Positions 1-64,000 of a DNA stretch of 64,000 nt are shown piece by piece; positions within the stretch are counted from its first letter, which is position 1; the number at the start of each line of letters is the position of its first letter. A program made the translations under genes and the position numbers. Below the pieces are notes generated by a model, which saw nothing but the letters and a program-made list of their open reading frames with translations, was not told the origin of the DNA and searched no databases. Source of the stretch: Candidatus Cloacimonadota bacterium (GTDB lineage Bacteria; Cloacimonadota; Cloacimonadia; JGIOTU-2). The DNA is taken from contig JBNGBT010000001.1 of NCBI GenBank assembly GCA_049903315.1, positions 64,001 to 128,000 on the forward strand. The letters are read 5' to 3'.

Positions 1-1723
1 AACCCATTGCATCGACCAATGCCTGATTGACAATAAAACTATCCCACCAGAAATGATCTCTCTCACGATCAAAATCTCTTCCTTTTATAAGATCAATATT
101 CATTGTTTTGAGGAAATTATAATCAATTTGCATGAACTGCGTGCTTCTCTGTATGATCTCTCCTTCATTGCTCTCGATACGCGCAGGAAAGCGGTTAAAT
201 GTAGTTCCCGGCTGATTATAGGAAAGAGAGGTGTTTTCTATAAAAGGTAATTCTTGTAGTCTGTCTCGAATCGTTCTCGCGTTCTGATCGATCTTCGGAT
301 CACGAATTGTTACAAAAATGACATTCTCTTTATCAAATCCAAGATCGATTCCTTTTGCATAAGATAGCTGTTTGATCACTACAAGTGTGCACACGATAAG
401 AATGATGGAAATTGCAAACTGGAAAAATATCAGGATTTTCCTTGGATTGAAACCTGCTTTACCCATAGGTGTACTGCTTTTCATCACTTGCAGAGGTGAG
501 AAACCAGCGATAATAAGAGCTGGATAGATACCGGATAATGCTCCCACACAAAGCGCTGCAACAAGAAGCAGCAAAGTGTTATCTAAAGAGAAGATCGAAT
601 GGAAACTCATCACATCCGGGAGCATGGATCTCATAAGGGGAGAGAATATTTCGATAAGGACTATTGAGATCAAAAAAGCGCAAAATGCGATCAGGATTGA
701 TTCGACAATGAATTGAACAACGAGAAGAGATTTCCTTGATCCAACGATCTTTCTGATAGCGATTTCCTTGCTGCGCCGGTTTGCTCGGGCTGTAGAAAGG
801 TTCATATAGTTAATGGATGCAATTACAATGAGAAAGACAGCGATAGAGGCAAAAATGTAAATATTCACAATATCGTTATTTGGATACATTTCCCACGTTA
901 CATTTGAGTGAAGGTGGATCGATTCAAGCGGCTGCAGCGACATCTCTGCAGATCCATTTATTCGGTCATAGGTCTCCTTCATATATGTGGTGAAGAATTC
1001 GGAAAACTTGGCTTCAAGCTTGCTTTTATCAACCTCGGGAGCGAGGAGAAGATAATGATAAGAGTGCCATCCGTACCATGCATTGTTTTCTCCCTGCCTG
1101 AAAGCAAAAGACCAGGGAACCAGCGCTTCATATTTGAAATGTGTTCCTGCTGGATGATCCTTTATAATTGCTGTTACAGTCATCTCATTATTGTTGTTCA
1201 GGAGTACTGTTTTGCCAATAGGATTCTCGTCACCAAAGAACTTTTTAGCAAAACTTTCAATAAGGACTATGGTATTGGGTTCGTTCAACGCATTTTCTGC
1301 ATTTCCGTATATGAATTCATTTTCGAAAACGCCGAAGAAAGTAGAATCAACTGCAAATATCTGGTCGGTTGTGATTGTCTGCCTTTCATAGGATATCGGA
1401 GCAGAATGAGTGTATAATCCATTTACACCGACTGCTCTAGTCTGCTCGATCACTTCAGGATAGATCTCTTTCATTGTCGGACTGGTAGGTCGCGGCGCAT
1501 TACAGTAAGTGTCGATTTTACCGCCCATGTTGTTTGTGATGCACAATCTGTATATATTCTCAGATTGAGTATAGAATGTATCATACGCAAGCTCATTGGT
1601 GATGTAGAGATATATTATGAAGCTGCACGCAAGACCAACCGCAAGACCAAGGATATTAATGAACGTAAAAGATTTCTGACGTGAAATATTTCTGAGTGAA
1701 GTAAGTAGAAAATTTTTAAACAT
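1..1723 (-). CDS. MacB/FtsX-type duplicated ABC permease, partial (runs off left edge; absent from ORF track)
   Basis: Manual translation from ATG 1723: MFKNFLLTSLRNISRQKSFTFINILGLAVGLAC...INYMNLSTARANRRSKEIAIRKIVGS...LGFDKENVIFV; open to position 1. Confidence 0.92.
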   Translation of the reverse strand, partial: MFKNFLLTSLRNISRQKSFTFINILGLAVGLACSFIIYLYITNELAYDTFYTQSENIYRLCITNNMGGKIDTYCNAPRPTSPTMKEIYPEVIEQTRAVGVNGLYTHSAPISYERQTITTDQIFAVDSTFFGVFENEFIYGNAENALNEPNTIVLIESFAKKFFGDENPIGKTVLLNNNNEMTVTAIIKDHPAGTHFKYEALVPWSFAFRQGENNAWYGWHSYHYLLLAPEVDKSKLEAKFSEFFTTYMKETYDRINGSAEMSLQPLESIHLHSNVTWEMYPNNDIVNIYIFASIAVFLIVIASINYMNLSTARANRRSKEIAIRKIVGSRKSLLVVQFIVESILIAFCAFLISIVLIEIFSPLMRSMLPDVMSFHSIFSLDNTLLLLVAALCVGALSGIYPALIIAGFSPLQVMKSSTPMGKAGFNPRKILIFFQFAISIILIVCTLVVIKQLSYAKGIDLGFDKENVIFVTIRDPKIDQNARTIRDRLQELPFIENTSLSYNQPGTTFNRFPARIESNEGEIIQRSTQFMQIDYNFLKTMNIDLIKGRDFDRERDHFWWDSFIVNQALVDAMG

Positions 1724-1731
1724 ATGGTCAT

Positions 1732-4146
1732 CTACTCATATTTTATAGTCTTTATTGGATTTGCAAATGCACTCTTTATGACAGTATAACTGATAGTAAT
1801 GAGGGCAATGCCAAGAGCAAGAGCACCAGCAGCTAAGAATGTCATAATATTGATACTTACTTTATAGGGGAACTCCGCAAGCCATTTGTGTATAATTAGA
1901 TAGCTGAGTGGCCAGGCAATCGCATTTGAAATTATGATGAGCATAAAAAATTCTATCGAAATTTTGTTAACAATATCTGGAATAGACGCTCCCAGTACTT
2001 TACGGATGCCGATTTCTTTTTTACGTTGCTCTGTAGTATAAAATGTGAGTCCAAGCAATCCAAGACATGCAATAAAGATCGCTAACACAGAAAAGGTGGT
2101 TATGACACGGAAAGACCGTTCTTCAGCTCTGTACATCTTTTCAACTCGTTCATCGAGAAAGGAGTAAGTGAAGGGATATTCCGGATAGAATTTGTTCCAG
2201 ACGTCTTTGATCCCTTGAATAGTCACATGCATATTAGAAGGACTAACCCGGAGTGAAATCTCTTCAAACAAATATGGCCAGTACATGAAAAGGAGGGGAG
2301 AAACATCATTGTGGAGAGAATTGAAATGAAAATCTTTGACTACTCCAATGATCTCGGGTTCGAATCTCTTTACTCCATCACTCAGTCCGATCGTATAGGC
2401 ATGCCCAAGTGCTTCTTCCGGACTTGCAAACCCAAGTTTTTTCACCGTTGCTTCGTTGACAATTGTTACAGCTTTATAGTTAGCTCCTTGTAGGTCTGAC
2501 AGTTTTTGTCCTGCAATCAGATCAAGGTCATATAAATCAAGGAAATCAAAATCGATCATTTTTACAGACACCATAAATGAGTTATCCTCGTGTTGTGTGT
2601 CCGGAACGAGATTTGTGCCGAATCCTCTATCGAGTAACGGGACGCCAAGACTTGTAGATGTCTTTAGAACACCCAGCACCGCATTCATTTCATTTTTTAT
2701 TGTTTCAGAGTTTCTCGACATCCTAGTAGGAGTTTTCAGAATAATTGTCTGATCTTTTTCGAATCCCATATCAAATCCGCGCATATAGCGAACCTGCCTA
2801 TTGATAGTCAGCGTGAAGATGATTAAAATAATGGATATAGAGAACTGAAAAAGAACAAGTCCTTTTCTTAATATTTTTGAATTCTTTTTACCCGTGAGCA
2901 TCGCTTCGTTGCCCTTTATCACATACACAGTCTGATAGTAGGTGAGGACAAATGCAGGATATAGTCCCGCAAGTAATCCGATCACCAGTGTGGAGATAAT
3001 GATAGTTAGAAAAATCCAAGTGCTGCTGAATGTGTCGTATAATAGCTGTGTGCCGATCAGTTCAGAGAAAGCGGGTTTGAAGAGTTCAACGAGTACAAAT
3101 GCAAAGCATAGAGCAACACAGGTGAGTACAACCGATTCGCTAAGGAATTGCCGCACCAGCTGCCGCTTCATCGCACCGAATACCTTTCGAACACCGATCT
3201 CTCTGGCACGTTTGACCGCTCGTGCAGTGGTAAGATTCACAAAATTTATACATGCTAGGATCAATATGAAAAGAGAGATTGATCCAAGCACAAGGATGTA
3301 GGTAAGTGAGCTGTTTGGATTGATCTCATCAGAGAAATGTGAATGCAGATGTATGGATGAGAGTAGCTGCAGAATGCCTTTTTGTGTTACTCCTCCAGTG
3401 AGAGGGAGCACTTGAGTAAAAAAAGCATTCATTTTATTTTCAAATTCTTCAACGTCAGTTCCAGAATGCAGCATGACATAGGTATAGGAGCCGAAAGTTG
3501 CGCCCCACTGATCAAGGTAATTCCCTACGGGAGTATCTTCCAAAGTTGCATAGGTTGTAGCCATATCGAAGCTGAAGTGGGAATTCGGAGGAACATTTTC
3601 AATCACCCCCACGACTTCCATATTTAGTGTATTGTTTAGTGTAATAATTTTCCCAATTGGATTTACCTTCCCAAAATATTTCTCTGCCATATCTCGGGTA
3701 AGGACTATTGTATTTTTATCTTTAAGAAATTTTGCAGGATTTCCATTGATCGTATCGTAGGTGAATATATCAAAGAAATCCTCATCTGCAAATACGATTT
3801 CATCTTCATAGAATTTCTTTTCATCATAGGATACAAGATCCTCGGAGGAAAAAAAGATACGTGTTATCTTATCTATTTCCGGAAATTGTTCCCGTACAGT
3901 TGGTGCAACCAACGCAGGTGTTTCTCCCATGTGAAATGTACCATTGGGTGTAACTGTCTCCACTGAGATTCTATAGATGTTATCTTTATTTGTATGGTAT
4001 TCGTCGTAGTGAAAGTCTTGCCAGATATAGAGTCCCACAAGGATGCAGGCAGCAAGTCCAAGAGCAAGACCCAATATGTTAATCAATGAATATGCCTTTT
4101 GTTTGATAATATTTCGATAAGCGATTTTAAGATAATTTTTAAACAT
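1732..4146 (-). CDS. MacB/FtsX-type duplicated ABC permease
   Basis: Start reassigned to MFKNYLKIAYRN at 4146 (TAGGAG upstream); INFVNLTTARAVKRAREIGVRK and RKKEIGIRKVLGAS motifs; ends IKYE. Confidence 0.93.
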   Translation of the reverse strand: MFKNYLKIAYRNIIKQKAYSLINILGLALGLAACILVGLYIWQDFHYDEYHTNKDNIYRISVETVTPNGTFHMGETPALVAPTVREQFPEIDKITRIFFSSEDLVSYDEKKFYEDEIVFADEDFFDIFTYDTINGNPAKFLKDKNTIVLTRDMAEKYFGKVNPIGKIITLNNTLNMEVVGVIENVPPNSHFSFDMATTYATLEDTPVGNYLDQWGATFGSYTYVMLHSGTDVEEFENKMNAFFTQVLPLTGGVTQKGILQLLSSIHLHSHFSDEINPNSSLTYILVLGSISLFILILACINFVNLTTARAVKRAREIGVRKVFGAMKRQLVRQFLSESVVLTCVALCFAFVLVELFKPAFSELIGTQLLYDTFSSTWIFLTIIISTLVIGLLAGLYPAFVLTYYQTVYVIKGNEAMLTGKKNSKILRKGLVLFQFSISIILIIFTLTINRQVRYMRGFDMGFEKDQTIILKTPTRMSRNSETIKNEMNAVLGVLKTSTSLGVPLLDRGFGTNLVPDTQHEDNSFMVSVKMIDFDFLDLYDLDLIAGQKLSDLQGANYKAVTIVNEATVKKLGFASPEEALGHAYTIGLSDGVKRFEPEIIGVVKDFHFNSLHNDVSPLLFMYWPYLFEEISLRVSPSNMHVTIQGIKDVWNKFYPEYPFTYSFLDERVEKMYRAEERSFRVITTFSVLAIFIACLGLLGLTFYTTEQRKKEIGIRKVLGASIPDIVNKISIEFFMLIIISNAIAWPLSYLIIHKWLAEFPYKVSINIMTFLAAGALALGIALITISYTVIKSAFANPIKTIKYE

Positions 4147-4187
4147 GCAAGATGCTCCTATTCGTATTTTATAGAATTTACTGGATT
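4130..4187. repeat. Junction direct repeat A, copy 1
   Basis: 48 bp identical (56/58 extended) to 6484-6541: agataatttttaaacatgcaagatgctcctattcgtattttatagaat. Confidence 0.93.
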
Positions 4188-6500
4188 GGCGTTGGCTGCT
4201 TTGATTGTTTGATAGCTGACTGTGAGAAAAGCGATAAGGCAAGCAGCTAAACCTGCTGCGAGGAATGACAGCACATTTATGTTCACCCGATACGCGAAAT
4301 TCTGCAGCCAATTTTTCATCAAAAACCATGCAGCAGGCCATGCGATCAGGTTGGCAAATAGAACCCATTTGAGAAAATCAGAGGAAAGTAATCCAACTAT
4401 CTGACTGCCAGAAGCACCCAAAACTTTGCGGACACCGATTTCTTTAGTGCGCTGTTCCGCAGTGAAGGATGCCAAGCCGAATAATCCCAGACAGGAAATC
4501 ACAATTGCCAGAATGGAGAAATAATTGAAAACTTTTCCGGTTCGCAATTCTGTTTCGTATAGCTTCTCAAAATCTGCATCCAGAAAATGAAGTTCAAAGG
4601 GATAATCAGGATAATTATTCTGCCAGATTTTTGCTAATTTTGCCTTGACCTGTTCAAAGTTGGAAGAATTCAAGCGTACAATAAAATACGAGTTATAAGG
4701 ACTTTGCCTTATAACCAGTGGTTCCACTTGTGTGCGAATCGATTTATAATTGAAATCCTGCACTATACCAACGATAATGCCCTCATTTCCGTCTTGTGAG
4801 AACTTTGTTCCAACCGGATCTACGATACCGCTGTAAGCAACTGCTGCTTCATTCAATATATAATTGTTTGAATCATCAAAATCTGGTCCAAAACCCCTGC
4901 CCTCCAAAATGTTGAACTTCATCGTTTCCAGGAAATGTTCATCCACTGAAAAAACATTCATCATATATTCTTTGTCAGCCGGTTTGCCATTCCAATCAAA
5001 TCCACCCCAAAGATGAATTGTGTTGGTTGGAATATCGGAAGAGAGTGTCATGTTTTCTATTTCCGGAAGCGATAACATTTGCTGCCTGAATGTATCATAA
5101 TTCTGTTTGAAGCCACTGACAGTTCTCATATAAACAAGATTATCTTTATCGAATCCAAGGTTTTTCTGCTGAATGAATTTTAATTGGTTTGAAACGACCA
5201 ACGTACCGCAGATAAGAATAACTGAAAGAGCAAATTGGACGACAACTAAAATCTTTCTCATCACGGATTTTTGGCGTTCTTGATCATTTTTTATAACTGT
5301 AACAGGGCGAAATGAGGAAAGGTATAAAGAAGGATATAACCCTGCCATAATGCCGGTAATGATTGTCAAAGCAAATATTTGAACGATCAGGTTGAAATTC
5401 CCTGCTTTCAAAAGTGAAATGTTTTTTCCTGTAAGATCGTTGAAATAAGGGAGAACAAGTTCCATCAATAGTAGTGCAGCCAGCATTCCCATGAAGGCGA
5501 ACAGGATTGATTCACCCAAAAATTGTGTCATCAGGTTTCCTCGCCCTGCACCGATGACTTTGCGCACGCCCACTTCCCGAGCTCGTTTACTGCTACGCGC
5601 TGTACTCAGGTTCATGAAATTTATGCAGGCGATCAACAGGATGAAAAAAGCAATATAGCGAAAAATATAGACATTGTTATTGATTTCGGAAGTGCTGTTT
5701 GCCATGTCGATATCGAAGCTGGATTTTAAGTGGATATCTTTAACTGCCTGAAGATAATAATTGGCATCAAGTCCCAGTTCTTTGGCAGCGATCAATTGAT
5801 TGATTTTCTCTACAATCAATTTGGGATCGGCATTTTCATTGAGCAGGACGTAGCCGTTGAAATAAAAATTACCCCAATCGAAAGGCGATAGTTGTTCCAT
5901 GGAGATCAGCATGTCAAATTCGAAATGTGTGTTGGAGGGCAGATCTTTGATAATGGCAGCAACTGTGAAGGTTTGGCGGCCATTGTAGAGGTCGATTGTT
6001 TTTCCTATTGGGTCGCCGGAACTGAAATATTTTTTTGCTGTTGTTTCGCTCAGGATGATCTTATCAGTACTGGAAAGCGCATCTTCCACATTGCCGGAAA
6101 TTATTTCGAAATCGAAAAGCCGGAAAAACGACAAATCCGCACATGCAATTTTCTTCTCGTAGAATTTTTTTCCGTCAGCTTCAACCAGAATGTCGTAAGC
6201 CAACGGGCGGTAGCGGCAGGCTGCTTCAATCTCCGGAATCTGGCTTTGCAAGTAGGGAAGCATTTCTCCCGGTGTAACCACAGCTTTGAAGCTTTGTTCT
6301 CCCAGATTGGCAGAAACCACTAACCGATACAAATTATCGATTTTACCGTGAAATTTATCATAGCTCATCTCATCACGCACCCACAGCATAATGAGCATAA
6401 AAACGGTTAATCCTAAAGCCAAACCTAAGATATTGATAAAAGAAAATCCTTTGTGCTTTCGGATATTTCTGAAAGGTATCCTGAGATAATTTTTAAACAT
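4158..6500 (-). CDS. MacB/FtsX-type duplicated ABC permease
   Basis: Start reassigned to MFKNYLRIPFRN at 6500; INFMNLSTARSSKRAREVGVRK; RTKEIGVRKVLGAS; ends IKYE. Confidence 0.93.
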   Translation of the reverse strand: MFKNYLRIPFRNIRKHKGFSFINILGLALGLTVFMLIMLWVRDEMSYDKFHGKIDNLYRLVVSANLGEQSFKAVVTPGEMLPYLQSQIPEIEAACRYRPLAYDILVEADGKKFYEKKIACADLSFFRLFDFEIISGNVEDALSSTDKIILSETTAKKYFSSGDPIGKTIDLYNGRQTFTVAAIIKDLPSNTHFEFDMLISMEQLSPFDWGNFYFNGYVLLNENADPKLIVEKINQLIAAKELGLDANYYLQAVKDIHLKSSFDIDMANSTSEINNNVYIFRYIAFFILLIACINFMNLSTARSSKRAREVGVRKVIGAGRGNLMTQFLGESILFAFMGMLAALLLMELVLPYFNDLTGKNISLLKAGNFNLIVQIFALTIITGIMAGLYPSLYLSSFRPVTVIKNDQERQKSVMRKILVVVQFALSVILICGTLVVSNQLKFIQQKNLGFDKDNLVYMRTVSGFKQNYDTFRQQMLSLPEIENMTLSSDIPTNTIHLWGGFDWNGKPADKEYMMNVFSVDEHFLETMKFNILEGRGFGPDFDDSNNYILNEAAVAYSGIVDPVGTKFSQDGNEGIIVGIVQDFNYKSIRTQVEPLVIRQSPYNSYFIVRLNSSNFEQVKAKLAKIWQNNYPDYPFELHFLDADFEKLYETELRTGKVFNYFSILAIVISCLGLFGLASFTAEQRTKEIGVRKVLGASGSQIVGLLSSDFLKWVLFANLIAWPAAWFLMKNWLQNFAYRVNINVLSFLAAGLAACLIAFLTVSYQTIKAANANPVNSIKYE

Positions 6501-6541
6501 GCAAGATGCTCCTATTCGTATTTTATAGAATCCACTGGATT
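6484..6541. repeat. Junction direct repeat A, copy 2
   Basis: Matches 4130-4187. Confidence 0.93.
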
Positions 6542-8926
6542 TGAATTTGCAGCTTTCAATGCCTGGAAGCTGATGGTTACTGAAGCGATTATAAGGACAA
6601 TAATAGTGGTGAGCATGAAAACGAACCAACTAATCATAATGTGATATGCAAAACTCTGGAGCCAAGATTTCATAATGAAGTATGTAGTCGGCACAGCGAT
6701 GATTATTGATAAGATGATGAGAGAGAAAAAATCTTTGGAAAGTAGCCCTATAATGCTTGGAGAAGTTGCCCCCAGCACTTTTCGTATCCCTATCTCTTTG
6801 GTTCGCTTGAGTGCACTGAATGAAGAAAGAGCAAAGAGACCTAAGCATGCGATGAAAATTGCCAGTCCTGTAAAAATGCCGAATACATTTGCAAACTGAA
6901 TGTCTTTGCGGTATTGATTATCAAAGTGCTCATCAAGGAAAAAGAATTCAAACGGATTACCCGGCAATATTTCTTTCCACATATCCTCAATTATTTCAAC
7001 TGTATTTCGAATATTTGAACCTGTAAGTTTTATAGAAAAGAAACCTTCATTTGCCTGAATAAAAGGAAATGCAAGAGGGATGATGTTTGTCTTCAAAGAC
7101 ATTTGATTAAAATCTTCGATTACTCCTTTTATAAGCAGAGTATCTTCACTAATCATTATCTTTCTTCCAATAATTTGTTCAGGATCGGAATAACCGTATC
7201 TTTTTACTGCAGATCTATTTACGATAGCTTCAGTCCTGTCTTCATGTAAACCGGGAGTAAAATTTGTTCCTGCAACGAGTTCCAGATCGTAGGATGTAAT
7301 GAAATCATGATCTATACCTACGAGATACATTACTTCAGCATCTTCTCGAGATTGGTCTTCACTATAGCTTCCCTGTCCCCAGAAAATTTCGACTCCCGGC
7401 ACATAGCTTGATGATGTAAAAGATATTACGGTCGTCAATGAAGTAATCTCCTGCTTGAAAGTTTCAATAGTTGAAACCCTGACAGAATCATCGGCAAATA
7501 CTTCAGGACCCTTCAGAACGAGTGTTTGTTCGATATCTATGCCCAGGTCTTTACTGCGGAGGTAGGAGAGCTGGGTTATAACAATGATCGTTCCAGAGAT
7601 GAGGATCACAGAAATTGTAAACTGAAAAACCACCAATATTTTTCTGAGAAGATTTCCTCGCGATGTACCGAAAAATGAACCTTTAAGAACTCGTATCGGT
7701 TTGAATGAAGAGAGTACAAAAGCCGGATAAAGCCCCGAGAGAAATGATCCAAGTAGAAAGAATAATGCTATCCATATCCAGAGACCGGAAGAGAATAAAT
7801 AGGATATGGTGATGTTTGTTCCGATTAGTTGCTTGAAAGGAGATAGGAAAGCGGCTACCAGAATAATTGCTATAATGATTGCAATAAGATTTATCAGATA
7901 TGATTCAGACAGAAATTGTTGTACGAGCTCCCTTATACTTGCTCCGGAAACTTTTCGCACACCAACTTCCTTTGCTCGTTCCATAGCTTTGGATGTTGAA
8001 AGATTAATATAATTTACCCAGGCAATGAGTAGGACGAAGAAGGCAATTATTGTTAAAAACCTTACTGCGGTGCCATCTCCGTTTTCTGCCGGTTCAGACT
8101 CTTGAAGAAGGTCGGAATATAGATGTATGCTCGTAAGAGGTTGCAGTGGGAATTCAAATCTGGCATCTCTTTGTTCAAACATTTCTCCGTGTTCGTTCCA
8201 GAGCCACTCGTCAAATTTCTTATCAAATGCCTTATAATCTGTCCCATCTGTAAGGAGCACATAAGTATTATAATCGTACCATCCCCAGGCAGTATCTACG
8301 GCATCTCCCCAGAATTCCCTGATCGTGTCATGGGAAACGAGAATGGTAAATTTGATATGGGAATTATCAGGCACATCGATGCAGACACCGGTTACTTCGA
8401 AATCTATATTCCCGTTCCATGTTATTGTCTTCCCTAAAGGATCTTCATCACCAAAGAATCGTTTAGCAGCCGATTCTGTGATAACTGCTTTATTAGGTCC
8501 TGTAAGTGCGGTTTCCGTGTCGCCCTTGGTCAATGGAAAGGAAAGCATGGTGATAAAAGACGGACCTACGACCTGCATATCTTCTTCACGAAAACTTTTA
8601 TCTCCATAGCTCACGATACCCGAAGTAGGGAATGCGCGGCAGTATTCAAGTACTTCCGGAAAGTTATCTTTCATGGCAGGTCCAACAGCAGGGACTGCTG
8701 CAGCGCACTCTACTTTTAATTCCCCATGATGATAAATATTAAATTGGACGCGATAAATATTCGAATAATTGTCATGAAATTTATCATAACTTTGTTCATA
8801 ACTCACATAGAGCATAATAAGAATGCAGATCGCCATCCCGATCGAGAGACCCAGGATGTTGATCAATGAAAAAATTTTGTTTTTTTTGATATTTCTCAAA
8901 GCAGTTTTTAGATAATATATTAACAT
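6512..8926 (-). CDS. MacB/FtsX-type duplicated ABC permease
   Basis: MLIYYLKTALRN start at 8926 with AGGAG upstream; VNYINLSTSKAMERAKEVGVRK; RTKEIGIRKVLGA; ends IKYE. Confidence 0.92.
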   Translation of the reverse strand: MLIYYLKTALRNIKKNKIFSLINILGLSIGMAICILIMLYVSYEQSYDKFHDNYSNIYRVQFNIYHHGELKVECAAAVPAVGPAMKDNFPEVLEYCRAFPTSGIVSYGDKSFREEDMQVVGPSFITMLSFPLTKGDTETALTGPNKAVITESAAKRFFGDEDPLGKTITWNGNIDFEVTGVCIDVPDNSHIKFTILVSHDTIREFWGDAVDTAWGWYDYNTYVLLTDGTDYKAFDKKFDEWLWNEHGEMFEQRDARFEFPLQPLTSIHLYSDLLQESEPAENGDGTAVRFLTIIAFFVLLIAWVNYINLSTSKAMERAKEVGVRKVSGASIRELVQQFLSESYLINLIAIIIAIILVAAFLSPFKQLIGTNITISYLFSSGLWIWIALFFLLGSFLSGLYPAFVLSSFKPIRVLKGSFFGTSRGNLLRKILVVFQFTISVILISGTIIVITQLSYLRSKDLGIDIEQTLVLKGPEVFADDSVRVSTIETFKQEITSLTTVISFTSSSYVPGVEIFWGQGSYSEDQSREDAEVMYLVGIDHDFITSYDLELVAGTNFTPGLHEDRTEAIVNRSAVKRYGYSDPEQIIGRKIMISEDTLLIKGVIEDFNQMSLKTNIIPLAFPFIQANEGFFSIKLTGSNIRNTVEIIEDMWKEILPGNPFEFFFLDEHFDNQYRKDIQFANVFGIFTGLAIFIACLGLFALSSFSALKRTKEIGIRKVLGATSPSIIGLLSKDFFSLIILSIIIAVPTTYFIMKSWLQSFAYHIMISWFVFMLTTIIVLIIASVTISFQALKAANSNPVDSIKYE

Positions 8927-9113
8927 AATTAAAGCTCCTAACAAGATTGAGTGATCATATCTATCCTTTGTTAATATATCTGGTTATGATAATGCAGTAT
9001 TGCTGAGAAATATTAAGCAGGGAAATATCAACGATACTTTGATAAATAACACTAAAGTCTTTTTTCATGGTTTTTTTTCCAGGATAAATTAGATATCTAA
9101 TGTTTATTATTAA

Positions 9114-9130
9114 TGCATTTTTTGTGCCAA
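9114..9130 (-). promoter_or_regulatory. Sigma-54 -24/-12 promoter (module copy 3)
   Basis: Minus strand TTGGCACAAAAAATGCA = GG-N10-GC. Confidence 0.85.
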
Positions 9131-9193
9131 AAGTGGAAATTTCAGCAAAGCCCTTATTTTATCGTGATTGTGTTTTATACGGGACAATTATAG

Positions 9194-9230
9194 TGTCCGC
9201 TCATGGAACAGTAGTGTACGAGAATGAACA
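9194..9230. promoter_or_regulatory. Tandem enhancer-like boxes TGT-N11-ACA / TGT-N10-ACA (module copy 3)
   Basis: tgtccgctcatggaaca-gtag-tgtacgagaatgaaca; same pattern and spacing as 28449 and 63770. Confidence 0.8.
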
Positions 9231-9308
9231 CTTTTTTGTTTTCATTTTCATAGAATTTAGTTGATTATGTTTATTTATTCTATAATATATTTTTCTTCAG
9301 GTACTCCC

Positions 9309-11720
9309 TTATTCGTATTTTATTACTTCTGCAGGATTTGTGTGTGCTGCTCGTATTGTTTGGAAACTCACAGTGAGTAACGATATTATGAGCGTGATCG
9401 CAGCAGTTACAACAAAAGAGAGTATGTCTATATCAATCCTATAAGCGAAATTCTGCAACCATTTGTTCATTACAAACCAGGCAACTGGAAAGGCAATTAT
9501 GTTTGCGACGAGTACCCATCGAGTGAATTGATGAAATAGACTGAAAGTGATCTTGCTAGCACTTGCGCCGAGAACTTTTCGTATGCCAATCTCTCTAAGT
9601 TTTTGTTGGGCGGTAAAAGTAGCCAATCCATACAACCCAAGGCACGCAATGATGATAGCGAGGAAAGAGAAAATTTTAAAGAGCATTCCTGAACGGATTT
9701 CTGCGAGGTGCAGATTGTCAAAATGTTCATCCAAGAAGAAGTACTGGAAGGGTTGATTGACCGCAAGTTCTTCCCAGAGGTTTTTGATCTGGTCCAGGGT
9801 TTGAAGGATCGTTCCAGTTTTTACTCGTACGACCATGAAGTGGTTGTAACGTGTATAGGGTGGCAGCAGTAATACATTGGGTATTTCGCGCTTGAGGGAA
9901 TCAAAATGATAATCCTCTACGATGCCAATAACATTTAAATAATCATTACTACCAGAAAAATACAGCCTTGCTCCGACCGGATTCTCCAGACCGAGATTCC
10001 TTACTGCTGTCTCATTGATCACACAGGATAAAGAATCACCCATGAAATCACGGGAGTAATATCTGCCGGCTTTTAACTCGATGCCCATTGCTTCAAGATA
10101 TTCGTAATCCCCAGCAATTTGGCGGAAATGCACCATCTCCTGCGCGGTACTGCCTTCTTTCTGCATAACACTACCATCGGAGCCAGTGCCTGGAATATGG
10201 CTTGCAATGGATGCAGCAACGACACCGGGAAATTTTGCAACCTCTTCTTTAAAGGTTCCCAGCTTATCCCGTAAACTATATGCCCGTTCAATCACAAAAA
10301 CTTGTTCCTTGTTAAATCCAAGTTTCTTGTTTTGCATATATTTTATTTGATTTGAGATTACGAGGGTACAAATTATGATGATGATCGATATGGCAAACTG
10401 GAAGAGTACTAAACCATTACGCAACCATGATCTTTTTCCCCTTTTATAAATACTTCCTTTGAGTACGGTCACGATCTTAAAAGATGAAATGACCAATGCC
10501 GAATAGATGCCTGCAACTACTCCTACAACAAGAACAATGAGTAGAGATAAAGGGATGATCTCCAAGCGATGGAAATAGTGATTCAAGGGAATGTTCGAGA
10601 GGTGAGAAAAGAATGGAAGCACCATCTGGACAATAATAATCGCAAGGATCATAGAGAATAGACTATAGGTGATAGATTCCAGAAGGAGTTGTCTGAATAT
10701 CTGCCAACGATATGAACCTACAACCTTGCGAAGTCCGATTTCTTTTGCACGGGTTGCAGCCCTGGCTGTGGTAAGGTTCATGAAGTTGATGCATGCGATC
10801 AACAAAATGAAGATGGCAATAATCGTAAAAACGATTACATAGGTCATACTACCCTGAGGACCTAGATCTTCAGTTGCTCTTGGATTCAAATAAATACTTT
10901 TTACAGGATCAAGAAAGAATTCATATCTGTTTCCCGTTTTTCCCCACTCCTCAAAACCCATACCTATATCTTGCAGAACAATAGGTTCTACATGCCGGTT
11001 GCGGAAATCTGTCAGCTTTTTTTCAAATTCTTTCCATTCAGTGCCATCCTTTAGAAGGATATAGGTTGTAAGATTATCACTCAACCAATAACCATGCTGA
11101 AAGCGTTCCACCTCAATTGTGTTTGTGATAAAGTCATATTGCCAATGTGAAGTGGGAGGTGCATCCTCTATCACGCCCACGACTTCATAATCCCAGTATC
11201 CGTCATAACTCAATATTTTTCCGATCGGTGACTCATTTCCGAAGTATTTTCGTGCAATAGATTCGGTGATGAACACAGTGTTGGGACGACTCAAGTTTTC
11301 ATCGGGATTACCTGTGATGACTGGAATGGTGAAAAGATCGAAAATCGTAGAGTCTGCATAATAAACACTATTCTCTGTATGATGAACATCACCTTCGACC
11401 CAGCTGACCAGTTTATTGATGCCTTTATAAAAACGAGCCATATTTACAACTTCCGGATAGTCCTCAACAAGTGCTGGACCCATTAATCCTGAAGATGTTG
11501 TTCCTTTGCCTTCCATGTCACCCATTTTTATATCGAGACTAACCCGATACAGATTTTCATAATGCTCATTATGTTTATCAAAACTTGTCTCATGATGAAC
11601 CCAGAGCATAATAAGAATAAAACATGCCATGCCGATTGCAAGCCCGGCAATATTCAGAAAAGCGTAGATTTTGTGGCGTTTGATATTTCGCCAGGTGAGT
11701 AACAAATACTGTATAAACAT
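9309..11720 (-). CDS. MacB/FtsX-type duplicated ABC permease
   Basis: 803 aa; INFMNLTTARAATRAKEIGLRK; REIGIRKVLGAS; ends VIKYE. Confidence 0.93.
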   Translation of the reverse strand: MFIQYLLLTWRNIKRHKIYAFLNIAGLAIGMACFILIMLWVHHETSFDKHNEHYENLYRVSLDIKMGDMEGKGTTSSGLMGPALVEDYPEVVNMARFYKGINKLVSWVEGDVHHTENSVYYADSTIFDLFTIPVITGNPDENLSRPNTVFITESIARKYFGNESPIGKILSYDGYWDYEVVGVIEDAPPTSHWQYDFITNTIEVERFQHGYWLSDNLTTYILLKDGTEWKEFEKKLTDFRNRHVEPIVLQDIGMGFEEWGKTGNRYEFFLDPVKSIYLNPRATEDLGPQGSMTYVIVFTIIAIFILLIACINFMNLTTARAATRAKEIGLRKVVGSYRWQIFRQLLLESITYSLFSMILAIIIVQMVLPFFSHLSNIPLNHYFHRLEIIPLSLLIVLVVGVVAGIYSALVISSFKIVTVLKGSIYKRGKRSWLRNGLVLFQFAISIIIIICTLVISNQIKYMQNKKLGFNKEQVFVIERAYSLRDKLGTFKEEVAKFPGVVAASIASHIPGTGSDGSVMQKEGSTAQEMVHFRQIAGDYEYLEAMGIELKAGRYYSRDFMGDSLSCVINETAVRNLGLENPVGARLYFSGSNDYLNVIGIVEDYHFDSLKREIPNVLLLPPYTRYNHFMVVRVKTGTILQTLDQIKNLWEELAVNQPFQYFFLDEHFDNLHLAEIRSGMLFKIFSFLAIIIACLGLYGLATFTAQQKLREIGIRKVLGASASKITFSLFHQFTRWVLVANIIAFPVAWFVMNKWLQNFAYRIDIDILSFVVTAAITLIISLLTVSFQTIRAAHTNPAEVIKYE

Positions 11721-11744
11721 TATACCTTCTATATAATTTATTGA

Positions 11745-12899
11745 TCAGATATTCTGAAAATGTTCTTTGACTAATTCAAAAAGATCGAATAATATGTACA
11801 TCGAATTGCCCTCTTCTGTATTATCCATAAACCCAATACAAACCTCATAATCTGGTAAATAGATACAAGCCGCAGCATAGCCAGGGGCATTTCCACTATG
11901 TCCGATTGCATTTAAATCGTTAAATAAATCTGGATTGAATTTTACTGCACCTAGCCCATATCCAGATACCATATACTCTTCACCGGTGCAAGGAGAATGG
12001 AAAGTTAACATCTGATCAAGAGATTGCTGGCTTAGTACGCCTTTATCAAAGAAAAGAGCTCGTGCCCATTTTGCCAAATCCTCGGCAGTAGAAAACACTT
12101 CACCGCCAATTCCACTTTGAAAAGCAGTTCTCGGCCATGAAAAAAAGTCATTATAAAGTCCATCGTTGTCCAAATCATACCATCCATGTGCAATATTTGC
12201 TGGGAGTGGCTCTCCCATTGAGGCAAAAGTATTATTAAGTTCGAACGGGACAAAGAAGCGATTATTATATGCTGTTGCTACATCTAAGCCGGTGATATTT
12301 TCAATAATCATACGAAGTAGAGCGTAACCAGGAATTGAAGAATAATTCCAATCAGTTCCACTGGGGAAAAGCGGCTCCTGATTAAATGCTATTATCATTT
12401 CTGCGGGTGTCCAAACTTGTGAAGGATTCTGAAATATCTCCTCCCAGAAAGCAGGATTATCTACGATATCATAAAGACCGCTGGTATGGTTGAGAAGTTG
12501 CCGGATAGTAATCGTGCTATCAACAAATGGGTATGCTGGCACCCATTCGTGAAGTGAATCATCTAGAGTAATTTCACCTTCTTCTGCAAGCTTAAGAATT
12601 GTTGCGGCGGTGAAATTCTTAACAATGCTTCCAGCACTGAACGACATGTCGGGGGTAATTTCAGTTGTTCCATGTGACACTCCGCTTACACCAGTCCACA
12701 TCTCCCCATCGGGCATGATAATAGCTGAGGAAACCCCTTTTCCAAAATATTTAATAACTCCATCGTCTAGAGCTTTTTGTAACTTTTCATAAAAAGTTAA
12801 CTCGGGTCCAGTAGCGTTTTTATTTGAACATGTGAAAAAGAATAAGACACTAATGATAAGTAAAATTATGGCTAAAGATTGTAGTTTGAAATTATTCAT
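11745..12899 (-). CDS. Serine hydrolase, beta-lactamase/D-Ala-D-Ala peptidase fold, probable lipoprotein
   Basis: SxxK (GSIVK), LLNHTSGL, YSS at the YxN position, GHSG; hydrophobic N-terminus ending FFTC. Confidence 0.85.
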   Translation of the reverse strand: MNNFKLQSLAIILLIISVLFFFTCSNKNATGPELTFYEKLQKALDDGVIKYFGKGVSSAIIMPDGEMWTGVSGVSHGTTEITPDMSFSAGSIVKNFTAATILKLAEEGEITLDDSLHEWVPAYPFVDSTITIRQLLNHTSGLYDIVDNPAFWEEIFQNPSQVWTPAEMIIAFNQEPLFPSGTDWNYSSIPGYALLRMIIENITGLDVATAYNNRFFVPFELNNTFASMGEPLPANIAHGWYDLDNDGLYNDFFSWPRTAFQSGIGGEVFSTAEDLAKWARALFFDKGVLSQQSLDQMLTFHSPCTGEEYMVSGYGLGAVKFNPDLFNDLNAIGHSGNAPGYAAACIYLPDYEVCIGFMDNTEEGNSMYILFDLFELVKEHFQNI

Positions 12900-15210
12900 A
12901 TTTAATGACCTCCGACGGATTAGTATTTGCAGCTTTAAAGGTTTGGAAACCCACTGTTAATAATGAAATGAGTAATGCAATCAATCCCGAAATGATGAAT
13001 ATCCAGAGATCAATCCCTGTTTTATACGCAAAGCCTTCCAGCCATTTTTTCATGATGATATAGGCGATCGGACTTGCAAGAATCGCCGAAAGGAGTACCC
13101 ATTTTAAGAAGTCGCCCGAAAGCAGGATAACGATCTGATGTATGGACGAGCCAAGTACTTTGCGGATACCGATTTCTCTTGTTCTTTGTTCTATCATGAA
13201 TAATGAAAGGCCAAACATGCCCATGCATGACAGGATTATTGCGAGAACAGTAAAATATCCGAATATCTTACCAAAACGAATTTCTGTCCTATAGAGCAAT
13301 GCTAAGTCGTCTTCAAGAAAAGCAATTGAAAATGGCTCAGTTGGGACAAAGTCCCTATAGGTTTTTTCAATAAATTCCAAGGTTTCATCAATGTTATAAG
13401 GAGCTAATTTTACGTTTACAATATGTGTTTCAAGAGGTGAGTTATGAACAACAATCGGTTCGATGCGATATTGTAGTTTTCTGAAAGAAAAGTCTTTCAT
13501 GATGCCTACTATCTCCAAGCCCTGAATAATATCCTGACCAATAGGATCAAGCCCCCCCCAGTCTAATTCTCTTGCTGCTGTTTCGTTTATCAGGATCGCA
13601 TTTGAGTCCGCAATGCTGTGCTTTAAGAAATCTCTTCCACGGACGATCTCAATGCCGTATGTATCAACAAAGTCTTCATCCGCAGTATAAAATTTATATG
13701 TGCCGATATCTGAACCATGCTGAAGTATCACATAGCCCAATTTTGTATAAGTATAGGAAACGGACTTGATATTGCTATTCATCAAAAGTGCATCTTTAAA
13801 CACATCCTGCTTGTCTTTGATTTCTTCTGTTTGGTTGAAATTGACGATCAGGTCTTTATCAAAACCAAGATCCTTGTGAGAAATAAAATTCAGCTGCTTG
13901 TAAATGATGATAGTTCCAATAATAAGGAATATTGCGACGACGAATTGGATGACAGTCAAAGCTTTTCGTATTACAGTACCTTTATTGCCCTTGACCTGTT
14001 CTCTTCGTAAAGCGCTGATGGGAAGTATCGAATTATAGTATATCGCTGGATATAAGCCTGCTAAGATACCTAACAGGAAAACGAAAACAAAGTAGAGTAC
14101 CACATTGATCGGAGTTACAATCGATGAGTGAATTCTAAATAAATTCTTCAATCCGGGAAAGAGTAATGAAATTATTACTAATGCGAGCAATGATGCAATA
14201 AAACAAATGACAACGGACTCACCTAAAAACTGAAACAATATATTGCTTCTTCGCGCTCCGAGTGTTTTTCTCATCCCGATCTCTTTTGCTCTTTTCGTTG
14301 CTTTTGCTGTGGATAGGTTAACAAAATTGATACATACGATAAGGATAATAAATATTCCTGAAGCAAAGAAGATTTTCACTGTTTGTTCATTGCCGTGAAG
14401 ACTATAATCAAATTTACTGTCATCAAAATATACGTCTTTGAGTGGTGAAATAAAAAAGGTTGTAACGCGTTGGTCTTCCTCTATCCAGCTTGTATGTTCG
14501 TCGTTGAGAAAGAAATCTTCCATTTTTGCCATGAACTTGGATTGATTGACATTTTCATTTACAAGCAGATAGGTCACATAGTTGCTGAAATACCACTCCT
14601 GATCATCCCATCCCCAGCTTTGAATAGTGAAATCGAAAGAAATGATGCCATCGTTAAAAACCAGCGAACTCCTTGTAGGTGGATCTTTGATAATAGCTGT
14701 TACTGTAAGACCATATTCGTCTTCAATGTCAATTATCTGCCCGATGGGATCTTCGTCGCCAAATAATTTCTTGCTGAAGGATTCGGATAATACAATTGAG
14801 TTTGGATCAGATAGTGCGGTTTGAAGATTTCCAGAAACAGCTTGAAGAGAGAAGATGTCGAAAATCGAGGGATCTGCTATACAGAATGTGCTGTTAATAG
14901 ACTCATGATTAAGAACTATATATGTTCTTAAGTAAGGATAGAGCCTGGCAGTTGTATCAATTTCCGGGATTTGTTCTTTGAGATATGCAGCAAGAGCAAG
15001 AGGTGTGACACCATATTTATCGTTTACATTTGGACGGTAGATACGTTCGTAATTTTCATTATATTTGTCAGCATTCGTTTCGTAAGATACATAGAATATT
15101 ATCAAAGAAAATACGGCGATTCCAACAGCTAAACCGATAATATTTATCAATGAGAAACTTTTATGCTTCCAGATTGTACGCAATGTCGTCTTAAGATAAT
15201 TTTTTAGCAG
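12892..15210 (-). CDS. MacB/FtsX-type duplicated ABC permease (probable CTG start)
   Basis: GGAGG-TTATT-CTG CTA AAA AAT TAT gives (M)LKNYLKTTLRTIWKHK in frame with the ORF-track protein; ends PSEVIKYE. Confidence 0.9.
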   Translation of the reverse strand: MLKNYLKTTLRTIWKHKSFSLINIIGLAVGIAVFSLIIFYVSYETNADKYNENYERIYRPNVNDKYGVTPLALAAYLKEQIPEIDTTARLYPYLRTYIVLNHESINSTFCIADPSIFDIFSLQAVSGNLQTALSDPNSIVLSESFSKKLFGDEDPIGQIIDIEDEYGLTVTAIIKDPPTRSSLVFNDGIISFDFTIQSWGWDDQEWYFSNYVTYLLVNENVNQSKFMAKMEDFFLNDEHTSWIEEDQRVTTFFISPLKDVYFDDSKFDYSLHGNEQTVKIFFASGIFIILIVCINFVNLSTAKATKRAKEIGMRKTLGARRSNILFQFLGESVVICFIASLLALVIISLLFPGLKNLFRIHSSIVTPINVVLYFVFVFLLGILAGLYPAIYYNSILPISALRREQVKGNKGTVIRKALTVIQFVVAIFLIIGTIIIYKQLNFISHKDLGFDKDLIVNFNQTEEIKDKQDVFKDALLMNSNIKSVSYTYTKLGYVILQHGSDIGTYKFYTADEDFVDTYGIEIVRGRDFLKHSIADSNAILINETAARELDWGGLDPIGQDIIQGLEIVGIMKDFSFRKLQYRIEPIVVHNSPLETHIVNVKLAPYNIDETLEFIEKTYRDFVPTEPFSIAFLEDDLALLYRTEIRFGKIFGYFTVLAIILSCMGMFGLSLFMIEQRTREIGIRKVLGSSIHQIVILLSGDFLKWVLLSAILASPIAYIIMKKWLEGFAYKTGIDLWIFIISGLIALLISLLTVGFQTFKAANTNPSEVIKYE

Positions 15211-15219
15211 AATAACCTC

Positions 15220-17547
15220 CTATTCATATTTCAGCGATTTTACCGGATTTGAATTTGCTGCTTTTATCGTTTTGAAGCTGATCGTAAGAAGAGCAATAAG
15301 CATACTCAAGAATCCAGAGATAATGAAGATGAATGGATTGATAGAAGTACTATATGCAAACCCTTGCAACCATTTGCTCATGAAATACCAGGCAGCAGGC
15401 CAAGCGATAATATTTGCGATAAATATCCATCGAACGAATTGGCGGGAAAGCAACCAGATGATACCGGTTACAGTCGATCCCATTGCTCGTCGGATTCCTA
15501 TTTCGAGTTTTTTCTGCTCTGCAAGAAAAGAGACAAGTCCGAAAAGTCCAAGACATGCAATGAAAATACCAAGTCCTGCAAATACACGGAAAAGTACACC
15601 AGCCCTGACCTCTTCTTTGTAGGTTAAATTGAAGATTTCATCAAGAAATCTGTATTCAAATGGAAAGTCGGGACATACTTCATTCCAAACTCGCTTAACT
15701 GAGCGAATTGCATCTTCTACATTAATATTTGATAGCTTAATAAGTGTAAAATAATAATAATCAGGTATGTTTACTACGATTAACGGTTCGCATTCATACG
15801 TTAGGGGAAGAGAATTGAAATTATTAATAACTCCAATTATTGTCCATCCTTCGTCACCAAATTTCAGCCCGATCGGATCCTCAACCTGCATCATTTCCAA
15901 AGCAGCTTCGTTGATAAGAACCGAATTCTCATCAGTTTTCATATCGTCCGAAAAGCTCCTTCCTTCGAGTAGTTTCAGATCAAGCGTTTCTAGGATATTT
16001 TTATCTGCAGATAAAAAAGCAAAGGCAGAACCTTCATCTGTTTGCTTACCCTCCCAGGTAATACCTCTCATAATGGACCACACTTCTGTGGGAATGCTGG
16101 AAACCCGTGAGATTTGGGAAATTCCTGATATCTGCTCGCATGACTGTTTGAATACATCAAACTTTTCATCCAGGTCTCTGTTCAATCTAAGATAGAGAAG
16201 GTTGTCTTTATTAAAACCAAGATCCTTGTTCTTCATATAATTGAGTTGCGAATAGATTATGCCCGTACCGATGATCAATGTTACAGCAAGAGTGAACTGT
16301 ATCACAACGATAACTGTTCGAAGTGAAAGCCCTTTGACAAATGAGGTCGAGCCGGATTTAAAGATCTTTGCCGGCGCAAAAGAGGAAAGAGCAAAGGCAG
16401 GATAGCTTCCGGCAATAATACCCACTCCGAATAGAATGATCGCATAGAGCTGCAAAATATTTGAATTGAAAACAGAGAATACAATTTTCCTGCCTACGAT
16501 CTGCTCGAAAATCGGAAGGGAAAGCTCTATCAAGAGGAATGATAGAATACATGCAATGAAGGTATAGATGATCGATTCACCAATGAATTGCAAGACGAGT
16601 GAACGTTTTTGTGCACCAGAGATTTTTCGCACACCCACTTCACGTGCACGTTTGGTTGCTTGTGCAGTAGCAAGATTCATAAAGTTTATGCATGCGATGA
16701 TAAGGATCAGCACAGCGATACTGATAAATATATAAATATATTTCTGAGTTGTTGGTTTACCTTCAACAGAGTACAAATGTATATTTCTTAAGGATTGCAA
16801 TCTTGCGCCGGATTGTTCCTCAAGGTTGTCCTTAAAGAGCTGATCAACTTTTGCTTGTAAAGCTTCGATGTCCGTTCCTGGTTTTGTGAGGATAAAGGTC
16901 TGCATCCAGTGTGAGTACCAATTATTATAATCTTCCATATCAGCTGCAGTATCAAGATGAAGTATGAAATTAAATTCATAGTCCGAAAGTAGTGGAATAT
17001 CTTCATACACTGCAGTGACCGGGAGCTCTTCAGAATTGTTCAGGGTAAGTATCTTCCCGATAGGGGATTTATCACCGAAATATTTTTGTGCTGAGGATCG
17101 AGAAATAGCAATAGAATGAACATCTCTGATCGGTTGTATCTTATCTCCATCTATAATACTAATCGTAAAGATATTAAAGATAGAAGGTGATGCTCGGCAC
17201 ACACCTCTCTCACGAAATACTTTATCGTCATATTTAATAATTGCTGAAGATTCATACAAATGTGTCGCATCGATCACTTCCGGATAACCATCCCGAACAG
17301 ATTGTTCAAGGGGATAGGGAGTAGAATAATTAATATTCTCCTCTCCGTTCATCGTGTAAACTTTGTTTATTCTGTAAATATCATCAATATGCTCATTGTG
17401 TGTATTGAAACTCTTCTCTTCCTGAGTGATCACAAATATCATTACTGCACAAGCGATACCGACAGCAAGCCCAATAATATTAATGAAAGAATAAATTTTA
17501 TAGCGTTTAATGTTTCTTAGGGCTGTTTTGAGATAATTTTTAAACAT
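15220..17547 (-). CDS. MacB/FtsX-type duplicated ABC permease
   Basis: 775 aa; INFMNLATAQATKRAREVGVRK; ends SNPVKSLKYE. Confidence 0.93.
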   Translation of the reverse strand: MFKNYLKTALRNIKRYKIYSFINIIGLAVGIACAVMIFVITQEEKSFNTHNEHIDDIYRINKVYTMNGEENINYSTPYPLEQSVRDGYPEVIDATHLYESSAIIKYDDKVFRERGVCRASPSIFNIFTISIIDGDKIQPIRDVHSIAISRSSAQKYFGDKSPIGKILTLNNSEELPVTAVYEDIPLLSDYEFNFILHLDTAADMEDYNNWYSHWMQTFILTKPGTDIEALQAKVDQLFKDNLEEQSGARLQSLRNIHLYSVEGKPTTQKYIYIFISIAVLILIIACINFMNLATAQATKRAREVGVRKISGAQKRSLVLQFIGESIIYTFIACILSFLLIELSLPIFEQIVGRKIVFSVFNSNILQLYAIILFGVGIIAGSYPAFALSSFAPAKIFKSGSTSFVKGLSLRTVIVVIQFTLAVTLIIGTGIIYSQLNYMKNKDLGFNKDNLLYLRLNRDLDEKFDVFKQSCEQISGISQISRVSSIPTEVWSIMRGITWEGKQTDEGSAFAFLSADKNILETLDLKLLEGRSFSDDMKTDENSVLINEAALEMMQVEDPIGLKFGDEGWTIIGVINNFNSLPLTYECEPLIVVNIPDYYYFTLIKLSNINVEDAIRSVKRVWNEVCPDFPFEYRFLDEIFNLTYKEEVRAGVLFRVFAGLGIFIACLGLFGLVSFLAEQKKLEIGIRRAMGSTVTGIIWLLSRQFVRWIFIANIIAWPAAWYFMSKWLQGFAYSTSINPFIFIISGFLSMLIALLTISFKTIKAANSNPVKSLKYE

Positions 17548-17555
17548 GAAGTTCC

Positions 17556-19967
17556 TTATTCATATTTCAATGATTTTACCGGATTTGAATTTGCTGCTTT
17601 TATTGTTTTGAAACTGACCGTCAGGAAAGCGATAGTGAGTGCTATCAATCCCGAAAAGAGAAAAACACCAATATTGATACTCGTTCTATATGCAAAAGTC
17701 TGTAACCATTTATTCATGGCATACCAGGCAATGGGCCATGCAATAAGATTGGCTAAGAAGACCCACTTAAGAAAATCCGATGAAAGCAATCTAACAATTT
17801 GTTCAATCGATGCCCCCAATACTTTTCTCACTCCGACTTCTTTTATACGCTGTTCCGTGGTATACGACGCTAATCCGAACAATCCTAGGCAAGCCACTAA
17901 TATTGAGAGAACAGAAAATAATGCAATTGTTTGCCCTGTTTTGACATCGGTCAGATAGAGTGCATTAAGATCATCATCGAGAAAAGTATATTCAAATGGT
18001 TGATCTTCTGTAAATTTCTTCCATTTAGTCTCAATAAGTTGTAGAGTTTTCCGTACATGTTCAGGTCGAATTTTCAATGATGTGTAACGGACATAACCCT
18101 GGTTGTCTGATAGGAAGCGGATTATCATCGGCTCTATCAAATTATGGAGAGAAGAGAAATTAACATCTTTTACAACACCTACGACGGTTACAAATTCACC
18201 TTCTTTTGCATTGCCAAATCTCTTATAAAATTTTGTTCCAATTGGATTTTCAAGCCCAAGTTTTTGGGCAGCTGTCTCATTAATTATAACTGAATTCTCT
18301 TCGTAATCAAAATCCCTGGAGAAGTATCTTCCTTGTAAAATTTCGAGTCCGAAGAGATCGGCAAAATTATCATCTCCATATGTGGTGAACAAGGTGGTTT
18401 TTTCTGAGATCTGGGTTCCTTCCATCTGATGACTGTTCGGTTCAAAGTGCCTGCCCGGTATGGACTCGGAATTTGAAATATTGAGGATTTCCGGATGCTG
18501 TAAAAGTTCCCGGCGGAAATTTCCGTAATTATCTCCAAGAGAATATCCTCTATGTATCACAAGGATGTTATCTTTATTAAAACCCAGTTCGCTCCTTTGA
18601 ACAAATCTCAATTGATTGTATATAATAACGGTGCATATAATTATAAGGATCGATATTGCGAATTGAAAAATCACCAGTGTATGCCGAAGAGTTAACCCCA
18701 AACGATTTTTTCTTATGAACCTGCCTTTCAATACTTCAATTGGCTTAAATGAGGATATGTAAAATGCTGGATAACTCCCCGAAAGTATCCCTGAAATAAA
18801 AATAAATCCCAGGAGCACTGGTATAATATAGTAATCCCCGAAAAGGTTAAAACTAAGATTTTTCCCGGTAAAATTATTCAAGAATGGAAGTATAAGCTCA
18901 ACGATCACAGTCGCAATACAAACTGAGATTGAGCTAATAACTATAGATTCAATAATAAACTGCTGAATAATTTGCTTTCTAGTCGAACCGATTGTTTTAC
19001 GAAGTCCGACTTCCTTCGAGCGTTTAATATAGAGCGCAGTGGAAAGATTTATATAGTTTATACACGCAATAAGAAAAATAAATAATGCGATACATGAAAA
19101 TACATACACATATGTCGGATTTCCTCTTTTACTTAAATCGTCATTAATTCCTGAACTAAGATGAATATCCTTAAGAGGTTGCAGAAAATAGCCATAGTAA
19201 CTTTTGTCATTTTGAGTTAACTCTTCGTATAACTCCGGATCATGATGCCTTCGTATGAAATCAGGAAACTTTTCTTCCAGTCGAGAGGGCAATATGCCAT
19301 CCTGAAGTACAATATATGTGAAATAGCTTAAACCCCCCCAGCTTGTATTCCAAGCGTTGGCAGTAGTAATGATCGAGGCAATAATATCATATTGAAAATG
19401 AGAATTTGACGGACAGTCCTCGAGGACTGCGGTAATCTCATAATTTCCTTTATAGGTACCGACGACCAGATGTTTCCCGATGGGATTATCATCACCGAAA
19501 TATTTTTTTGCGATACTTTCTGTGATCGCAATTGTAAATGGTCGTGTCAATGCTTTGTCGGGGTCACCTTGTGTGACATTGAGTGAAAAAACATTAAAAA
19601 TACTTGAATCCGCAAAGATGATTCCTTTTTCTAAAAAGCTCTTCTCCTTATAGCTTACCAGTCTGTTACGTGGCCAAAGAGAGATTCTTGCTGCGTATTC
19701 TACTTCAGGAAAATCATCCAGCATTGCCTGCATTAATGGGGGAGGAGAATACGCTCCTTTCAGTTCTTCTGAATCAATTTGACAACAGACTCTATAAATA
19801 TTATCAACCTTTTCATGATACACGTCAAAGCTAAGTTCATCGATCACGAACATCGTTATGAGAGTACAGCAGGCTATGCCTATTGCGAGACCGGTTATGT
19901 TAATAAAAGAGAATGCCTTATGTTTTATTAAATTTCGATAAGTTATTTTAAGATAATTACGGAACAT
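17556..19967 (-). CDS. MacB/FtsX-type duplicated ABC permease
   Basis: 803 aa; INYINLSTA..KRSKEVGLRK; RIKEVGVRKVLGAS; ends SNPVKSLKYE. Confidence 0.93.
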   Translation of the reverse strand: MFRNYLKITYRNLIKHKAFSFINITGLAIGIACCTLITMFVIDELSFDVYHEKVDNIYRVCCQIDSEELKGAYSPPPLMQAMLDDFPEVEYAARISLWPRNRLVSYKEKSFLEKGIIFADSSIFNVFSLNVTQGDPDKALTRPFTIAITESIAKKYFGDDNPIGKHLVVGTYKGNYEITAVLEDCPSNSHFQYDIIASIITTANAWNTSWGGLSYFTYIVLQDGILPSRLEEKFPDFIRRHHDPELYEELTQNDKSYYGYFLQPLKDIHLSSGINDDLSKRGNPTYVYVFSCIALFIFLIACINYINLSTALYIKRSKEVGLRKTIGSTRKQIIQQFIIESIVISSISVCIATVIVELILPFLNNFTGKNLSFNLFGDYYIIPVLLGFIFISGILSGSYPAFYISSFKPIEVLKGRFIRKNRLGLTLRHTLVIFQFAISILIIICTVIIYNQLRFVQRSELGFNKDNILVIHRGYSLGDNYGNFRRELLQHPEILNISNSESIPGRHFEPNSHQMEGTQISEKTTLFTTYGDDNFADLFGLEILQGRYFSRDFDYEENSVIINETAAQKLGLENPIGTKFYKRFGNAKEGEFVTVVGVVKDVNFSSLHNLIEPMIIRFLSDNQGYVRYTSLKIRPEHVRKTLQLIETKWKKFTEDQPFEYTFLDDDLNALYLTDVKTGQTIALFSVLSILVACLGLFGLASYTTEQRIKEVGVRKVLGASIEQIVRLLSSDFLKWVFLANLIAWPIAWYAMNKWLQTFAYRTSINIGVFLFSGLIALTIAFLTVSFKTIKAANSNPVKSLKYE
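17557..17743. repeat. 3'-end homogenised tract, copy 1
   Basis: 175/187 identical by manual count to 19977-20163; first ~55 bp also match 15221 onward. Confidence 0.9.
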
Positions 19968-19975
19968 TAAGCCCT

Positions 19976-22369
19976 CTATTCATATTTCAATGATTTTACC
20001 GGATTTGAATTTGCTGCTTTTATCGTTTTAAAACTGACTGTGAGGAATGCAATAATGAGTGCAATCAATCCCGAAAAGAGAAAAACACTAATGTTGATAC
20101 TCGTTCTATATGCAAAAGTCTGTAACCATTTATTCATGGCATACCAGGCAATTGGCCAGGCAACGATATTTGCAAGAAGTACAAGTTTTGAAAAATCTTT
20201 TGTCAGTAGGAATATGACCTGTCCGACTGATGAACCCAGCACTTTTCGTATGCCGATTTCTTTAATACGTCGTTCAGTTGCGTATGAAGCAAGACCAAAA
20301 AGCCCCAGACAGGCAATAACAATCGCAAGAATAGTGAAATACATAAATGTTCGTGCAAGGTTTCTCTCCGTCCTATGAATACGATCAAAATGCGTATCCA
20401 GGAAGAAATAATCATAAGGCATCGTGGGATTGATCTCTTTCCATTTTGCCTCGATTATATTGATCATGTGATAGATATTTCCAGGTTCCAGACGCATGCT
20501 TATATAGTTTCGATTGGGTGGATTGTAATACATGATCATTGGTTCGATTTTATCATGAAGGGGATTTACGTGAAAATCTTCTACGACTCCTACCACAGTA
20601 ATTGGGATCATTTCCTCTCCTTCAGTTATAAAGGGATCATGGAAAGTTTTGCCAATGGGCTCATCCCAACCTACATCTTTCACAAGTGTTTCGTTCACCA
20701 GTATGTTCATTGATTCATTTTCATATTCAGAGCTGAATGCCCTTCCTTGCGTTATATGTAATTTGAACGTTTCAATGAAGTCTTCATCTATATTGAAGGT
20801 TTTCATGAGCCATGGTTGCTCCTCGCTATATCCTTCAGGGAAGAAACCATGCCCCTGAGACGCTCCTGAACCAGGATAGTTCGATGATACACACACATCA
20901 ACTATGCCGGAAGTATTCTTAAGGTCTTCCTTAAACACAAGAGCTTGCTCTCTTGCTTCATTGCTTCGCAGGGGAAGGATGAGAACATGCTCTTTGTCAA
21001 AACCGAGCTTCTTCTGCTGAATATGTTGTAGTTGTTTCATAATAATTCCAGTACTCGCAATAAGCCCAATGGAAATGATAAACTGAAATACCACAAGAAT
21101 ATTTCGCAACGTAGATTTTTTGGTTTTTCCTAACAATTTCCCTTTAATAGTCTGTATGGGATCATGAGCAGAAAGATGAAACGCCGGATAGATGCCAGAT
21201 ACTATTGCAAGCAAGAGGAGAACTGAGATGCCGATAAAAATGTACGATCCCTGGGTTAAGAGTTCTAATTCTATCTCGAGACCACTTAATTGTTTAAAAA
21301 CGGGCTGCAGCAGTTCAACAAGAATGAGCGAAATCAGTGTTGCGATAATTGTGATAACAACGGATTCAAGCAGGAATTGTGTGATAAGATTCTTCCTGCT
21401 GGCACCGATAACCTTACGCATACCTACTTCTTTTGCTCGTATCAGATAATGTGCAGTGGTAAGGTTGATAAAGTTAATATATGCAATGACCAGAATAAAA
21501 AATGCAATTATCGAGAAAACGTAGACATAGGTTATATTTCCATCATTACCAAGATTGTATGAGTAGTGTGATCGTAAGTGAATATCTTTAACAGGTTCAA
21601 GGAAGAGGAGAAATTCCATGCCTGTTTGGTCCAATGTTATACCCATCTTATCCATTGCAAGATTCTCGATCTTTTTCTGGAACTCATCAGGATTGGTTCC
21701 CTCATTAAGGCGTATATAGTTATGAGCACTAAAAGAGCCCCAGTATTCAGGAATGTCATCAGTATATTCAACAGAAGTAAGGGCATTCATATGGAGATGT
21801 GAATTGGACTGAAAATCCTTGTATACACCTGTAATTGTGTAGTCAGTTGTTTCATTAAGGGATATTGTTTCTCCGACCGGATCTCCATTTTCGAAATATT
21901 TTTTTGCCAAGGATTCGGAAAGTACAATTGAATTTGGCTGCTCAAGAACTGTTTCCTTATCTCCCCTAATAATCTCATAATCAAACACTTTGAAGAAATT
22001 CTTCGTAGCGCCAGATATGTTCGTCTCATAAAATCTTTTTTCATTGTGCGTAACTAATTGTTTTGATGGATGAGAAAAAATGCTTGCAGCAGCTTCTACT
22101 TCAGGAAATTCATCTTCTAATACAATTGGTAACGGTACCATGGATACTGCATACTCGATTGGTTGAGTTGCGATCTCTCCTTTTATTGTAATCCTGAATA
22201 GATCCTCTGGGTTTTTATGAAAAGTATCAAAGCTCAGTTCATGAATGATGAAAAGTGCAATAAGGAAACATACTGCGATACTGACTGAAAGCCCAAGTAT
22301 GTTTATGATTGAGAGAGATTTATTCTTATATAAATTTCTAAATGCTATTTTAAGATAATTTCCAATCAT
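19976..22369 (-). CDS. MacB/FtsX-type duplicated ABC permease
   Basis: 797 aa; INFINLTTA..RAKEVGMRK; RIKEIGIRKVLGS; ends SNPVKSLKYE. Confidence 0.93.
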   Translation of the reverse strand: MIGNYLKIAFRNLYKNKSLSIINILGLSVSIAVCFLIALFIIHELSFDTFHKNPEDLFRITIKGEIATQPIEYAVSMVPLPIVLEDEFPEVEAAASIFSHPSKQLVTHNEKRFYETNISGATKNFFKVFDYEIIRGDKETVLEQPNSIVLSESLAKKYFENGDPVGETISLNETTDYTITGVYKDFQSNSHLHMNALTSVEYTDDIPEYWGSFSAHNYIRLNEGTNPDEFQKKIENLAMDKMGITLDQTGMEFLLFLEPVKDIHLRSHYSYNLGNDGNITYVYVFSIIAFFILVIAYINFINLTTAHYLIRAKEVGMRKVIGASRKNLITQFLLESVVITIIATLISLILVELLQPVFKQLSGLEIELELLTQGSYIFIGISVLLLLAIVSGIYPAFHLSAHDPIQTIKGKLLGKTKKSTLRNILVVFQFIISIGLIASTGIIMKQLQHIQQKKLGFDKEHVLILPLRSNEAREQALVFKEDLKNTSGIVDVCVSSNYPGSGASQGHGFFPEGYSEEQPWLMKTFNIDEDFIETFKLHITQGRAFSSEYENESMNILVNETLVKDVGWDEPIGKTFHDPFITEGEEMIPITVVGVVEDFHVNPLHDKIEPMIMYYNPPNRNYISMRLEPGNIYHMINIIEAKWKEINPTMPYDYFFLDTHFDRIHRTERNLARTFMYFTILAIVIACLGLFGLASYATERRIKEIGIRKVLGSSVGQVIFLLTKDFSKLVLLANIVAWPIAWYAMNKWLQTFAYRTSINISVFLFSGLIALIIAFLTVSFKTIKAANSNPVKSLKYE
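19977..20163. repeat. 3'-end homogenised tract, copy 2
   Basis: Matches 17557-17743. Confidence 0.9.
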
Positions 22370-22397
22370 ATTATACTTCCTTTATGCTTATACATAT

Positions 22398-23525
22398 TTA
22401 ATATTTTGGAATTGCTTGCATGATCTCCTCACCGAGTGTGATCTGGTCACCATGCATACAGCAATTTGATAATAGGATAACTCCTGTTTTTGTTACATTA
22501 TTAAATCCTATATATGATGAATGACCTTGTGTATCACCACCGGACCAGATAATTTCTTGTTCATCTTCCAACTCTTTAACATACCATGCAATCGCTTGTC
22601 TACCCCATGATCCTATGTCAAATTGAGGTTGATGTGCAAGGTCCATTGCTGCATATAATTGTGAGTCATGTAATCCCATATTTGCTTTAAGATAAATAAA
22701 TAGATCATTCAAACAGGATTTGATAAACCCGCAACCCTGAAAGATATCGTGAGCAATGTAATACGGTACTTCTTCCATTTCATCTGAATAGCCTAACGAA
22801 TAGTTGGACATTTGTTCAGTTGTTAAGAAAAGAGAGCTTCTATCCATGCCGAGTTCATCAAATATATCTCTTTGCAGGACTGTTTCATATGAGGTACCGT
22901 CACCCAATCCGATAATATGACCAAGCAGTCCATAACCGGTATTTGAATAGCTCCATTGAGAGCTGGGTTCAAAATCCAACACACAATAATTGGTAAAATA
23001 ATCATAAATATCATCTGTAGTATAGACCCAATATGGATTTAAAGGATCGAAGCCACTGGGGATCGGATAAGACTGACCTTCTTCATGAGGAGTACGAGGT
23101 AATCCGGATGTGTGTGTTGCAAGATCACCAATGGTTATCTCAGTTCCATTGAACGTGGGTAATGTAACTTCTTCTGGGAGATAATGATTCACCGTGTCAT
23201 CTATATAGCTTCCTTGTAGATAGATGTTCGTAAGTAAGGTTGCTGTGAATGTCTTTGTTATCGATCCGATATCAAAGACCGTGTTGCCATTTGGAGCATC
23301 TTTTGATCCTAGCGATTTAACCCCATAAGCATATACTTTTTCATTTTGGTCTTTATCAATAATTCCGACGATTATACCGACTTGAGTATGGGGTTGTATA
23401 ATAGCGTCTATTTTTTCTTTTAATGTGGTAATTTCAGGGTTAATTATTTTTGAGTTATCACAACTACAAAGCAATATTAATAAAGAAACGATGATTAAAA
23501 CTAAAGAGATATTTTTTTTATTCAT
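22398..23525 (-). CDS. Serine hydrolase, class C beta-lactamase-related fold, probable lipoprotein
   Basis: FDIGSITK (SxxK), LATHTSGLP, YSNTGY (YxN), WSGG; signal ending LCSC. Confidence 0.87.
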   Translation of the reverse strand: MNKKNISLVLIIVSLLILLCSCDNSKIINPEITTLKEKIDAIIQPHTQVGIIVGIIDKDQNEKVYAYGVKSLGSKDAPNGNTVFDIGSITKTFTATLLTNIYLQGSYIDDTVNHYLPEEVTLPTFNGTEITIGDLATHTSGLPRTPHEEGQSYPIPSGFDPLNPYWVYTTDDIYDYFTNYCVLDFEPSSQWSYSNTGYGLLGHIIGLGDGTSYETVLQRDIFDELGMDRSSLFLTTEQMSNYSLGYSDEMEEVPYYIAHDIFQGCGFIKSCLNDLFIYLKANMGLHDSQLYAAMDLAHQPQFDIGSWGRQAIAWYVKELEDEQEIIWSGGDTQGHSSYIGFNNVTKTGVILLSNCCMHGDQITLGEEIMQAIPKY

Positions 23526-25908
23526 ATTTTATGACCTCCGATGGATTTGTATGAGCTGTTCTCAATGTTTGAAAACTCAGAACAATTATTGAAAGTAAAA
23601 TAGTAATCACACCTGATAGAAGGAAGATCAAAGGATTGATGCTGCTTCTATATGCAAAATTTAAGAGCCATTTTTGTATGATATAATAAGAAACGGGCCA
23701 GGCAATGACATTTGCGATGATGACCCAGAGTAAAAAGTTTTTATTAAGCAATTTTATTAATGTAGTTACTGAAGCACCCAGAACCTTCCTGATACCGATC
23801 TCTTTTGTTCGAAGCTGGAATATGAATAATGAAATTCCAATCAATCCTGAACACGCAATGAAGATAGCGAGAATACTGAAGTGTCGCATAAGCGTTATCG
23901 CTTTCATTTCATTTTGATATTTTTCATTGAATGCTTCATCAGCAAAGAAGTATTCTATTGGGATATGAGGGAAATTTTTCTGCCATACATTATTGATCTC
24001 ATTTATGACTTGTGCCAGGTCGTTCGATTGGATATTCAGGGTGAGATACTGGAAGTATCCGGGATAAAATTCAAAGAAAAGCGGCTCAATCTCCACATGC
24101 AGACTTTCAAAATTAAAGTCCTTAAAGATGCCGATGATCTTCCCGGTTCGACCTCCATGCCCTGTTTGGATTTCCTGTCCCAAAGCATCCTGGGGAGAAT
24201 TCCATCCCATATGTTTTATTCCACTTTCACTCATCATAAAAACACGATCTGGTTCGGTATCCAGTGATGGATTAAAATTCCTTCCTTCTATAACATGAAT
24301 ATCGTATTGAGGTAGAAAATCCTGATCGATGCTGAAGCAGTACATCGTAGTTTGTACCTTATCCTCGTTATTCTCGCTTTCAATTGAAAAACTTGGGTAA
24401 TTCCTACCTGGGAGCTGACCTGAGGCAGTTACACCCTGCACACCGGGAATTGTTACAAAGATATCCTTATATGTTTCATATTTATCGGGGAATTCTGTTT
24501 CTCTTCTCATCGTAAGTACAAATTTGTGGTTGGCATCATATCCAAGATCCTTATTTTGCATATATGCAACTTGTTGTTTCATGCTCAGCATCACGATAAT
24601 GATTACGATAGAAATGGCAAATTGCATAATGATGAGTCCCGGTCTGAGTATTTTATTCGTAAACTGTACTTTTTTCTGACCGAGTGAGTGAGATGTTGTT
24701 CTTAAGGATGCATACATTGCGGGATAGATACTTGTGGCGATACCTGCTAGAAGGATCAAAATGGTGAAGAATGCGATTTTAGCAAAAGGTAATTCCCTGA
24801 GATACAAGGTTGGAATTCCGGTAAAATTTAGGAAAGATGGAAGCACCAGTTCGATTGCTATTACGGATACAATAAGAGCCAGAAGTACTGTGATCATACT
24901 CTCGATAAGAAATTGATGAACAAGCTGACCCTTACATGCTCCAAGTACTTTTCGAATACCTACCTCTTTCGTTCGTTTGAAATATAGAGCAAGTGTGAGA
25001 TTTATAAAATTAAGACATGCAAGAAACAGCACAAATACACCCAGTAATCTGAAGATCACTATGTTACGTGCAGAGGATGAGACGACTATTCCACTATCGG
25101 TCAGTCTTTGCTTGCTGATCATAGATATCGGTTGTAATATAAAAGTATAGTCAAGACCGGAATCCTTGAATTGCTGAATAGCTTGTTCGTTAGAAAGGTA
25201 TTTTACTTTTTCCTGAACAAGTTCTAAGTTCGCTTCTGGACGTAGCTTCACAAATGTTTCAATGGCATGCCATAACCATGCAGAATTGTGAAATGCAGGA
25301 TCGTCGATAGTATAGATTGTCCTGAGAATATCATATTGAAGATAGGAATAGGATGGGGGATTCTCGATCACTGCACCAACAGTATAATCCTCATCACGTA
25401 TTGTCAGTGTTTGCCCGATGATATCTGTCGTGCCAAAATATCGTTCTGCAATTCGTCGCGATACAACAATATTGTCTGGATTATCAATGACTTCCAATGG
25501 CTTTCCCTGCAGTACTGGAATTGAAAACATGCTGAAGAAAGAAGGATCGACATAACGGTAGTGATCTTCATAAGCTGTATGGTTTGGTCCGGCAACAAGC
25601 CGGCTGCTCATTTCAAGATAGCGGCACGTAGATTCTATTTCAGGAATAGTTGATTCAAATTCGAGTGCTAAAGGAGGAGCTGTTGCTTCACTTATCGATT
25701 CGTTCCCAAGAGACATCTCTTTCTGGCAGATCCGAAAGATCCTCTCATGATTCGGATAGAATGTATCATAAGACATCTCGTGATTGGTGAATACAAATAC
25801 AAGAAAAAGGCCAGTTATGCCAATAGAGAGCCCCATGACGCTGATGAGCGTGATGATCTTATTTTTCAGCAGGTTTTTTATAGAACTTCGAATATAATTC
25901 TTTAGCAA
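23518..25908 (-). CDS. MacB/FtsX-type duplicated ABC permease (TTG start)
   Basis: 796 aa; GGAGG-TCTTC-TTG start; LNFINL..KRTKEVGIRK; ends PSEVIKYE. Confidence 0.92.
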   Translation of the reverse strand: MLKNYIRSSIKNLLKNKIITLISVMGLSIGITGLFLVFVFTNHEMSYDTFYPNHERIFRICQKEMSLGNESISEATAPPLALEFESTIPEIESTCRYLEMSSRLVAGPNHTAYEDHYRYVDPSFFSMFSIPVLQGKPLEVIDNPDNIVVSRRIAERYFGTTDIIGQTLTIRDEDYTVGAVIENPPSYSYLQYDILRTIYTIDDPAFHNSAWLWHAIETFVKLRPEANLELVQEKVKYLSNEQAIQQFKDSGLDYTFILQPISMISKQRLTDSGIVVSSSARNIVIFRLLGVFVLFLACLNFINLTLALYFKRTKEVGIRKVLGACKGQLVHQFLIESMITVLLALIVSVIAIELVLPSFLNFTGIPTLYLRELPFAKIAFFTILILLAGIATSIYPAMYASLRTTSHSLGQKKVQFTNKILRPGLIIMQFAISIVIIIVMLSMKQQVAYMQNKDLGYDANHKFVLTMRRETEFPDKYETYKDIFVTIPGVQGVTASGQLPGRNYPSFSIESENNEDKVQTTMYCFSIDQDFLPQYDIHVIEGRNFNPSLDTEPDRVFMMSESGIKHMGWNSPQDALGQEIQTGHGGRTGKIIGIFKDFNFESLHVEIEPLFFEFYPGYFQYLTLNIQSNDLAQVINEINNVWQKNFPHIPIEYFFADEAFNEKYQNEMKAITLMRHFSILAIFIACSGLIGISLFIFQLRTKEIGIRKVLGASVTTLIKLLNKNFLLWVIIANVIAWPVSYYIIQKWLLNFAYRSSINPLIFLLSGVITILLSIIVLSFQTLRTAHTNPSEVIKYE

Positions 25909-25917
25909 GAAGACCTC

Positions 25918-28314
25918 CTATTCATACTTAATAACCTCTGCAGGATTTGTTCTCGCTGCTTTGATCGTTTGAAAACTTACTGTAATAATTGATAGAAGCA
26001 GTACAGCAAAAGCTGAAAGCAAGAAAATCCAGGGTGGTTGTTCTGTCCGATAAGCAAATCCCTGAAGCCATTTATTCATGCCGATATATGCAAGCGGAGA
26101 TGCAATGAAGATCGAAATAAAGATCAAATGAATGAAGTCACCTGATAATCTGATCGTTATGCCGCTTACAGAAGCTCCCATAACTTTTCGGATGCCTATT
26201 TCCTTTGTTTTCTTGTGTACAAGAAAAGTAGTGAGACCAAACAGACCAAGGACTGCAAGCAAGATTGCCAGCAAGCAGAAGTATAATGCCATCTTTCCGA
26301 CTTGTTTATCGGATGCATATTGATTGTGGAGAACATCATCCAGGAAATAATATTTGAACATGAAATTTGGATTAAAACCCAGTAGCTGTTTCTTAATGAT
26401 GTTTAACGTTTCTTCAGTGGGTTTAGTAAATGTTTTAATGATGAGAAAATTTGCATTATCAGGTAGATTATATATAATGAGAGGTTCAATTTTATCATGG
26501 AGCGAGGATGAATGAAAATCATTGAGAACCCCAATAACATTCAGTTTTACCAGCTCCTCATTTTCACCTTGAAACGAGAAGGTTTTTCCAAGAGGTTCTT
26601 TCCATCCAAAGGTTTTTGCGGCAGTTTCATTGATTATCACACTTTCGGTTGGATCAGAGGGATAATGTTGGGAAAAATTCCTGCCATATGTAAAACGCAT
26701 CCCCAAGGCTTCCAGAAAATCTTCATCAACAAAGAGTTTTTGTCCCATCTGTGGTTGTTCTAACGGAAAACCTTCAGGATACATAATTGCTTTATGAATA
26801 CCAAATCCGGGTACTAATGATGAGAATCCAATTTTTTTGATGTGTGGAAGTTGAGAAAGTTGCTCCTTGAGGACCTCGGCAGACCTGTTCTGCAAAAGAA
26901 GTCTTGTATTCGGAACAACGATCAGGTTCTCCTGCTCGAATCCAGGTTCTTTGTCTTGCATAAAATTGATCTGGTTAAATATTGTAAGAGTCGAAATAAT
27001 AAGAATAAGAGAAATCGTGAACTGCAGAATCACCAGTGTATTTCTTAAATGTGCCTTGCTTGATGTTTGTAAAAATCCTAAACGAAGAGTTGCAACGGGT
27101 TTAAAGCGGGAAAGATAAAATGCGGGATAGCTTCCTGCTAATATGCCCAGGAGAACAGGAAAAAGAAGAATAAATCCTATTGCCATAACAGGATTAAGAA
27201 AAGTGAGATCGATATAAACACCGAAAATACTTTGCAAACTCGGTCGCACAAGGTCAATTATAACGAGTGTGATCATCATAGCAAAATAACAAAGTAAAAT
27301 AGACTCAGTAAGAAATTGTGCTATAAGTTGTCTTTTTCTTGAGCCGATTGCTTTACGAAGTCCTATTTCACGAGCTCGTACGCTTGCATTTGCAGTCGAA
27401 AGATTGATAAAATTGATACATGCTATTATCAAGATAAAAATTGCTATTGAAAAGAAGATATGTAATGTTTTTATATCTGACTGCCTTGCAATATCTCCTG
27501 CCAAATCAGACCGAAGATGAATGTCCATAAGAGGTTGCAAGAAGAAAGTAAGTTGAGCTCCAACCGAATTGAGCAACTCACCCATATGTGCATCGACAAA
27601 TGAAGTCAGCTTTGCTTCGAAGTCCTCGATCGAGGTATTTTTTTTGAGGAGAAGATAAGTGAAAAACTGGATATGGAACCAATTGTACATCGCATCATTA
27701 TCTTGAGAGACTAGTGTTTCAAACGATCCCATTATATTAAATCTAAAATGAGAATTGTGCGGGATGTCCTCAATAACACCCGTTATCCGATATGGTGAAT
27801 TATTAATCTCTAACGTTTCTCCAATTGGATTGATTTCACCAAAATATTTCTGTGCAATCGATTTTGTAATAACTGTAGTAAAAGGCTCTATGAGTGATGT
27901 TTGCAGGTCGCCACTTATAGATGGAAAAGTAAACACCTCGAAAATCGAATTATCCCCATGACAGATGCCTTCTTCGATAAAAGTCTTGTTACCTATTTTT
28001 ATAGTCGCTCTTCGAGGGCTTTCAAGTCTGGCTGCTTGAAGAACTTCAGGGAAATCCTCTACTAATTGTGGACCAGCATTTGGCATGGTCATAGGATAGA
28101 TCATGTGATTCCCAGCTTCAAAATCTACGCAGAGTCTATATATTTGTTCCTTATTTTTATTGAAACCATCAAAACTCATTTCGTAACCGATCCATATCAT
28201 AATAAGTATGAACGAGGTGGTGCCTAGGATCAACCCGATAAGATTGATCAAACTGAATACCTTGTGGTGCTTTATATTCCGAAAACTAAGAGTGAGATAG
28301 TTCTTAAGCATCAT
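25918..28314 (-). CDS. MacB/FtsX-type duplicated ABC permease
   Basis: 798 aa (start 28314 or 28311); INFINLSTANASVRAREIGLRK; ends VIKYE. Confidence 0.92.
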   Translation of the reverse strand: MMLKNYLTLSFRNIKHHKVFSLINLIGLILGTTSFILIMIWIGYEMSFDGFNKNKEQIYRLCVDFEAGNHMIYPMTMPNAGPQLVEDFPEVLQAARLESPRRATIKIGNKTFIEEGICHGDNSIFEVFTFPSISGDLQTSLIEPFTTVITKSIAQKYFGEINPIGETLEINNSPYRITGVIEDIPHNSHFRFNIMGSFETLVSQDNDAMYNWFHIQFFTYLLLKKNTSIEDFEAKLTSFVDAHMGELLNSVGAQLTFFLQPLMDIHLRSDLAGDIARQSDIKTLHIFFSIAIFILIIACINFINLSTANASVRAREIGLRKAIGSRKRQLIAQFLTESILLCYFAMMITLVIIDLVRPSLQSIFGVYIDLTFLNPVMAIGFILLFPVLLGILAGSYPAFYLSRFKPVATLRLGFLQTSSKAHLRNTLVILQFTISLILIISTLTIFNQINFMQDKEPGFEQENLIVVPNTRLLLQNRSAEVLKEQLSQLPHIKKIGFSSLVPGFGIHKAIMYPEGFPLEQPQMGQKLFVDEDFLEALGMRFTYGRNFSQHYPSDPTESVIINETAAKTFGWKEPLGKTFSFQGENEELVKLNVIGVLNDFHSSSLHDKIEPLIIYNLPDNANFLIIKTFTKPTEETLNIIKKQLLGFNPNFMFKYYFLDDVLHNQYASDKQVGKMALYFCLLAILLAVLGLFGLTTFLVHKKTKEIGIRKVMGASVSGITIRLSGDFIHLIFISIFIASPLAYIGMNKWLQGFAYRTEQPPWIFLLSAFAVLLLSIITVSFQTIKAARTNPAEVIKYE

Positions 28315-28368
28315 GAGACCTATTCATTTTTATTATCCTGAGTTTTATAAATATATAGATAATAATAA

Positions 28369-28385
28369 TGCATTTTTTGTGCCAA
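28369..28385 (-). promoter_or_regulatory. Sigma-54 -24/-12 promoter (module copy 2)
   Basis: Minus strand TTGGCACAAAAAATGCA, identical to 9114-9130. Confidence 0.85.
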
Positions 28386-28448
28386 AAGCCGTAAATGTAT
28401 GCATCTCTTTATTTGCAAGGGATTTGGTGATTCGTTGGTCTTAATAAC

Positions 28449-28485
28449 TGTACGTTTATGAAACAGTAGTGTACGACAGTGAACA
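28449..28485. promoter_or_regulatory. Tandem enhancer-like boxes (module copy 2)
   Basis: tgtacgtttatgaaaca-gtag-tgtacgacagtgaaca. Confidence 0.8.
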
Positions 28486-28521
28486 CTTCTTTAATGTAAG
28501 AGCTACGGCGGTTATCACCTT

Positions 28522-29205
28522 TTAAGAGGATTTATCTATTACATCATGATAGATAGCAATCTGGCACACATCATCACCTTTCATTATTGATTTGATGATT
28601 TTTACTTCTACTTCTTTGTGTAATATGTATTCCCAGATATCTTTATAATATCCAGCTCCACAGTAACAATATTGATCATCGATTGGTTTATTCTCTAAAA
28701 TTGATTCACGGATGCGAGGACAATGACAATATAGAAACCGTTTTTTCACAGGATCGTCTTCTATAAAGTAGTTATGAAAATCCTTTGGGATCTTCGTTGA
28801 ATAGATCACATCTCCTTCTAATTTACCAGCTAATCCCCAACCGTTTTTCCTTAAAAACTCCATCTGATCTTCATTGAGATTTTTATATGAACGGATAAAT
28901 TTCTCAAAGTGTTGTTGGAGAAGATTATGTGCGTGCTCGACATCTTTGGTCTTATCATACTCATTTTTGATGTATTGGAGATCTTCCTTGGGTTTGAGAC
29001 AAGCACAGGAACACATGATCTCTGTGATTTCACGATCATCAAGTTTATCATTGAGGAACTTCATCAATTGTTGAGACCAAGCGATTAAATTTTCTCTTTC
29101 GATTAAGTTCTCTACCTCGTTATATAAATGAGCTTTACCAATCTTAATAAATCCATTCTGTAATTTTTTTCTCCATTGCTCTTCAAAGGGATCATTATTT
29201 TTCAT
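28522..29205 (-). CDS. Cys-rich cytoplasmic protein, DUF6144-like
   Basis: Motifs CSCAC, YCHCPR, YCYCGAG, SIMKGDDVC; start likely MKNNDPF at 29205 after AGGAGA; family assigned from recall. Confidence 0.7.
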   Translation of the reverse strand: MKNNDPFEEQWRKKLQNGFIKIGKAHLYNEVENLIERENLIAWSQQLMKFLNDKLDDREITEIMCSCACLKPKEDLQYIKNEYDKTKDVEHAHNLLQQHFEKFIRSYKNLNEDQMEFLRKNGWGLAGKLEGDVIYSTKIPKDFHNYFIEDDPVKKRFLYCHCPRIRESILENKPIDDQYCYCGAGYYKDIWEYILHKEVEVKIIKSIMKGDDVCQIAIYHDVIDKSS

Positions 29206-29212
29206 TATTCTC

Positions 29213-31654
29213 CTATTCATACTTGAGTGCATCCACGGGATTAGCTTGTGCGGTTTTTAAACAGCGCAGTGATACGATCAAAATTGAAATGCCGAGAACA
29301 CACATTCCTGATATAATAAAGGGAAGCGTGTTGAGAGAGATTCGGTATGCAAAATTCTGGAGCCACATTGAGACAATACATCCACTAAGAGGGAATGCAA
29401 TGATCACTGCGAAAATGATTAATTTAATATATCGTAATGAAAATAAAGTAACGATTTGAGAAAGGGTGCTTCCAAGTACTTTGCGTATCCCGATCTCTTT
29501 CGTTCTTTGAACAATAAAGAATGAGACAAGTCCAAATAATCCAATAGCGGCAATTACGATTCCCAGTATTGCAACTGTGCCTACAACTAATCCAATCTGT
29601 GATTCGTGCTTATATAATCTATCAAAATCTTCATCCAGAAAGGAATAAGAAAAAGGTGTATCAGGGAAAAGTTCATCGAATGTAGTTTTCATATGCTTTA
29701 TCGTAGCAGGAAGATTTCCCTGTTGGACTGAAAGAGTGAGTGTATTGTATAAAGAGGTCTCAACATCCAATACCAACGGTTGCACCTCTTCCTGCATACC
29801 CTTGAAGTGAAAATCAGCTATAACACCGATTACTTTTTTTGTGAGTCCATGATAATGAGCACGAAGCTCTGCTCCCAGTGCTTCTTCTGGATTATTAAAA
29901 CCAAGCAATTTCATGCCGGTTTCATTAATAATGTAACCATTGTCCCCACCCCGTTCAAATGGTCTCCCCACAAGTAGCTCAAGATCGAATTCATCTATAA
30001 AATCCGTGTCAACCGTGAGAACCTGATGAAAGTTGGTTTCAACGTCAGGCATACCAATACGCGTCATGTAATATCCACCCCTCATGTTTCCCGGTACACC
30101 GGAAGAAACGGTGACTCCGAGAATATTGGGGTGAGTAATAAAGTGAGATTTGATATTTTCGTAGTCTGTTCTCAGCCTGCCTAAATGGGTTTTGAAAGGG
30201 ATTACAACTTTTTGTTCTTTATCAAAACCAAGACTGCTGCCGCGCATATAGTCCAATTGCCGATAAATGAATATTGAGAAAATGAGAAATGAGAGGATTA
30301 TAGTGAATTGAGACACAACGAGTATCCTTTGAAGAGTCGATCCTCTGCTACCAAAGCGAAAGTTTCCCTTTAATATATTTTGTGTTTTATATTTGGTCAG
30401 TACAAATGCATTATAACTACCGGAAAGGAACACAATGAAAATAAGCAATCCAAACGTTGTTGCAAGAACCTGGAAATTCATAAGCGCAGATAATGACATA
30501 TGAATTCCGGTTAATTGATTGAAGAGTGGTAGTAAGCATTCAATTAGTCCTAATGAAAGAAAAAATGAAAGGAGAGCATACATAGCAGATTCTGTATAAA
30601 ACTGGAAAATGAGTTGGATTTTTTTCGCGCCTATAATTTTTCGAATACCTAATTGTTTGATATTCTTCATTCCTAAAGAAACGGAAGTATTAACGAAATT
30701 CAAGCATCCGATAATGAGAACTACAAGTGCGATCAGCGAGTAGATCCTAATATAATACCAGTTCCCACCAGGGATTATTTTGTATTTTACACGTGGATCC
30801 ATGTGGATATCTTTTATGGGCTGAAGATAATAGCGGCTATCTGTCCATTCACGCCCGGTGAGTTGTTTATACATCTCGTGATTCGTTATCGCTAATTCCT
30901 CGAGAGGTAGTTCAAGATCACTTATTTCAGCATTGGGGGCAATTTTCACGTAAGCATACTTTCTATGCGCATCTCCCCAATATTCATCGATCCAGGGAAG
31001 ATGTGATTTGAGTGAATTCATGCTCATCAACATCGTGATAGGGATATGAGTATTAGAAGGGGTGTCTTCGATAATTGCTGTGACGATATAGTCATCTCGT
31101 GCAACAGGGCAGTAGTAATCATAGTCTATCTCGATGTTGAGTGTTTTACCAATACAGGCATCATCTCCGAAGTATTTTTCGGCCATTGTTTTAGTAAGAA
31201 CCAATGAACGTGGCTCAACGAGAGCTGTTTCGGCAGAACCGGCAAGAAAATCAAAGTGAAAAATATCGAAGATCTCGGGATCTGCAAAGTATAGATTTGT
31301 CTCAAAAAACCTTTTTGTATCTTGTGAGACCAATACATTCTTGCTGTTTTCAAAGGGTGGAATAAGTCTTGCCTGTTTTTCGATGCTCGGTGATGATTCT
31401 GCAAGCATTGGACCAACTGGACCTGCAACGGAGTTTGAATAAAACTCTCCAACATAAGAATCTCTGTAAAATTCAACGCGGTAAATTCGGTCATGATCTC
31501 TATGATATGTGTCGAAATTCAACTCATGATAGACAAAACTGAAGATAAGGACACAGCATGCGATCCCCAGGCTTAAACCGAGAATATTTACAATTGCATA
31601 CCCTTTATGCTTGAGCATATTTCTTAGTGAAGAAGCGAGGATGCTTTTTAACAT
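29213..31654 (-). CDS. MacB/FtsX-type duplicated ABC permease (divergent)
   Basis: 813 aa; first coupling motif altered (LNFVNTSVSLGMKNIKQLGIRK); RTKEIGIRKVLGS; ends LKYE. Confidence 0.92.
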   Translation of the reverse strand: MLKSILASSLRNMLKHKGYAIVNILGLSLGIACCVLIFSFVYHELNFDTYHRDHDRIYRVEFYRDSYVGEFYSNSVAGPVGPMLAESSPSIEKQARLIPPFENSKNVLVSQDTKRFFETNLYFADPEIFDIFHFDFLAGSAETALVEPRSLVLTKTMAEKYFGDDACIGKTLNIEIDYDYYCPVARDDYIVTAIIEDTPSNTHIPITMLMSMNSLKSHLPWIDEYWGDAHRKYAYVKIAPNAEISDLELPLEELAITNHEMYKQLTGREWTDSRYYLQPIKDIHMDPRVKYKIIPGGNWYYIRIYSLIALVVLIIGCLNFVNTSVSLGMKNIKQLGIRKIIGAKKIQLIFQFYTESAMYALLSFFLSLGLIECLLPLFNQLTGIHMSLSALMNFQVLATTFGLLIFIVFLSGSYNAFVLTKYKTQNILKGNFRFGSRGSTLQRILVVSQFTIILSFLIFSIFIYRQLDYMRGSSLGFDKEQKVVIPFKTHLGRLRTDYENIKSHFITHPNILGVTVSSGVPGNMRGGYYMTRIGMPDVETNFHQVLTVDTDFIDEFDLELLVGRPFERGGDNGYIINETGMKLLGFNNPEEALGAELRAHYHGLTKKVIGVIADFHFKGMQEEVQPLVLDVETSLYNTLTLSVQQGNLPATIKHMKTTFDELFPDTPFSYSFLDEDFDRLYKHESQIGLVVGTVAILGIVIAAIGLFGLVSFFIVQRTKEIGIRKVLGSTLSQIVTLFSLRYIKLIIFAVIIAFPLSGCIVSMWLQNFAYRISLNTLPFIISGMCVLGISILIVSLRCLKTAQANPVDALKYE

Positions 31655-31677
31655 TTTTATAACCTTAATGATTTTGT

Positions 31678-34113
31678 TTATTCATATTTTATCACTTCTG
31701 CAGGATTGGTATGTGCTGCGCGTATCGTATAAAAACTGATCGTTAGTAATGCAACTGCAATTGCAGACACTCCTGCCAGAATGAATAAGCCGATATTGAT
31801 CGGAGCTTTATATGCAAAGCCCTGAAGCCATTTTCTCATAACAAAATAAGCGACAGGCCATGCGATCACGTTGGCGATAAGCGTCCATTGTGTAAGTTCA
31901 CGAGAGAGCTTCAGTGTGATGTTGCCGACAGTAGCGCCGAGTACTTTTCTGATACCAACCTCTTTCCTGCGCTGTTCTGCGATGAATGTTGAAAGACCGA
32001 ACAATCCCAGACATGCAATCAAAACCGCGATAAACGTAACATAGATGATCGTTTTGCTCTGACGTTGTTCTCTGAGATATTGCTGTGCAATACGGTCATC
32101 GAGGAAATGATAGGTGAATGGTCGGTTTGGAGAAAGGGAATTCCATTCCTTTTCTATTGCACTGATGGTTTTGGACATATTTTCTGGTCGAACTTTTAAA
32201 ACAAGTTCATTCATTTCAGAACCCCCCAAATGGATAAGTACCGGACGTATCATATCATGAAGTGATTCGAAGTGATAATTATTGATCACCCCGATTATTT
32301 TGTAGGTTAAATCTACCATTGTATTCTCATCGAGTCCTGCATTTGGATCTTCAACTGTCGACCAATATACTTCCTTGCCGATCGGCTGATCATAACCAAG
32401 TTGTGTTACAAGTGCCTGATTAACGATAAATGCTTCATCGTCAGTCTGCATGTCTTCAGAAAAATTCCTTCCTTCTACAAATTCTATCCCAAGAGTGTTG
32501 AAGTAATCATAATCAACTTCTTCATACTTCATGACCATCGGCTGTTGATCTTCCAAGCCCTCAAAACTGAACAGATATTCCATATCTCCAGTATCTCCGG
32601 GATAATTTGAAGAAAGACTGGCTGACTGGATACCTTCAAGAGCAAGTACATTTGCTTTGAAGACATCCATATTTGAGCGGATATCACTTCCCCTGAGCGG
32701 AACGATGAGTATATGGTCTTTATTGAATCCCAATGGTTTGTTCTTCATATATGATATCTGGTTTAGCATGGTAAACGTGCATATTATCAAAGCAATTGAG
32801 ATCACGAATTGGAACACGACCAAAACATCCCGGAAAATTCGATTTCCCGACCCTGCTTTGAGTGTGCCTTTGAGAACCTTAACCGGTTTGAAGGATGAGA
32901 GAAAAAATGCAGGATAGATACCTGCGATACATCCGACTAAAAGACTAATTCCAAGTAAACCAAGTGATATTTGCCAATTTTTGAAGATATTATATGTTAA
33001 TTTTACATTTATTAACGAATTAAAAACAGGAAGGAGAAACTCGATCAGTGCAAGGGCAATGATCAAACCTAATAAACTCATGAAAATGGATTCGCCAAGA
33101 AACTGTCTGATCAATCTCGAGCGTTCTGCACCAATTACTTTTCTCATGCCCACTTCTCGTGCGCGGGATGCTGAACGGGCTGTGGAAAGGTTCATAAAAT
33201 TAATACATGCAATTAAGAGGATGAACAGTGCAACAGCTGAATATATGTAGATGAATGCAGTATCTCCGCTGCTATCATCATCAAAAGTGAAGTGTGAATG
33301 TAAATGGATATCCTTAAGAGGTTGAAGAAGTAGTTCAGCTTTCATTCCGTATTGAATTGCGATGGGGTGACTTTCTGCTTTCTCTTTAATGATTTCCCTG
33401 AATTTTGGTGCCATATCAGCCGGTGTAATGCCGTCTTGTAATTCAACATAGGTTGTGTAAGAATTCATTAACCAAATACTCATCATCTCCTCCCCCCTGA
33501 GTTTATACATTGTTGAAAAAGATGCGAGCATATCAAAAGACAGGTGGGAATTGGAGGGCATTTCTTCTACAACTCCTGTTACTGTATATTCGTTACTATT
33601 GTTGAATGTGAAAACCTTTCCTATTGGGTTTTCATCGCCGAAATATTTTTTTGCAGTCTCTTCAGTAAGGATGACCGAAAATGGATTTTCAAAGCAGGTT
33701 TCTGGATCACCTTTCAGGAATTTGATCGTAAATATATCGAAGAGTTCAGGATCAGCGTAATAGAGACCGGTCTGCTCATAGAGTTTATTATCGCAGGTTA
33801 CGATAGGGTGATTTTCCTGTGACATACGAGCAGCATGTTTGATGTCCGGATATTCTTCATTAAGATAAGGCGCGAGTGGTGCCATGGTTATCGAACCTGA
33901 AAGTTTATTTCCCATTGCTTCGAGATCCATGGTTACGCGATAGATATTCTCATAATTTTCATTGAATCTATCATACGTTAGTTCATTCACCACATACATA
34001 AGGATCATTGAGCTGATCGCAAGTCCTAGAGCAAGTCCTGTAATATTAATAAATGAAAAAATCTTACTTCTTTTAATGTTCCTAAACGCAATAATTAAAT
34101 AATTTTTTAACAT
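31678..34113 (-). CDS. MacB/FtsX-type duplicated ABC permease
   Basis: 811 aa; INFMNLSTARSASRAREVGMRK; ends VIKYE. Confidence 0.93.
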   Translation of the reverse strand: MLKNYLIIAFRNIKRSKIFSFINITGLALGLAISSMILMYVVNELTYDRFNENYENIYRVTMDLEAMGNKLSGSITMAPLAPYLNEEYPDIKHAARMSQENHPIVTCDNKLYEQTGLYYADPELFDIFTIKFLKGDPETCFENPFSVILTEETAKKYFGDENPIGKVFTFNNSNEYTVTGVVEEMPSNSHLSFDMLASFSTMYKLRGEEMMSIWLMNSYTTYVELQDGITPADMAPKFREIIKEKAESHPIAIQYGMKAELLLQPLKDIHLHSHFTFDDDSSGDTAFIYIYSAVALFILLIACINFMNLSTARSASRAREVGMRKVIGAERSRLIRQFLGESIFMSLLGLIIALALIEFLLPVFNSLINVKLTYNIFKNWQISLGLLGISLLVGCIAGIYPAFFLSSFKPVKVLKGTLKAGSGNRIFRDVLVVFQFVISIALIICTFTMLNQISYMKNKPLGFNKDHILIVPLRGSDIRSNMDVFKANVLALEGIQSASLSSNYPGDTGDMEYLFSFEGLEDQQPMVMKYEEVDYDYFNTLGIEFVEGRNFSEDMQTDDEAFIVNQALVTQLGYDQPIGKEVYWSTVEDPNAGLDENTMVDLTYKIIGVINNYHFESLHDMIRPVLIHLGGSEMNELVLKVRPENMSKTISAIEKEWNSLSPNRPFTYHFLDDRIAQQYLREQRQSKTIIYVTFIAVLIACLGLFGLSTFIAEQRRKEVGIRKVLGATVGNITLKLSRELTQWTLIANVIAWPVAYFVMRKWLQGFAYKAPINIGLFILAGVSAIAVALLTISFYTIRAAHTNPAEVIKYE

Positions 34114-34125
34114 GGTTATTTCTCC

Positions 34126-36514
34126 TTATTCATATTTCAAGGTTTCGACCGGATTTGACCGGATCACGGTTATCATTCTTAAAGAAATTGTTATAATGGA
34201 TATGGTAAGTGCAGCAATGCCGGCTAAAAGAAAGGGTATTATCGAAAAGGGTGCTTTGTAGGCAAAGCTTTTCAACCATTCGCGCATTAATAAGAATGCA
34301 GCCGGCCAAGCGATAATATTTGCATAGATCACCCATTGAGAAAATTCTTTTGAGAGAAGGTATATTATTTGCGGAACTGTTGAACCGAGTACCTTTCGGA
34401 TTGCAAGTTCCTTTTGGCGAACTTCTATAGCATATGACGCGAGACCGAAAAGTCCTAGGCAGGCTATGATAATAGCTAATCCAGCAAAAACTGCGATGCC
34501 AAATGCAAAACCTCTTTCTTCATCAAATTGGAAAGAGAAGATCTGATTAAATGGGAAACTCCTGAACTCTCGATCTGGATAGAGTTCTGTGTATATTTCT
34601 TCAATATTTTCAATTGTTGCTTCAGGGTCAGTGTTTACAAGACGAATAAATGCAAGTCCAGCTGCAGTGGGATTTAGCTGGAGGAGCATTGGTTCGACGG
34701 GACGATTTGCAAGACCAAAGTGAATATCTTTAAACACACCGATTACATGGAATGGCTCATCAATCATGCTCGCTCCACGATTAATGATCGTTTTCCCTTC
34801 CAGATCATTCCAGCCGGACATTCGATAGGCTGTTTCATTGATTAACACGGCTAAAGTGTCAGATGCAAAATCTCGAAAGAAATTTCTTCCCTTTACAATG
34901 CTTATCTCCAAAGAGGGTATAAAGTCATGATCGATCCAGAAGTGCTCAAACATATTGCTCTCACCCTCTTTCCGGTAGTCGAAACATACTTCAGTGGTTG
35001 GTAATGTTCTGCCTGGTGCGAGCGATGCTCGACCAAAGGAAATGATTCCGGGTATCTGGGCTAACTTCTCTTTTAAAAATATCGCTATCCAAACTCAAAT
35101 TCTGGTCTCCTGCCGGTATTATTACAACTTGATCGCGATTATATCCAAAATCACGATATTCTAAAAATCGAATCTGCTGAAGTACGATCAAAACTCCTGC
35201 AATAAGACCGATTGAGATGCTGAACTGTCCGATAATAAGTATTTTTCTTAGACCGAGACCCGTTCTTTTTTTGTTTAATTTAGCTTTCAGGACTTTTGTC
35301 GGTTTGAAGGATGAAAGAATTACTGCCGGGTAGAAACCGGAAGCCATTCCTAAAACGATAGCAAGGACCATAAACAGTAACAGTGTTAAGGGATGTTGGA
35401 GGAAATCAAGCGTAAGTGTTTTGTTCAGGAATGTTTGCAAATGAGGGAGACTGATTTCAGCAGCACAGATTGCAATAATCATTGCGAGTATTGTGAGTAT
35501 TATGGATTCAAGGATGAATTGTGTTCCTAATTGTTTTCTACTTGCCCCGACCACTTTTCTCATTCCCACTTCTCGAGCTCGTTTTACCGATCGGGCAATA
35601 GAAAGATTAACAAAATTAATTGAAGCAACGAATATAACAAGAATTGCGATTAGAATAAGTGCATATACAGCTGACCTGTTATTCTTATTCATGTTGAAGG
35701 CATCGTAGCGGATATCCTGGGAACCCAGGTGCATATCGAGAATCGGTTGTAACTGAGGAGTAAATACTTCAGAAAATCCTCCTTCTCGAGATGATGCGAC
35801 AATTTTAGGTTCTACCTCTTTTGGATCGACTCCTTCATAAAGAAGCACATAGCCAGTAAGAGAAAGGTTTTCCCAGCTATCCCACCACGCGAGATTACGA
35901 TTGACGTCCATAAATTGAACTACATCGAATTGTATATGAGAAGTAGTTGGAGGAGATTCAATAATTCCTGCAACATATGCATGCTCATTGGAGCGAATAT
36001 TAATTGGTTGTCCAACGGGATTTTCATCAGGATAGATTGCATCAACAACATCTTGTGAAATATAAATTCCATTCGGGTCTTTGAAAGGATGTTCTTTCTC
36101 TCCCTCAAGTATTTCAAAATCGAAGACGTTGAAAAATCCGGGTCCGGTTATAATTCCTCGCCTAAATATTGCAAGAGAGTCCGAAGCAGGATCAATAGTG
36201 CCAGGTTGTAATCTGAAAAAAGCGGGACTAACTCGAGTAGATGCCTCGATCTCAGGAATATCTTCACCAAATTTCAGCATCATTGGACCTGATGTAACTG
36301 CAGAGACCCAATCACGAGTATTATCAAATGAAACCACTCGATAGATCCTGTCTGCATTGGTATGATACCGATCAAACGAAAGGTCATCAACAACATACAA
36401 TCCTATTATGATACAAACATAAATTCCAAGTGCCAATCCGAATATGTTAATAAATGAAAAGATCTTGCTTCTTTTAATATTGCGAAATGTGACCAATAAA
36501 TAATTTTTTAACAT
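34126..36514 (-). pseudogene. MacB/FtsX-type permease split by a single-base frameshift
   Basis: ORFs 34991-36514 and 34126-34953; span 2389 = 3n+1; removing one A at 35071-35074 gives FKEKLAQIPGIISFGRASLAPGRTLPTTEVCFDYRKEGESNMFEHFW, joining the halves. Confidence 0.85.
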
Positions 36515-36521
36515 ACTGACC

Positions 36522-38912
36522 CTATTCGTAACTTAATATTTTTGCTGGATTTGTATTTGCAACCTTATATGATTGCGAACCGATCGCAAGAAAAGCGATG
36601 CCGAAGGTGAGTAAGAAAATGCCAAGATATGTAAAGATGTTCACCTGATTAATGAACATCAAGCCGTTTTGCATGACTTTCGTCCAAAGGAAGTGTATTA
36701 GTACAATTCCAAGGAGATTCGCGATGGTGACCAAGAGTAAAAATTGTTTGCTTATCGTCCAAAAAATTTGTCTTCTTGATGCACCAAGTACTTTACGTAT
36801 ACTCATTTCCTTTAATCTCATTTCAACGAGAATCGAAGTAAGTCCAAGAAGTCCGAGGCACGAGAAGAAAATCGCCAAAAGTCCTATAATGCTAAAAAAA
36901 TTACTCACTTTAACGATCATACCCACGGTATCCGTGAAGAATTGATTTAATGATACCATGCTCATGGGCATATCAGGAAAGACCTTGTCCCATATGGCTT
37001 TTATCTCATTTTCTATCAATGTAAAATCTGTGCCCTCTCTATAACGCACGAGCAGGTAATTTAAATTATCATTCTCGATGTGAATAATAGAAGCAGGCAT
37101 CTCGAATTCGATATCACCAAAGATGAAGTCCTCAGCTATTCCGATAACAGTGCCTTCTTTCTCACCGACTTTGATTGTTTTTCCGATAGGATCAGCAAGC
37201 CCAAGTTTTTCTGCAGTAACGCTATTGATAACAAAGGAATTGTCATCGCCCATTTCCTTCTTAAAACTCCTTCCTGCAAGAAGCTCGATCTCCATCAAAT
37301 CGATGAAATTATAGTCCACACCATAGGATTCAACAGATACATTCATGGGATTCTGTTCGACTGGCACTGATGCAAGTTGCGGTGAAATCCATACAATTGG
37401 AAGTTGAGCAGATGCAGAAACACTTGTAATCTCGGGTCGAGCAAGCAGTTCATTCTTGATGATTTCTTTTTCTGAAGAAGGAATATTTTCGAAGAGGATT
37501 CCTGCGATATTATCTCTGTTGAATCCATAATCTGCTGTGACCACCTGCTTAATTTGATCCTTTGTAATGGTTGCTGTTGTAATAAGAATGATTGCGAGAA
37601 AAAATTGTAAGATTATCAGAACTTTGTTTCCTTTTCTTCTGTTCTTCCCTTTTATGATATCATTTTTAAGAATCTTGATGGGCTTGAAGCCTGATTGGTA
37701 GATGGCGGGATAGAGTCCAGATATACATCCTACAATGAGTGATGTGTAGAAAAAATATTTGATGATGAAGGGATAATTCCAGACAGATGTTCCTGCACTG
37801 TTAAGAAGTTCTGGCATGGACTGTCCTATAAAAGATTTGAGTAACATGGGATAACCGACTTCAAATATGGTGAAAGCGAGAGGGAGTGCGATGAGGGAGA
37901 TGAGTATCGATTCTCCAAGAAATTGAAGTACAAGCTGAAAGCGCGAGGCACCAATGATCTTTCGTATTCCAATCTCTTTAACTCTTTTCATATATCGCGC
38001 AACAGAAAGATTGATGAAATTAATACACACGACGAAAAGCAGAAGTATAGAAATCACGAATAATATGATAATACCACGCAGAGAACTGCTTGCCAGCCAT
38101 GAAGAAATATGCTCGGATTTCAACCTGAAATCTAATAAAGAGAAAAGGTACATTTCTTTTGGAGCATTCTCGTCTTCACCATAATGAGCGGATTGAAGTT
38201 GAGTAAGCTTCGTATTAACTTCACCCGCAGATGCATTATCCTTCAATAGAAGAAAAGTAGTAACAGGATATTCATGATTTGAATCAAGGTTTGGAAGAAA
38301 TTGAGGAAGACTTGCGTAGGAAACCAGGAAATTATAGCGTATTGAAGAAGTGCGCGGCGTGTCTTCAATGACACCTGTAACGACCATCAGTTTATTATTA
38401 ATATAAAGATTTTTTCCTAAGGGATTGATTTTACCAAAGAATTTCTCAGCATTATATTTTGTGAGAATAATTGAGTTTGGTTCAGATAGGGCAGTTTTTG
38501 GATCGCCAGTGATAAGTTTAAAGGCGAACATCTCGAAAAATTCAGGATCGGCAAAAAGAATTCTATTCTCATAGAAAATATGATCATTTGATTTAATCAC
38601 CATTGTTGGAGAATTATAGATCCTTGTCGCTTGCTCTATTTCCGGAATTTCTGAGATGATAGATTTTTTAAGTGGGGAAGAAGTATACGCAGCATGGATA
38701 TCTTTATTTTCTTCATCTTCAAAAACCTGCACCACAGTGAAGATGCGCCCGGCATGCTTATGGAATTTATCTGAGTTTAGTTTGATCCCGGCTGAAGTTG
38801 AGAAGATACCGAAAATGACCATTCCCACCGCCAATCCAAATACGTTAATTGCAGTGAAAACTCTATGATGAAGAAGGTTTCTTATAGCAGTTAAAAGATA
38901 ATTTCTGTACAT
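36522..38912 (-). CDS. MacB/FtsX-type duplicated ABC permease (divergent)
   Basis: 796 aa; INFINLSVARYMKRVKEIGIRK; RLKEMSIRKVLGAS; ends LSYE. Confidence 0.9.
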   Translation of the reverse strand: MYRNYLLTAIRNLLHHRVFTAINVFGLAVGMVIFGIFSTSAGIKLNSDKFHKHAGRIFTVVQVFEDEENKDIHAAYTSSPLKKSIISEIPEIEQATRIYNSPTMVIKSNDHIFYENRILFADPEFFEMFAFKLITGDPKTALSEPNSIILTKYNAEKFFGKINPLGKNLYINNKLMVVTGVIEDTPRTSSIRYNFLVSYASLPQFLPNLDSNHEYPVTTFLLLKDNASAGEVNTKLTQLQSAHYGEDENAPKEMYLFSLLDFRLKSEHISSWLASSSLRGIIILFVISILLLFVVCINFINLSVARYMKRVKEIGIRKIIGASRFQLVLQFLGESILISLIALPLAFTIFEVGYPMLLKSFIGQSMPELLNSAGTSVWNYPFIIKYFFYTSLIVGCISGLYPAIYQSGFKPIKILKNDIIKGKNRRKGNKVLIILQFFLAIILITTATITKDQIKQVVTADYGFNRDNIAGILFENIPSSEKEIIKNELLARPEITSVSASAQLPIVWISPQLASVPVEQNPMNVSVESYGVDYNFIDLMEIELLAGRSFKKEMGDDNSFVINSVTAEKLGLADPIGKTIKVGEKEGTVIGIAEDFIFGDIEFEMPASIIHIENDNLNYLLVRYREGTDFTLIENEIKAIWDKVFPDMPMSMVSLNQFFTDTVGMIVKVSNFFSIIGLLAIFFSCLGLLGLTSILVEMRLKEMSIRKVLGASRRQIFWTISKQFLLLVTIANLLGIVLIHFLWTKVMQNGLMFINQVNIFTYLGIFLLTFGIAFLAIGSQSYKVANTNPAKILSYE

Positions 38913-38920
38913 CTTACATC

Positions 38921-41347
38921 CTATTCATGCTTTAATGCTTTTACAGGATTGGCATGTGCTGCAAGTATTATTCTATAACTTATTGTGATAAATGCAATGA
39001 CTATCGAAGTACAGAGGGAGACGATGAAGATCAATGGGGAGATAGAGATTTTATAAGCAAAATTTTGAAGCCAGGAGTTCATGGCAAACCAAGCAAAAGG
39101 AAGTGCAATGATATTGGCGATACATACCCAGATCAGAAACCTGTACGATAATAATTTTATGATATTTGGAAGGTTTGCACCAAGAACTTTACGGACACCG
39201 ATCTCCTTTGTTTTTAATTCCGCATAATAAGCGGAAAGACCAAATAATCCAAGGCAAGAGATAATCAAAGCAAGTATGGTAAAAGTCTTGAAGATTCTGT
39301 TCAATCTATGCTCATTTGCATATAGTGTATTAAGTTTGTCATCCAAAAACGTATAATTAAAAAGTGAACCTGGAGATATCTCCTGGAACTTTTGTTTCAA
39401 ATATTCGAGTATTTGAGCAATATCTCTTCCTCTCATTTTAACAAGCAGGTATGAAGCCCAATTGGGATTAAATTCAATGACCAATGGTTCAATCGTATTA
39501 TGTAAAGATGCGAAATTAAAATCCTTAACAATGCCTACGATTTCAGCTTCAGTTCCCCTGAAGTTTGATGCGATCTTGCCGATCGGTTCATCTAACCTGA
39601 TTGCATGTAAAATTTTCTCGTTTAAAATAAATGCTGGATTATCATTAGCTCGCTCAACAAAACTTTTACCGTCGATCAACTCAATTCCCATTGTTTCAAT
39701 GAAATCCTGGTCAACACGAATATATCTTATTGGAGGATTTTCTACATCATCGGGAATGGTTTCCTGTTGGATGTCTTCCACACTAAAACGTTCACCTGGA
39801 ATATTAGAAGACATAGCTACGGACTGTATTCCGGAGTGTGCCAGAAATTCATTTTTCAACGCGGATATATTTTTTCTTACTTCCCGTCCAATATCACCTG
39901 ATAGATTCAGTGCTACGACTTGATCTTTATCAAATCCAAGCTCTTTTTTCTGAAAAAGACTCATTTGCTGGAAGATAATAAGCGTGCTGAAGATCATAAA
40001 GACTGAAATGACAAATTGGAAAACTACGAGGATGTTTCGAATACTCGTTACTGATGAATGGGGATCTTTCTGTCCTTTAAGTGAAGCGATCACTTTGAAA
40101 CGAGACATAAAAAATGCTGGATAAAGACCGGAAAGCAATCCATAAATTATTACAAGCGCTAATATGATAATAATGTTCTCTGTGGTGAGAAGCATTGATA
40201 GTGAGAATGAAAGCCCGGTAATTTTTGAATAAAGTGGAATTGAAAACTCGATGAGGAATATCGCGACTCCGGCAGAGATAAATGCAATAATAAGAGATTC
40301 GGACAGAAACTGTCGTATCAGGTTAGTCTTATTTGCTCCAACGATCTTTCTCACGCCGATCTCACGCATTCTTCCAAAAGCCCGTGCTGTAGAGAGGTTG
40401 ACAAAGTTAACCCCTGCAAGCACCAGCACGAGTATCATAATGAAAGCAAAAACATAAACATATACTTTGTTGCTGTTTGCAGCCATCTCTTGCTCGAGGT
40501 GGGATGTAAGATGAATATCAGTAAGGGGCTGCAGATGAAGTTTAAGATTATCGTGAACATCACCTTCCTCGAAAATGCTTTCATAAAAATGTTCTGTGAA
40601 AGTAAACAGCTTCTCTTCAACTGCTTTCATGTCCGCATGCTCATACACAAGGACATACGTATAGAAATGAGCCCATCCCCGAGATTCCATCCAGTCGCTT
40701 GCACCACGCTCTTCCATAAGTTTGTACAGCGAATTTATTGAAACAAGATGATCAAAGGACATATGAGAATTGTAAGGTAAATCTTTAATCACACCGGTAA
40801 CGGTTAGATCATTTCGGGCTGTTTCGTTGTGAATAACCTGTCCCAGCGGATTGCTGTCCCCAAAATATTTTTCAGCCATTGATTCTGTGACCACCATCGA
40901 ATTCAGCTTTTCAAATGCAGACTCAGGATTACCATTAAGAAACTCAATATCAAAGATAGAGAAAAATTCTTTATCAGCATAAAATCCGCTGTCTTCTTTA
41001 AATCGAAGCATTTCATCAGCGGACCTTTCATAGGTATATGTATTTGAATACGTGTCGAATAATCGAGTGACTTGTTCAATTTCGGGAATATCTTCCATTA
41101 TTTCTAACGCATGTAAGGGGGATACAACTGCCCAGTGTAATCCATTCTCATCAAGGTTCTCATTAGTAATCCTGTAAATTCTATCAGCTTTCGGAAAGAA
41201 TGTATCATAACTGATCTCTGATTTCAAGTAAAAGAGAATGAGCAAACTACAAGCCAGTCCAAGTGCAAGACCTACGATATTTATCATACTATTAAGCTTA
41301 TTCTTTTTCAGGTTTCTTGTTGCAAGAATTAGATAGTTTTTAAACAT
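38921..41347 (-). CDS. MacB/FtsX-type duplicated ABC permease
   Basis: 808 aa; VNFVNLSTARAFGRMREIGVRK; ends LKHE. Confidence 0.93.
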   Translation of the reverse strand: MFKNYLILATRNLKKNKLNSMINIVGLALGLACSLLILFYLKSEISYDTFFPKADRIYRITNENLDENGLHWAVVSPLHALEIMEDIPEIEQVTRLFDTYSNTYTYERSADEMLRFKEDSGFYADKEFFSIFDIEFLNGNPESAFEKLNSMVVTESMAEKYFGDSNPLGQVIHNETARNDLTVTGVIKDLPYNSHMSFDHLVSINSLYKLMEERGASDWMESRGWAHFYTYVLVYEHADMKAVEEKLFTFTEHFYESIFEEGDVHDNLKLHLQPLTDIHLTSHLEQEMAANSNKVYVYVFAFIMILVLVLAGVNFVNLSTARAFGRMREIGVRKIVGANKTNLIRQFLSESLIIAFISAGVAIFLIEFSIPLYSKITGLSFSLSMLLTTENIIIILALVIIYGLLSGLYPAFFMSRFKVIASLKGQKDPHSSVTSIRNILVVFQFVISVFMIFSTLIIFQQMSLFQKKELGFDKDQVVALNLSGDIGREVRKNISALKNEFLAHSGIQSVAMSSNIPGERFSVEDIQQETIPDDVENPPIRYIRVDQDFIETMGIELIDGKSFVERANDNPAFILNEKILHAIRLDEPIGKIASNFRGTEAEIVGIVKDFNFASLHNTIEPLVIEFNPNWASYLLVKMRGRDIAQILEYLKQKFQEISPGSLFNYTFLDDKLNTLYANEHRLNRIFKTFTILALIISCLGLFGLSAYYAELKTKEIGVRKVLGANLPNIIKLLSYRFLIWVCIANIIALPFAWFAMNSWLQNFAYKISISPLIFIVSLCTSIVIAFITISYRIILAAHANPVKALKHE

Positions 41348-41356
41348 AAAGATTCC

Positions 41357-43774
41357 TTATTCGTACCTTATTATATTTGCCGGATTGGAATGAGCTGCTT
41401 TCAGTGTCTGAAAACTCACGGTTATGATAGAAGCAAGCACAGAAATAACGGCAGCAATAATAAAAGTAAGCATGTTGAGGTTGACGCGATAGGAAAATCC
41501 CTGTAACCATTGCCGTGAAGCAAACCACGCAAGAGGTAGTGCCACAATATTGGCAATCAGAACGAGTTTTAAGAAATTAAATACGAGCAATCGTATAACG
41601 CTTGAGGAGCTTGCACCAAGTATTCTTCGGATGCTGATTTCTTTCATCTTTTGAGAGATAGAGTAGCTGGCGAGTCCGAACAATCCAAGGCATGCCACAA
41701 AAATTGCAAATCCAGAAAAGATATTTACGACCATTCCTGTTCTGATATCACGTCTGTAGAGATTATCGATTGACTCATCCAAGAATTGGAAATTCATAGG
41801 CTTGTCCGGGAAAAGGTCTTTCCACGAAGTATTTATATAATCCATCGCATTATGAAGATGCCCCTCCTTGATCCGGGCAACAACTGTACTACCCGTGGAA
41901 TCTGCAAGTTTGAAAATGACGATCGGCTCGATGGGTTGCTGAAGTCCATCGGTATGGAAATCTCTCACCACACCGATTACTTCAGAACCAAGACTGTCCG
42001 TATCTCCGAAAAATATCCTTTTTCCAACAGGTATGTCCCAACCAAGCTGACGGGTAGCAGTCTGATTAATGAGTACTCGCGTCCCGATATGAGCATCGAG
42101 TTCTTTATCAAAATTTCTTCCCTCGGCAATTTTCATATCCATTGTAGGGATAAATTCAGGGCTGATTGAGAAATTTCTCCAGATGAATATATCTTCTTCA
42201 GAGGTTCCTTCCGGATTCACCCCGGTTCTTCCAAAGGTTCTGCCTGGCAGGTTCGATGTGCGAGCAGTATTTTCTATGCCTGTATGTTCATGGAGTAGAG
42301 ATCTGAAGGTTTCAATATTATTATATAGTTCCTGATCTCTCATATTGAAGGATACTATTTGTTCTTTATTATAACCTAAATCTTTTGTATGAATAAAGTG
42401 CATCTGCTGTTGAATAATAATGCTCAATCCTATAAGCGCAATCGAAAGAGTGAACTGGAAGATAACCAGTATTTTTCGGAGTAGCACACCACCTTTGCTT
42501 TTCTGATAGGAACCTTTCAGAATAGTTACAGGCTTGAAGCTGGAGAGAATAAATGCAGGATACAAACCTGCCACTACACCGATAAAAGTCCAGATTGCAA
42601 GTATGGGCAGGATCAATCTTTGCAGTATTCCAAAATTAAAAGTGATTGAGGTTCCTGCAATATTGTTAAGAAACGGGATGGTAATATCAACAAGAGGTAT
42701 TGCAAGGATGATAGAAATAAAGGAAATAAACAGGGATTCACCAATAAACTGACCCCGGAGCTGCGACAGGTTTGACCCGACAACTTTTCGCATACCCACT
42801 TCTTTTGATCGCTGCATGCTTCGGGCAGTGGAAAGGTTCATATAATTAACCGCAGCGATAAGAAGGATGAGAAATACTATCGCTGAGAAGATATAGATGT
42901 TCTTAATATCTCCTTTATTGCCGATCGGGTCGAAAATGATGTCTGTCGAGTGAAGATGTACATCCCGGATAGGTTGCAATGTGATCTCGAAATTTTCGCT
43001 CACATCGTTCTCACGACACAAGGTGGTGAGTCTTTCCGGCAATCCTTCTGCGGATGCTCCTTCTCTGAGCAATATGTAGGTGGGCATCGCAACAAGTCCC
43101 CAGCTTTCAAGCCAAATGGGCTGAGTAGATCCCTCCGGCTGATTTGCCCGGGCAAGAGACTCAAATGTGGAAAGCGACACAAGGGCATCAAAGGTAAAAT
43201 GAGTGTTGCTGGGCATGTCTTCCATGATGCCTGTTACTGTCAGAATGAGTCCGCCGCCTGCATCGAGTTCTTCATTAAAGGCAGGCCTGTTTTTAAATAT
43301 CATTTCTGCCAGAGATTCCGAAAGCACTATAGAATAGGGCTCAACAAGGGCTGTTTCTCTATTTCCAAGAATGAGAGAATAATCGAATAATTGAAAAAAA
43401 TTAGCGTCAGCTGCCCGCGCATTATCACTCGTGATGCCTTCTTCACCATTATATTGAAATACGGATTGTCTTCCACCTGATATGCGAAGTGCGTCCTCGA
43501 TTTCGGGAATATTTTCCTTCATTGCCGGACCAAGAGGGGGCATCGTGATCCCCACGCGCTGTTTGTTCGTCCCCAGTGCGCTATCTATGGTAAGAACGCG
43601 ATATAATCTGTCTGCGTTGGAATGCATATTCTCATATGAATATTCGTATCGTATGAATAGAACAATAAGCAAGCATGCGGTAATGCCGATCGTCAAACCG
43701 AGTATGTTGATGACAGAAAAAGCCTTATGCCGAAGAATATTTCTTAATGCAATCTTTAAATAATTCTTAATCAT
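41357..43774 (-). CDS. MacB/FtsX-type duplicated ABC permease
   Basis: 805 aa; VNYMNLSTARSMQRSKEVGMRK; ends IRYE. Confidence 0.93.
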   Translation of the reverse strand: MIKNYLKIALRNILRHKAFSVINILGLTIGITACLLIVLFIRYEYSYENMHSNADRLYRVLTIDSALGTNKQRVGITMPPLGPAMKENIPEIEDALRISGGRQSVFQYNGEEGITSDNARAADANFFQLFDYSLILGNRETALVEPYSIVLSESLAEMIFKNRPAFNEELDAGGGLILTVTGIMEDMPSNTHFTFDALVSLSTFESLARANQPEGSTQPIWLESWGLVAMPTYILLREGASAEGLPERLTTLCRENDVSENFEITLQPIRDVHLHSTDIIFDPIGNKGDIKNIYIFSAIVFLILLIAAVNYMNLSTARSMQRSKEVGMRKVVGSNLSQLRGQFIGESLFISFISIILAIPLVDITIPFLNNIAGTSITFNFGILQRLILPILAIWTFIGVVAGLYPAFILSSFKPVTILKGSYQKSKGGVLLRKILVIFQFTLSIALIGLSIIIQQQMHFIHTKDLGYNKEQIVSFNMRDQELYNNIETFRSLLHEHTGIENTARTSNLPGRTFGRTGVNPEGTSEEDIFIWRNFSISPEFIPTMDMKIAEGRNFDKELDAHIGTRVLINQTATRQLGWDIPVGKRIFFGDTDSLGSEVIGVVRDFHTDGLQQPIEPIVIFKLADSTGSTVVARIKEGHLHNAMDYINTSWKDLFPDKPMNFQFLDESIDNLYRRDIRTGMVVNIFSGFAIFVACLGLFGLASYSISQKMKEISIRRILGASSSSVIRLLVFNFLKLVLIANIVALPLAWFASRQWLQGFSYRVNLNMLTFIIAAVISVLASIITVSFQTLKAAHSNPANIIRYE

Positions 43775-43785
43775 AGAATATTACC

Positions 43786-46119
43786 TTATTCATATTTTAT
43801 TGTATCAATTGGATTTGAATTTGCTGCCTTAAAGGTGTAGTAACTCACTGCAATAATTGCCAGAATGAATTGTGCTAATATCGGCAATATGAAATCCGTG
43901 ATACTGAGATTGATATGATATGCAAATCCCTTTAGAAATGCTTTTGAGAAATAAATCGCAATGGGTATTGATATTACTGTTGCAATTGCTACCCAACGCA
44001 GAAATTTTGCTGTCAAAAGAAAGATAACTCCACGAATGGATGAGCCGAAAACCTTTCTGATGCTAACCTCTTTTGATCTTTGCTCCGTAATATAAGATGA
44101 GAGACCAAACAAACCCAGGCCAGAAATAAACATCGCCAGCACAGCAAAATAACTCATAATAGATCGTGAACGTTGAATACTTCTGTACTGAGCTTCGATC
44201 GTCTCATCAACGAATTTGTATTCAACTGGATATTCCGGAACTATCTCACTTAGTTTTCCTTCAATATATTCAAGTGTACTTTTTACATTGTTGGGTTCAA
44301 GACTAATAAACATCTCATTGCGGAACCAATCCAATTGCGTTATTAGTTGTGGTTGAATGTCTTGTTCCAAAGGTCTATTATGAAAATCTTTGACTACTCC
44401 GACAATATATCCGTCTTCTCCACCCATACTGAATTTCTTACCAATCGGATCATTCATACCCATCATTTTTACTGCTGCTTCATTAACTATGTATTCAATT
44501 TCAGGATGTACGCCTGTATCTTTTTGGAAATCTCCACCTGCCGTAAAAGGTATTTCAAACATGTCGATATATTCCCTATCTGTATAAAGACATCTGAAAA
44601 GAACTCTGTCATCAGTTTCTTTACCTTCCCAACTAACGGAATTGACATACTTGACTGATGCCGGATTGGTGCTGGCAGTAGTAATGGATTTTATGCTTGG
44701 ATTCTTTAGCAGTTCTTCTTTTATTGTTTCATATTTCTTGGAATATCTACTAAAAAAATTCAGCGATATGATCGAATCTTTCTTTAAACCCAAATCTTTA
44801 TTGTTTATATAATTTAACTGATGAACTATCACAAATGTCAGAATTATTAGCGCTACAGAAATTGTGAACTGGAAAACAACGAGGACATTTCTGAATTTTC
44901 TCATTGCTTTTGAACTAAAATAAGCTTTGAAAACTTTGATCGGGTTGTAGGAAGATAGAAATAGAGCCGGATAAATGCCTGATATTATTCCTGTAAATAA
45001 TAATAATATTGGAAATCCCAGAAGAATGAGATTGTTGTTAAGTTGGAACTGTATTGCTTTTCCAGTTAATTCATTGAATTCAGGCAGCAATAATTCTATC
45101 AGAACAAGTGAAACAATCATAGCAAACAAGGTGATCATCACAGATTCGAGAAGGAACTGGTAAATGAGTTGTTTTTTTTGAGCTCCAACGACTTTCCTCA
45201 CACCAACTTCCCTGGCTCGTTTCACCGATCTGGCAGTTGTCAGGTTCACAAAATTTATGCAGGCAAGAAAAAGAATAATTAGCCCAATAGCACTGAAAAC
45301 AAGAACAAGATTCATCCCTTCCAGTTTGTCGTTTGCGGAGAAAAGATGTACTCGTGAAAGGGATTGAAGATAGAGCATATCTTTATCTATGTCTCGAGGG
45401 CTGTAATCAACCAAAGCCGTTCTGAATTTTTCTCTGAAAGAATCTAACGATATATTATCGTGCAATTCAATAAAGCCGGAACTTCCCCAACTCCAAGGAT
45501 CTCCTTGTCCGCCCGTAACAGCAAAGGGCATAATATAATCAAAATAAATGGATGATTTCTCCGGGCAGTCTTCGATAATTCCGGTTACTGTAAAAGGAAC
45601 GCTATTATTGATCATCAAAGATTTACCCATAGCTGGTTCTTTTCCAAAAAACTTCTCTGCTGAAGATTTCGTTAAAATAATCGATGTTATTTCTGTAAGG
45701 GCAGTTTGCGGATTGCCTTCAATTAGTGGAAAAGAAAACATCTCCAGAAAATTAGATTCCGCTAAAAGGAAATTGTCCTCCTGGAATGTTTTATTCTCGT
45801 AGGTTAGAATAAGATCATTTATCGAATGGATCCGGGCAGCATTCTTCACTTCCGAAAAGTTTTCCAGGATAACCGGGACCAATTGATTGGGAATTGTTCT
45901 TCCAACAGAAACTGGAGATGTATCTTCATTGATCATGGAAATCTGATAAATATTATCGAGATTATCATGGAATTTGTCGAACTGTAACTCATCCTGTACC
46001 CATAATAACAAAAGTAAACTTACAGCCATTCCTAATGCTAAACCCAAGACATTGATGAAAGAAAATCCCTTATACCGCAGGATATTTCTAAACGCGATTT
46101 TAAAATAATTTTTAAACAT
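43786..46119 (-). CDS. MacB/FtsX-type duplicated ABC permease
   Basis: 777 aa; INFVNLTTARSVKRAREVGVRK; ends IKYE. Confidence 0.93.
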   Translation of the reverse strand: MFKNYFKIAFRNILRYKGFSFINVLGLALGMAVSLLLLLWVQDELQFDKFHDNLDNIYQISMINEDTSPVSVGRTIPNQLVPVILENFSEVKNAARIHSINDLILTYENKTFQEDNFLLAESNFLEMFSFPLIEGNPQTALTEITSIILTKSSAEKFFGKEPAMGKSLMINNSVPFTVTGIIEDCPEKSSIYFDYIMPFAVTGGQGDPWSWGSSGFIELHDNISLDSFREKFRTALVDYSPRDIDKDMLYLQSLSRVHLFSANDKLEGMNLVLVFSAIGLIILFLACINFVNLTTARSVKRAREVGVRKVVGAQKKQLIYQFLLESVMITLFAMIVSLVLIELLLPEFNELTGKAIQFQLNNNLILLGFPILLLFTGIISGIYPALFLSSYNPIKVFKAYFSSKAMRKFRNVLVVFQFTISVALIILTFVIVHQLNYINNKDLGLKKDSIISLNFFSRYSKKYETIKEELLKNPSIKSITTASTNPASVKYVNSVSWEGKETDDRVLFRCLYTDREYIDMFEIPFTAGGDFQKDTGVHPEIEYIVNEAAVKMMGMNDPIGKKFSMGGEDGYIVGVVKDFHNRPLEQDIQPQLITQLDWFRNEMFISLEPNNVKSTLEYIEGKLSEIVPEYPVEYKFVDETIEAQYRSIQRSRSIMSYFAVLAMFISGLGLFGLSSYITEQRSKEVSIRKVFGSSIRGVIFLLTAKFLRWVAIATVISIPIAIYFSKAFLKGFAYHINLSITDFILPILAQFILAIIAVSYYTFKAANSNPIDTIKYE

Positions 46120-46155
46120 TTATTACCACCTAATAATAGTACACATTAAGATCAT

Positions 46156-47370
46156 TTAAAAAGTTTCAAACCACTCTATTGTTCCGAAAATTGCAGATTG
46201 CCCCGAGCTCTCATGAGTGCCGTTCGGTATTACGGTTAAAATAATATTAATTGCGTCGTTTGCCGTTAAGTTCTCTATAGCTGTATAAGCATTTTGAATA
46301 GGGACAATTTCATCTGATTCCCCATGAAAGAAATGAATCGTGGTTTGTGGTGCCCAATCTAATACTGTATTATCCTGAATTACAGAAAGGAAATCCTGCT
46401 CATTTCCGTTATTAACGTCTGAGATAAATGCTGAATTCATTAATTCGGAGAATGAAGATGGCAGATGATTAACGATTTCACCCCATGTGAGAGACCCATC
46501 AAACAAATCGGGCATCATAGATGCATAAGGTTCATTAAAGAAATCATCCAATCGGTTCCAATTGTATAATGTATTGTAGGATGTTAAAATGAATGCAACA
46601 TATGCAGGATTGCTGTATGAGTTTGATTGAAAAATTGTCTGCATCATCCCTTCCAGGTCATAAGGACCCGAAGATGGTGAAACAGCAGTCAGATTAAATT
46701 CCGAAGTGTATTTCTCTTCAATAACCTTCTGAGTTACTAACGTCACATATCCGCCCTCGGAATAACCTGTCAGGAATGTTCTTCCATCCAAAACAATTTG
46801 ATTCTCTGAGCAGTATATTTTTCCGGAACGCATAAAATCTATTACAGATGGAACCAGAGATTCGGCATGCATGTAAGGATGCATCACATTCGAGACTCCA
46901 AAACCTAAGTAATCGGGAATTAAAACCACATACCCCATAGATGCCATTATTAATCCGACAAAACCTTCTACTGAATTTACCGTTGATACAGATGCTACCA
47001 AATCCCTTTTTGTTTCTGTTCCATGTTGAATACTTACCATTGGTAAATCGGTAATTCCTTGTGGAACGAGAATAGCTCCTGAGGCAATTTGTTCTATGCC
47101 GCTTCCATCAATTGTATAATAAGTTACAGAGATCGCTTCAACAGAATGAGATAAAGTAAACGGTATTGCAAGCTCTACACTTGCGAGCAATTGTTGAATA
47201 TCATTTACCGTCATGGTAGCCATACTTACTACATTTTCAATTTCACCCCTTTCATGAATTTCCGGTTCGAAGGGAATTTTCTTAGATTCATCGCATCCTT
47301 GAAATGTAATTGATATAAGCAGGACAAAAAACAGGAAAAGAACAATTCTAAAATTAAATTTGTGATACAT
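46156..47370 (-). CDS. Alpha/beta hydrolase (secretory lipase-like), probable lipoprotein
   Basis: QHGT, PDYLGFG, GYSEGG nucleophile elbow, HGESDEIVP, GTH; start MYHKF at 47370 after GGAG; signal ending FQGC. Confidence 0.85.
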   Translation of the reverse strand: MYHKFNFRIVLFLFFVLLISITFQGCDESKKIPFEPEIHERGEIENVVSMATMTVNDIQQLLASVELAIPFTLSHSVEAISVTYYTIDGSGIEQIASGAILVPQGITDLPMVSIQHGTETKRDLVASVSTVNSVEGFVGLIMASMGYVVLIPDYLGFGVSNVMHPYMHAESLVPSVIDFMRSGKIYCSENQIVLDGRTFLTGYSEGGYVTLVTQKVIEEKYTSEFNLTAVSPSSGPYDLEGMMQTIFQSNSYSNPAYVAFILTSYNTLYNWNRLDDFFNEPYASMMPDLFDGSLTWGEIVNHLPSSFSELMNSAFISDVNNGNEQDFLSVIQDNTVLDWAPQTTIHFFHGESDEIVPIQNAYTAIENLTANDAINIILTVIPNGTHESSGQSAIFGTIEWFETF

Positions 47371-47554
47371 GATTTTTTTCTCCAATATAAATTTTGATAG
47401 TGTAAAATCCATCACCTTGTATAAATGATTTTACCAATTTCGATTTATCCGAATGCTGCAGAATGAATTCCCATATATTTCTATGAAATCTTACTCCGCA
47501 GTAACGGCAATTTTTATCCGTAAGTTTTTCATTTGATGAATAATTTCTAAACAT
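47354..47554 (-). pseudogene. Chimeric stub: permease start (MFRNY) fused to a decayed DUF6144-like C-terminus
   Basis: RYCGVRFHRNIWEFILQHSDKSKLVKSFIQGDGFYTIKIY aligns with CYCGAGYYKDIWEYILHKEVEVKIIKSIMKGDDVCQIAIY of 28522-29205. Confidence 0.7.
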
Positions 47555-47607
47555 ATTACATTCTCTTATTCATATTTAATTGATTTGACCGGGTTGAGGT
47601 TTGCTGC
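47540..47607. repeat. Junction direct repeat B, copy 1
   Basis: 65/68 identical to 49888-49955. Confidence 0.92.
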
Positions 47608-49902
47608 TTTAATCGTTTGGAGGCTGATCATCGCGAGAGAAATGATGAGGGTGATACTCCCAGCTATTATGAATATCATTACTCCAACGGTTATTCTAAA
47701 AGCAAAATGTTCAAGCCATTTATGCATTATGACATAGGCAACTGGAAGGGCGATCAGGTCTGCCAGGACGACCCATTTTGTGAATTGAGTAGAAAGTAAT
47801 TTAACGACTTGAGATGCAGAAGAGCCGAGTACTTTACGGATTCCGATCTCTTTTGTTCGCTGTTGGATCATGAAGGTAGATAAGCCAAGTAATCCAAGGC
47901 ATGAAATAATAATTGCAAAAATAGCAAAATATCTGAAGAGTATTCCCAGGCTTATATCGGATTGATAAAGCTCATCAAATTCTTCATCCAGAAAACTATA
48001 CTCAAAAAGAAATTCTGGTGCGATTTGTGTGCTTACTTTTTCGATATAATCCAGTGTTTGCTCTATGTTTGATCCGGAAATTTTTATTGCAATATGGTTA
48101 TCCCACTCAGGTACTGCCACCAAAGCAAGAGGTCTAATATTATTATGAAGTGATTGAAAATTGAAATCCTTTACCACTCCTTTAATGGTACCGTTGACAA
48201 AGGATTTTCCAACAGGATCTTCAATACCTGCGATCTTAACTGCGGTTTCATTCAATATATATTCAAATGCTTCTTCATCATTATATGAATTTTTTGTATA
48301 AAATTCTCCCTCCGCCATTTCAAGGCCGAAGGTGCTTATAAAATCTTTGTCGCAAGAGATGAGGGGAAGGCTGAGAGATGTCTCACCATTATTTCCTTCC
48401 CAGTTCTCAACAGTCATGCTCCATTTAGCTGCCATCCCAAGTTTGCTGGATGTTCGTGTCACACTTGCTATTTGTGGATTCTTTAAAAGTTCAGCTTTGA
48501 ACGCATCATATCTTTCATAGTATGCGTTGTTAAGAGGTAGATAGACAATATTTTCATCATCAAAACCAAGGTTTCTGGAACGTATGAATTGTATTTGCTT
48601 AGACACAACAATGGTTGAGAAAATAAGGATTGTGGATAAGGTGAACTGGAGTACGACCAAAGCTTTCCTGAGAAATGAAGAGTTACCTCTTAGGTTTCCT
48701 TTAAGAACGCTTATTGGTTTGAAAGACGAAAGGAGAAACGCAGGATATAATCCGGAGATAAATCCTGTAAATAATGTGATACCTATAAGAGAAATGAGTG
48801 TTGTACAACTCAATAATTTGAAATGTAATTGTTTATCCGCCAGCCCATTAAAAACCGGAATGAGAATTTCTACGAGAATGACGGCAAGGATAAGAGCAAA
48901 AAAAGCGAGTAAAAGAGATTCTGATATGAACTGGATCTTTAATTGATTCCGCAATGCTCCTACAACCTTACGGACTCCAATTTCACGAGCTCTCTGCATT
49001 GAACGGACAGTGGAAAGATTCATGAAATTTATACAGGCGATCAATAGAATGAAAAAGGCAATTGATGAAAAAATGTAGACATAGATCATCTTACCTGGGC
49101 TGCCATCAAGGTTGTACAAATGGATCGATGTCAGAGGTTGAAGAAAGAACTCACGTCCGAGTTCCGGAATAATTTCATCAATGCAGAGGTTGATATTCTC
49201 CTCAACCTTTTGTACTGATGCTTTATCATTCAAAAGTAAAAAAGTATTAAAACCAAAATCTCCCCATTCGTCCTCACCTCCATAACCCATGATCTCTGGC
49301 AAGCGGCTGAATTGTATTAGGAAATCAAATTCCAAATGGCTTCCTGCAGAAAGCGGTTTTAACACACCATCAACCCGTAGGTCGATTTGGTTATCTATAT
49401 TAATAATTTTTCCAATTGGATTTTCTTCAGGAAAGAAGATATCTGCCATCTCTTGTGAAATCACTGCTGATTGAAGATCGGTAAGAGATGAAGATGGATT
49501 GCCCTGTGCAAAGGGAAGGGTGAAAATATTAAAAATACTGTTGTCTGTATAACCAGCTTTTACCTTTAATTTTTTTTCTCCAACACTTACAAGTACCATT
49601 CCTTCATTATGAAATCTCGCAGCGTCTTCTATTTCGGGATATCTCTCTTTGATGGTTTGCGCCATAGGGGGTGGTGTCCTCCAGTGTTGCATGTGTCTTC
49701 CATTTGAGATGTAAGAGAAATTAACCCGATAGATTCTTTCAGCATTTTCATTGAATCTGTCATAGTTGTACTCATCTTGAATCCAAAGTAGTATCAAGAT
49801 GCACACAGCCATGCCAATGGCAAGTCCAGCAATATTTATGAACGAAAATCCTTTTTTTCTGGAAATATTTCTAAAGGCGATGATTATATAATTTCTTAAC
49901 AT
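47566..49902 (-). CDS. MacB/FtsX-type duplicated ABC permease
   Basis: 778 aa; INFMNLSTVRSMQRAREIGVRK; ends NLNPVKSIKYE. Confidence 0.93.
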   Translation of the reverse strand: MLRNYIIIAFRNISRKKGFSFINIAGLAIGMAVCILILLWIQDEYNYDRFNENAERIYRVNFSYISNGRHMQHWRTPPPMAQTIKERYPEIEDAARFHNEGMVLVSVGEKKLKVKAGYTDNSIFNIFTLPFAQGNPSSSLTDLQSAVISQEMADIFFPEENPIGKIINIDNQIDLRVDGVLKPLSAGSHLEFDFLIQFSRLPEIMGYGGEDEWGDFGFNTFLLLNDKASVQKVEENINLCIDEIIPELGREFFLQPLTSIHLYNLDGSPGKMIYVYIFSSIAFFILLIACINFMNLSTVRSMQRAREIGVRKVVGALRNQLKIQFISESLLLAFFALILAVILVEILIPVFNGLADKQLHFKLLSCTTLISLIGITLFTGFISGLYPAFLLSSFKPISVLKGNLRGNSSFLRKALVVLQFTLSTILIFSTIVVSKQIQFIRSRNLGFDDENIVYLPLNNAYYERYDAFKAELLKNPQIASVTRTSSKLGMAAKWSMTVENWEGNNGETSLSLPLISCDKDFISTFGLEMAEGEFYTKNSYNDEEAFEYILNETAVKIAGIEDPVGKSFVNGTIKGVVKDFNFQSLHNNIRPLALVAVPEWDNHIAIKISGSNIEQTLDYIEKVSTQIAPEFLFEYSFLDEEFDELYQSDISLGILFRYFAIFAIIISCLGLLGLSTFMIQQRTKEIGIRKVLGSSASQVVKLLSTQFTKWVVLADLIALPVAYVIMHKWLEHFAFRITVGVMIFIIAGSITLIISLAMISLQTIKAANLNPVKSIKYE

Positions 49903-49955
49903 ATTACATACTCTTATTCATATTTAATTGATTTGACCGGATTGAGGTTTGCTGC
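49888..49955. repeat. Junction direct repeat B, copy 2
   Basis: Matches 47540-47607. Confidence 0.92.
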
Positions 49956-52298
49956 CTTTATAGTCTGAAAACTCACCGTGAATGTTGCAATGAGAATGAC
50001 TGCAATACCAGAAAGCACAAAGGTGAGAGGATTGATCGAAGAGCGATAGATGAAACCGTCGATCCACTTGCTCATGGCATACCAAGTTACAGGAATTGCA
50101 AGCACATTGGCTATAAGTACCCACTTGAGGAAGCTTTTAGTGAGTAGGAACGTGATCTTTCGTGAAGAAGCTCCCAGCACTTTTCTGATCCCGACCTCTT
50201 TTGTTCGCTGCTCAGTCATAAAGGAAGATAGTCCCAGCAATCCCATACATGAGATAATGATTGCAATGATAGAGAAAGATCGAATTTGATCAGAGAAATT
50301 ACGCTCTCTGTAAAATTGATAGGAAAACTGCTGGTCAAAACTCTCAATGTGAAGTTCACTATCCGGTACTAATTCGATATGTGCAGACCTGATCTTATCC
50401 AGTGTCTCCTCATCATTACGCCCATCGAGTTTTACCATGGTCTGGTACATTCTCTCATCATATACGATGAACATAGGATTGATATTTCTTTTAACCGTTG
50501 TAAAATTGAAATCCTTTACCACACCTATTACTTCACGCTCTTCAGTCGTCTCATCTTCGTTGAACAACTTCACGATCTTTCCGATCGGTTCATCCCAACC
50601 TGCGTATTTCACCGCTGTTTCATTAAGGATGATCGATCTGAGTGTATCGGTACTTAAATTACGCGAGAAATTTCTTCCTTTTACTAGCTTCATATTCAGA
50701 GCAGGAAATAGATGGTCATCAACGATCAGGCGGTCATACATACAGTCTTTTTCGCCGGATTCAGCGAATGTTTTTATCTGGTATTTCTGCAGCGTCCCAC
50801 CTGGAAGACTTCCTATTGATGTAACATACTCAACACCCGGAATCGAGCTGATCTTATCATTGAAAACCCCTCTATTTTCAGGAATATTAATGTTGGATAT
50901 CAAGTAAACATTTTCTCTATTATATCCAAGATCGACCTTTTGCAGGAATTTCATGTGTTGCCCTGCAATGAGTAATGCAGATATCAGAGAGATTGTGATC
51001 GTGAATTGTCCTACAACGAGGATTTTACGTAGAGCAAGCCCATTTTTGGTTTTGGAAAAAGCACCTTTTAAAACAATTATTGGATTGAAATTCGACATGA
51101 TCAATGCGGGATATAAACCTGCAAGAAGACCAATTATCAAAGGGATAATAATAGTACCTAAAAGGAGATAATTCACTGACAACAAATCAAAGATTCCTCT
51201 GAAAGGTAAATTGAGTATAGGGATGAATATCTCTAGTAATAGCAGAGCAAAAAGTGTAGATATATATGTTATTACTATTGATTCTCCAAGAAACTGCCAC
51301 ATTACTTGTGCACGTTGCCCACCAACTACCTTTCGTACTCCCACTTCCCGGGCTCTACGCATTGCTTTCGCTGTTGTAAGGTTTACATAGTTGAATGATG
51401 CGATAAGCAGAACGAGAAAAGCGATCAAAAGAGAGGTATATACTGACGCAGAATCTTTATGCCCTACATTCATCAGATTGAAACTGAGGTGTTCGGATTT
51501 CAGGTGCATATCCTTCATGGGTATGAATTCTGCGGTCCAAATCTTAGCAAAACCCTTCTCATGGCTGTGCGCGGTTATTTTTTCCTTCAACTCTGTCATA
51601 TTGACATTATCGAGGACTTTTATATATCCGGACAGAGCTGCATTCGTCCAGGAATCCCACCATATTGGATTTAATTCAAGATCAATCGGATAGACCACGC
51701 TGAACCTTATTTGTGTATTCAGCGGAAGATCTTTTATGATGCCTGCAACGAATTTGTCTTCATACCCTGTAAAATAGATTGGTTTTCCTATTGGATTTTC
51801 TTCGCCAAAAAGTCTTTCTGAGAACTCTTCGGTAAGATAAACACCATTGGGATCCATGAGTGGATCTTGATCATTACCCTGAACGATAGGGAAGTTGAAC
51901 ATTTCAAAGAAGTCAGGATCAGCACCGATTAAAAAAGCACCGATTTCTTCAGGAGGTACTTCATCATTACCTACCTCTTTTGTAAATGAGGAACCCATAG
52001 ATGTTATGCGTACAGAATGAGAGACTTCCGGGAAATCTTCTTTTAAGCTTTTAACAAGCGGTCCAGAAGTGATTCCATAAACAATCTGGTTATCCCCTTC
52101 GGAATCCTCTCGAGTTGTTACACGGTATAAATTGTTGATATCTTCATGGAAAGTGTCGTAGGTAAGATCAATGATAACCTGAGATGATATAAGAATGAAA
52201 ATTGCAAGCCCGATTGAGAATCCCAGTATTGTGATGATAGAGAAAGCTTTCTGCCGAACAAGATTTCGAAAGGTGACCGAAACGAAGTTCTTAAACAT
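49914..52298 (-). CDS. MacB/FtsX-type duplicated ABC permease
   Basis: MFKNFVSVTFRN (alternative start 52304); FNYVNLTTAKAMRRAREVGVRK; ends NLNPVKSIKYE. Confidence 0.92.
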   Translation of the reverse strand: MFKNFVSVTFRNLVRQKAFSIITILGFSIGLAIFILISSQVIIDLTYDTFHEDINNLYRVTTREDSEGDNQIVYGITSGPLVKSLKEDFPEVSHSVRITSMGSSFTKEVGNDEVPPEEIGAFLIGADPDFFEMFNFPIVQGNDQDPLMDPNGVYLTEEFSERLFGEENPIGKPIYFTGYEDKFVAGIIKDLPLNTQIRFSVVYPIDLELNPIWWDSWTNAALSGYIKVLDNVNMTELKEKITAHSHEKGFAKIWTAEFIPMKDMHLKSEHLSFNLMNVGHKDSASVYTSLLIAFLVLLIASFNYVNLTTAKAMRRAREVGVRKVVGGQRAQVMWQFLGESIVITYISTLFALLLLEIFIPILNLPFRGIFDLLSVNYLLLGTIIIPLIIGLLAGLYPALIMSNFNPIIVLKGAFSKTKNGLALRKILVVGQFTITISLISALLIAGQHMKFLQKVDLGYNRENVYLISNINIPENRGVFNDKISSIPGVEYVTSIGSLPGGTLQKYQIKTFAESGEKDCMYDRLIVDDHLFPALNMKLVKGRNFSRNLSTDTLRSIILNETAVKYAGWDEPIGKIVKLFNEDETTEEREVIGVVKDFNFTTVKRNINPMFIVYDERMYQTMVKLDGRNDEETLDKIRSAHIELVPDSELHIESFDQQFSYQFYRERNFSDQIRSFSIIAIIISCMGLLGLSSFMTEQRTKEVGIRKVLGASSRKITFLLTKSFLKWVLIANVLAIPVTWYAMSKWIDGFIYRSSINPLTFVLSGIAVILIATFTVSFQTIKAANLNPVKSIKYE

Positions 52299-52306
52299 TG
52301 CCATTC

Positions 52307-54427
52307 CTAATTCAAATACGCTTTGTTAAAATAAAATCTATCACCTGGGAAAATCTGATAATACATCAACGGAGTTGCTCCGTCTTCATAGGCTTGTTCA
52401 ACGAATTCCATGTAATCGGGAGAGTAATCACCGGCATGCATAGGGAAGAAGATAGTCGGTTCAAGGATCTCAAAGGTTTTTTGAACTCCAAGACGTACTG
52501 CTTCATTATCTCCAAAATTACATCCGCTGATAGGCATGAAGGCAATGTCGATTGGTTTATTTAGTGATTGAAGATAGTATATCTCATCAAGATAATCTCC
52601 GGAGAAATCTCTTTGCCTGTTCGCGTGATCACCAGGGTGGAGGATATTTACACCATCTGCTTCTACCATGAAACCTACTCCAGTGTCATTTGAATATATG
52701 GATGTTATTTCTACACCATTTACATCGATTGTGGTCCGGGGCTCCATAACAATATAGTCTTCATTAGGTACATGCGGATCGAATCCCATTACATACGTTA
52801 TGTTTGGAACTGAATCATTCCATGTGAATATTTCCGGACTGTAATGATCTCGGTGTACATGCGAAACCAATACGATCACATCAAGATTTTCCATTTCATC
52901 GAGATTGAACATGCCATTGGAGATAGATGGATTGTCCGGAGATCTGTTCTGTCGCCAGTAATCAAAAACTAAGAGATGGTCTTTAGTTTTTGCAATCCAG
53001 CCGCTGTGTGTCACAAACCAGATATATATTTCTCCCTCTTGAAGTGAAGCATGTAAGAGATCATCGAGTTTCATGTCGGCAATAGAATCATTCTCCATGA
53101 GGATTTTTGCAATTTCAATATTGCCATGTTCGATTGCCAGATCAGTTGGAGTCTTACCATTGATGTCTTCAATGCTTATGTCACAACCATTCTCAACAAG
53201 TAATGTAACAATATCACCATACCCAAGAGCTGCAGCAATGTGAAGGGGTGTTTGTTTGAATTCTTCATTCTTAATGTTTAGATCAGCCCCGTATTCAATG
53301 AGTTTACTTAGAAAATCGGTCTTTCCCATTCTTGAAGCTTGATGTAAAGGAGAAGATTCATGCGTTTGACATCCAGTTTCACATTCAGAGTCCACGATTT
53401 CTATCATCGCATCGTTTTCAAGCAGAACTTCAAGAATTGATGGTTCATCACTCCACAATGAAAATTTAAGCGGTGTCCATCCATGATCATTTACTTTGTT
53501 AACATCAGCACCGAGTTCGATAAGATATGTTGCGACTTCAGTATTACCGCGTTGTGCAGCAATATGCAGGGGTGTTGTTCCAATAGAATCTTCAACCATT
53601 GGAGTTGCACCGTGTTCAATCATGTACGTAACGGCTTCCATTGGTGACTTTCCAGCAGAAAAGAACATGGTTGCTCCGGTCTCACTGCGATCATTATAAC
53701 TCAATCCTTTTTCCATGAGTAATTCTGCGATATCAAAATGCAGTCGGATAGTTGCCCATACAAGAGCTGTTTCTCCCTGGTTGGATATTGCGTGCACATC
53801 AGCACCATTCTCGATTAAATATTCGACAATATCTTTATTGCCCAAGATAGAGGCATACATAAGCGGAGTCACCCCCCACTGGTTTGATTGATCGATCGAT
53901 AAACCATGATCCCGGAGAAGTTTTACAATCTCGATATTACCGGAAACAATACCGTTCAGCATTGCTGTAGAACCGTTTACATTTTCTACAAATATTTCTG
54001 CTCCCTGCTCTAACAGGTAGTTCACAAGCTCAATATCTCCAGATTGAAGTGCAAAAAGAAGTGCCGTGTTCCCATTACCATCAGCTGCATTGACGTCAAA
54101 ACCATGATCGATCAGATATTCAACTACATCAAGATGCCCATTTGCAGCAGAGTTGTGGAGAAGGTTGCTGCCTTCTCTATCAATGGTGTAAATATCTGCA
54201 TCCTGTGAAATCAGATATTTCATTATTTCCAGGTTGCCACCAATTGCAGCGACAGTTAGAGGATCACAATAGCGGTCATCTCGTTCGTTAATCACATCGG
54301 GATTTTCCGTTATTATGTTTTGTATTTCTTCCAAATTGTTATCATTTATTGCTTCGAAGATTGTTGCTCCGATAGCGTGGGCTGAGAGGATGAGTAGTGC
54401 TGAGAGCACTATTATAAATATTTTCAT
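52307..54427 (-). CDS. Exported ankyrin-repeat protein with C-terminal metallo-beta-lactamase-fold domain
   Basis: Signal peptide; about a dozen G.TPLH.A/GADVN-type ankyrin repeats; SHVHRDH (HxHxDH), HPGD, FPMH. Confidence 0.88.
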   Translation of the reverse strand: MKIFIIVLSALLILSAHAIGATIFEAINDNNLEEIQNIITENPDVINERDDRYCDPLTVAAIGGNLEIMKYLISQDADIYTIDREGSNLLHNSAANGHLDVVEYLIDHGFDVNAADGNGNTALLFALQSGDIELVNYLLEQGAEIFVENVNGSTAMLNGIVSGNIEIVKLLRDHGLSIDQSNQWGVTPLMYASILGNKDIVEYLIENGADVHAISNQGETALVWATIRLHFDIAELLMEKGLSYNDRSETGATMFFSAGKSPMEAVTYMIEHGATPMVEDSIGTTPLHIAAQRGNTEVATYLIELGADVNKVNDHGWTPLKFSLWSDEPSILEVLLENDAMIEIVDSECETGCQTHESSPLHQASRMGKTDFLSKLIEYGADLNIKNEEFKQTPLHIAAALGYGDIVTLLVENGCDISIEDINGKTPTDLAIEHGNIEIAKILMENDSIADMKLDDLLHASLQEGEIYIWFVTHSGWIAKTKDHLLVFDYWRQNRSPDNPSISNGMFNLDEMENLDVIVLVSHVHRDHYSPEIFTWNDSVPNITYVMGFDPHVPNEDYIVMEPRTTIDVNGVEITSIYSNDTGVGFMVEADGVNILHPGDHANRQRDFSGDYLDEIYYLQSLNKPIDIAFMPISGCNFGDNEAVRLGVQKTFEILEPTIFFPMHAGDYSPDYMEFVEQAYEDGATPLMYYQIFPGDRFYFNKAYLN

Positions 54428-54492
54428 TATGACTCCTTAATGCTTTTTGTACATTAACCAAGCTCCCCTTGCATAATGGAGTTTAGCTATAA

Positions 54493-55152
54493 TTAAACGA
54501 TTCTGCCGTCGAGTAGATTTATGATCCTATTTCCGTAACCGGCTTTTTCTTCCGAATGGGTTACTTGAATTATTGTCGTGCCTTCTTTGTTGAGTTTTGA
54601 AAAGAGCTCCATGATCTCTGTTCCCTGCTCGGAATTAAGATTTCCAGTCGGTTCATCGGCAAGAATGAGTGAGGGTTTGCCGGCAATTGCGCGGGCTATA
54701 CCCACAAGCTGCTGTTGTCCTCCGGAGAGTTGATAAGGGAAAAGGTCTTTTTTACCAACAATTCTGAACTTATCAAGCAGGTCGCAAACGCGTGATTTGC
54801 GCTCTTTCGCACTTTTTTTCTGGTAGAGCATTGGCAACTCGATGTTTTCATATACGGTCAGGTCATCGATAAGATGATACTGCTGAAATACAAAACCGAT
54901 TTCAACGCGATGAAGGTTTGTGCGCTGTTTCTCATTGAATTTGTGAACTGGTTGTTCCTTGTAGAAATATTCTCCGTCATTAAGTGTGTCCAGCATTCCA
55001 AGTATATAGAGCATTGTAGATTTTCCTGCTCCGGAAGGACCCATTACAGTGACGAATTCACCTTTTGCGACATCCAGGTTGATGTCATTCAATACATACG
55101 TTTTTACGAAATTATTTGAATAGAATTTGAAAGCACCCCGCAGTTGTAGCAT
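54493..55152 (-). CDS. ABC transporter ATP-binding protein (LolD/MacB type), second ATPase
   Basis: GPSGAGKS, LSGGQQQ, ILADEPTGNL, VTH. Confidence 0.95.
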   Translation of the reverse strand: MLQLRGAFKFYSNNFVKTYVLNDINLDVAKGEFVTVMGPSGAGKSTMLYILGMLDTLNDGEYFYKEQPVHKFNEKQRTNLHRVEIGFVFQQYHLIDDLTVYENIELPMLYQKKSAKERKSRVCDLLDKFRIVGKKDLFPYQLSGGQQQLVGIARAIAGKPSLILADEPTGNLNSEQGTEIMELFSKLNKEGTTIIQVTHSEEKAGYGNRIINLLDGRIV

Positions 55153-55178
55153 AGTACTCCTTAATTTAATTATTTTTT

Positions 55179-55267
55179 ACCACGAAAGTCACGAAAGAGA
55201 CGAAAGGGAATTTAAGAGAAAATACTCTTACGAAGGTTGTATCAATATTTTCGTGTATTCCGTGGTT
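55179..55267. repeat. Intergenic element with 9-bp tandem units and terminal inverted repeat
   Basis: accacgaaa-gtcacgaaa-gagacgaaa ... tttcgtgtattccgtggtt (reverse complement aaccacggaatacacgaaa). Confidence 0.7.
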
Positions 55268-55279
55268 AAGCATTTTTCT

Positions 55280-55837
55280 TTAAATGATTATTACTGAGGC
55301 ATTGTTTAGAATGTTTCTTTTGATATATTGATAGAACATTCCGATCTGCTCAATTTGTGTGTCAGCCAGATTTATCACTGCTTCATTACCATTACAAACC
55401 GCAGTGATAAGCACTTCGTCAGCATGGATGATCCTTTTAAGAAATTCATCATTTACATAGAATGAGTTTGTGTGCATAACCGAATCGTTGATGATCAATT
55501 TCTCGTCTAATTTGATGACCTTCTCTTTTGATGAGGGTATACTATAGTTATCGAGTTCCAACTGCACTGATTTCAGTTCCGCCCATGTTGAATAAAACTG
55601 AGAGCAGTCAATTGTCATTAACCATTGATAAGTTTGATCTATCCTTTTGAATTCGAGGAACATATCTGCATCACAGATAGAATCTTCGTGGAAGATATTG
55701 ATCTTCACGGGTGAGCATTGATAATAAACGGCACCTTTCCCCTCGAGTGCATCACTTTTATCTATTATCTTAAGATTTGTAGATGCACATGCGGCAAGGA
55801 GTAAAACTCCTAACGTAATTGCTATTATTTTTTTCAT
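55280..55837 (-). CDS. Hypothetical lipoprotein
   Basis: MKKIIAITLGVLLLAAC lipobox; GGAGG RBS. Confidence 0.8.
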   Translation of the reverse strand: MKKIIAITLGVLLLAACASTNLKIIDKSDALEGKGAVYYQCSPVKINIFHEDSICDADMFLEFKRIDQTYQWLMTIDCSQFYSTWAELKSVQLELDNYSIPSSKEKVIKLDEKLIINDSVMHTNSFYVNDEFLKRIIHADEVLITAVCNGNEAVINLADTQIEQIGMFYQYIKRNILNNASVIII

Positions 55838-55855
55838 GAGACCTCCAAGCTATAT

Positions 55856-56149
55856 TTAGCATATAGCTTCCTGTGTACCATCCGGGTACATTATTTTCTT
55901 TTTTCTGAACATGATGGGGATCTTCTCTTTGTCGGGTGCACCGATTTGGATAAGCTCCCAATCCTTATCATAATCGTGAATGACTTTCCGCAGTACATTC
56001 ACTACTTCTTCTGAGCTTGCATTTGGATCTTCCCATTCCACAAGCTCGACGCGGTAGCACAGAGTTTTTTTCTTTCCATTGATGCGAACTTCGATCTCAA
56101 GATTTTGCTGTGCTTCCAATGTTGGTATATTTAATACTATTTCGCGCAT
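55856..56149 (-). CDS. Hypothetical small cytoplasmic protein (97 aa)
   Basis: Strong GGAGG RBS; globular composition; co-oriented in the operon. Confidence 0.75.
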   Translation of the reverse strand: MREIVLNIPTLEAQQNLEIEVRINGKKKTLCYRVELVEWEDPNASSEEVVNVLRKVIHDYDKDWELIQIGAPDKEKIPIMFRKKKIMYPDGTQEAIC

Positions 56150-56880
56150 ATGAACCTCCCGTTATTCATTATGCTAATCATCGTGTGATTGCTATCTGAT
56201 AACAATATGTTGTTTTTAAGTGTTACATGTGTAAGACTCTCCCGGGACCAGCCCCCAAGCTGTTCTTTGCCTGATAATTTAAAAGGGGCGATAAAGCTGA
56301 GATCAAGAGATGAATTCCGCGGATTGTTTTCAACAAGTCCGGTTATGGTAAAATCTGATCTGTTGTGTACATTCACCACTTTTCCGCTTGGATATTCATC
56401 ACTCAAATATAGCTCCGCTGTTTCTCTTGTGATCACGTGAGAGTGCAGCACGTGAAGCGCTCTTGCTTCGTCGCCCTTGATAAATGGATACGAGAACATT
56501 TTTAAGAGGACTGGTTCAGCCAGGAAGAGACGGTTATTGGAAAAATATGTATATTTATTTGAAATTTTAACTCCATTAAATGTATAAAATCTCAAATAAT
56601 GATTATATTTGTGAAATGTAACTTCTAAAATGGGTGCAGGACTATAAGGAACTTTTAGATTACCATATAGTTCATCTTGGTTGACAAAATAATCCTGATC
56701 GTTACAGGAGAGATTGTTCTTTTTTTCGAGCAATTGTGCAGAGTACAATTCACCCCGCACCCATGATAGAAGAAGGATGCATACGACCATTCCTATGGCC
56801 AATTCCAATTTATTGATGGAGGAAAATCTTTTATATCGCACTTTGTTTCGCGTCGGTGTTTTTAAATAATATTTGGTCAT
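56137..56880 (-). pseudogene. Truncated, degenerate permease N-terminal third
   Basis: MTKYYLKTPTRNKVRYKRFSSINKLELAIGMVVCILLLSWVRGEL...KMFSYPFIKGD...FTITGLVENNPRNSS; lacks the FtsX TM domains. Confidence 0.75.
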
Positions 56881-56881
56881 C

Positions 56882-59242
56882 TTATTCATATCTCATAGAC
56901 TCAGAGGGATTTCTGAGTGCAGCCCGAAGCGTTTGGAAGCTTATCGTTATGATTGCAATAAGCAAGCTGAGAATGCCTGCAAAAATAAAATATGTTATAT
57001 GAAAAGGTATCTTATAAACGAAAGTATTCAGCCATCTGGACATTGCAAGATAGGCAATAGGCCATGCGAGGACATTTGCAATAAGAACCCATTTAACAGA
57101 TTCTTCAGTTAAAAGAAGGACTATGTTCTTTACAGAAGCTCCCATGACCTTGCGAATACCGATCTCTCGTGTCCTTCGAGCTGTCATATAGGATATCAGA
57201 CCAAAAAGACCAAGGCAGGAGATCAGGATCGCCATTATAGTGAAGTAATTGAAAATAGTGAGCATTCTTTTCTCAGCACGGTAGAGATTGCCATATGTTT
57301 CATCCATAAATGAATATTCAAGAGGAGTATCGGGATTGATGTCATTCCAAATATTCTTGATCTGTGCAAGAGTGCCGTCGATATCTTCAGTACTAAGGCG
57401 GACAAAACTTACATATGCTTGAGAAGAGAGACTGATAAAGAGAGGTTCTATCTCAGTTTGCAGTTTCTTGAAATGAAAATCTTTAACCACTCCAATAATA
57501 TTATATGGTTTATTGTTTTGGTAATGATCAGTAACTTGTTCAGAGAGGGGGTCGTCAAATCCCATCAATGCCACAGCTGTTTCATTAACTATGATTGCAG
57601 AAGAATCGGTGGGCATATCAGGGGAGAATGCGCGCCCTTCTGCAAGTTCTATATCAAGGGTTTTGAAAAAGTCATAATCAACACGAAGCTGGTGCACGAG
57701 TACTCTTTCATCGTCTTGTTTTGTGCGCCAATCATAGCCATACCCGGAATTGACTATACTATATGGATATGCAGAACCTCTGCTCACATTAATTACTTGA
57801 GGAAGTTTAAGAAGCTCATGCTTCAGGGTTGTGTAATTTTCAGATGTTTGATCTCTGAAAGAGAAATTCAGCACCTGTTCTTTTGTATATCCGAGTTCCT
57901 TATTATGCACAAACTGTACCTGTTTGAACACGATAATTGTACCAATAATCAAGATAATTGTGATCACAAATTGGAGAATAACGAGTATTCTTCTAAAGAG
58001 TACGCCCTTCTTCCCAGCTTTGAGTATGCCCTTCAGCACGTTGATTGGTTTGAAACTTGAAAGTACGAATGCGGGATAGCTGCCGGCAAAAATACCGGTA
58101 AAAAGAGTAACTGCAAAAAGGAATACATATATCAATGGATCCTGACCGGAGAAGAATGAGAGTTCCTTCCCTGCGATATTATTAAATAAAGGAAGTAATA
58201 ATTCTACTATAACTATTGAAAAGAATAAAGAGATAAGGGAGAGGATAATTGCTTCTCCGAGAAATTGTCTGACAAGCGTATTCTTTTGTGATCCTACTAC
58301 TTTTTTGATGCCAACTTCTCGAGCCCTATTTTCTGCACGTGCAGTAGCAAGGTTCATGAAATTGATGCATGCAATAACAAGCACGAAAAGGGCGATCAAT
58401 GAGAACAGACGCACATAAAGTATATCTCCATGACCTCCAATGTCTGCAACATAATGAGAATGCAAATGAATGTCTGTGAGAGGTTGCAGGTTCAGTTTCA
58501 CAGGATAACCAACATCATGTGCTGCCAGATATCCTTCTATCTTTTCATCAAATTCAATCCAATCCACATTTTCTTCTAATTGGATGTACGTATAATAGGA
58601 GTTGGAGCCCCAGGATTCTAAATTTCCACCGAAATTTTTTAATACTTCAAAAGCCACAACATAATCAAATTTCAGGTGTGAATTATCAGCTACATTATGA
58701 AAAACTCCAGTCACATTCAGGATGGTGGAGGTATTTACCTGCAGCGTTTTCCCAATTGGATTTTCATCTCCAAAGAATTTATGAGCCATTTCTTCGGAAA
58801 TTACTACATTTAAAAGCTCATCAAACATAGTTTCTTTATCACCAGCTATTATGGGAAAAGTAAACATTTCAAAGAAGTTGGGATCAGCCAAAGTTATGTT
58901 CGCCTTGAACTTATCTTCCCCAATGTTGATATAACCAAAACCGTAGGTTTGGAATCTAGTAAAATTGATCACTTCCGGAAAATCCTGCAGCATTCCAGGT
59001 CCCAAGGCTGCTGGTGTTACAGCTACTGGAAATGGTTCACCTGATTGTTCCTGCATTTCCACCACACGAAATATCCTGTGAGCATTTGCATGGAAACGAT
59101 CAAAACTCAACTCATGATGCACCCAAAGGAATATAAGGATACAGCATGCGAGTCCAATCGAAAGACCGAGAATATTGATAAATGAATGCCCTTTGTGACG
59201 TTTAATATTTCGAAGAGTGATGAGTATTGAATTTTTAAACAT
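56882..59242 (-). CDS. MacB/FtsX-type duplicated ABC permease
   Basis: 786 aa; INFMNLATARAENRAREVGIKK; ends MRYE. Confidence 0.93.
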   Translation of the reverse strand: MFKNSILITLRNIKRHKGHSFINILGLSIGLACCILIFLWVHHELSFDRFHANAHRIFRVVEMQEQSGEPFPVAVTPAALGPGMLQDFPEVINFTRFQTYGFGYINIGEDKFKANITLADPNFFEMFTFPIIAGDKETMFDELLNVVISEEMAHKFFGDENPIGKTLQVNTSTILNVTGVFHNVADNSHLKFDYVVAFEVLKNFGGNLESWGSNSYYTYIQLEENVDWIEFDEKIEGYLAAHDVGYPVKLNLQPLTDIHLHSHYVADIGGHGDILYVRLFSLIALFVLVIACINFMNLATARAENRAREVGIKKVVGSQKNTLVRQFLGEAIILSLISLFFSIVIVELLLPLFNNIAGKELSFFSGQDPLIYVFLFAVTLFTGIFAGSYPAFVLSSFKPINVLKGILKAGKKGVLFRRILVILQFVITIILIIGTIIVFKQVQFVHNKELGYTKEQVLNFSFRDQTSENYTTLKHELLKLPQVINVSRGSAYPYSIVNSGYGYDWRTKQDDERVLVHQLRVDYDFFKTLDIELAEGRAFSPDMPTDSSAIIVNETAVALMGFDDPLSEQVTDHYQNNKPYNIIGVVKDFHFKKLQTEIEPLFISLSSQAYVSFVRLSTEDIDGTLAQIKNIWNDINPDTPLEYSFMDETYGNLYRAEKRMLTIFNYFTIMAILISCLGLFGLISYMTARRTREIGIRKVMGASVKNIVLLLTEESVKWVLIANVLAWPIAYLAMSRWLNTFVYKIPFHITYFIFAGILSLLIAIITISFQTLRAALRNPSESMRYE

Positions 59243-59250
59243 AATTTATC

Positions 59251-61671
59251 CTATTCATATTTAAGGGTAATAGAAGGATTGGTTTTTGATGCTTTGAGAG
59301 ACTGGAAAAGAACTGTAAGTATCGCTATAAGGAAAGCGATTATACCAGATAATACAAAGGTCAAGATCGAAAGTTGTGTTCTATACGCAAAGTTTGCCAG
59401 CCAGTTTTTCAGAGCAAAATATGCAACGGGCCACGCAATAACGTTCGCAAGAAGCACCCATTTTGTAAAAGTCTTGGAGAGCAATCCGACAATATTCTGT
59501 GAGCTTGCACCAAGTACTTTGCGAATGCCGATCTCACGTGTGCGCTGTTCGGTCGTATATGAAGCGAGACCAAACAGACCAAGGCATGCAATGAGGATGC
59601 TCAAGAGTGAAAATATCGTGAATATCTTTGCTAGTTTCTGCTCGGGAATATAATATTCATTTAATATATCATCGAGGAATTCATATTCAAATGGAAATTC
59701 CGGCATGAAGTTTTCCCAGGTTTCTCGCACAAAGCTCAATACCTCCTGCATATTATCAGGATTGTATTTCAGCACAATGCTGGTTTTAGGGAAATTTGTG
59801 GAGAATATTGTGATAGGAGCTACTTGATTATGAAGGGATTCGTAATTAAAGTCTTTCACCACACCGATCACTTCGCCGTCAAAAAGTGCGGTTCCGTCAT
59901 CTCTCAAACCAAGTAAAACTCGTTTACCAAGAGCGTTCTCACCCCACCCCATTTCCTTTACGGCTGCTTCATTCACTATAACTGCTTTTTGCATATCAGA
60001 AGCTAGACTGTCTGAGAAATTTCTTCCTTGCAGTATCTCCATGTGCATAAGACCAATAAAGTTTGCATCTGCAACAAAAAGGTTGAGTGGTTTCTCTGTC
60101 ATGCCCTCTTCAGCTTCAAGGCGCATTAAGAGTTTTCCGGTTATTCTCCCGGGAACACTAGTTGTGATAGCCGTTGAAAGTACATCAGGATGTTTTGCCA
60201 TCTCATCTCTGATGGTTGCCATATTCTGAACTGCGGTGGTATCCTGAACCGAGAGTACGAGCACATTTTCTTTATCAAAACCCAGGTCTTTGTTCTGAAT
60301 GTAATGAAGCTGTCTTGAGACAGTGAGAGTGCCAATGAGCATAATGATTGTGATCGCAAACTGGATCAGCACAAGAACTTTACGGAGCGTGCCACCTCCT
60401 TTACCACTCTTGATGCTGCCCTTAAGAACAGTGACCGGTTTGAAGGCAGAAAGATAAAGCGCTGGATAGCTTCCTGAGATAAATCCAACAACAATAGTTG
60501 CCAGCAGAATGTACAATATCAGTATGGGATTTTGTCCTATATCAAAGGAAATATCCACGCCCGAAATTTGGTTGAATGCAGGAATAAGCAGATAAGTTGC
60601 GATCAGGGCAATGATAAGTGAGAGGAAAGCCAGGAACACCGATTCTGAAAGGAACTGACGTATGAGCAAACCCTTTGCCGCACCTGCAACTTTGCGGATG
60701 CCTACTTCACGAGCTCGTTTTACAGACCGGGCTGTGGCAAGGTTCATGTAGTTGATGCACGCGATTATCAGAATGAAAACGGCTACAAAGATAAAGATGA
60801 ACATATAAGACGTGTTACCTGTCGGAAAGTCATACTGCATGTCACCAAGAAAATGAGTGTCTTTTATCGGAGTGAGACGTATATTCATACTCGTATTGAT
60901 ACGATCTCCCAGCTCCTTCATGTACTTGTCATAGAATTGCTGAAACTTGTCCAGCACTGCCTGCGGATTTGTATTCTCACCAAGTTTTATGTATGAGTAC
61001 ACACTGATATTCCAGAAGCCGTTAGTTGCAGTAGAATTATAATTATCAACTCCCATGAGTTCACGAAGAGTAGTCATTGAAGTGAGCATTTCAAAGTTTA
61101 CATGCGTATTATCAGGAAGATCTTTGATGATAGCAGTCACACGGAATGTCAGTCCATTACCTGCAATAATGGTTTCACCAATAGGATGTATGTCTCCGAA
61201 TATCTTTTCTGCAAAACTCTCTGTCAGTACTGCAGTGAAGGGTTCGGAGAGTGCAGTTGCAGGATCTCCATGTACAAATTCATATGAAAAGAGATCAAAA
61301 ACTGTGGAGTCTGCGAGGTACACATCATCCTCATAGATCTTTTTCTCATCATAAATGAAAAGCCGATTCTGCATGAATCGTAATCTTGTGGCTTCTTCTA
61401 TCTCCGGAATCTCTGCTTTCATGGTATGAACGAGAGGGAATGCAGTCAAAGCGAACTTATCCAACTTTCCCTGAACCGTGAACATCGATTCAACCCGATA
61501 GATGCGATCAGCATCCTTGTGAAATGTGTCATAAGAGAACTCATGCTGTACATAGAGTCCAATGAGCATAGCACACGTAATGCCGATCGCAAGTCCAACG
61601 ATATTGATTGCGGAATAGAACTTATTCCGGGCAATATTTCTGTAAGCTATCTTCAAGTAATTCTTCAGCAT
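59251..61671 (-). CDS. MacB/FtsX-type duplicated ABC permease (first of array)
   Basis: 806 aa; INYMNLATARSVKRAREVGIRK; RTREIGIRKVLGAS; ends LKYE. Confidence 0.94.
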   Translation of the reverse strand: MLKNYLKIAYRNIARNKFYSAINIVGLAIGITCAMLIGLYVQHEFSYDTFHKDADRIYRVESMFTVQGKLDKFALTAFPLVHTMKAEIPEIEEATRLRFMQNRLFIYDEKKIYEDDVYLADSTVFDLFSYEFVHGDPATALSEPFTAVLTESFAEKIFGDIHPIGETIIAGNGLTFRVTAIIKDLPDNTHVNFEMLTSMTTLRELMGVDNYNSTATNGFWNISVYSYIKLGENTNPQAVLDKFQQFYDKYMKELGDRINTSMNIRLTPIKDTHFLGDMQYDFPTGNTSYMFIFIFVAVFILIIACINYMNLATARSVKRAREVGIRKVAGAAKGLLIRQFLSESVFLAFLSLIIALIATYLLIPAFNQISGVDISFDIGQNPILILYILLATIVVGFISGSYPALYLSAFKPVTVLKGSIKSGKGGGTLRKVLVLIQFAITIIMLIGTLTVSRQLHYIQNKDLGFDKENVLVLSVQDTTAVQNMATIRDEMAKHPDVLSTAITTSVPGRITGKLLMRLEAEEGMTEKPLNLFVADANFIGLMHMEILQGRNFSDSLASDMQKAVIVNEAAVKEMGWGENALGKRVLLGLRDDGTALFDGEVIGVVKDFNYESLHNQVAPITIFSTNFPKTSIVLKYNPDNMQEVLSFVRETWENFMPEFPFEYEFLDDILNEYYIPEQKLAKIFTIFSLLSILIACLGLFGLASYTTEQRTREIGIRKVLGASSQNIVGLLSKTFTKWVLLANVIAWPVAYFALKNWLANFAYRTQLSILTFVLSGIIAFLIAILTVLFQSLKASKTNPSITLKYE

Positions 61672-61703
61672 CCGTTATCCTCCTGGATTTTTTTTAAGAG
61701 AGT

Positions 61704-62390
61704 CTAGAGGAGTTTGCGAATGTTTTCTGTGACGATATGACCATCAAAGAGCTGAATGGTCCTGTGACTGTACTCTGCGTCAGAGGGAGAGTGTGTCACC
61801 ATAATAATGGTTGTGCCTTCCTCATTCAATTGCGAGAGAAGATCCATGACTTCTTCTCCGTTTGCAGAGTCCAGGTTACCTGTGGGCTCGTCTGCGAGAA
61901 TCAGGCGGGGATTTGTCACTACTGCGCGCGCAACTGCAACGCGCTGTTGCTGACCACCTGATAACTGCTGAGGAAAGTGGCTTTTACGATGCATGATCTT
62001 CATACGATCAAGCACTTCTTCGACTTTTTTCTTACGAATTGCCGAAGACATTTTGAGATAAAGAAGGGGAAGTTCGACGTTTTCCCAGACAGTGAGTTCA
62101 TCGATCAGATTGAAGCTCTGAAATATGAACCCAATATTGCCTTTTCTAAGATTGGTGCGACTACGTTCTTTGTACCCGGCGACCTCCTCGCCCATGAATT
62201 CATATGTGCCTTCAGAAGGATTGTCCAGTAATCCCAATATGTTGAGAAGTGTGGATTTTCCACATCCTGAAGGTCCCATGATGGCTACGAATTCCCCTTC
62301 TTTTACATCAAGGTTTACCTTGTTGAGTGCTGTTGTTTCGACTTCGTCTGTACGATAGACCTTCATTAGTTCATTTGTTTTGATCATCAT
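61704..62390 (-). CDS. ABC transporter ATP-binding protein (LolD/MacB type)
   Basis: GPSGCGKS, LSGGQQQR, ILADEPTGNLD, VTH. Confidence 0.96.
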   Translation of the reverse strand: MMIKTNELMKVYRTDEVETTALNKVNLDVKEGEFVAIMGPSGCGKSTLLNILGLLDNPSEGTYEFMGEEVAGYKERSRTNLRKGNIGFIFQSFNLIDELTVWENVELPLLYLKMSSAIRKKKVEEVLDRMKIMHRKSHFPQQLSGGQQQRVAVARAVVTNPRLILADEPTGNLDSANGEEVMDLLSQLNEEGTTIIMVTHSPSDAEYSHRTIQLFDGHIVTENIRKLL

Positions 62391-62396
62391 TACTCC

Positions 62397-63662
62397 TTAT
62401 TGATTATCTTTTTTCTTTAAAATTAACACATCGACATCACCAAAGGTTTCGTAGCTGGAAACGATCACCTGTTCCCCTTCTTCGACACCTTCGATAACTT
62501 CATAATATTTAGGATTATATCTATTTAATCTTATATCTCTTTTATATGCTGTGTTGCCTGATTCATCCACCACAAAGATCCATTGACCGCCGGTGCTTTG
62601 ATAGAATCCACCGCGTGGGATAAGAAGTGATTCTTTTGGAGCCCCAAGCTCAAGCTTGATCCTGAAAGTTTGCCCGATACGCATATTATGAGGAAGTCCA
62701 TCTATGAATTCCATATCGATTGAGAATTGCCCATTACGCACCTCGGGGTAGATTTTGGTTACTTCCAATTTATAGGTGTTGTTAGAATATTCAAATTCAC
62801 CGAGAAGACCTCTCTGAACTCTTGAAATATAGTGTTCATCAATTTGGGCATTAATTTTATATGAATCAAGCACATTTATTTGCCCAAGCCTTTGACCTGC
62901 ACCCTTGGATTCACCGATCTCTGCATTTAAAGAAGCGAGCTGTCCATTTACAGGAGCGCGAACATCAAGACTCTCCAGGTTTTTACGGACAAGATTGAGA
63001 TTATCTTCCATTCTACGAACTGATTCCTCAAGCTGGCCTATCTGTACGTCGCGGAAAAGTGAGTCCTGCTTCTGTGATTCGATGAGAAGGTCTTTTTTTG
63101 TCACAAGATATTCATAATACTCTTTTGCATTCTGAAACTCATCTTTAGATCTGAAATTTTGTTTATAAAGTTCTTGAACCTGCTCGTACTCCCTTTTTGC
63201 CTGTATGATCGCATAGTTGATTTCAATAAGCTGACTCTTGAGATCGAGTTTGTTCTGCTCCATGAGAAGGCGTGTGTTTCGCAGGGTATTGATCTGCTCC
63301 GCCAGGCTTGCTTCTCTATTCATGATGCTGAGATGAAGATTTGTATTGCTAAGACGGAGAATTATATCTCCTTCCTTCACCATTGCGCCTTCTTCGATCA
63401 GGATTTCCTCGACCTGCCCGCCTTCAAGGGCGTCAATATACACAGTACGTATTGGCTCCACCGTGCCGGTGTTTGTAATGTAATCCTGGAAATAACCCAT
63501 CTCAACTGAAGCGATAGTGAGACGCTCTTCCTGTACGCGCAGTTTGGAGCTTTTATCTGCGAGAATTATATAGTATAATATCAGCAGAATAAATACTCCT
63601 CCGGCTGCGACCCAAAGAATTTTTTTCAGTGGCCACTTCTTTTTTTCAATTAATCTATCCAT
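62397..63662 (-). CDS. HlyD/MacA-family periplasmic adaptor (membrane fusion protein)
   Basis: MDRLIEKKKW start after GAGG; one TM; GGQVEEILIEEGAMVKEGD lipoyl half, long helical hairpin, VRAPVNG. Confidence 0.92.
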   Translation of the reverse strand: MDRLIEKKKWPLKKILWVAAGGVFILLILYYIILADKSSKLRVQEERLTIASVEMGYFQDYITNTGTVEPIRTVYIDALEGGQVEEILIEEGAMVKEGDIILRLSNTNLHLSIMNREASLAEQINTLRNTRLLMEQNKLDLKSQLIEINYAIIQAKREYEQVQELYKQNFRSKDEFQNAKEYYEYLVTKKDLLIESQKQDSLFRDVQIGQLEESVRRMEDNLNLVRKNLESLDVRAPVNGQLASLNAEIGESKGAGQRLGQINVLDSYKINAQIDEHYISRVQRGLLGEFEYSNNTYKLEVTKIYPEVRNGQFSIDMEFIDGLPHNMRIGQTFRIKLELGAPKESLLIPRGGFYQSTGGQWIFVVDESGNTAYKRDIRLNRYNPKYYEVIEGVEEGEQVIVSSYETFGDVDVLILKKKDNQ

Positions 63663-63689
63663 GTATGCACCTCTCTTGTGTTTTTTCAA

Positions 63690-63706
63690 TGCAGTTTTTG
63701 TGCCAA
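63690..63706 (-). promoter_or_regulatory. Sigma-54 -24/-12 promoter (module copy 1, head of operon)
   Basis: Minus strand TTGGCACAAAAACTGCA = GG-N10-GC. Confidence 0.87.
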
Positions 63707-63769
63707 AAATAAAAAATTCGGCAAATCCTTTATTTGAGAGCGGTTATGTTTTTTGTGCGAATTACAAAC

Positions 63770-63806
63770 TGTCCGCTCGCGAAACACGGGTGTACGATAA
63801 CGTACA
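63770..63806. promoter_or_regulatory. Tandem enhancer-like boxes (module copy 1)
   Basis: tgtccgctcgcgaaaca-cggg-tgtacgataacgtaca. Confidence 0.8.
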
Positions 63807-63904
63807 CTTTTTCACAAATATATTGACACGAAGAATTTGAAAAATACGAAAGAATCTGAGTATATAAACTCATCTTGATACTTTTGATATGAAACTTTGT
63901 CAGT

Positions 63905-63921
63905 TCGGTATGTTATTTGCA
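63905..63921 (+). promoter_or_regulatory. Putative sigma-54 promoter for the divergent regulator
   Basis: TCGGTATGTTATTTGCA = GG-N10-GC with TTGCA, about 30 bp before ATG 63950. Confidence 0.6.
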
Positions 63922-63949
63922 TAAGTAAATAAAAAAGCGGAGTGTGCAT

Positions 63950-64000
63950 ATGAGCCAAAAATTTGGTAAGATACTGGTTGTTGATGATAAAGAAGATATT
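63950..64000 (+). CDS. Response regulator receiver domain, N-terminus only (probably NtrC-family)
   Basis: GGAG RBS; MSQKFGKILVVDDKEDI matches the receiver beta1 ILVVDD motif; NtrC assignment inferred from adjacent sigma-54 sites. Confidence 0.75.
   Translation, partial: MSQKFGKILVVDDKEDI

Follow-up and report, generated by a model that had tools for sequence, protein, structure and literature searches.

Canonical sigma-54 enhancer-promoters have the architecture known from NtrC at glnAp2 and NifA at nifH, and the NifA consensus is TGT-N10-ACA. Promoters of this kind are described in general terms in the relevant sections of PMC4641369 and PMC7910581. Among the closest described systems, COG0577 (FtsX-like) permeases of Bacteroidia and Opitutia have been placed under predicted sigma-54 control in the accessible text of PMC12316311, and the Nla28 operons of Myxococcus xanthus contain internal sigma-54 promoters, each of which yields transcripts of some of the genes, as described in the corresponding passages of PMC7910581. 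For the transporter, the nearest comparisons are MacAB-TolC, ADOP-like (TIGR03434) and DarBCD systems, together with BceRS-BceAB flux-sensing modules, in which a kinase lies beside an FtsX-fold ABC transporter (PMC11009047, in part). No description of the activator family, the box or the arrays reported here was found in the searched literature; the supplementary predictions of PMC12316311 may list them, the term 'Cloacimon' is absent from the main text of that paper, and the portions of PMC3162934 and PMC9542535 available to us contained no passage relevant to this circuit.

The window analysed here is a stretch of 64,000 nt from Candidatus Cloacimonadota bacterium (GCA_049903315.1, contig JBNGBT010000001.1, positions 64,001-128,000), whose genome is 2.96 Mb and 96% complete. 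In it, a control element of 117 bases, composed of two activator-type boxes and a sigma-54 promoter motif, occurs in three copies along an ABC-exporter gene run of ~76 kb. It resembles canonical sigma-54 systems in its GG-N10-GC motif, its paired inverted-repeat sites, ~90-130 bp ahead of the predicted start, its adjacent two-component AAA+ activator and perhaps a candidate bending site in between, and differs from them in having its own tandem box (TGTWCG-N4-CGWACA) and activator loop (GSFTDA/GAFTDA), exporter rather than nitrogen targets, and three copies in one array. The same transporter class stands under predicted sigma-54 promoters in PMC12316311, whereas that work, in the text available, reports promoter enrichment only, without an activator family, a box sequence, a spacing rule or internal copies. 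Like the Nla28 operons, the array has predicted activator-dependent sigma-54 promoters within long gene clusters, but the Nla28 promoters, as treated in that part of the source, are mostly intragenic with direct-repeat half-sites, while the copies here lie between genes, share ancestry with the head promoter and keep one geometry.

A predicted sigma-54 control element in three copies

A sequence-only reading of the window had noted a minus-strand promoter pattern in three intergenic gaps, and a pattern search confirmed it exactly: TTGGCACAAAAA(A/C)TGCA occurs on the minus strand with 0 mismatches at 9114-9130, 28369-28385 and 63690-63706. All three motifs carry the -24 GG and -12 GC of sigma-54 promoters with 10 nt between them, in a TGGCAC...TGCW context. 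We refer to them as P1 at the array head (63690..63706, predicted start ~63678, with orthologues in genomes G002, G003 and G008), and as the internal motifs P2 (28369..28385, predicted start ~28357) and P3 (9114..9130, predicted start ~9102). The sigma factor on which this assignment depends is encoded in the genome (rpoN at C33:35085-35543, E 9.5e-49).

Relative to the upstream G in the -24 GG (9128, 28383 and 63704 on the plus strand), the offsets were identical in 3/3 copies, as had been claimed, with TTATTT at +26 and TGT-N11-ACA-N4-TGT-N10-ACA at +66. Along the direction of transcription, the order is TGT-N10-ACA, N4, TGT-N11-ACA, 64 nt and TGGCAC. The tandem boxes of P1 (63770..63806, minus strand, found by pattern search and matrix) consist of a distal palindrome, TGTACG-N4-CGTACA (63791-63806), and a proximal box (63770-63786); those of P2 (28449..28485) and P3 (9194..9230), on the same strand, have a weaker distal box whose left half is TGTTCA. 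The module is missing from the array's two other gaps of >100 bp (47413-47565 and 55153-55279).

Taken by itself, the tandem-box pattern has exactly 3 matches on both strands of the genome against 0.39 expected from single-box frequencies, and the full composite pattern has 3 against ~7e-10 expected for one. Since the composite pattern was read off the data, a held-out model, a three-part matrix trained on other organisms only, is the fairer test. In the matrix scan that the earlier reading had proposed, this model scored P1-P3 as the genome's top three sites (51.3, 50.0 and 43.5 bits), with the next site at 17.9. Its box consensus is TGTWCG-N4-CGWACA, with the inner CG pairs among the best-conserved letters. 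The -24/-12 score was higher for P2 and P3 (21.4) than for P1 (18.5), and the distal box scored 20.9 bits in P1 versus 10.4 and 9.9 in the internal copies P2 and P3. In P1-P3 and in relatives, the activator sites are conserved, in helical phase and within the ~80-150 bp upstream that is typical of sigma-54 systems.

The boxes had also been called NifA-type, and the distal box does fit TGT-N10-ACA. That they are NifA upstream activator sequences is nevertheless almost certainly wrong: a search for nitrogenase components found no match in the 96%-complete genome, the adjacent activator scores 309 against the NifA cut-off of 528.85 and carries a receiver domain, the genes downstream are exporters, and the inner CG of the boxes is conserved. 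TGT...ACA half-sites are, moreover, common to several unrelated activator groups according to the pertinent section of PMC4641369. Membership in a NifA regulon was rejected, neither a NifA activator nor nif target genes having been found.

Between boxes and promoter lies the segment TTATTT (AAATAA on the minus strand), a candidate bending site. In P1 (63722..63735) and P3 (9146..9159), it forms an IHF-like 13-mer with one mismatch to the IHF consensus, while P2 (28401..28414) is a poor match, and AAATAA is absent from both copies in the sister species G003. In relatives, a positioned TAA...CAG-N4-TTA pattern is found within one mismatch in 20/55 modules (shuffled mean 6.6); the IHF-like pattern in the window sits 9 nt further upstream than in those relatives. 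Two HU/IHF-family genes are present in the genome.

Exporter genes and predicted transcription units

All genes of the array are read from the minus strand. Unit 1 (28522..63662, 35 kb) opens directly after P1 with the array's only adaptor gene, for a periplasmic protein of HlyD/RND-MFP type (62397..63662), and contains two ABC ATPases recognized by domain match (61704..62390 and 54493..55152), 10 intact duplicated MacB/FtsX permeases, one split permease, one N-terminal fragment, and genes for an ankyrin protein, a lipase-like protein and DUF6144. Unit 2 (9309..28314, 19 kb) codes for 7 duplicated permeases and for 2 serine hydrolases of beta-lactamase fold. Unit 3 (in-window part 1..8926) comprises 3 permeases and a further one spanning the window start, followed beyond the window by 2 more permeases and then by secreted-protein genes. 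Because its gene run goes on past the window start to C11:51518, with gaps of <=43 bp, unit 3 measures at least ~21.6 kb; of the sizes first proposed, 35.3 kb and 19.3 kb were right, and 'over 9 kb' for the third fell short. Neither unit 2 nor unit 3 has an adaptor or ATPase gene.

The array has an adaptor, ABC ATPases and MacB_PCD/FtsX permeases, the combination that characterizes MacAB-TolC. It shares with MacAB-TolC, ADOP-like and DarBCD systems the adaptor, a free-standing ATPase and, by domain search, the pairing of two MacB_PCD with two FtsX matches in each permease, and departs from them in having 24 permeases on one adaptor and two ATPases. The 2/24 permeases that were scanned scored 317.9 and 279.3, below the ADOP TIGR03434 cut-off of 622.3, and were also under the DarB cut-off. 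No TolC gene was found in the locus; OEP genes are located on contigs C1, C7, C33, C55 and C66.

Permease identity is 27-43%, alike within and between units, and the permeases of a unit do not form a clade in a quick tree; block triplication of the units was rejected on this basis. We infer that P2 and P3 belong to no triplicated block of genes.

The module in related genomes

We collected 80 loci with the regulator's closest relatives, 4 of which were too short to judge. The module was present in 61/68 loci with an adjacent exporter gene, versus 0/8 without one, and was not found in the remaining 7/68; these counts, like the genome counts below, include kin and hence are not independent. Among 10 genomes of the genus, adaptor gene and module coincide, each in the same 3. 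In three loci (L064, L067 and L068) where the adaptor gene lies apart from the 5' end of the regulator gene, the module has remained beside the adaptor. Since the module follows the adaptor gene instead of the regulator's start, autoregulation was rejected as the role of the boxes.

The spacing between boxes and promoter was bimodal in 63 modules (67 matches minus four reverse-read ones), with 8 at 53-55, 55 at 63-67 and 0 at 56-62. In a larger set of 98 matches, the short and long classes numbered 20 and 78, again with an empty gap; one module had a spacing of 76. The two classes, ~54 and ~65 nt, are one helical turn apart. Within the genus the range is 63-65, the orthologous copies in G003 having spacings of 63 and 65. 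The base-exact spacing of P1-P3, regarded at first as special, is therefore unremarkable, since the copies share ancestry and all relatives permit only a narrow range; identical values in three draws have p=0.33.

Exact patterns recover only 36/63 and 41/63 of the known modules, so the genome tallies are lower bounds; a shifted search pattern was less sensitive (2/5 genomes), and reversed-pattern controls gave 0 matches in 232 and in 301 genomes. Multi-copy modules were found in 26/61 matching Bacteroidales genomes. Only 14/30 fetched Bacteroidales matches precede exporter genes, the rest preceding S46 peptidases and unrelated genes, which indicates that the motif is either not exporter-specific or common to paralogous activators. 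In five other Cloacimonadota genomes, the stretches fetched held a one- or two-permease operon each with <=1 module, and no long array with internal copies.

Origin of the internal copies

Each internal copy has an orthologue at the matching position in a sister species, P2 in G003 and P3 in G002. The orthologous spacers have diverged (24/64 and 38/64 matches), with the boxes, the -24/-12 motif and the length kept, and the TGTTCA half-site of P2 and P3 is retained. The spacers of P1-P3 are mutually 29-40/64 alike, versus a mean of ~22 for distant modules, which points to copying within this lineage. From these comparisons, P2 and P3 appear to have been copied from the head module long ago, in the ancestry of the genus, and to have been kept by selection.

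Could the internal copies instead be decaying by-products of duplication, with P1 alone functional? Their distal boxes have about half the score of P1, and the fetched G003 sequence shows no module in the part matching the end of unit 2, nor is there one ahead of the G003 counterpart of the 9309 gene region (the P3 region being off that contig). Yet orthologous copies keep their boxes, -24/-12 motifs, spacer length and TGTTCA half-site despite diverged spacers, and P2 and P3 outscore P1 at the -24/-12 motif, making decay very unlikely.

Alternatively, P2 and P3 may be the working heads of separate sub-operons derived from once free-standing permease cassettes, with P1 transcripts stopping short and no booster role for the internal promoters. 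The module does stand directly before permease genes away from the adaptor operon in 8/26 loci of other Cloacimonadota and 4/30 of Bacteroidales, gene order varies among G000, G002, G003 and G008, and a 35-kb transcript likely decays or terminates before P2. Against this, P2 and P3 lie inside a tightly packed co-directional array, with only 36 nt (P2) and 78 nt (P3) between the upstream stop and the boxes; a terminator scan, which is blind to Rho-dependent termination, found no minus-strand terminator-like hairpin before either; and the likeness of the P1-P3 spacers argues for copying within the lineage. We regard the sub-operon explanation as possible but on the unlikely side.

Regulator and proposed mechanism

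Divergent from P1, a gene for a 458-aa NtrC-family response regulator starts at 63950 on the plus strand (in-window part 63950..64000) and continues beyond the window end. Its receiver, Sigma54_activat AAA+ and Fis HTH (HTH_8) domains are those of a sigma-54 activator. In place of GAFTGA its loop reads GSFTDA, which occurs in 13/80 relatives, with GAFTDA in 61/80; in the relevant part of PMC2941729, NorR G266D, a G-to-D change at the same loop position, stays active, a single change compared with the double variant GSFTDA. Also beyond the window end lies the gene for its 453-aa kinase, in which hydropathy indicates two TM helices joined on the outside by no more than a short linker; the kinase has a weak cytoplasmic PAS match and, by eye, the same N-terminal layout in the 72 relatives listed.

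Co-occurrence of module and regulator suggests that this regulator is the cognate activator. The genome encodes roughly ten activators, and another of them (e.g. that at C22:306269) might read the boxes, alone or by cross-talk: similar single palindromes (16-17 bits, distal-box matrix) occur before two other sigma-54 motifs, at C11:202005 and C22:305352, one of them adjoining another activator, and motif similarity need not track similarity of DNA-binding domains (PMC4641369, in the section concerned). Those sites are 80-90 bp apart and not tandem, and the tandem module goes with the family of the adjacent regulator, in which 59/80 relatives match the recognition helix LGLTRTSLYR; we consider such a role highly improbable.

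The reading we favour, with a probability of roughly 0.78, is that the three are homologous sigma-54 modules which the divergent regulator likely binds and activates, so that a single signal would set off transcription both at the array head and at two points inside it. This agrees with the original proposal, in which sigma-54 promoters, internal ones included, lie in one co-directional array, have an activator site upstream and answer to one adjacent activator. In the proposed mechanism, the two-helix membrane kinase would phosphorylate the regulator on an envelope-related cue. Two regulator dimers would occupy the adjacent TGTWCG-N4-CGWACA boxes, which lie two helical turns from each other, and build the AAA+ ring, as the co-conservation suggests. 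A DNA loop, probably aided by IHF/HU, would then bring the ring to the sigma-54 polymerase on the right helical face, consistent with the 54/65-nt classes. At P2 and P3 transcription would start anew, so as to supply distal permeases that work with the unit 1 adaptor and ATPases. With its perfect distal palindrome, P1 is predicted to need less activator than P2 and P3 for a response, and firing may be graded, given the weaker distal boxes of the internal copies.

A bolder reading, which we hold to be unlikely, would make the array a single ~76-kb sigma-54 super-operon with graded relay enhancer-promoters and a loop-less kinase that reads permease activity, a sigma-54-wired form of Bce-like flux sensing. 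If it were true, distal permease sets would be recruited at rising signal, giving a multiplexed sensor repertoire in a Gram-negative. The locus resembles Bce modules, as covered by the consulted part of PMC11009047, in its two-helix kinase with a short outside linker beside an FtsX-fold transporter that the kinase likely induces, and differs in its sigma-54 AAA+ regulator, weak PAS match, two periplasmic domains per permease, adaptor and diderm host. The ten-helix BceB has one extracytoplasmic domain, against two MacB_PCD and two FtsX matches in each permease here.

Under the favoured reading of three modules served by one regulator, the switch is likely of a textbook kind within a widespread circuit, for which no experimental study was found in the searched literature; in the papers found, sigma-54 control of MacB-like exporters has so far only been predicted from promoter scans. 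The promoter architecture alone would not surprise a specialist. The regulator family is widespread and, judging from genomic context, probably controls MacB-like exporters in Bacteroidota, Cloacimonadota and allied phyla, and it comes with a precise, testable rule of binding site and spacing. The triplication offers a natural case of how very long operons stay expressed. By this rule the regulon can be read off in hundreds of genomes, and the circuit is testable in cultured carriers such as Labilibaculum and Carboxylicivirga. A B. thetaiotaomicron start-site table has 132 rows with TTGGCAC or TTGGCAT; the 60 considered include start sites with TTGGCAY at -26/-25, BT_1530 having one such, which bears on this circuit at most indirectly.

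Three predicted sigma-54 modules in an exporter array

The window is occupied by an array of minus-strand genes encoding one periplasmic adaptor, two ABC ATPases and duplicated MacB_PCD/FtsX permeases, interspersed with serine hydrolases, lipase-like, ankyrin and DUF6144 genes. Including the part past the window start, the array has 48 FtsX matches and 24 duplicated permeases, of which one is split; the packed run extends at least to C11:51518, a point ~76 kb away from its head. Starting at 63950 and divergent from the array are genes for a regulator with receiver, AAA+ and Fis HTH domains and for a kinase. The genome contains rpoN, about ten sigma-54 activator matches and two HU/IHF genes, with TolC-type genes only on other contigs.

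Sigma-54 promoter motifs were matched on the minus strand at 63690-63706 (P1, at the head), 28369-28385 (P2) and 9114-9130 (P3). Each belongs to a 117-bp module consisting, in the direction of transcription, of a 16-bp distal box, 4 nt, a 17-bp proximal box, 64 nt and TGGCACAAAAA(A/C)TGCA; the module is absent from both remaining array gaps >100 bp. The tandem-box pattern matched three times in the genome (5.9 million strand positions) compared to 0.39 expected, with one match inside each module. The offsets of TTATTT (+26) and of the tandem boxes (+66) described in the sequence-only reading were the same in all three copies. Judged from sequence, the element is real, and P1-P3 very likely (probability about 0.78) all function as sigma-54 enhancer-promoters under a single two-component regulator.

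The sequence-only reading had also likened the boxes to the NifA-type architecture, but the adjacent activator is not NifA, and nitrogenase had no match in this genome. The closest named relative of the regulator is a 95% identical protein in a Candidatus Celaenobacter record, which makes a Cloacimonadota of that genus the probable host. The loop of the regulator in the window is GSFTDA, with GAFTDA in 61/80 relatives; the G266D variant of NorR retains activation (PMC2941729). In Desulfovibrio, TGT...ACA half-sites are common to several activator groups (PMC4641369). Our literature search turned up no publication describing this activator family or its box sequence (TGTWCG-N4-CGWACA). Two further sigma-54 motifs in the genome carry similar single boxes, making cross-talk possible. 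Like Bce kinases (PMC11009047), the kinase carries a pair of hydrophobic helices at its N terminus, joined by a very short linker, but it also shows a weak PAS match (E 0.017; 26/57 relatives at E up to 0.05) and may therefore sense a cytoplasmic cue instead.

On the plus strand, TTGACA at 63823-63828, 16 nt past the distal box, is kept in all four genus members; it is possibly the -35 element of the divergent regulator-kinase operon, which would permit autoregulation, and no matching -10 passed the scan. Elsewhere in the genome, three sigma-54 motifs (C22:30275, C22:147744 and C44:156767) share an upstream TGCGGAATTAATTCAGCA, marking a predicted second activator regulon. The two motifs whose boxes resemble those of the array (C11:202005 and C22:305352), where a widely spaced pair of TGTTCG-N4-CGA(T/C)CA-like boxes accompanies each, are probably a third, that of the activator at C22:306269.

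Conservation at regulator loci

A three-part model was trained on 79 loci around regulator relatives (L004-L082), leaving out the window and its nearest relative. Modules were found in 55 of these, with the consensus TGTtCG-N4-CGtAC, 4-5 nt, TgtttCg-N4-CGaACA, spacer, TTGGCAt-N6-TG, and a scan of our genome placed P1-P3 on top (51.3, 50.0 and 43.5 bits; next 17.9). With a less stringent scan, 62/80 loci had one module or more. Regulator loci are kin and their counts are not independent trials: when the loci were sorted by eye, the module occurred in 61 of the 68 where an adaptor, ATPase or permease gene adjoins and in none of 8 without an adjacent exporter gene, 4 further loci being too short to judge. 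At L064, L067 and L068, where the exporter operon has moved or is separated from the regulator, the module remains before the adaptor gene. Exporter specificity is weakened, however, since only 14/30 fetched Bacteroidales matches and 19/26 Cloacimonadota matches precede exporter genes, the remainder preceding S46 or C25 peptidases, CBM9-like proteins or unrelated genes. In other genomes, the presence of the module ahead of S46 peptidase, C25 peptidase and CBM9-like genes (L139, L145, L147, L104, L089 and L122) hints at a regulon dealing with extracellular peptides or the envelope.

A second forward copy follows the ATPase within a few kb at 11/80 regulator loci, and, of the 61 Bacteroidales genomes with a match, 26 have two to five copies. 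In five other Cloacimonadota genomes the operons are short, and the stretches retrieved contained no more than one module each; the long array and its internal copies thus seem to have expanded within this genus. Predicted sigma-54 control is reported as enriched among COG0577 permeases of Bacteroidia and Opitutia (PMC12316311), and internal sigma-54 promoters are described in Myxococcus clusters (PMC7910581). In B. thetaiotaomicron, PMC7366714 gives mapped start sites at the distance expected from TTGGCAY, one of them at a TolC gene adjoining a response regulator.

Spacing and the TTATTT segment

Among 63 forward hits (spacings of 40-90 were allowed, and four reverse reads were removed), the proximal box lay 53-55 nt from the promoter in 8 and 63-67 nt in 55, with none between. 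The 26 further Cloacimonadota matches comprised 17 at 53-55 and 9 at 63-65. In a Bacteroidales-centred order sample of 301 genomes, 61 genomes gave 98 matches, with total lengths of 93-101 (20) or 105-111 (78) and never 102-104; reversed controls gave 0. One module was spaced at 76. Such steps of ~11 bp would fit face-of-the-helix looping. The base-exact spacing of the three copies, singled out in the sequence-only reading, is unsurprising because the allowed class is narrow: three long-class draws coincide with probability 0.33, and sister species G003 has 63 and 65.

The relatives' spacers carry a positioned TAA...CAG-N4-TTA signal resembling the IHF consensus (20/55 with no more than one mismatch, 12 at a single position; mean 6.6 and maximum 15 in shuffled controls). 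The best IHF-like match in the window lies 9 nt farther upstream, overlapping AAATAA; it differs at one base in P1 and P3, fits poorly in P2 and is absent from both G003 copies. A bending role for TTATTT, as originally proposed, is plausible.

Origin and strength of the internal copies

P2 has an orthologue in G003 flanked by the same two genes, and P3 has one in sister species G002 ahead of the same permease. Their spacers have drifted (24/64 and 38/64 matches, respectively) while the boxes, the promoter and the spacer length are conserved, a pattern indicative of purifying selection. P1-P3 spacers score 29-40 among themselves; with 54 distant spacers the score is about 22 and at most 29.5, so the three modules likely descend from a single one within this lineage. 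Triplication of a gene block was ruled out, as permease identity is 27-43% within and between the units following P1-P3 alike and a quick tree does not recover the units as clades.

A scan blind to Rho-dependent termination found nothing terminator-like ahead of P2 or P3. These copies may act as boosters. The distal half-site is TGTACG in all four head copies of the genus and TGTTCA in all four internal copies, and the distal box scores 20.9 in P1 compared to 10.4 and 9.9 internally. Because the internal distal boxes differ and score lower, the response would be graded rather than the all-at-once firing first envisaged.

Several other features were observed. The 177-nt P3 leader (8927-9100, minus) contains a 35-codon ORF, and its G002 orthologue a 39-codon hydrophobic ORF of similar sequence in a different frame, possibly a remnant of a secreted-protein gene. 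The permease at 12892-15183 (minus) lacks an ATG at the expected start, its frame opening on CTG/TTG codons. The split permease at 34126-36514 (minus; 507-aa and 275-aa ORFs) is an intact 795-aa ORF in G003; the interruption may be genuine or may have arisen in assembly. An N-terminal permease fragment of 250 aa (56137-56889, minus), also in G003 and sister species G008, is followed by a 97-aa protein (55856-56149, minus) with no match in Pfam or NCBIfam, which is found in many Bacteroidales loci, often directly after a second promoter module. Finally, the gap at 55153-55279 contains an extended imperfect hairpin (-26.6 kcal/mol). Short stretches resembling it occur elsewhere in the genome, and the corresponding G008 gap is only about 10 nt, so this looks like an inserted repeat.
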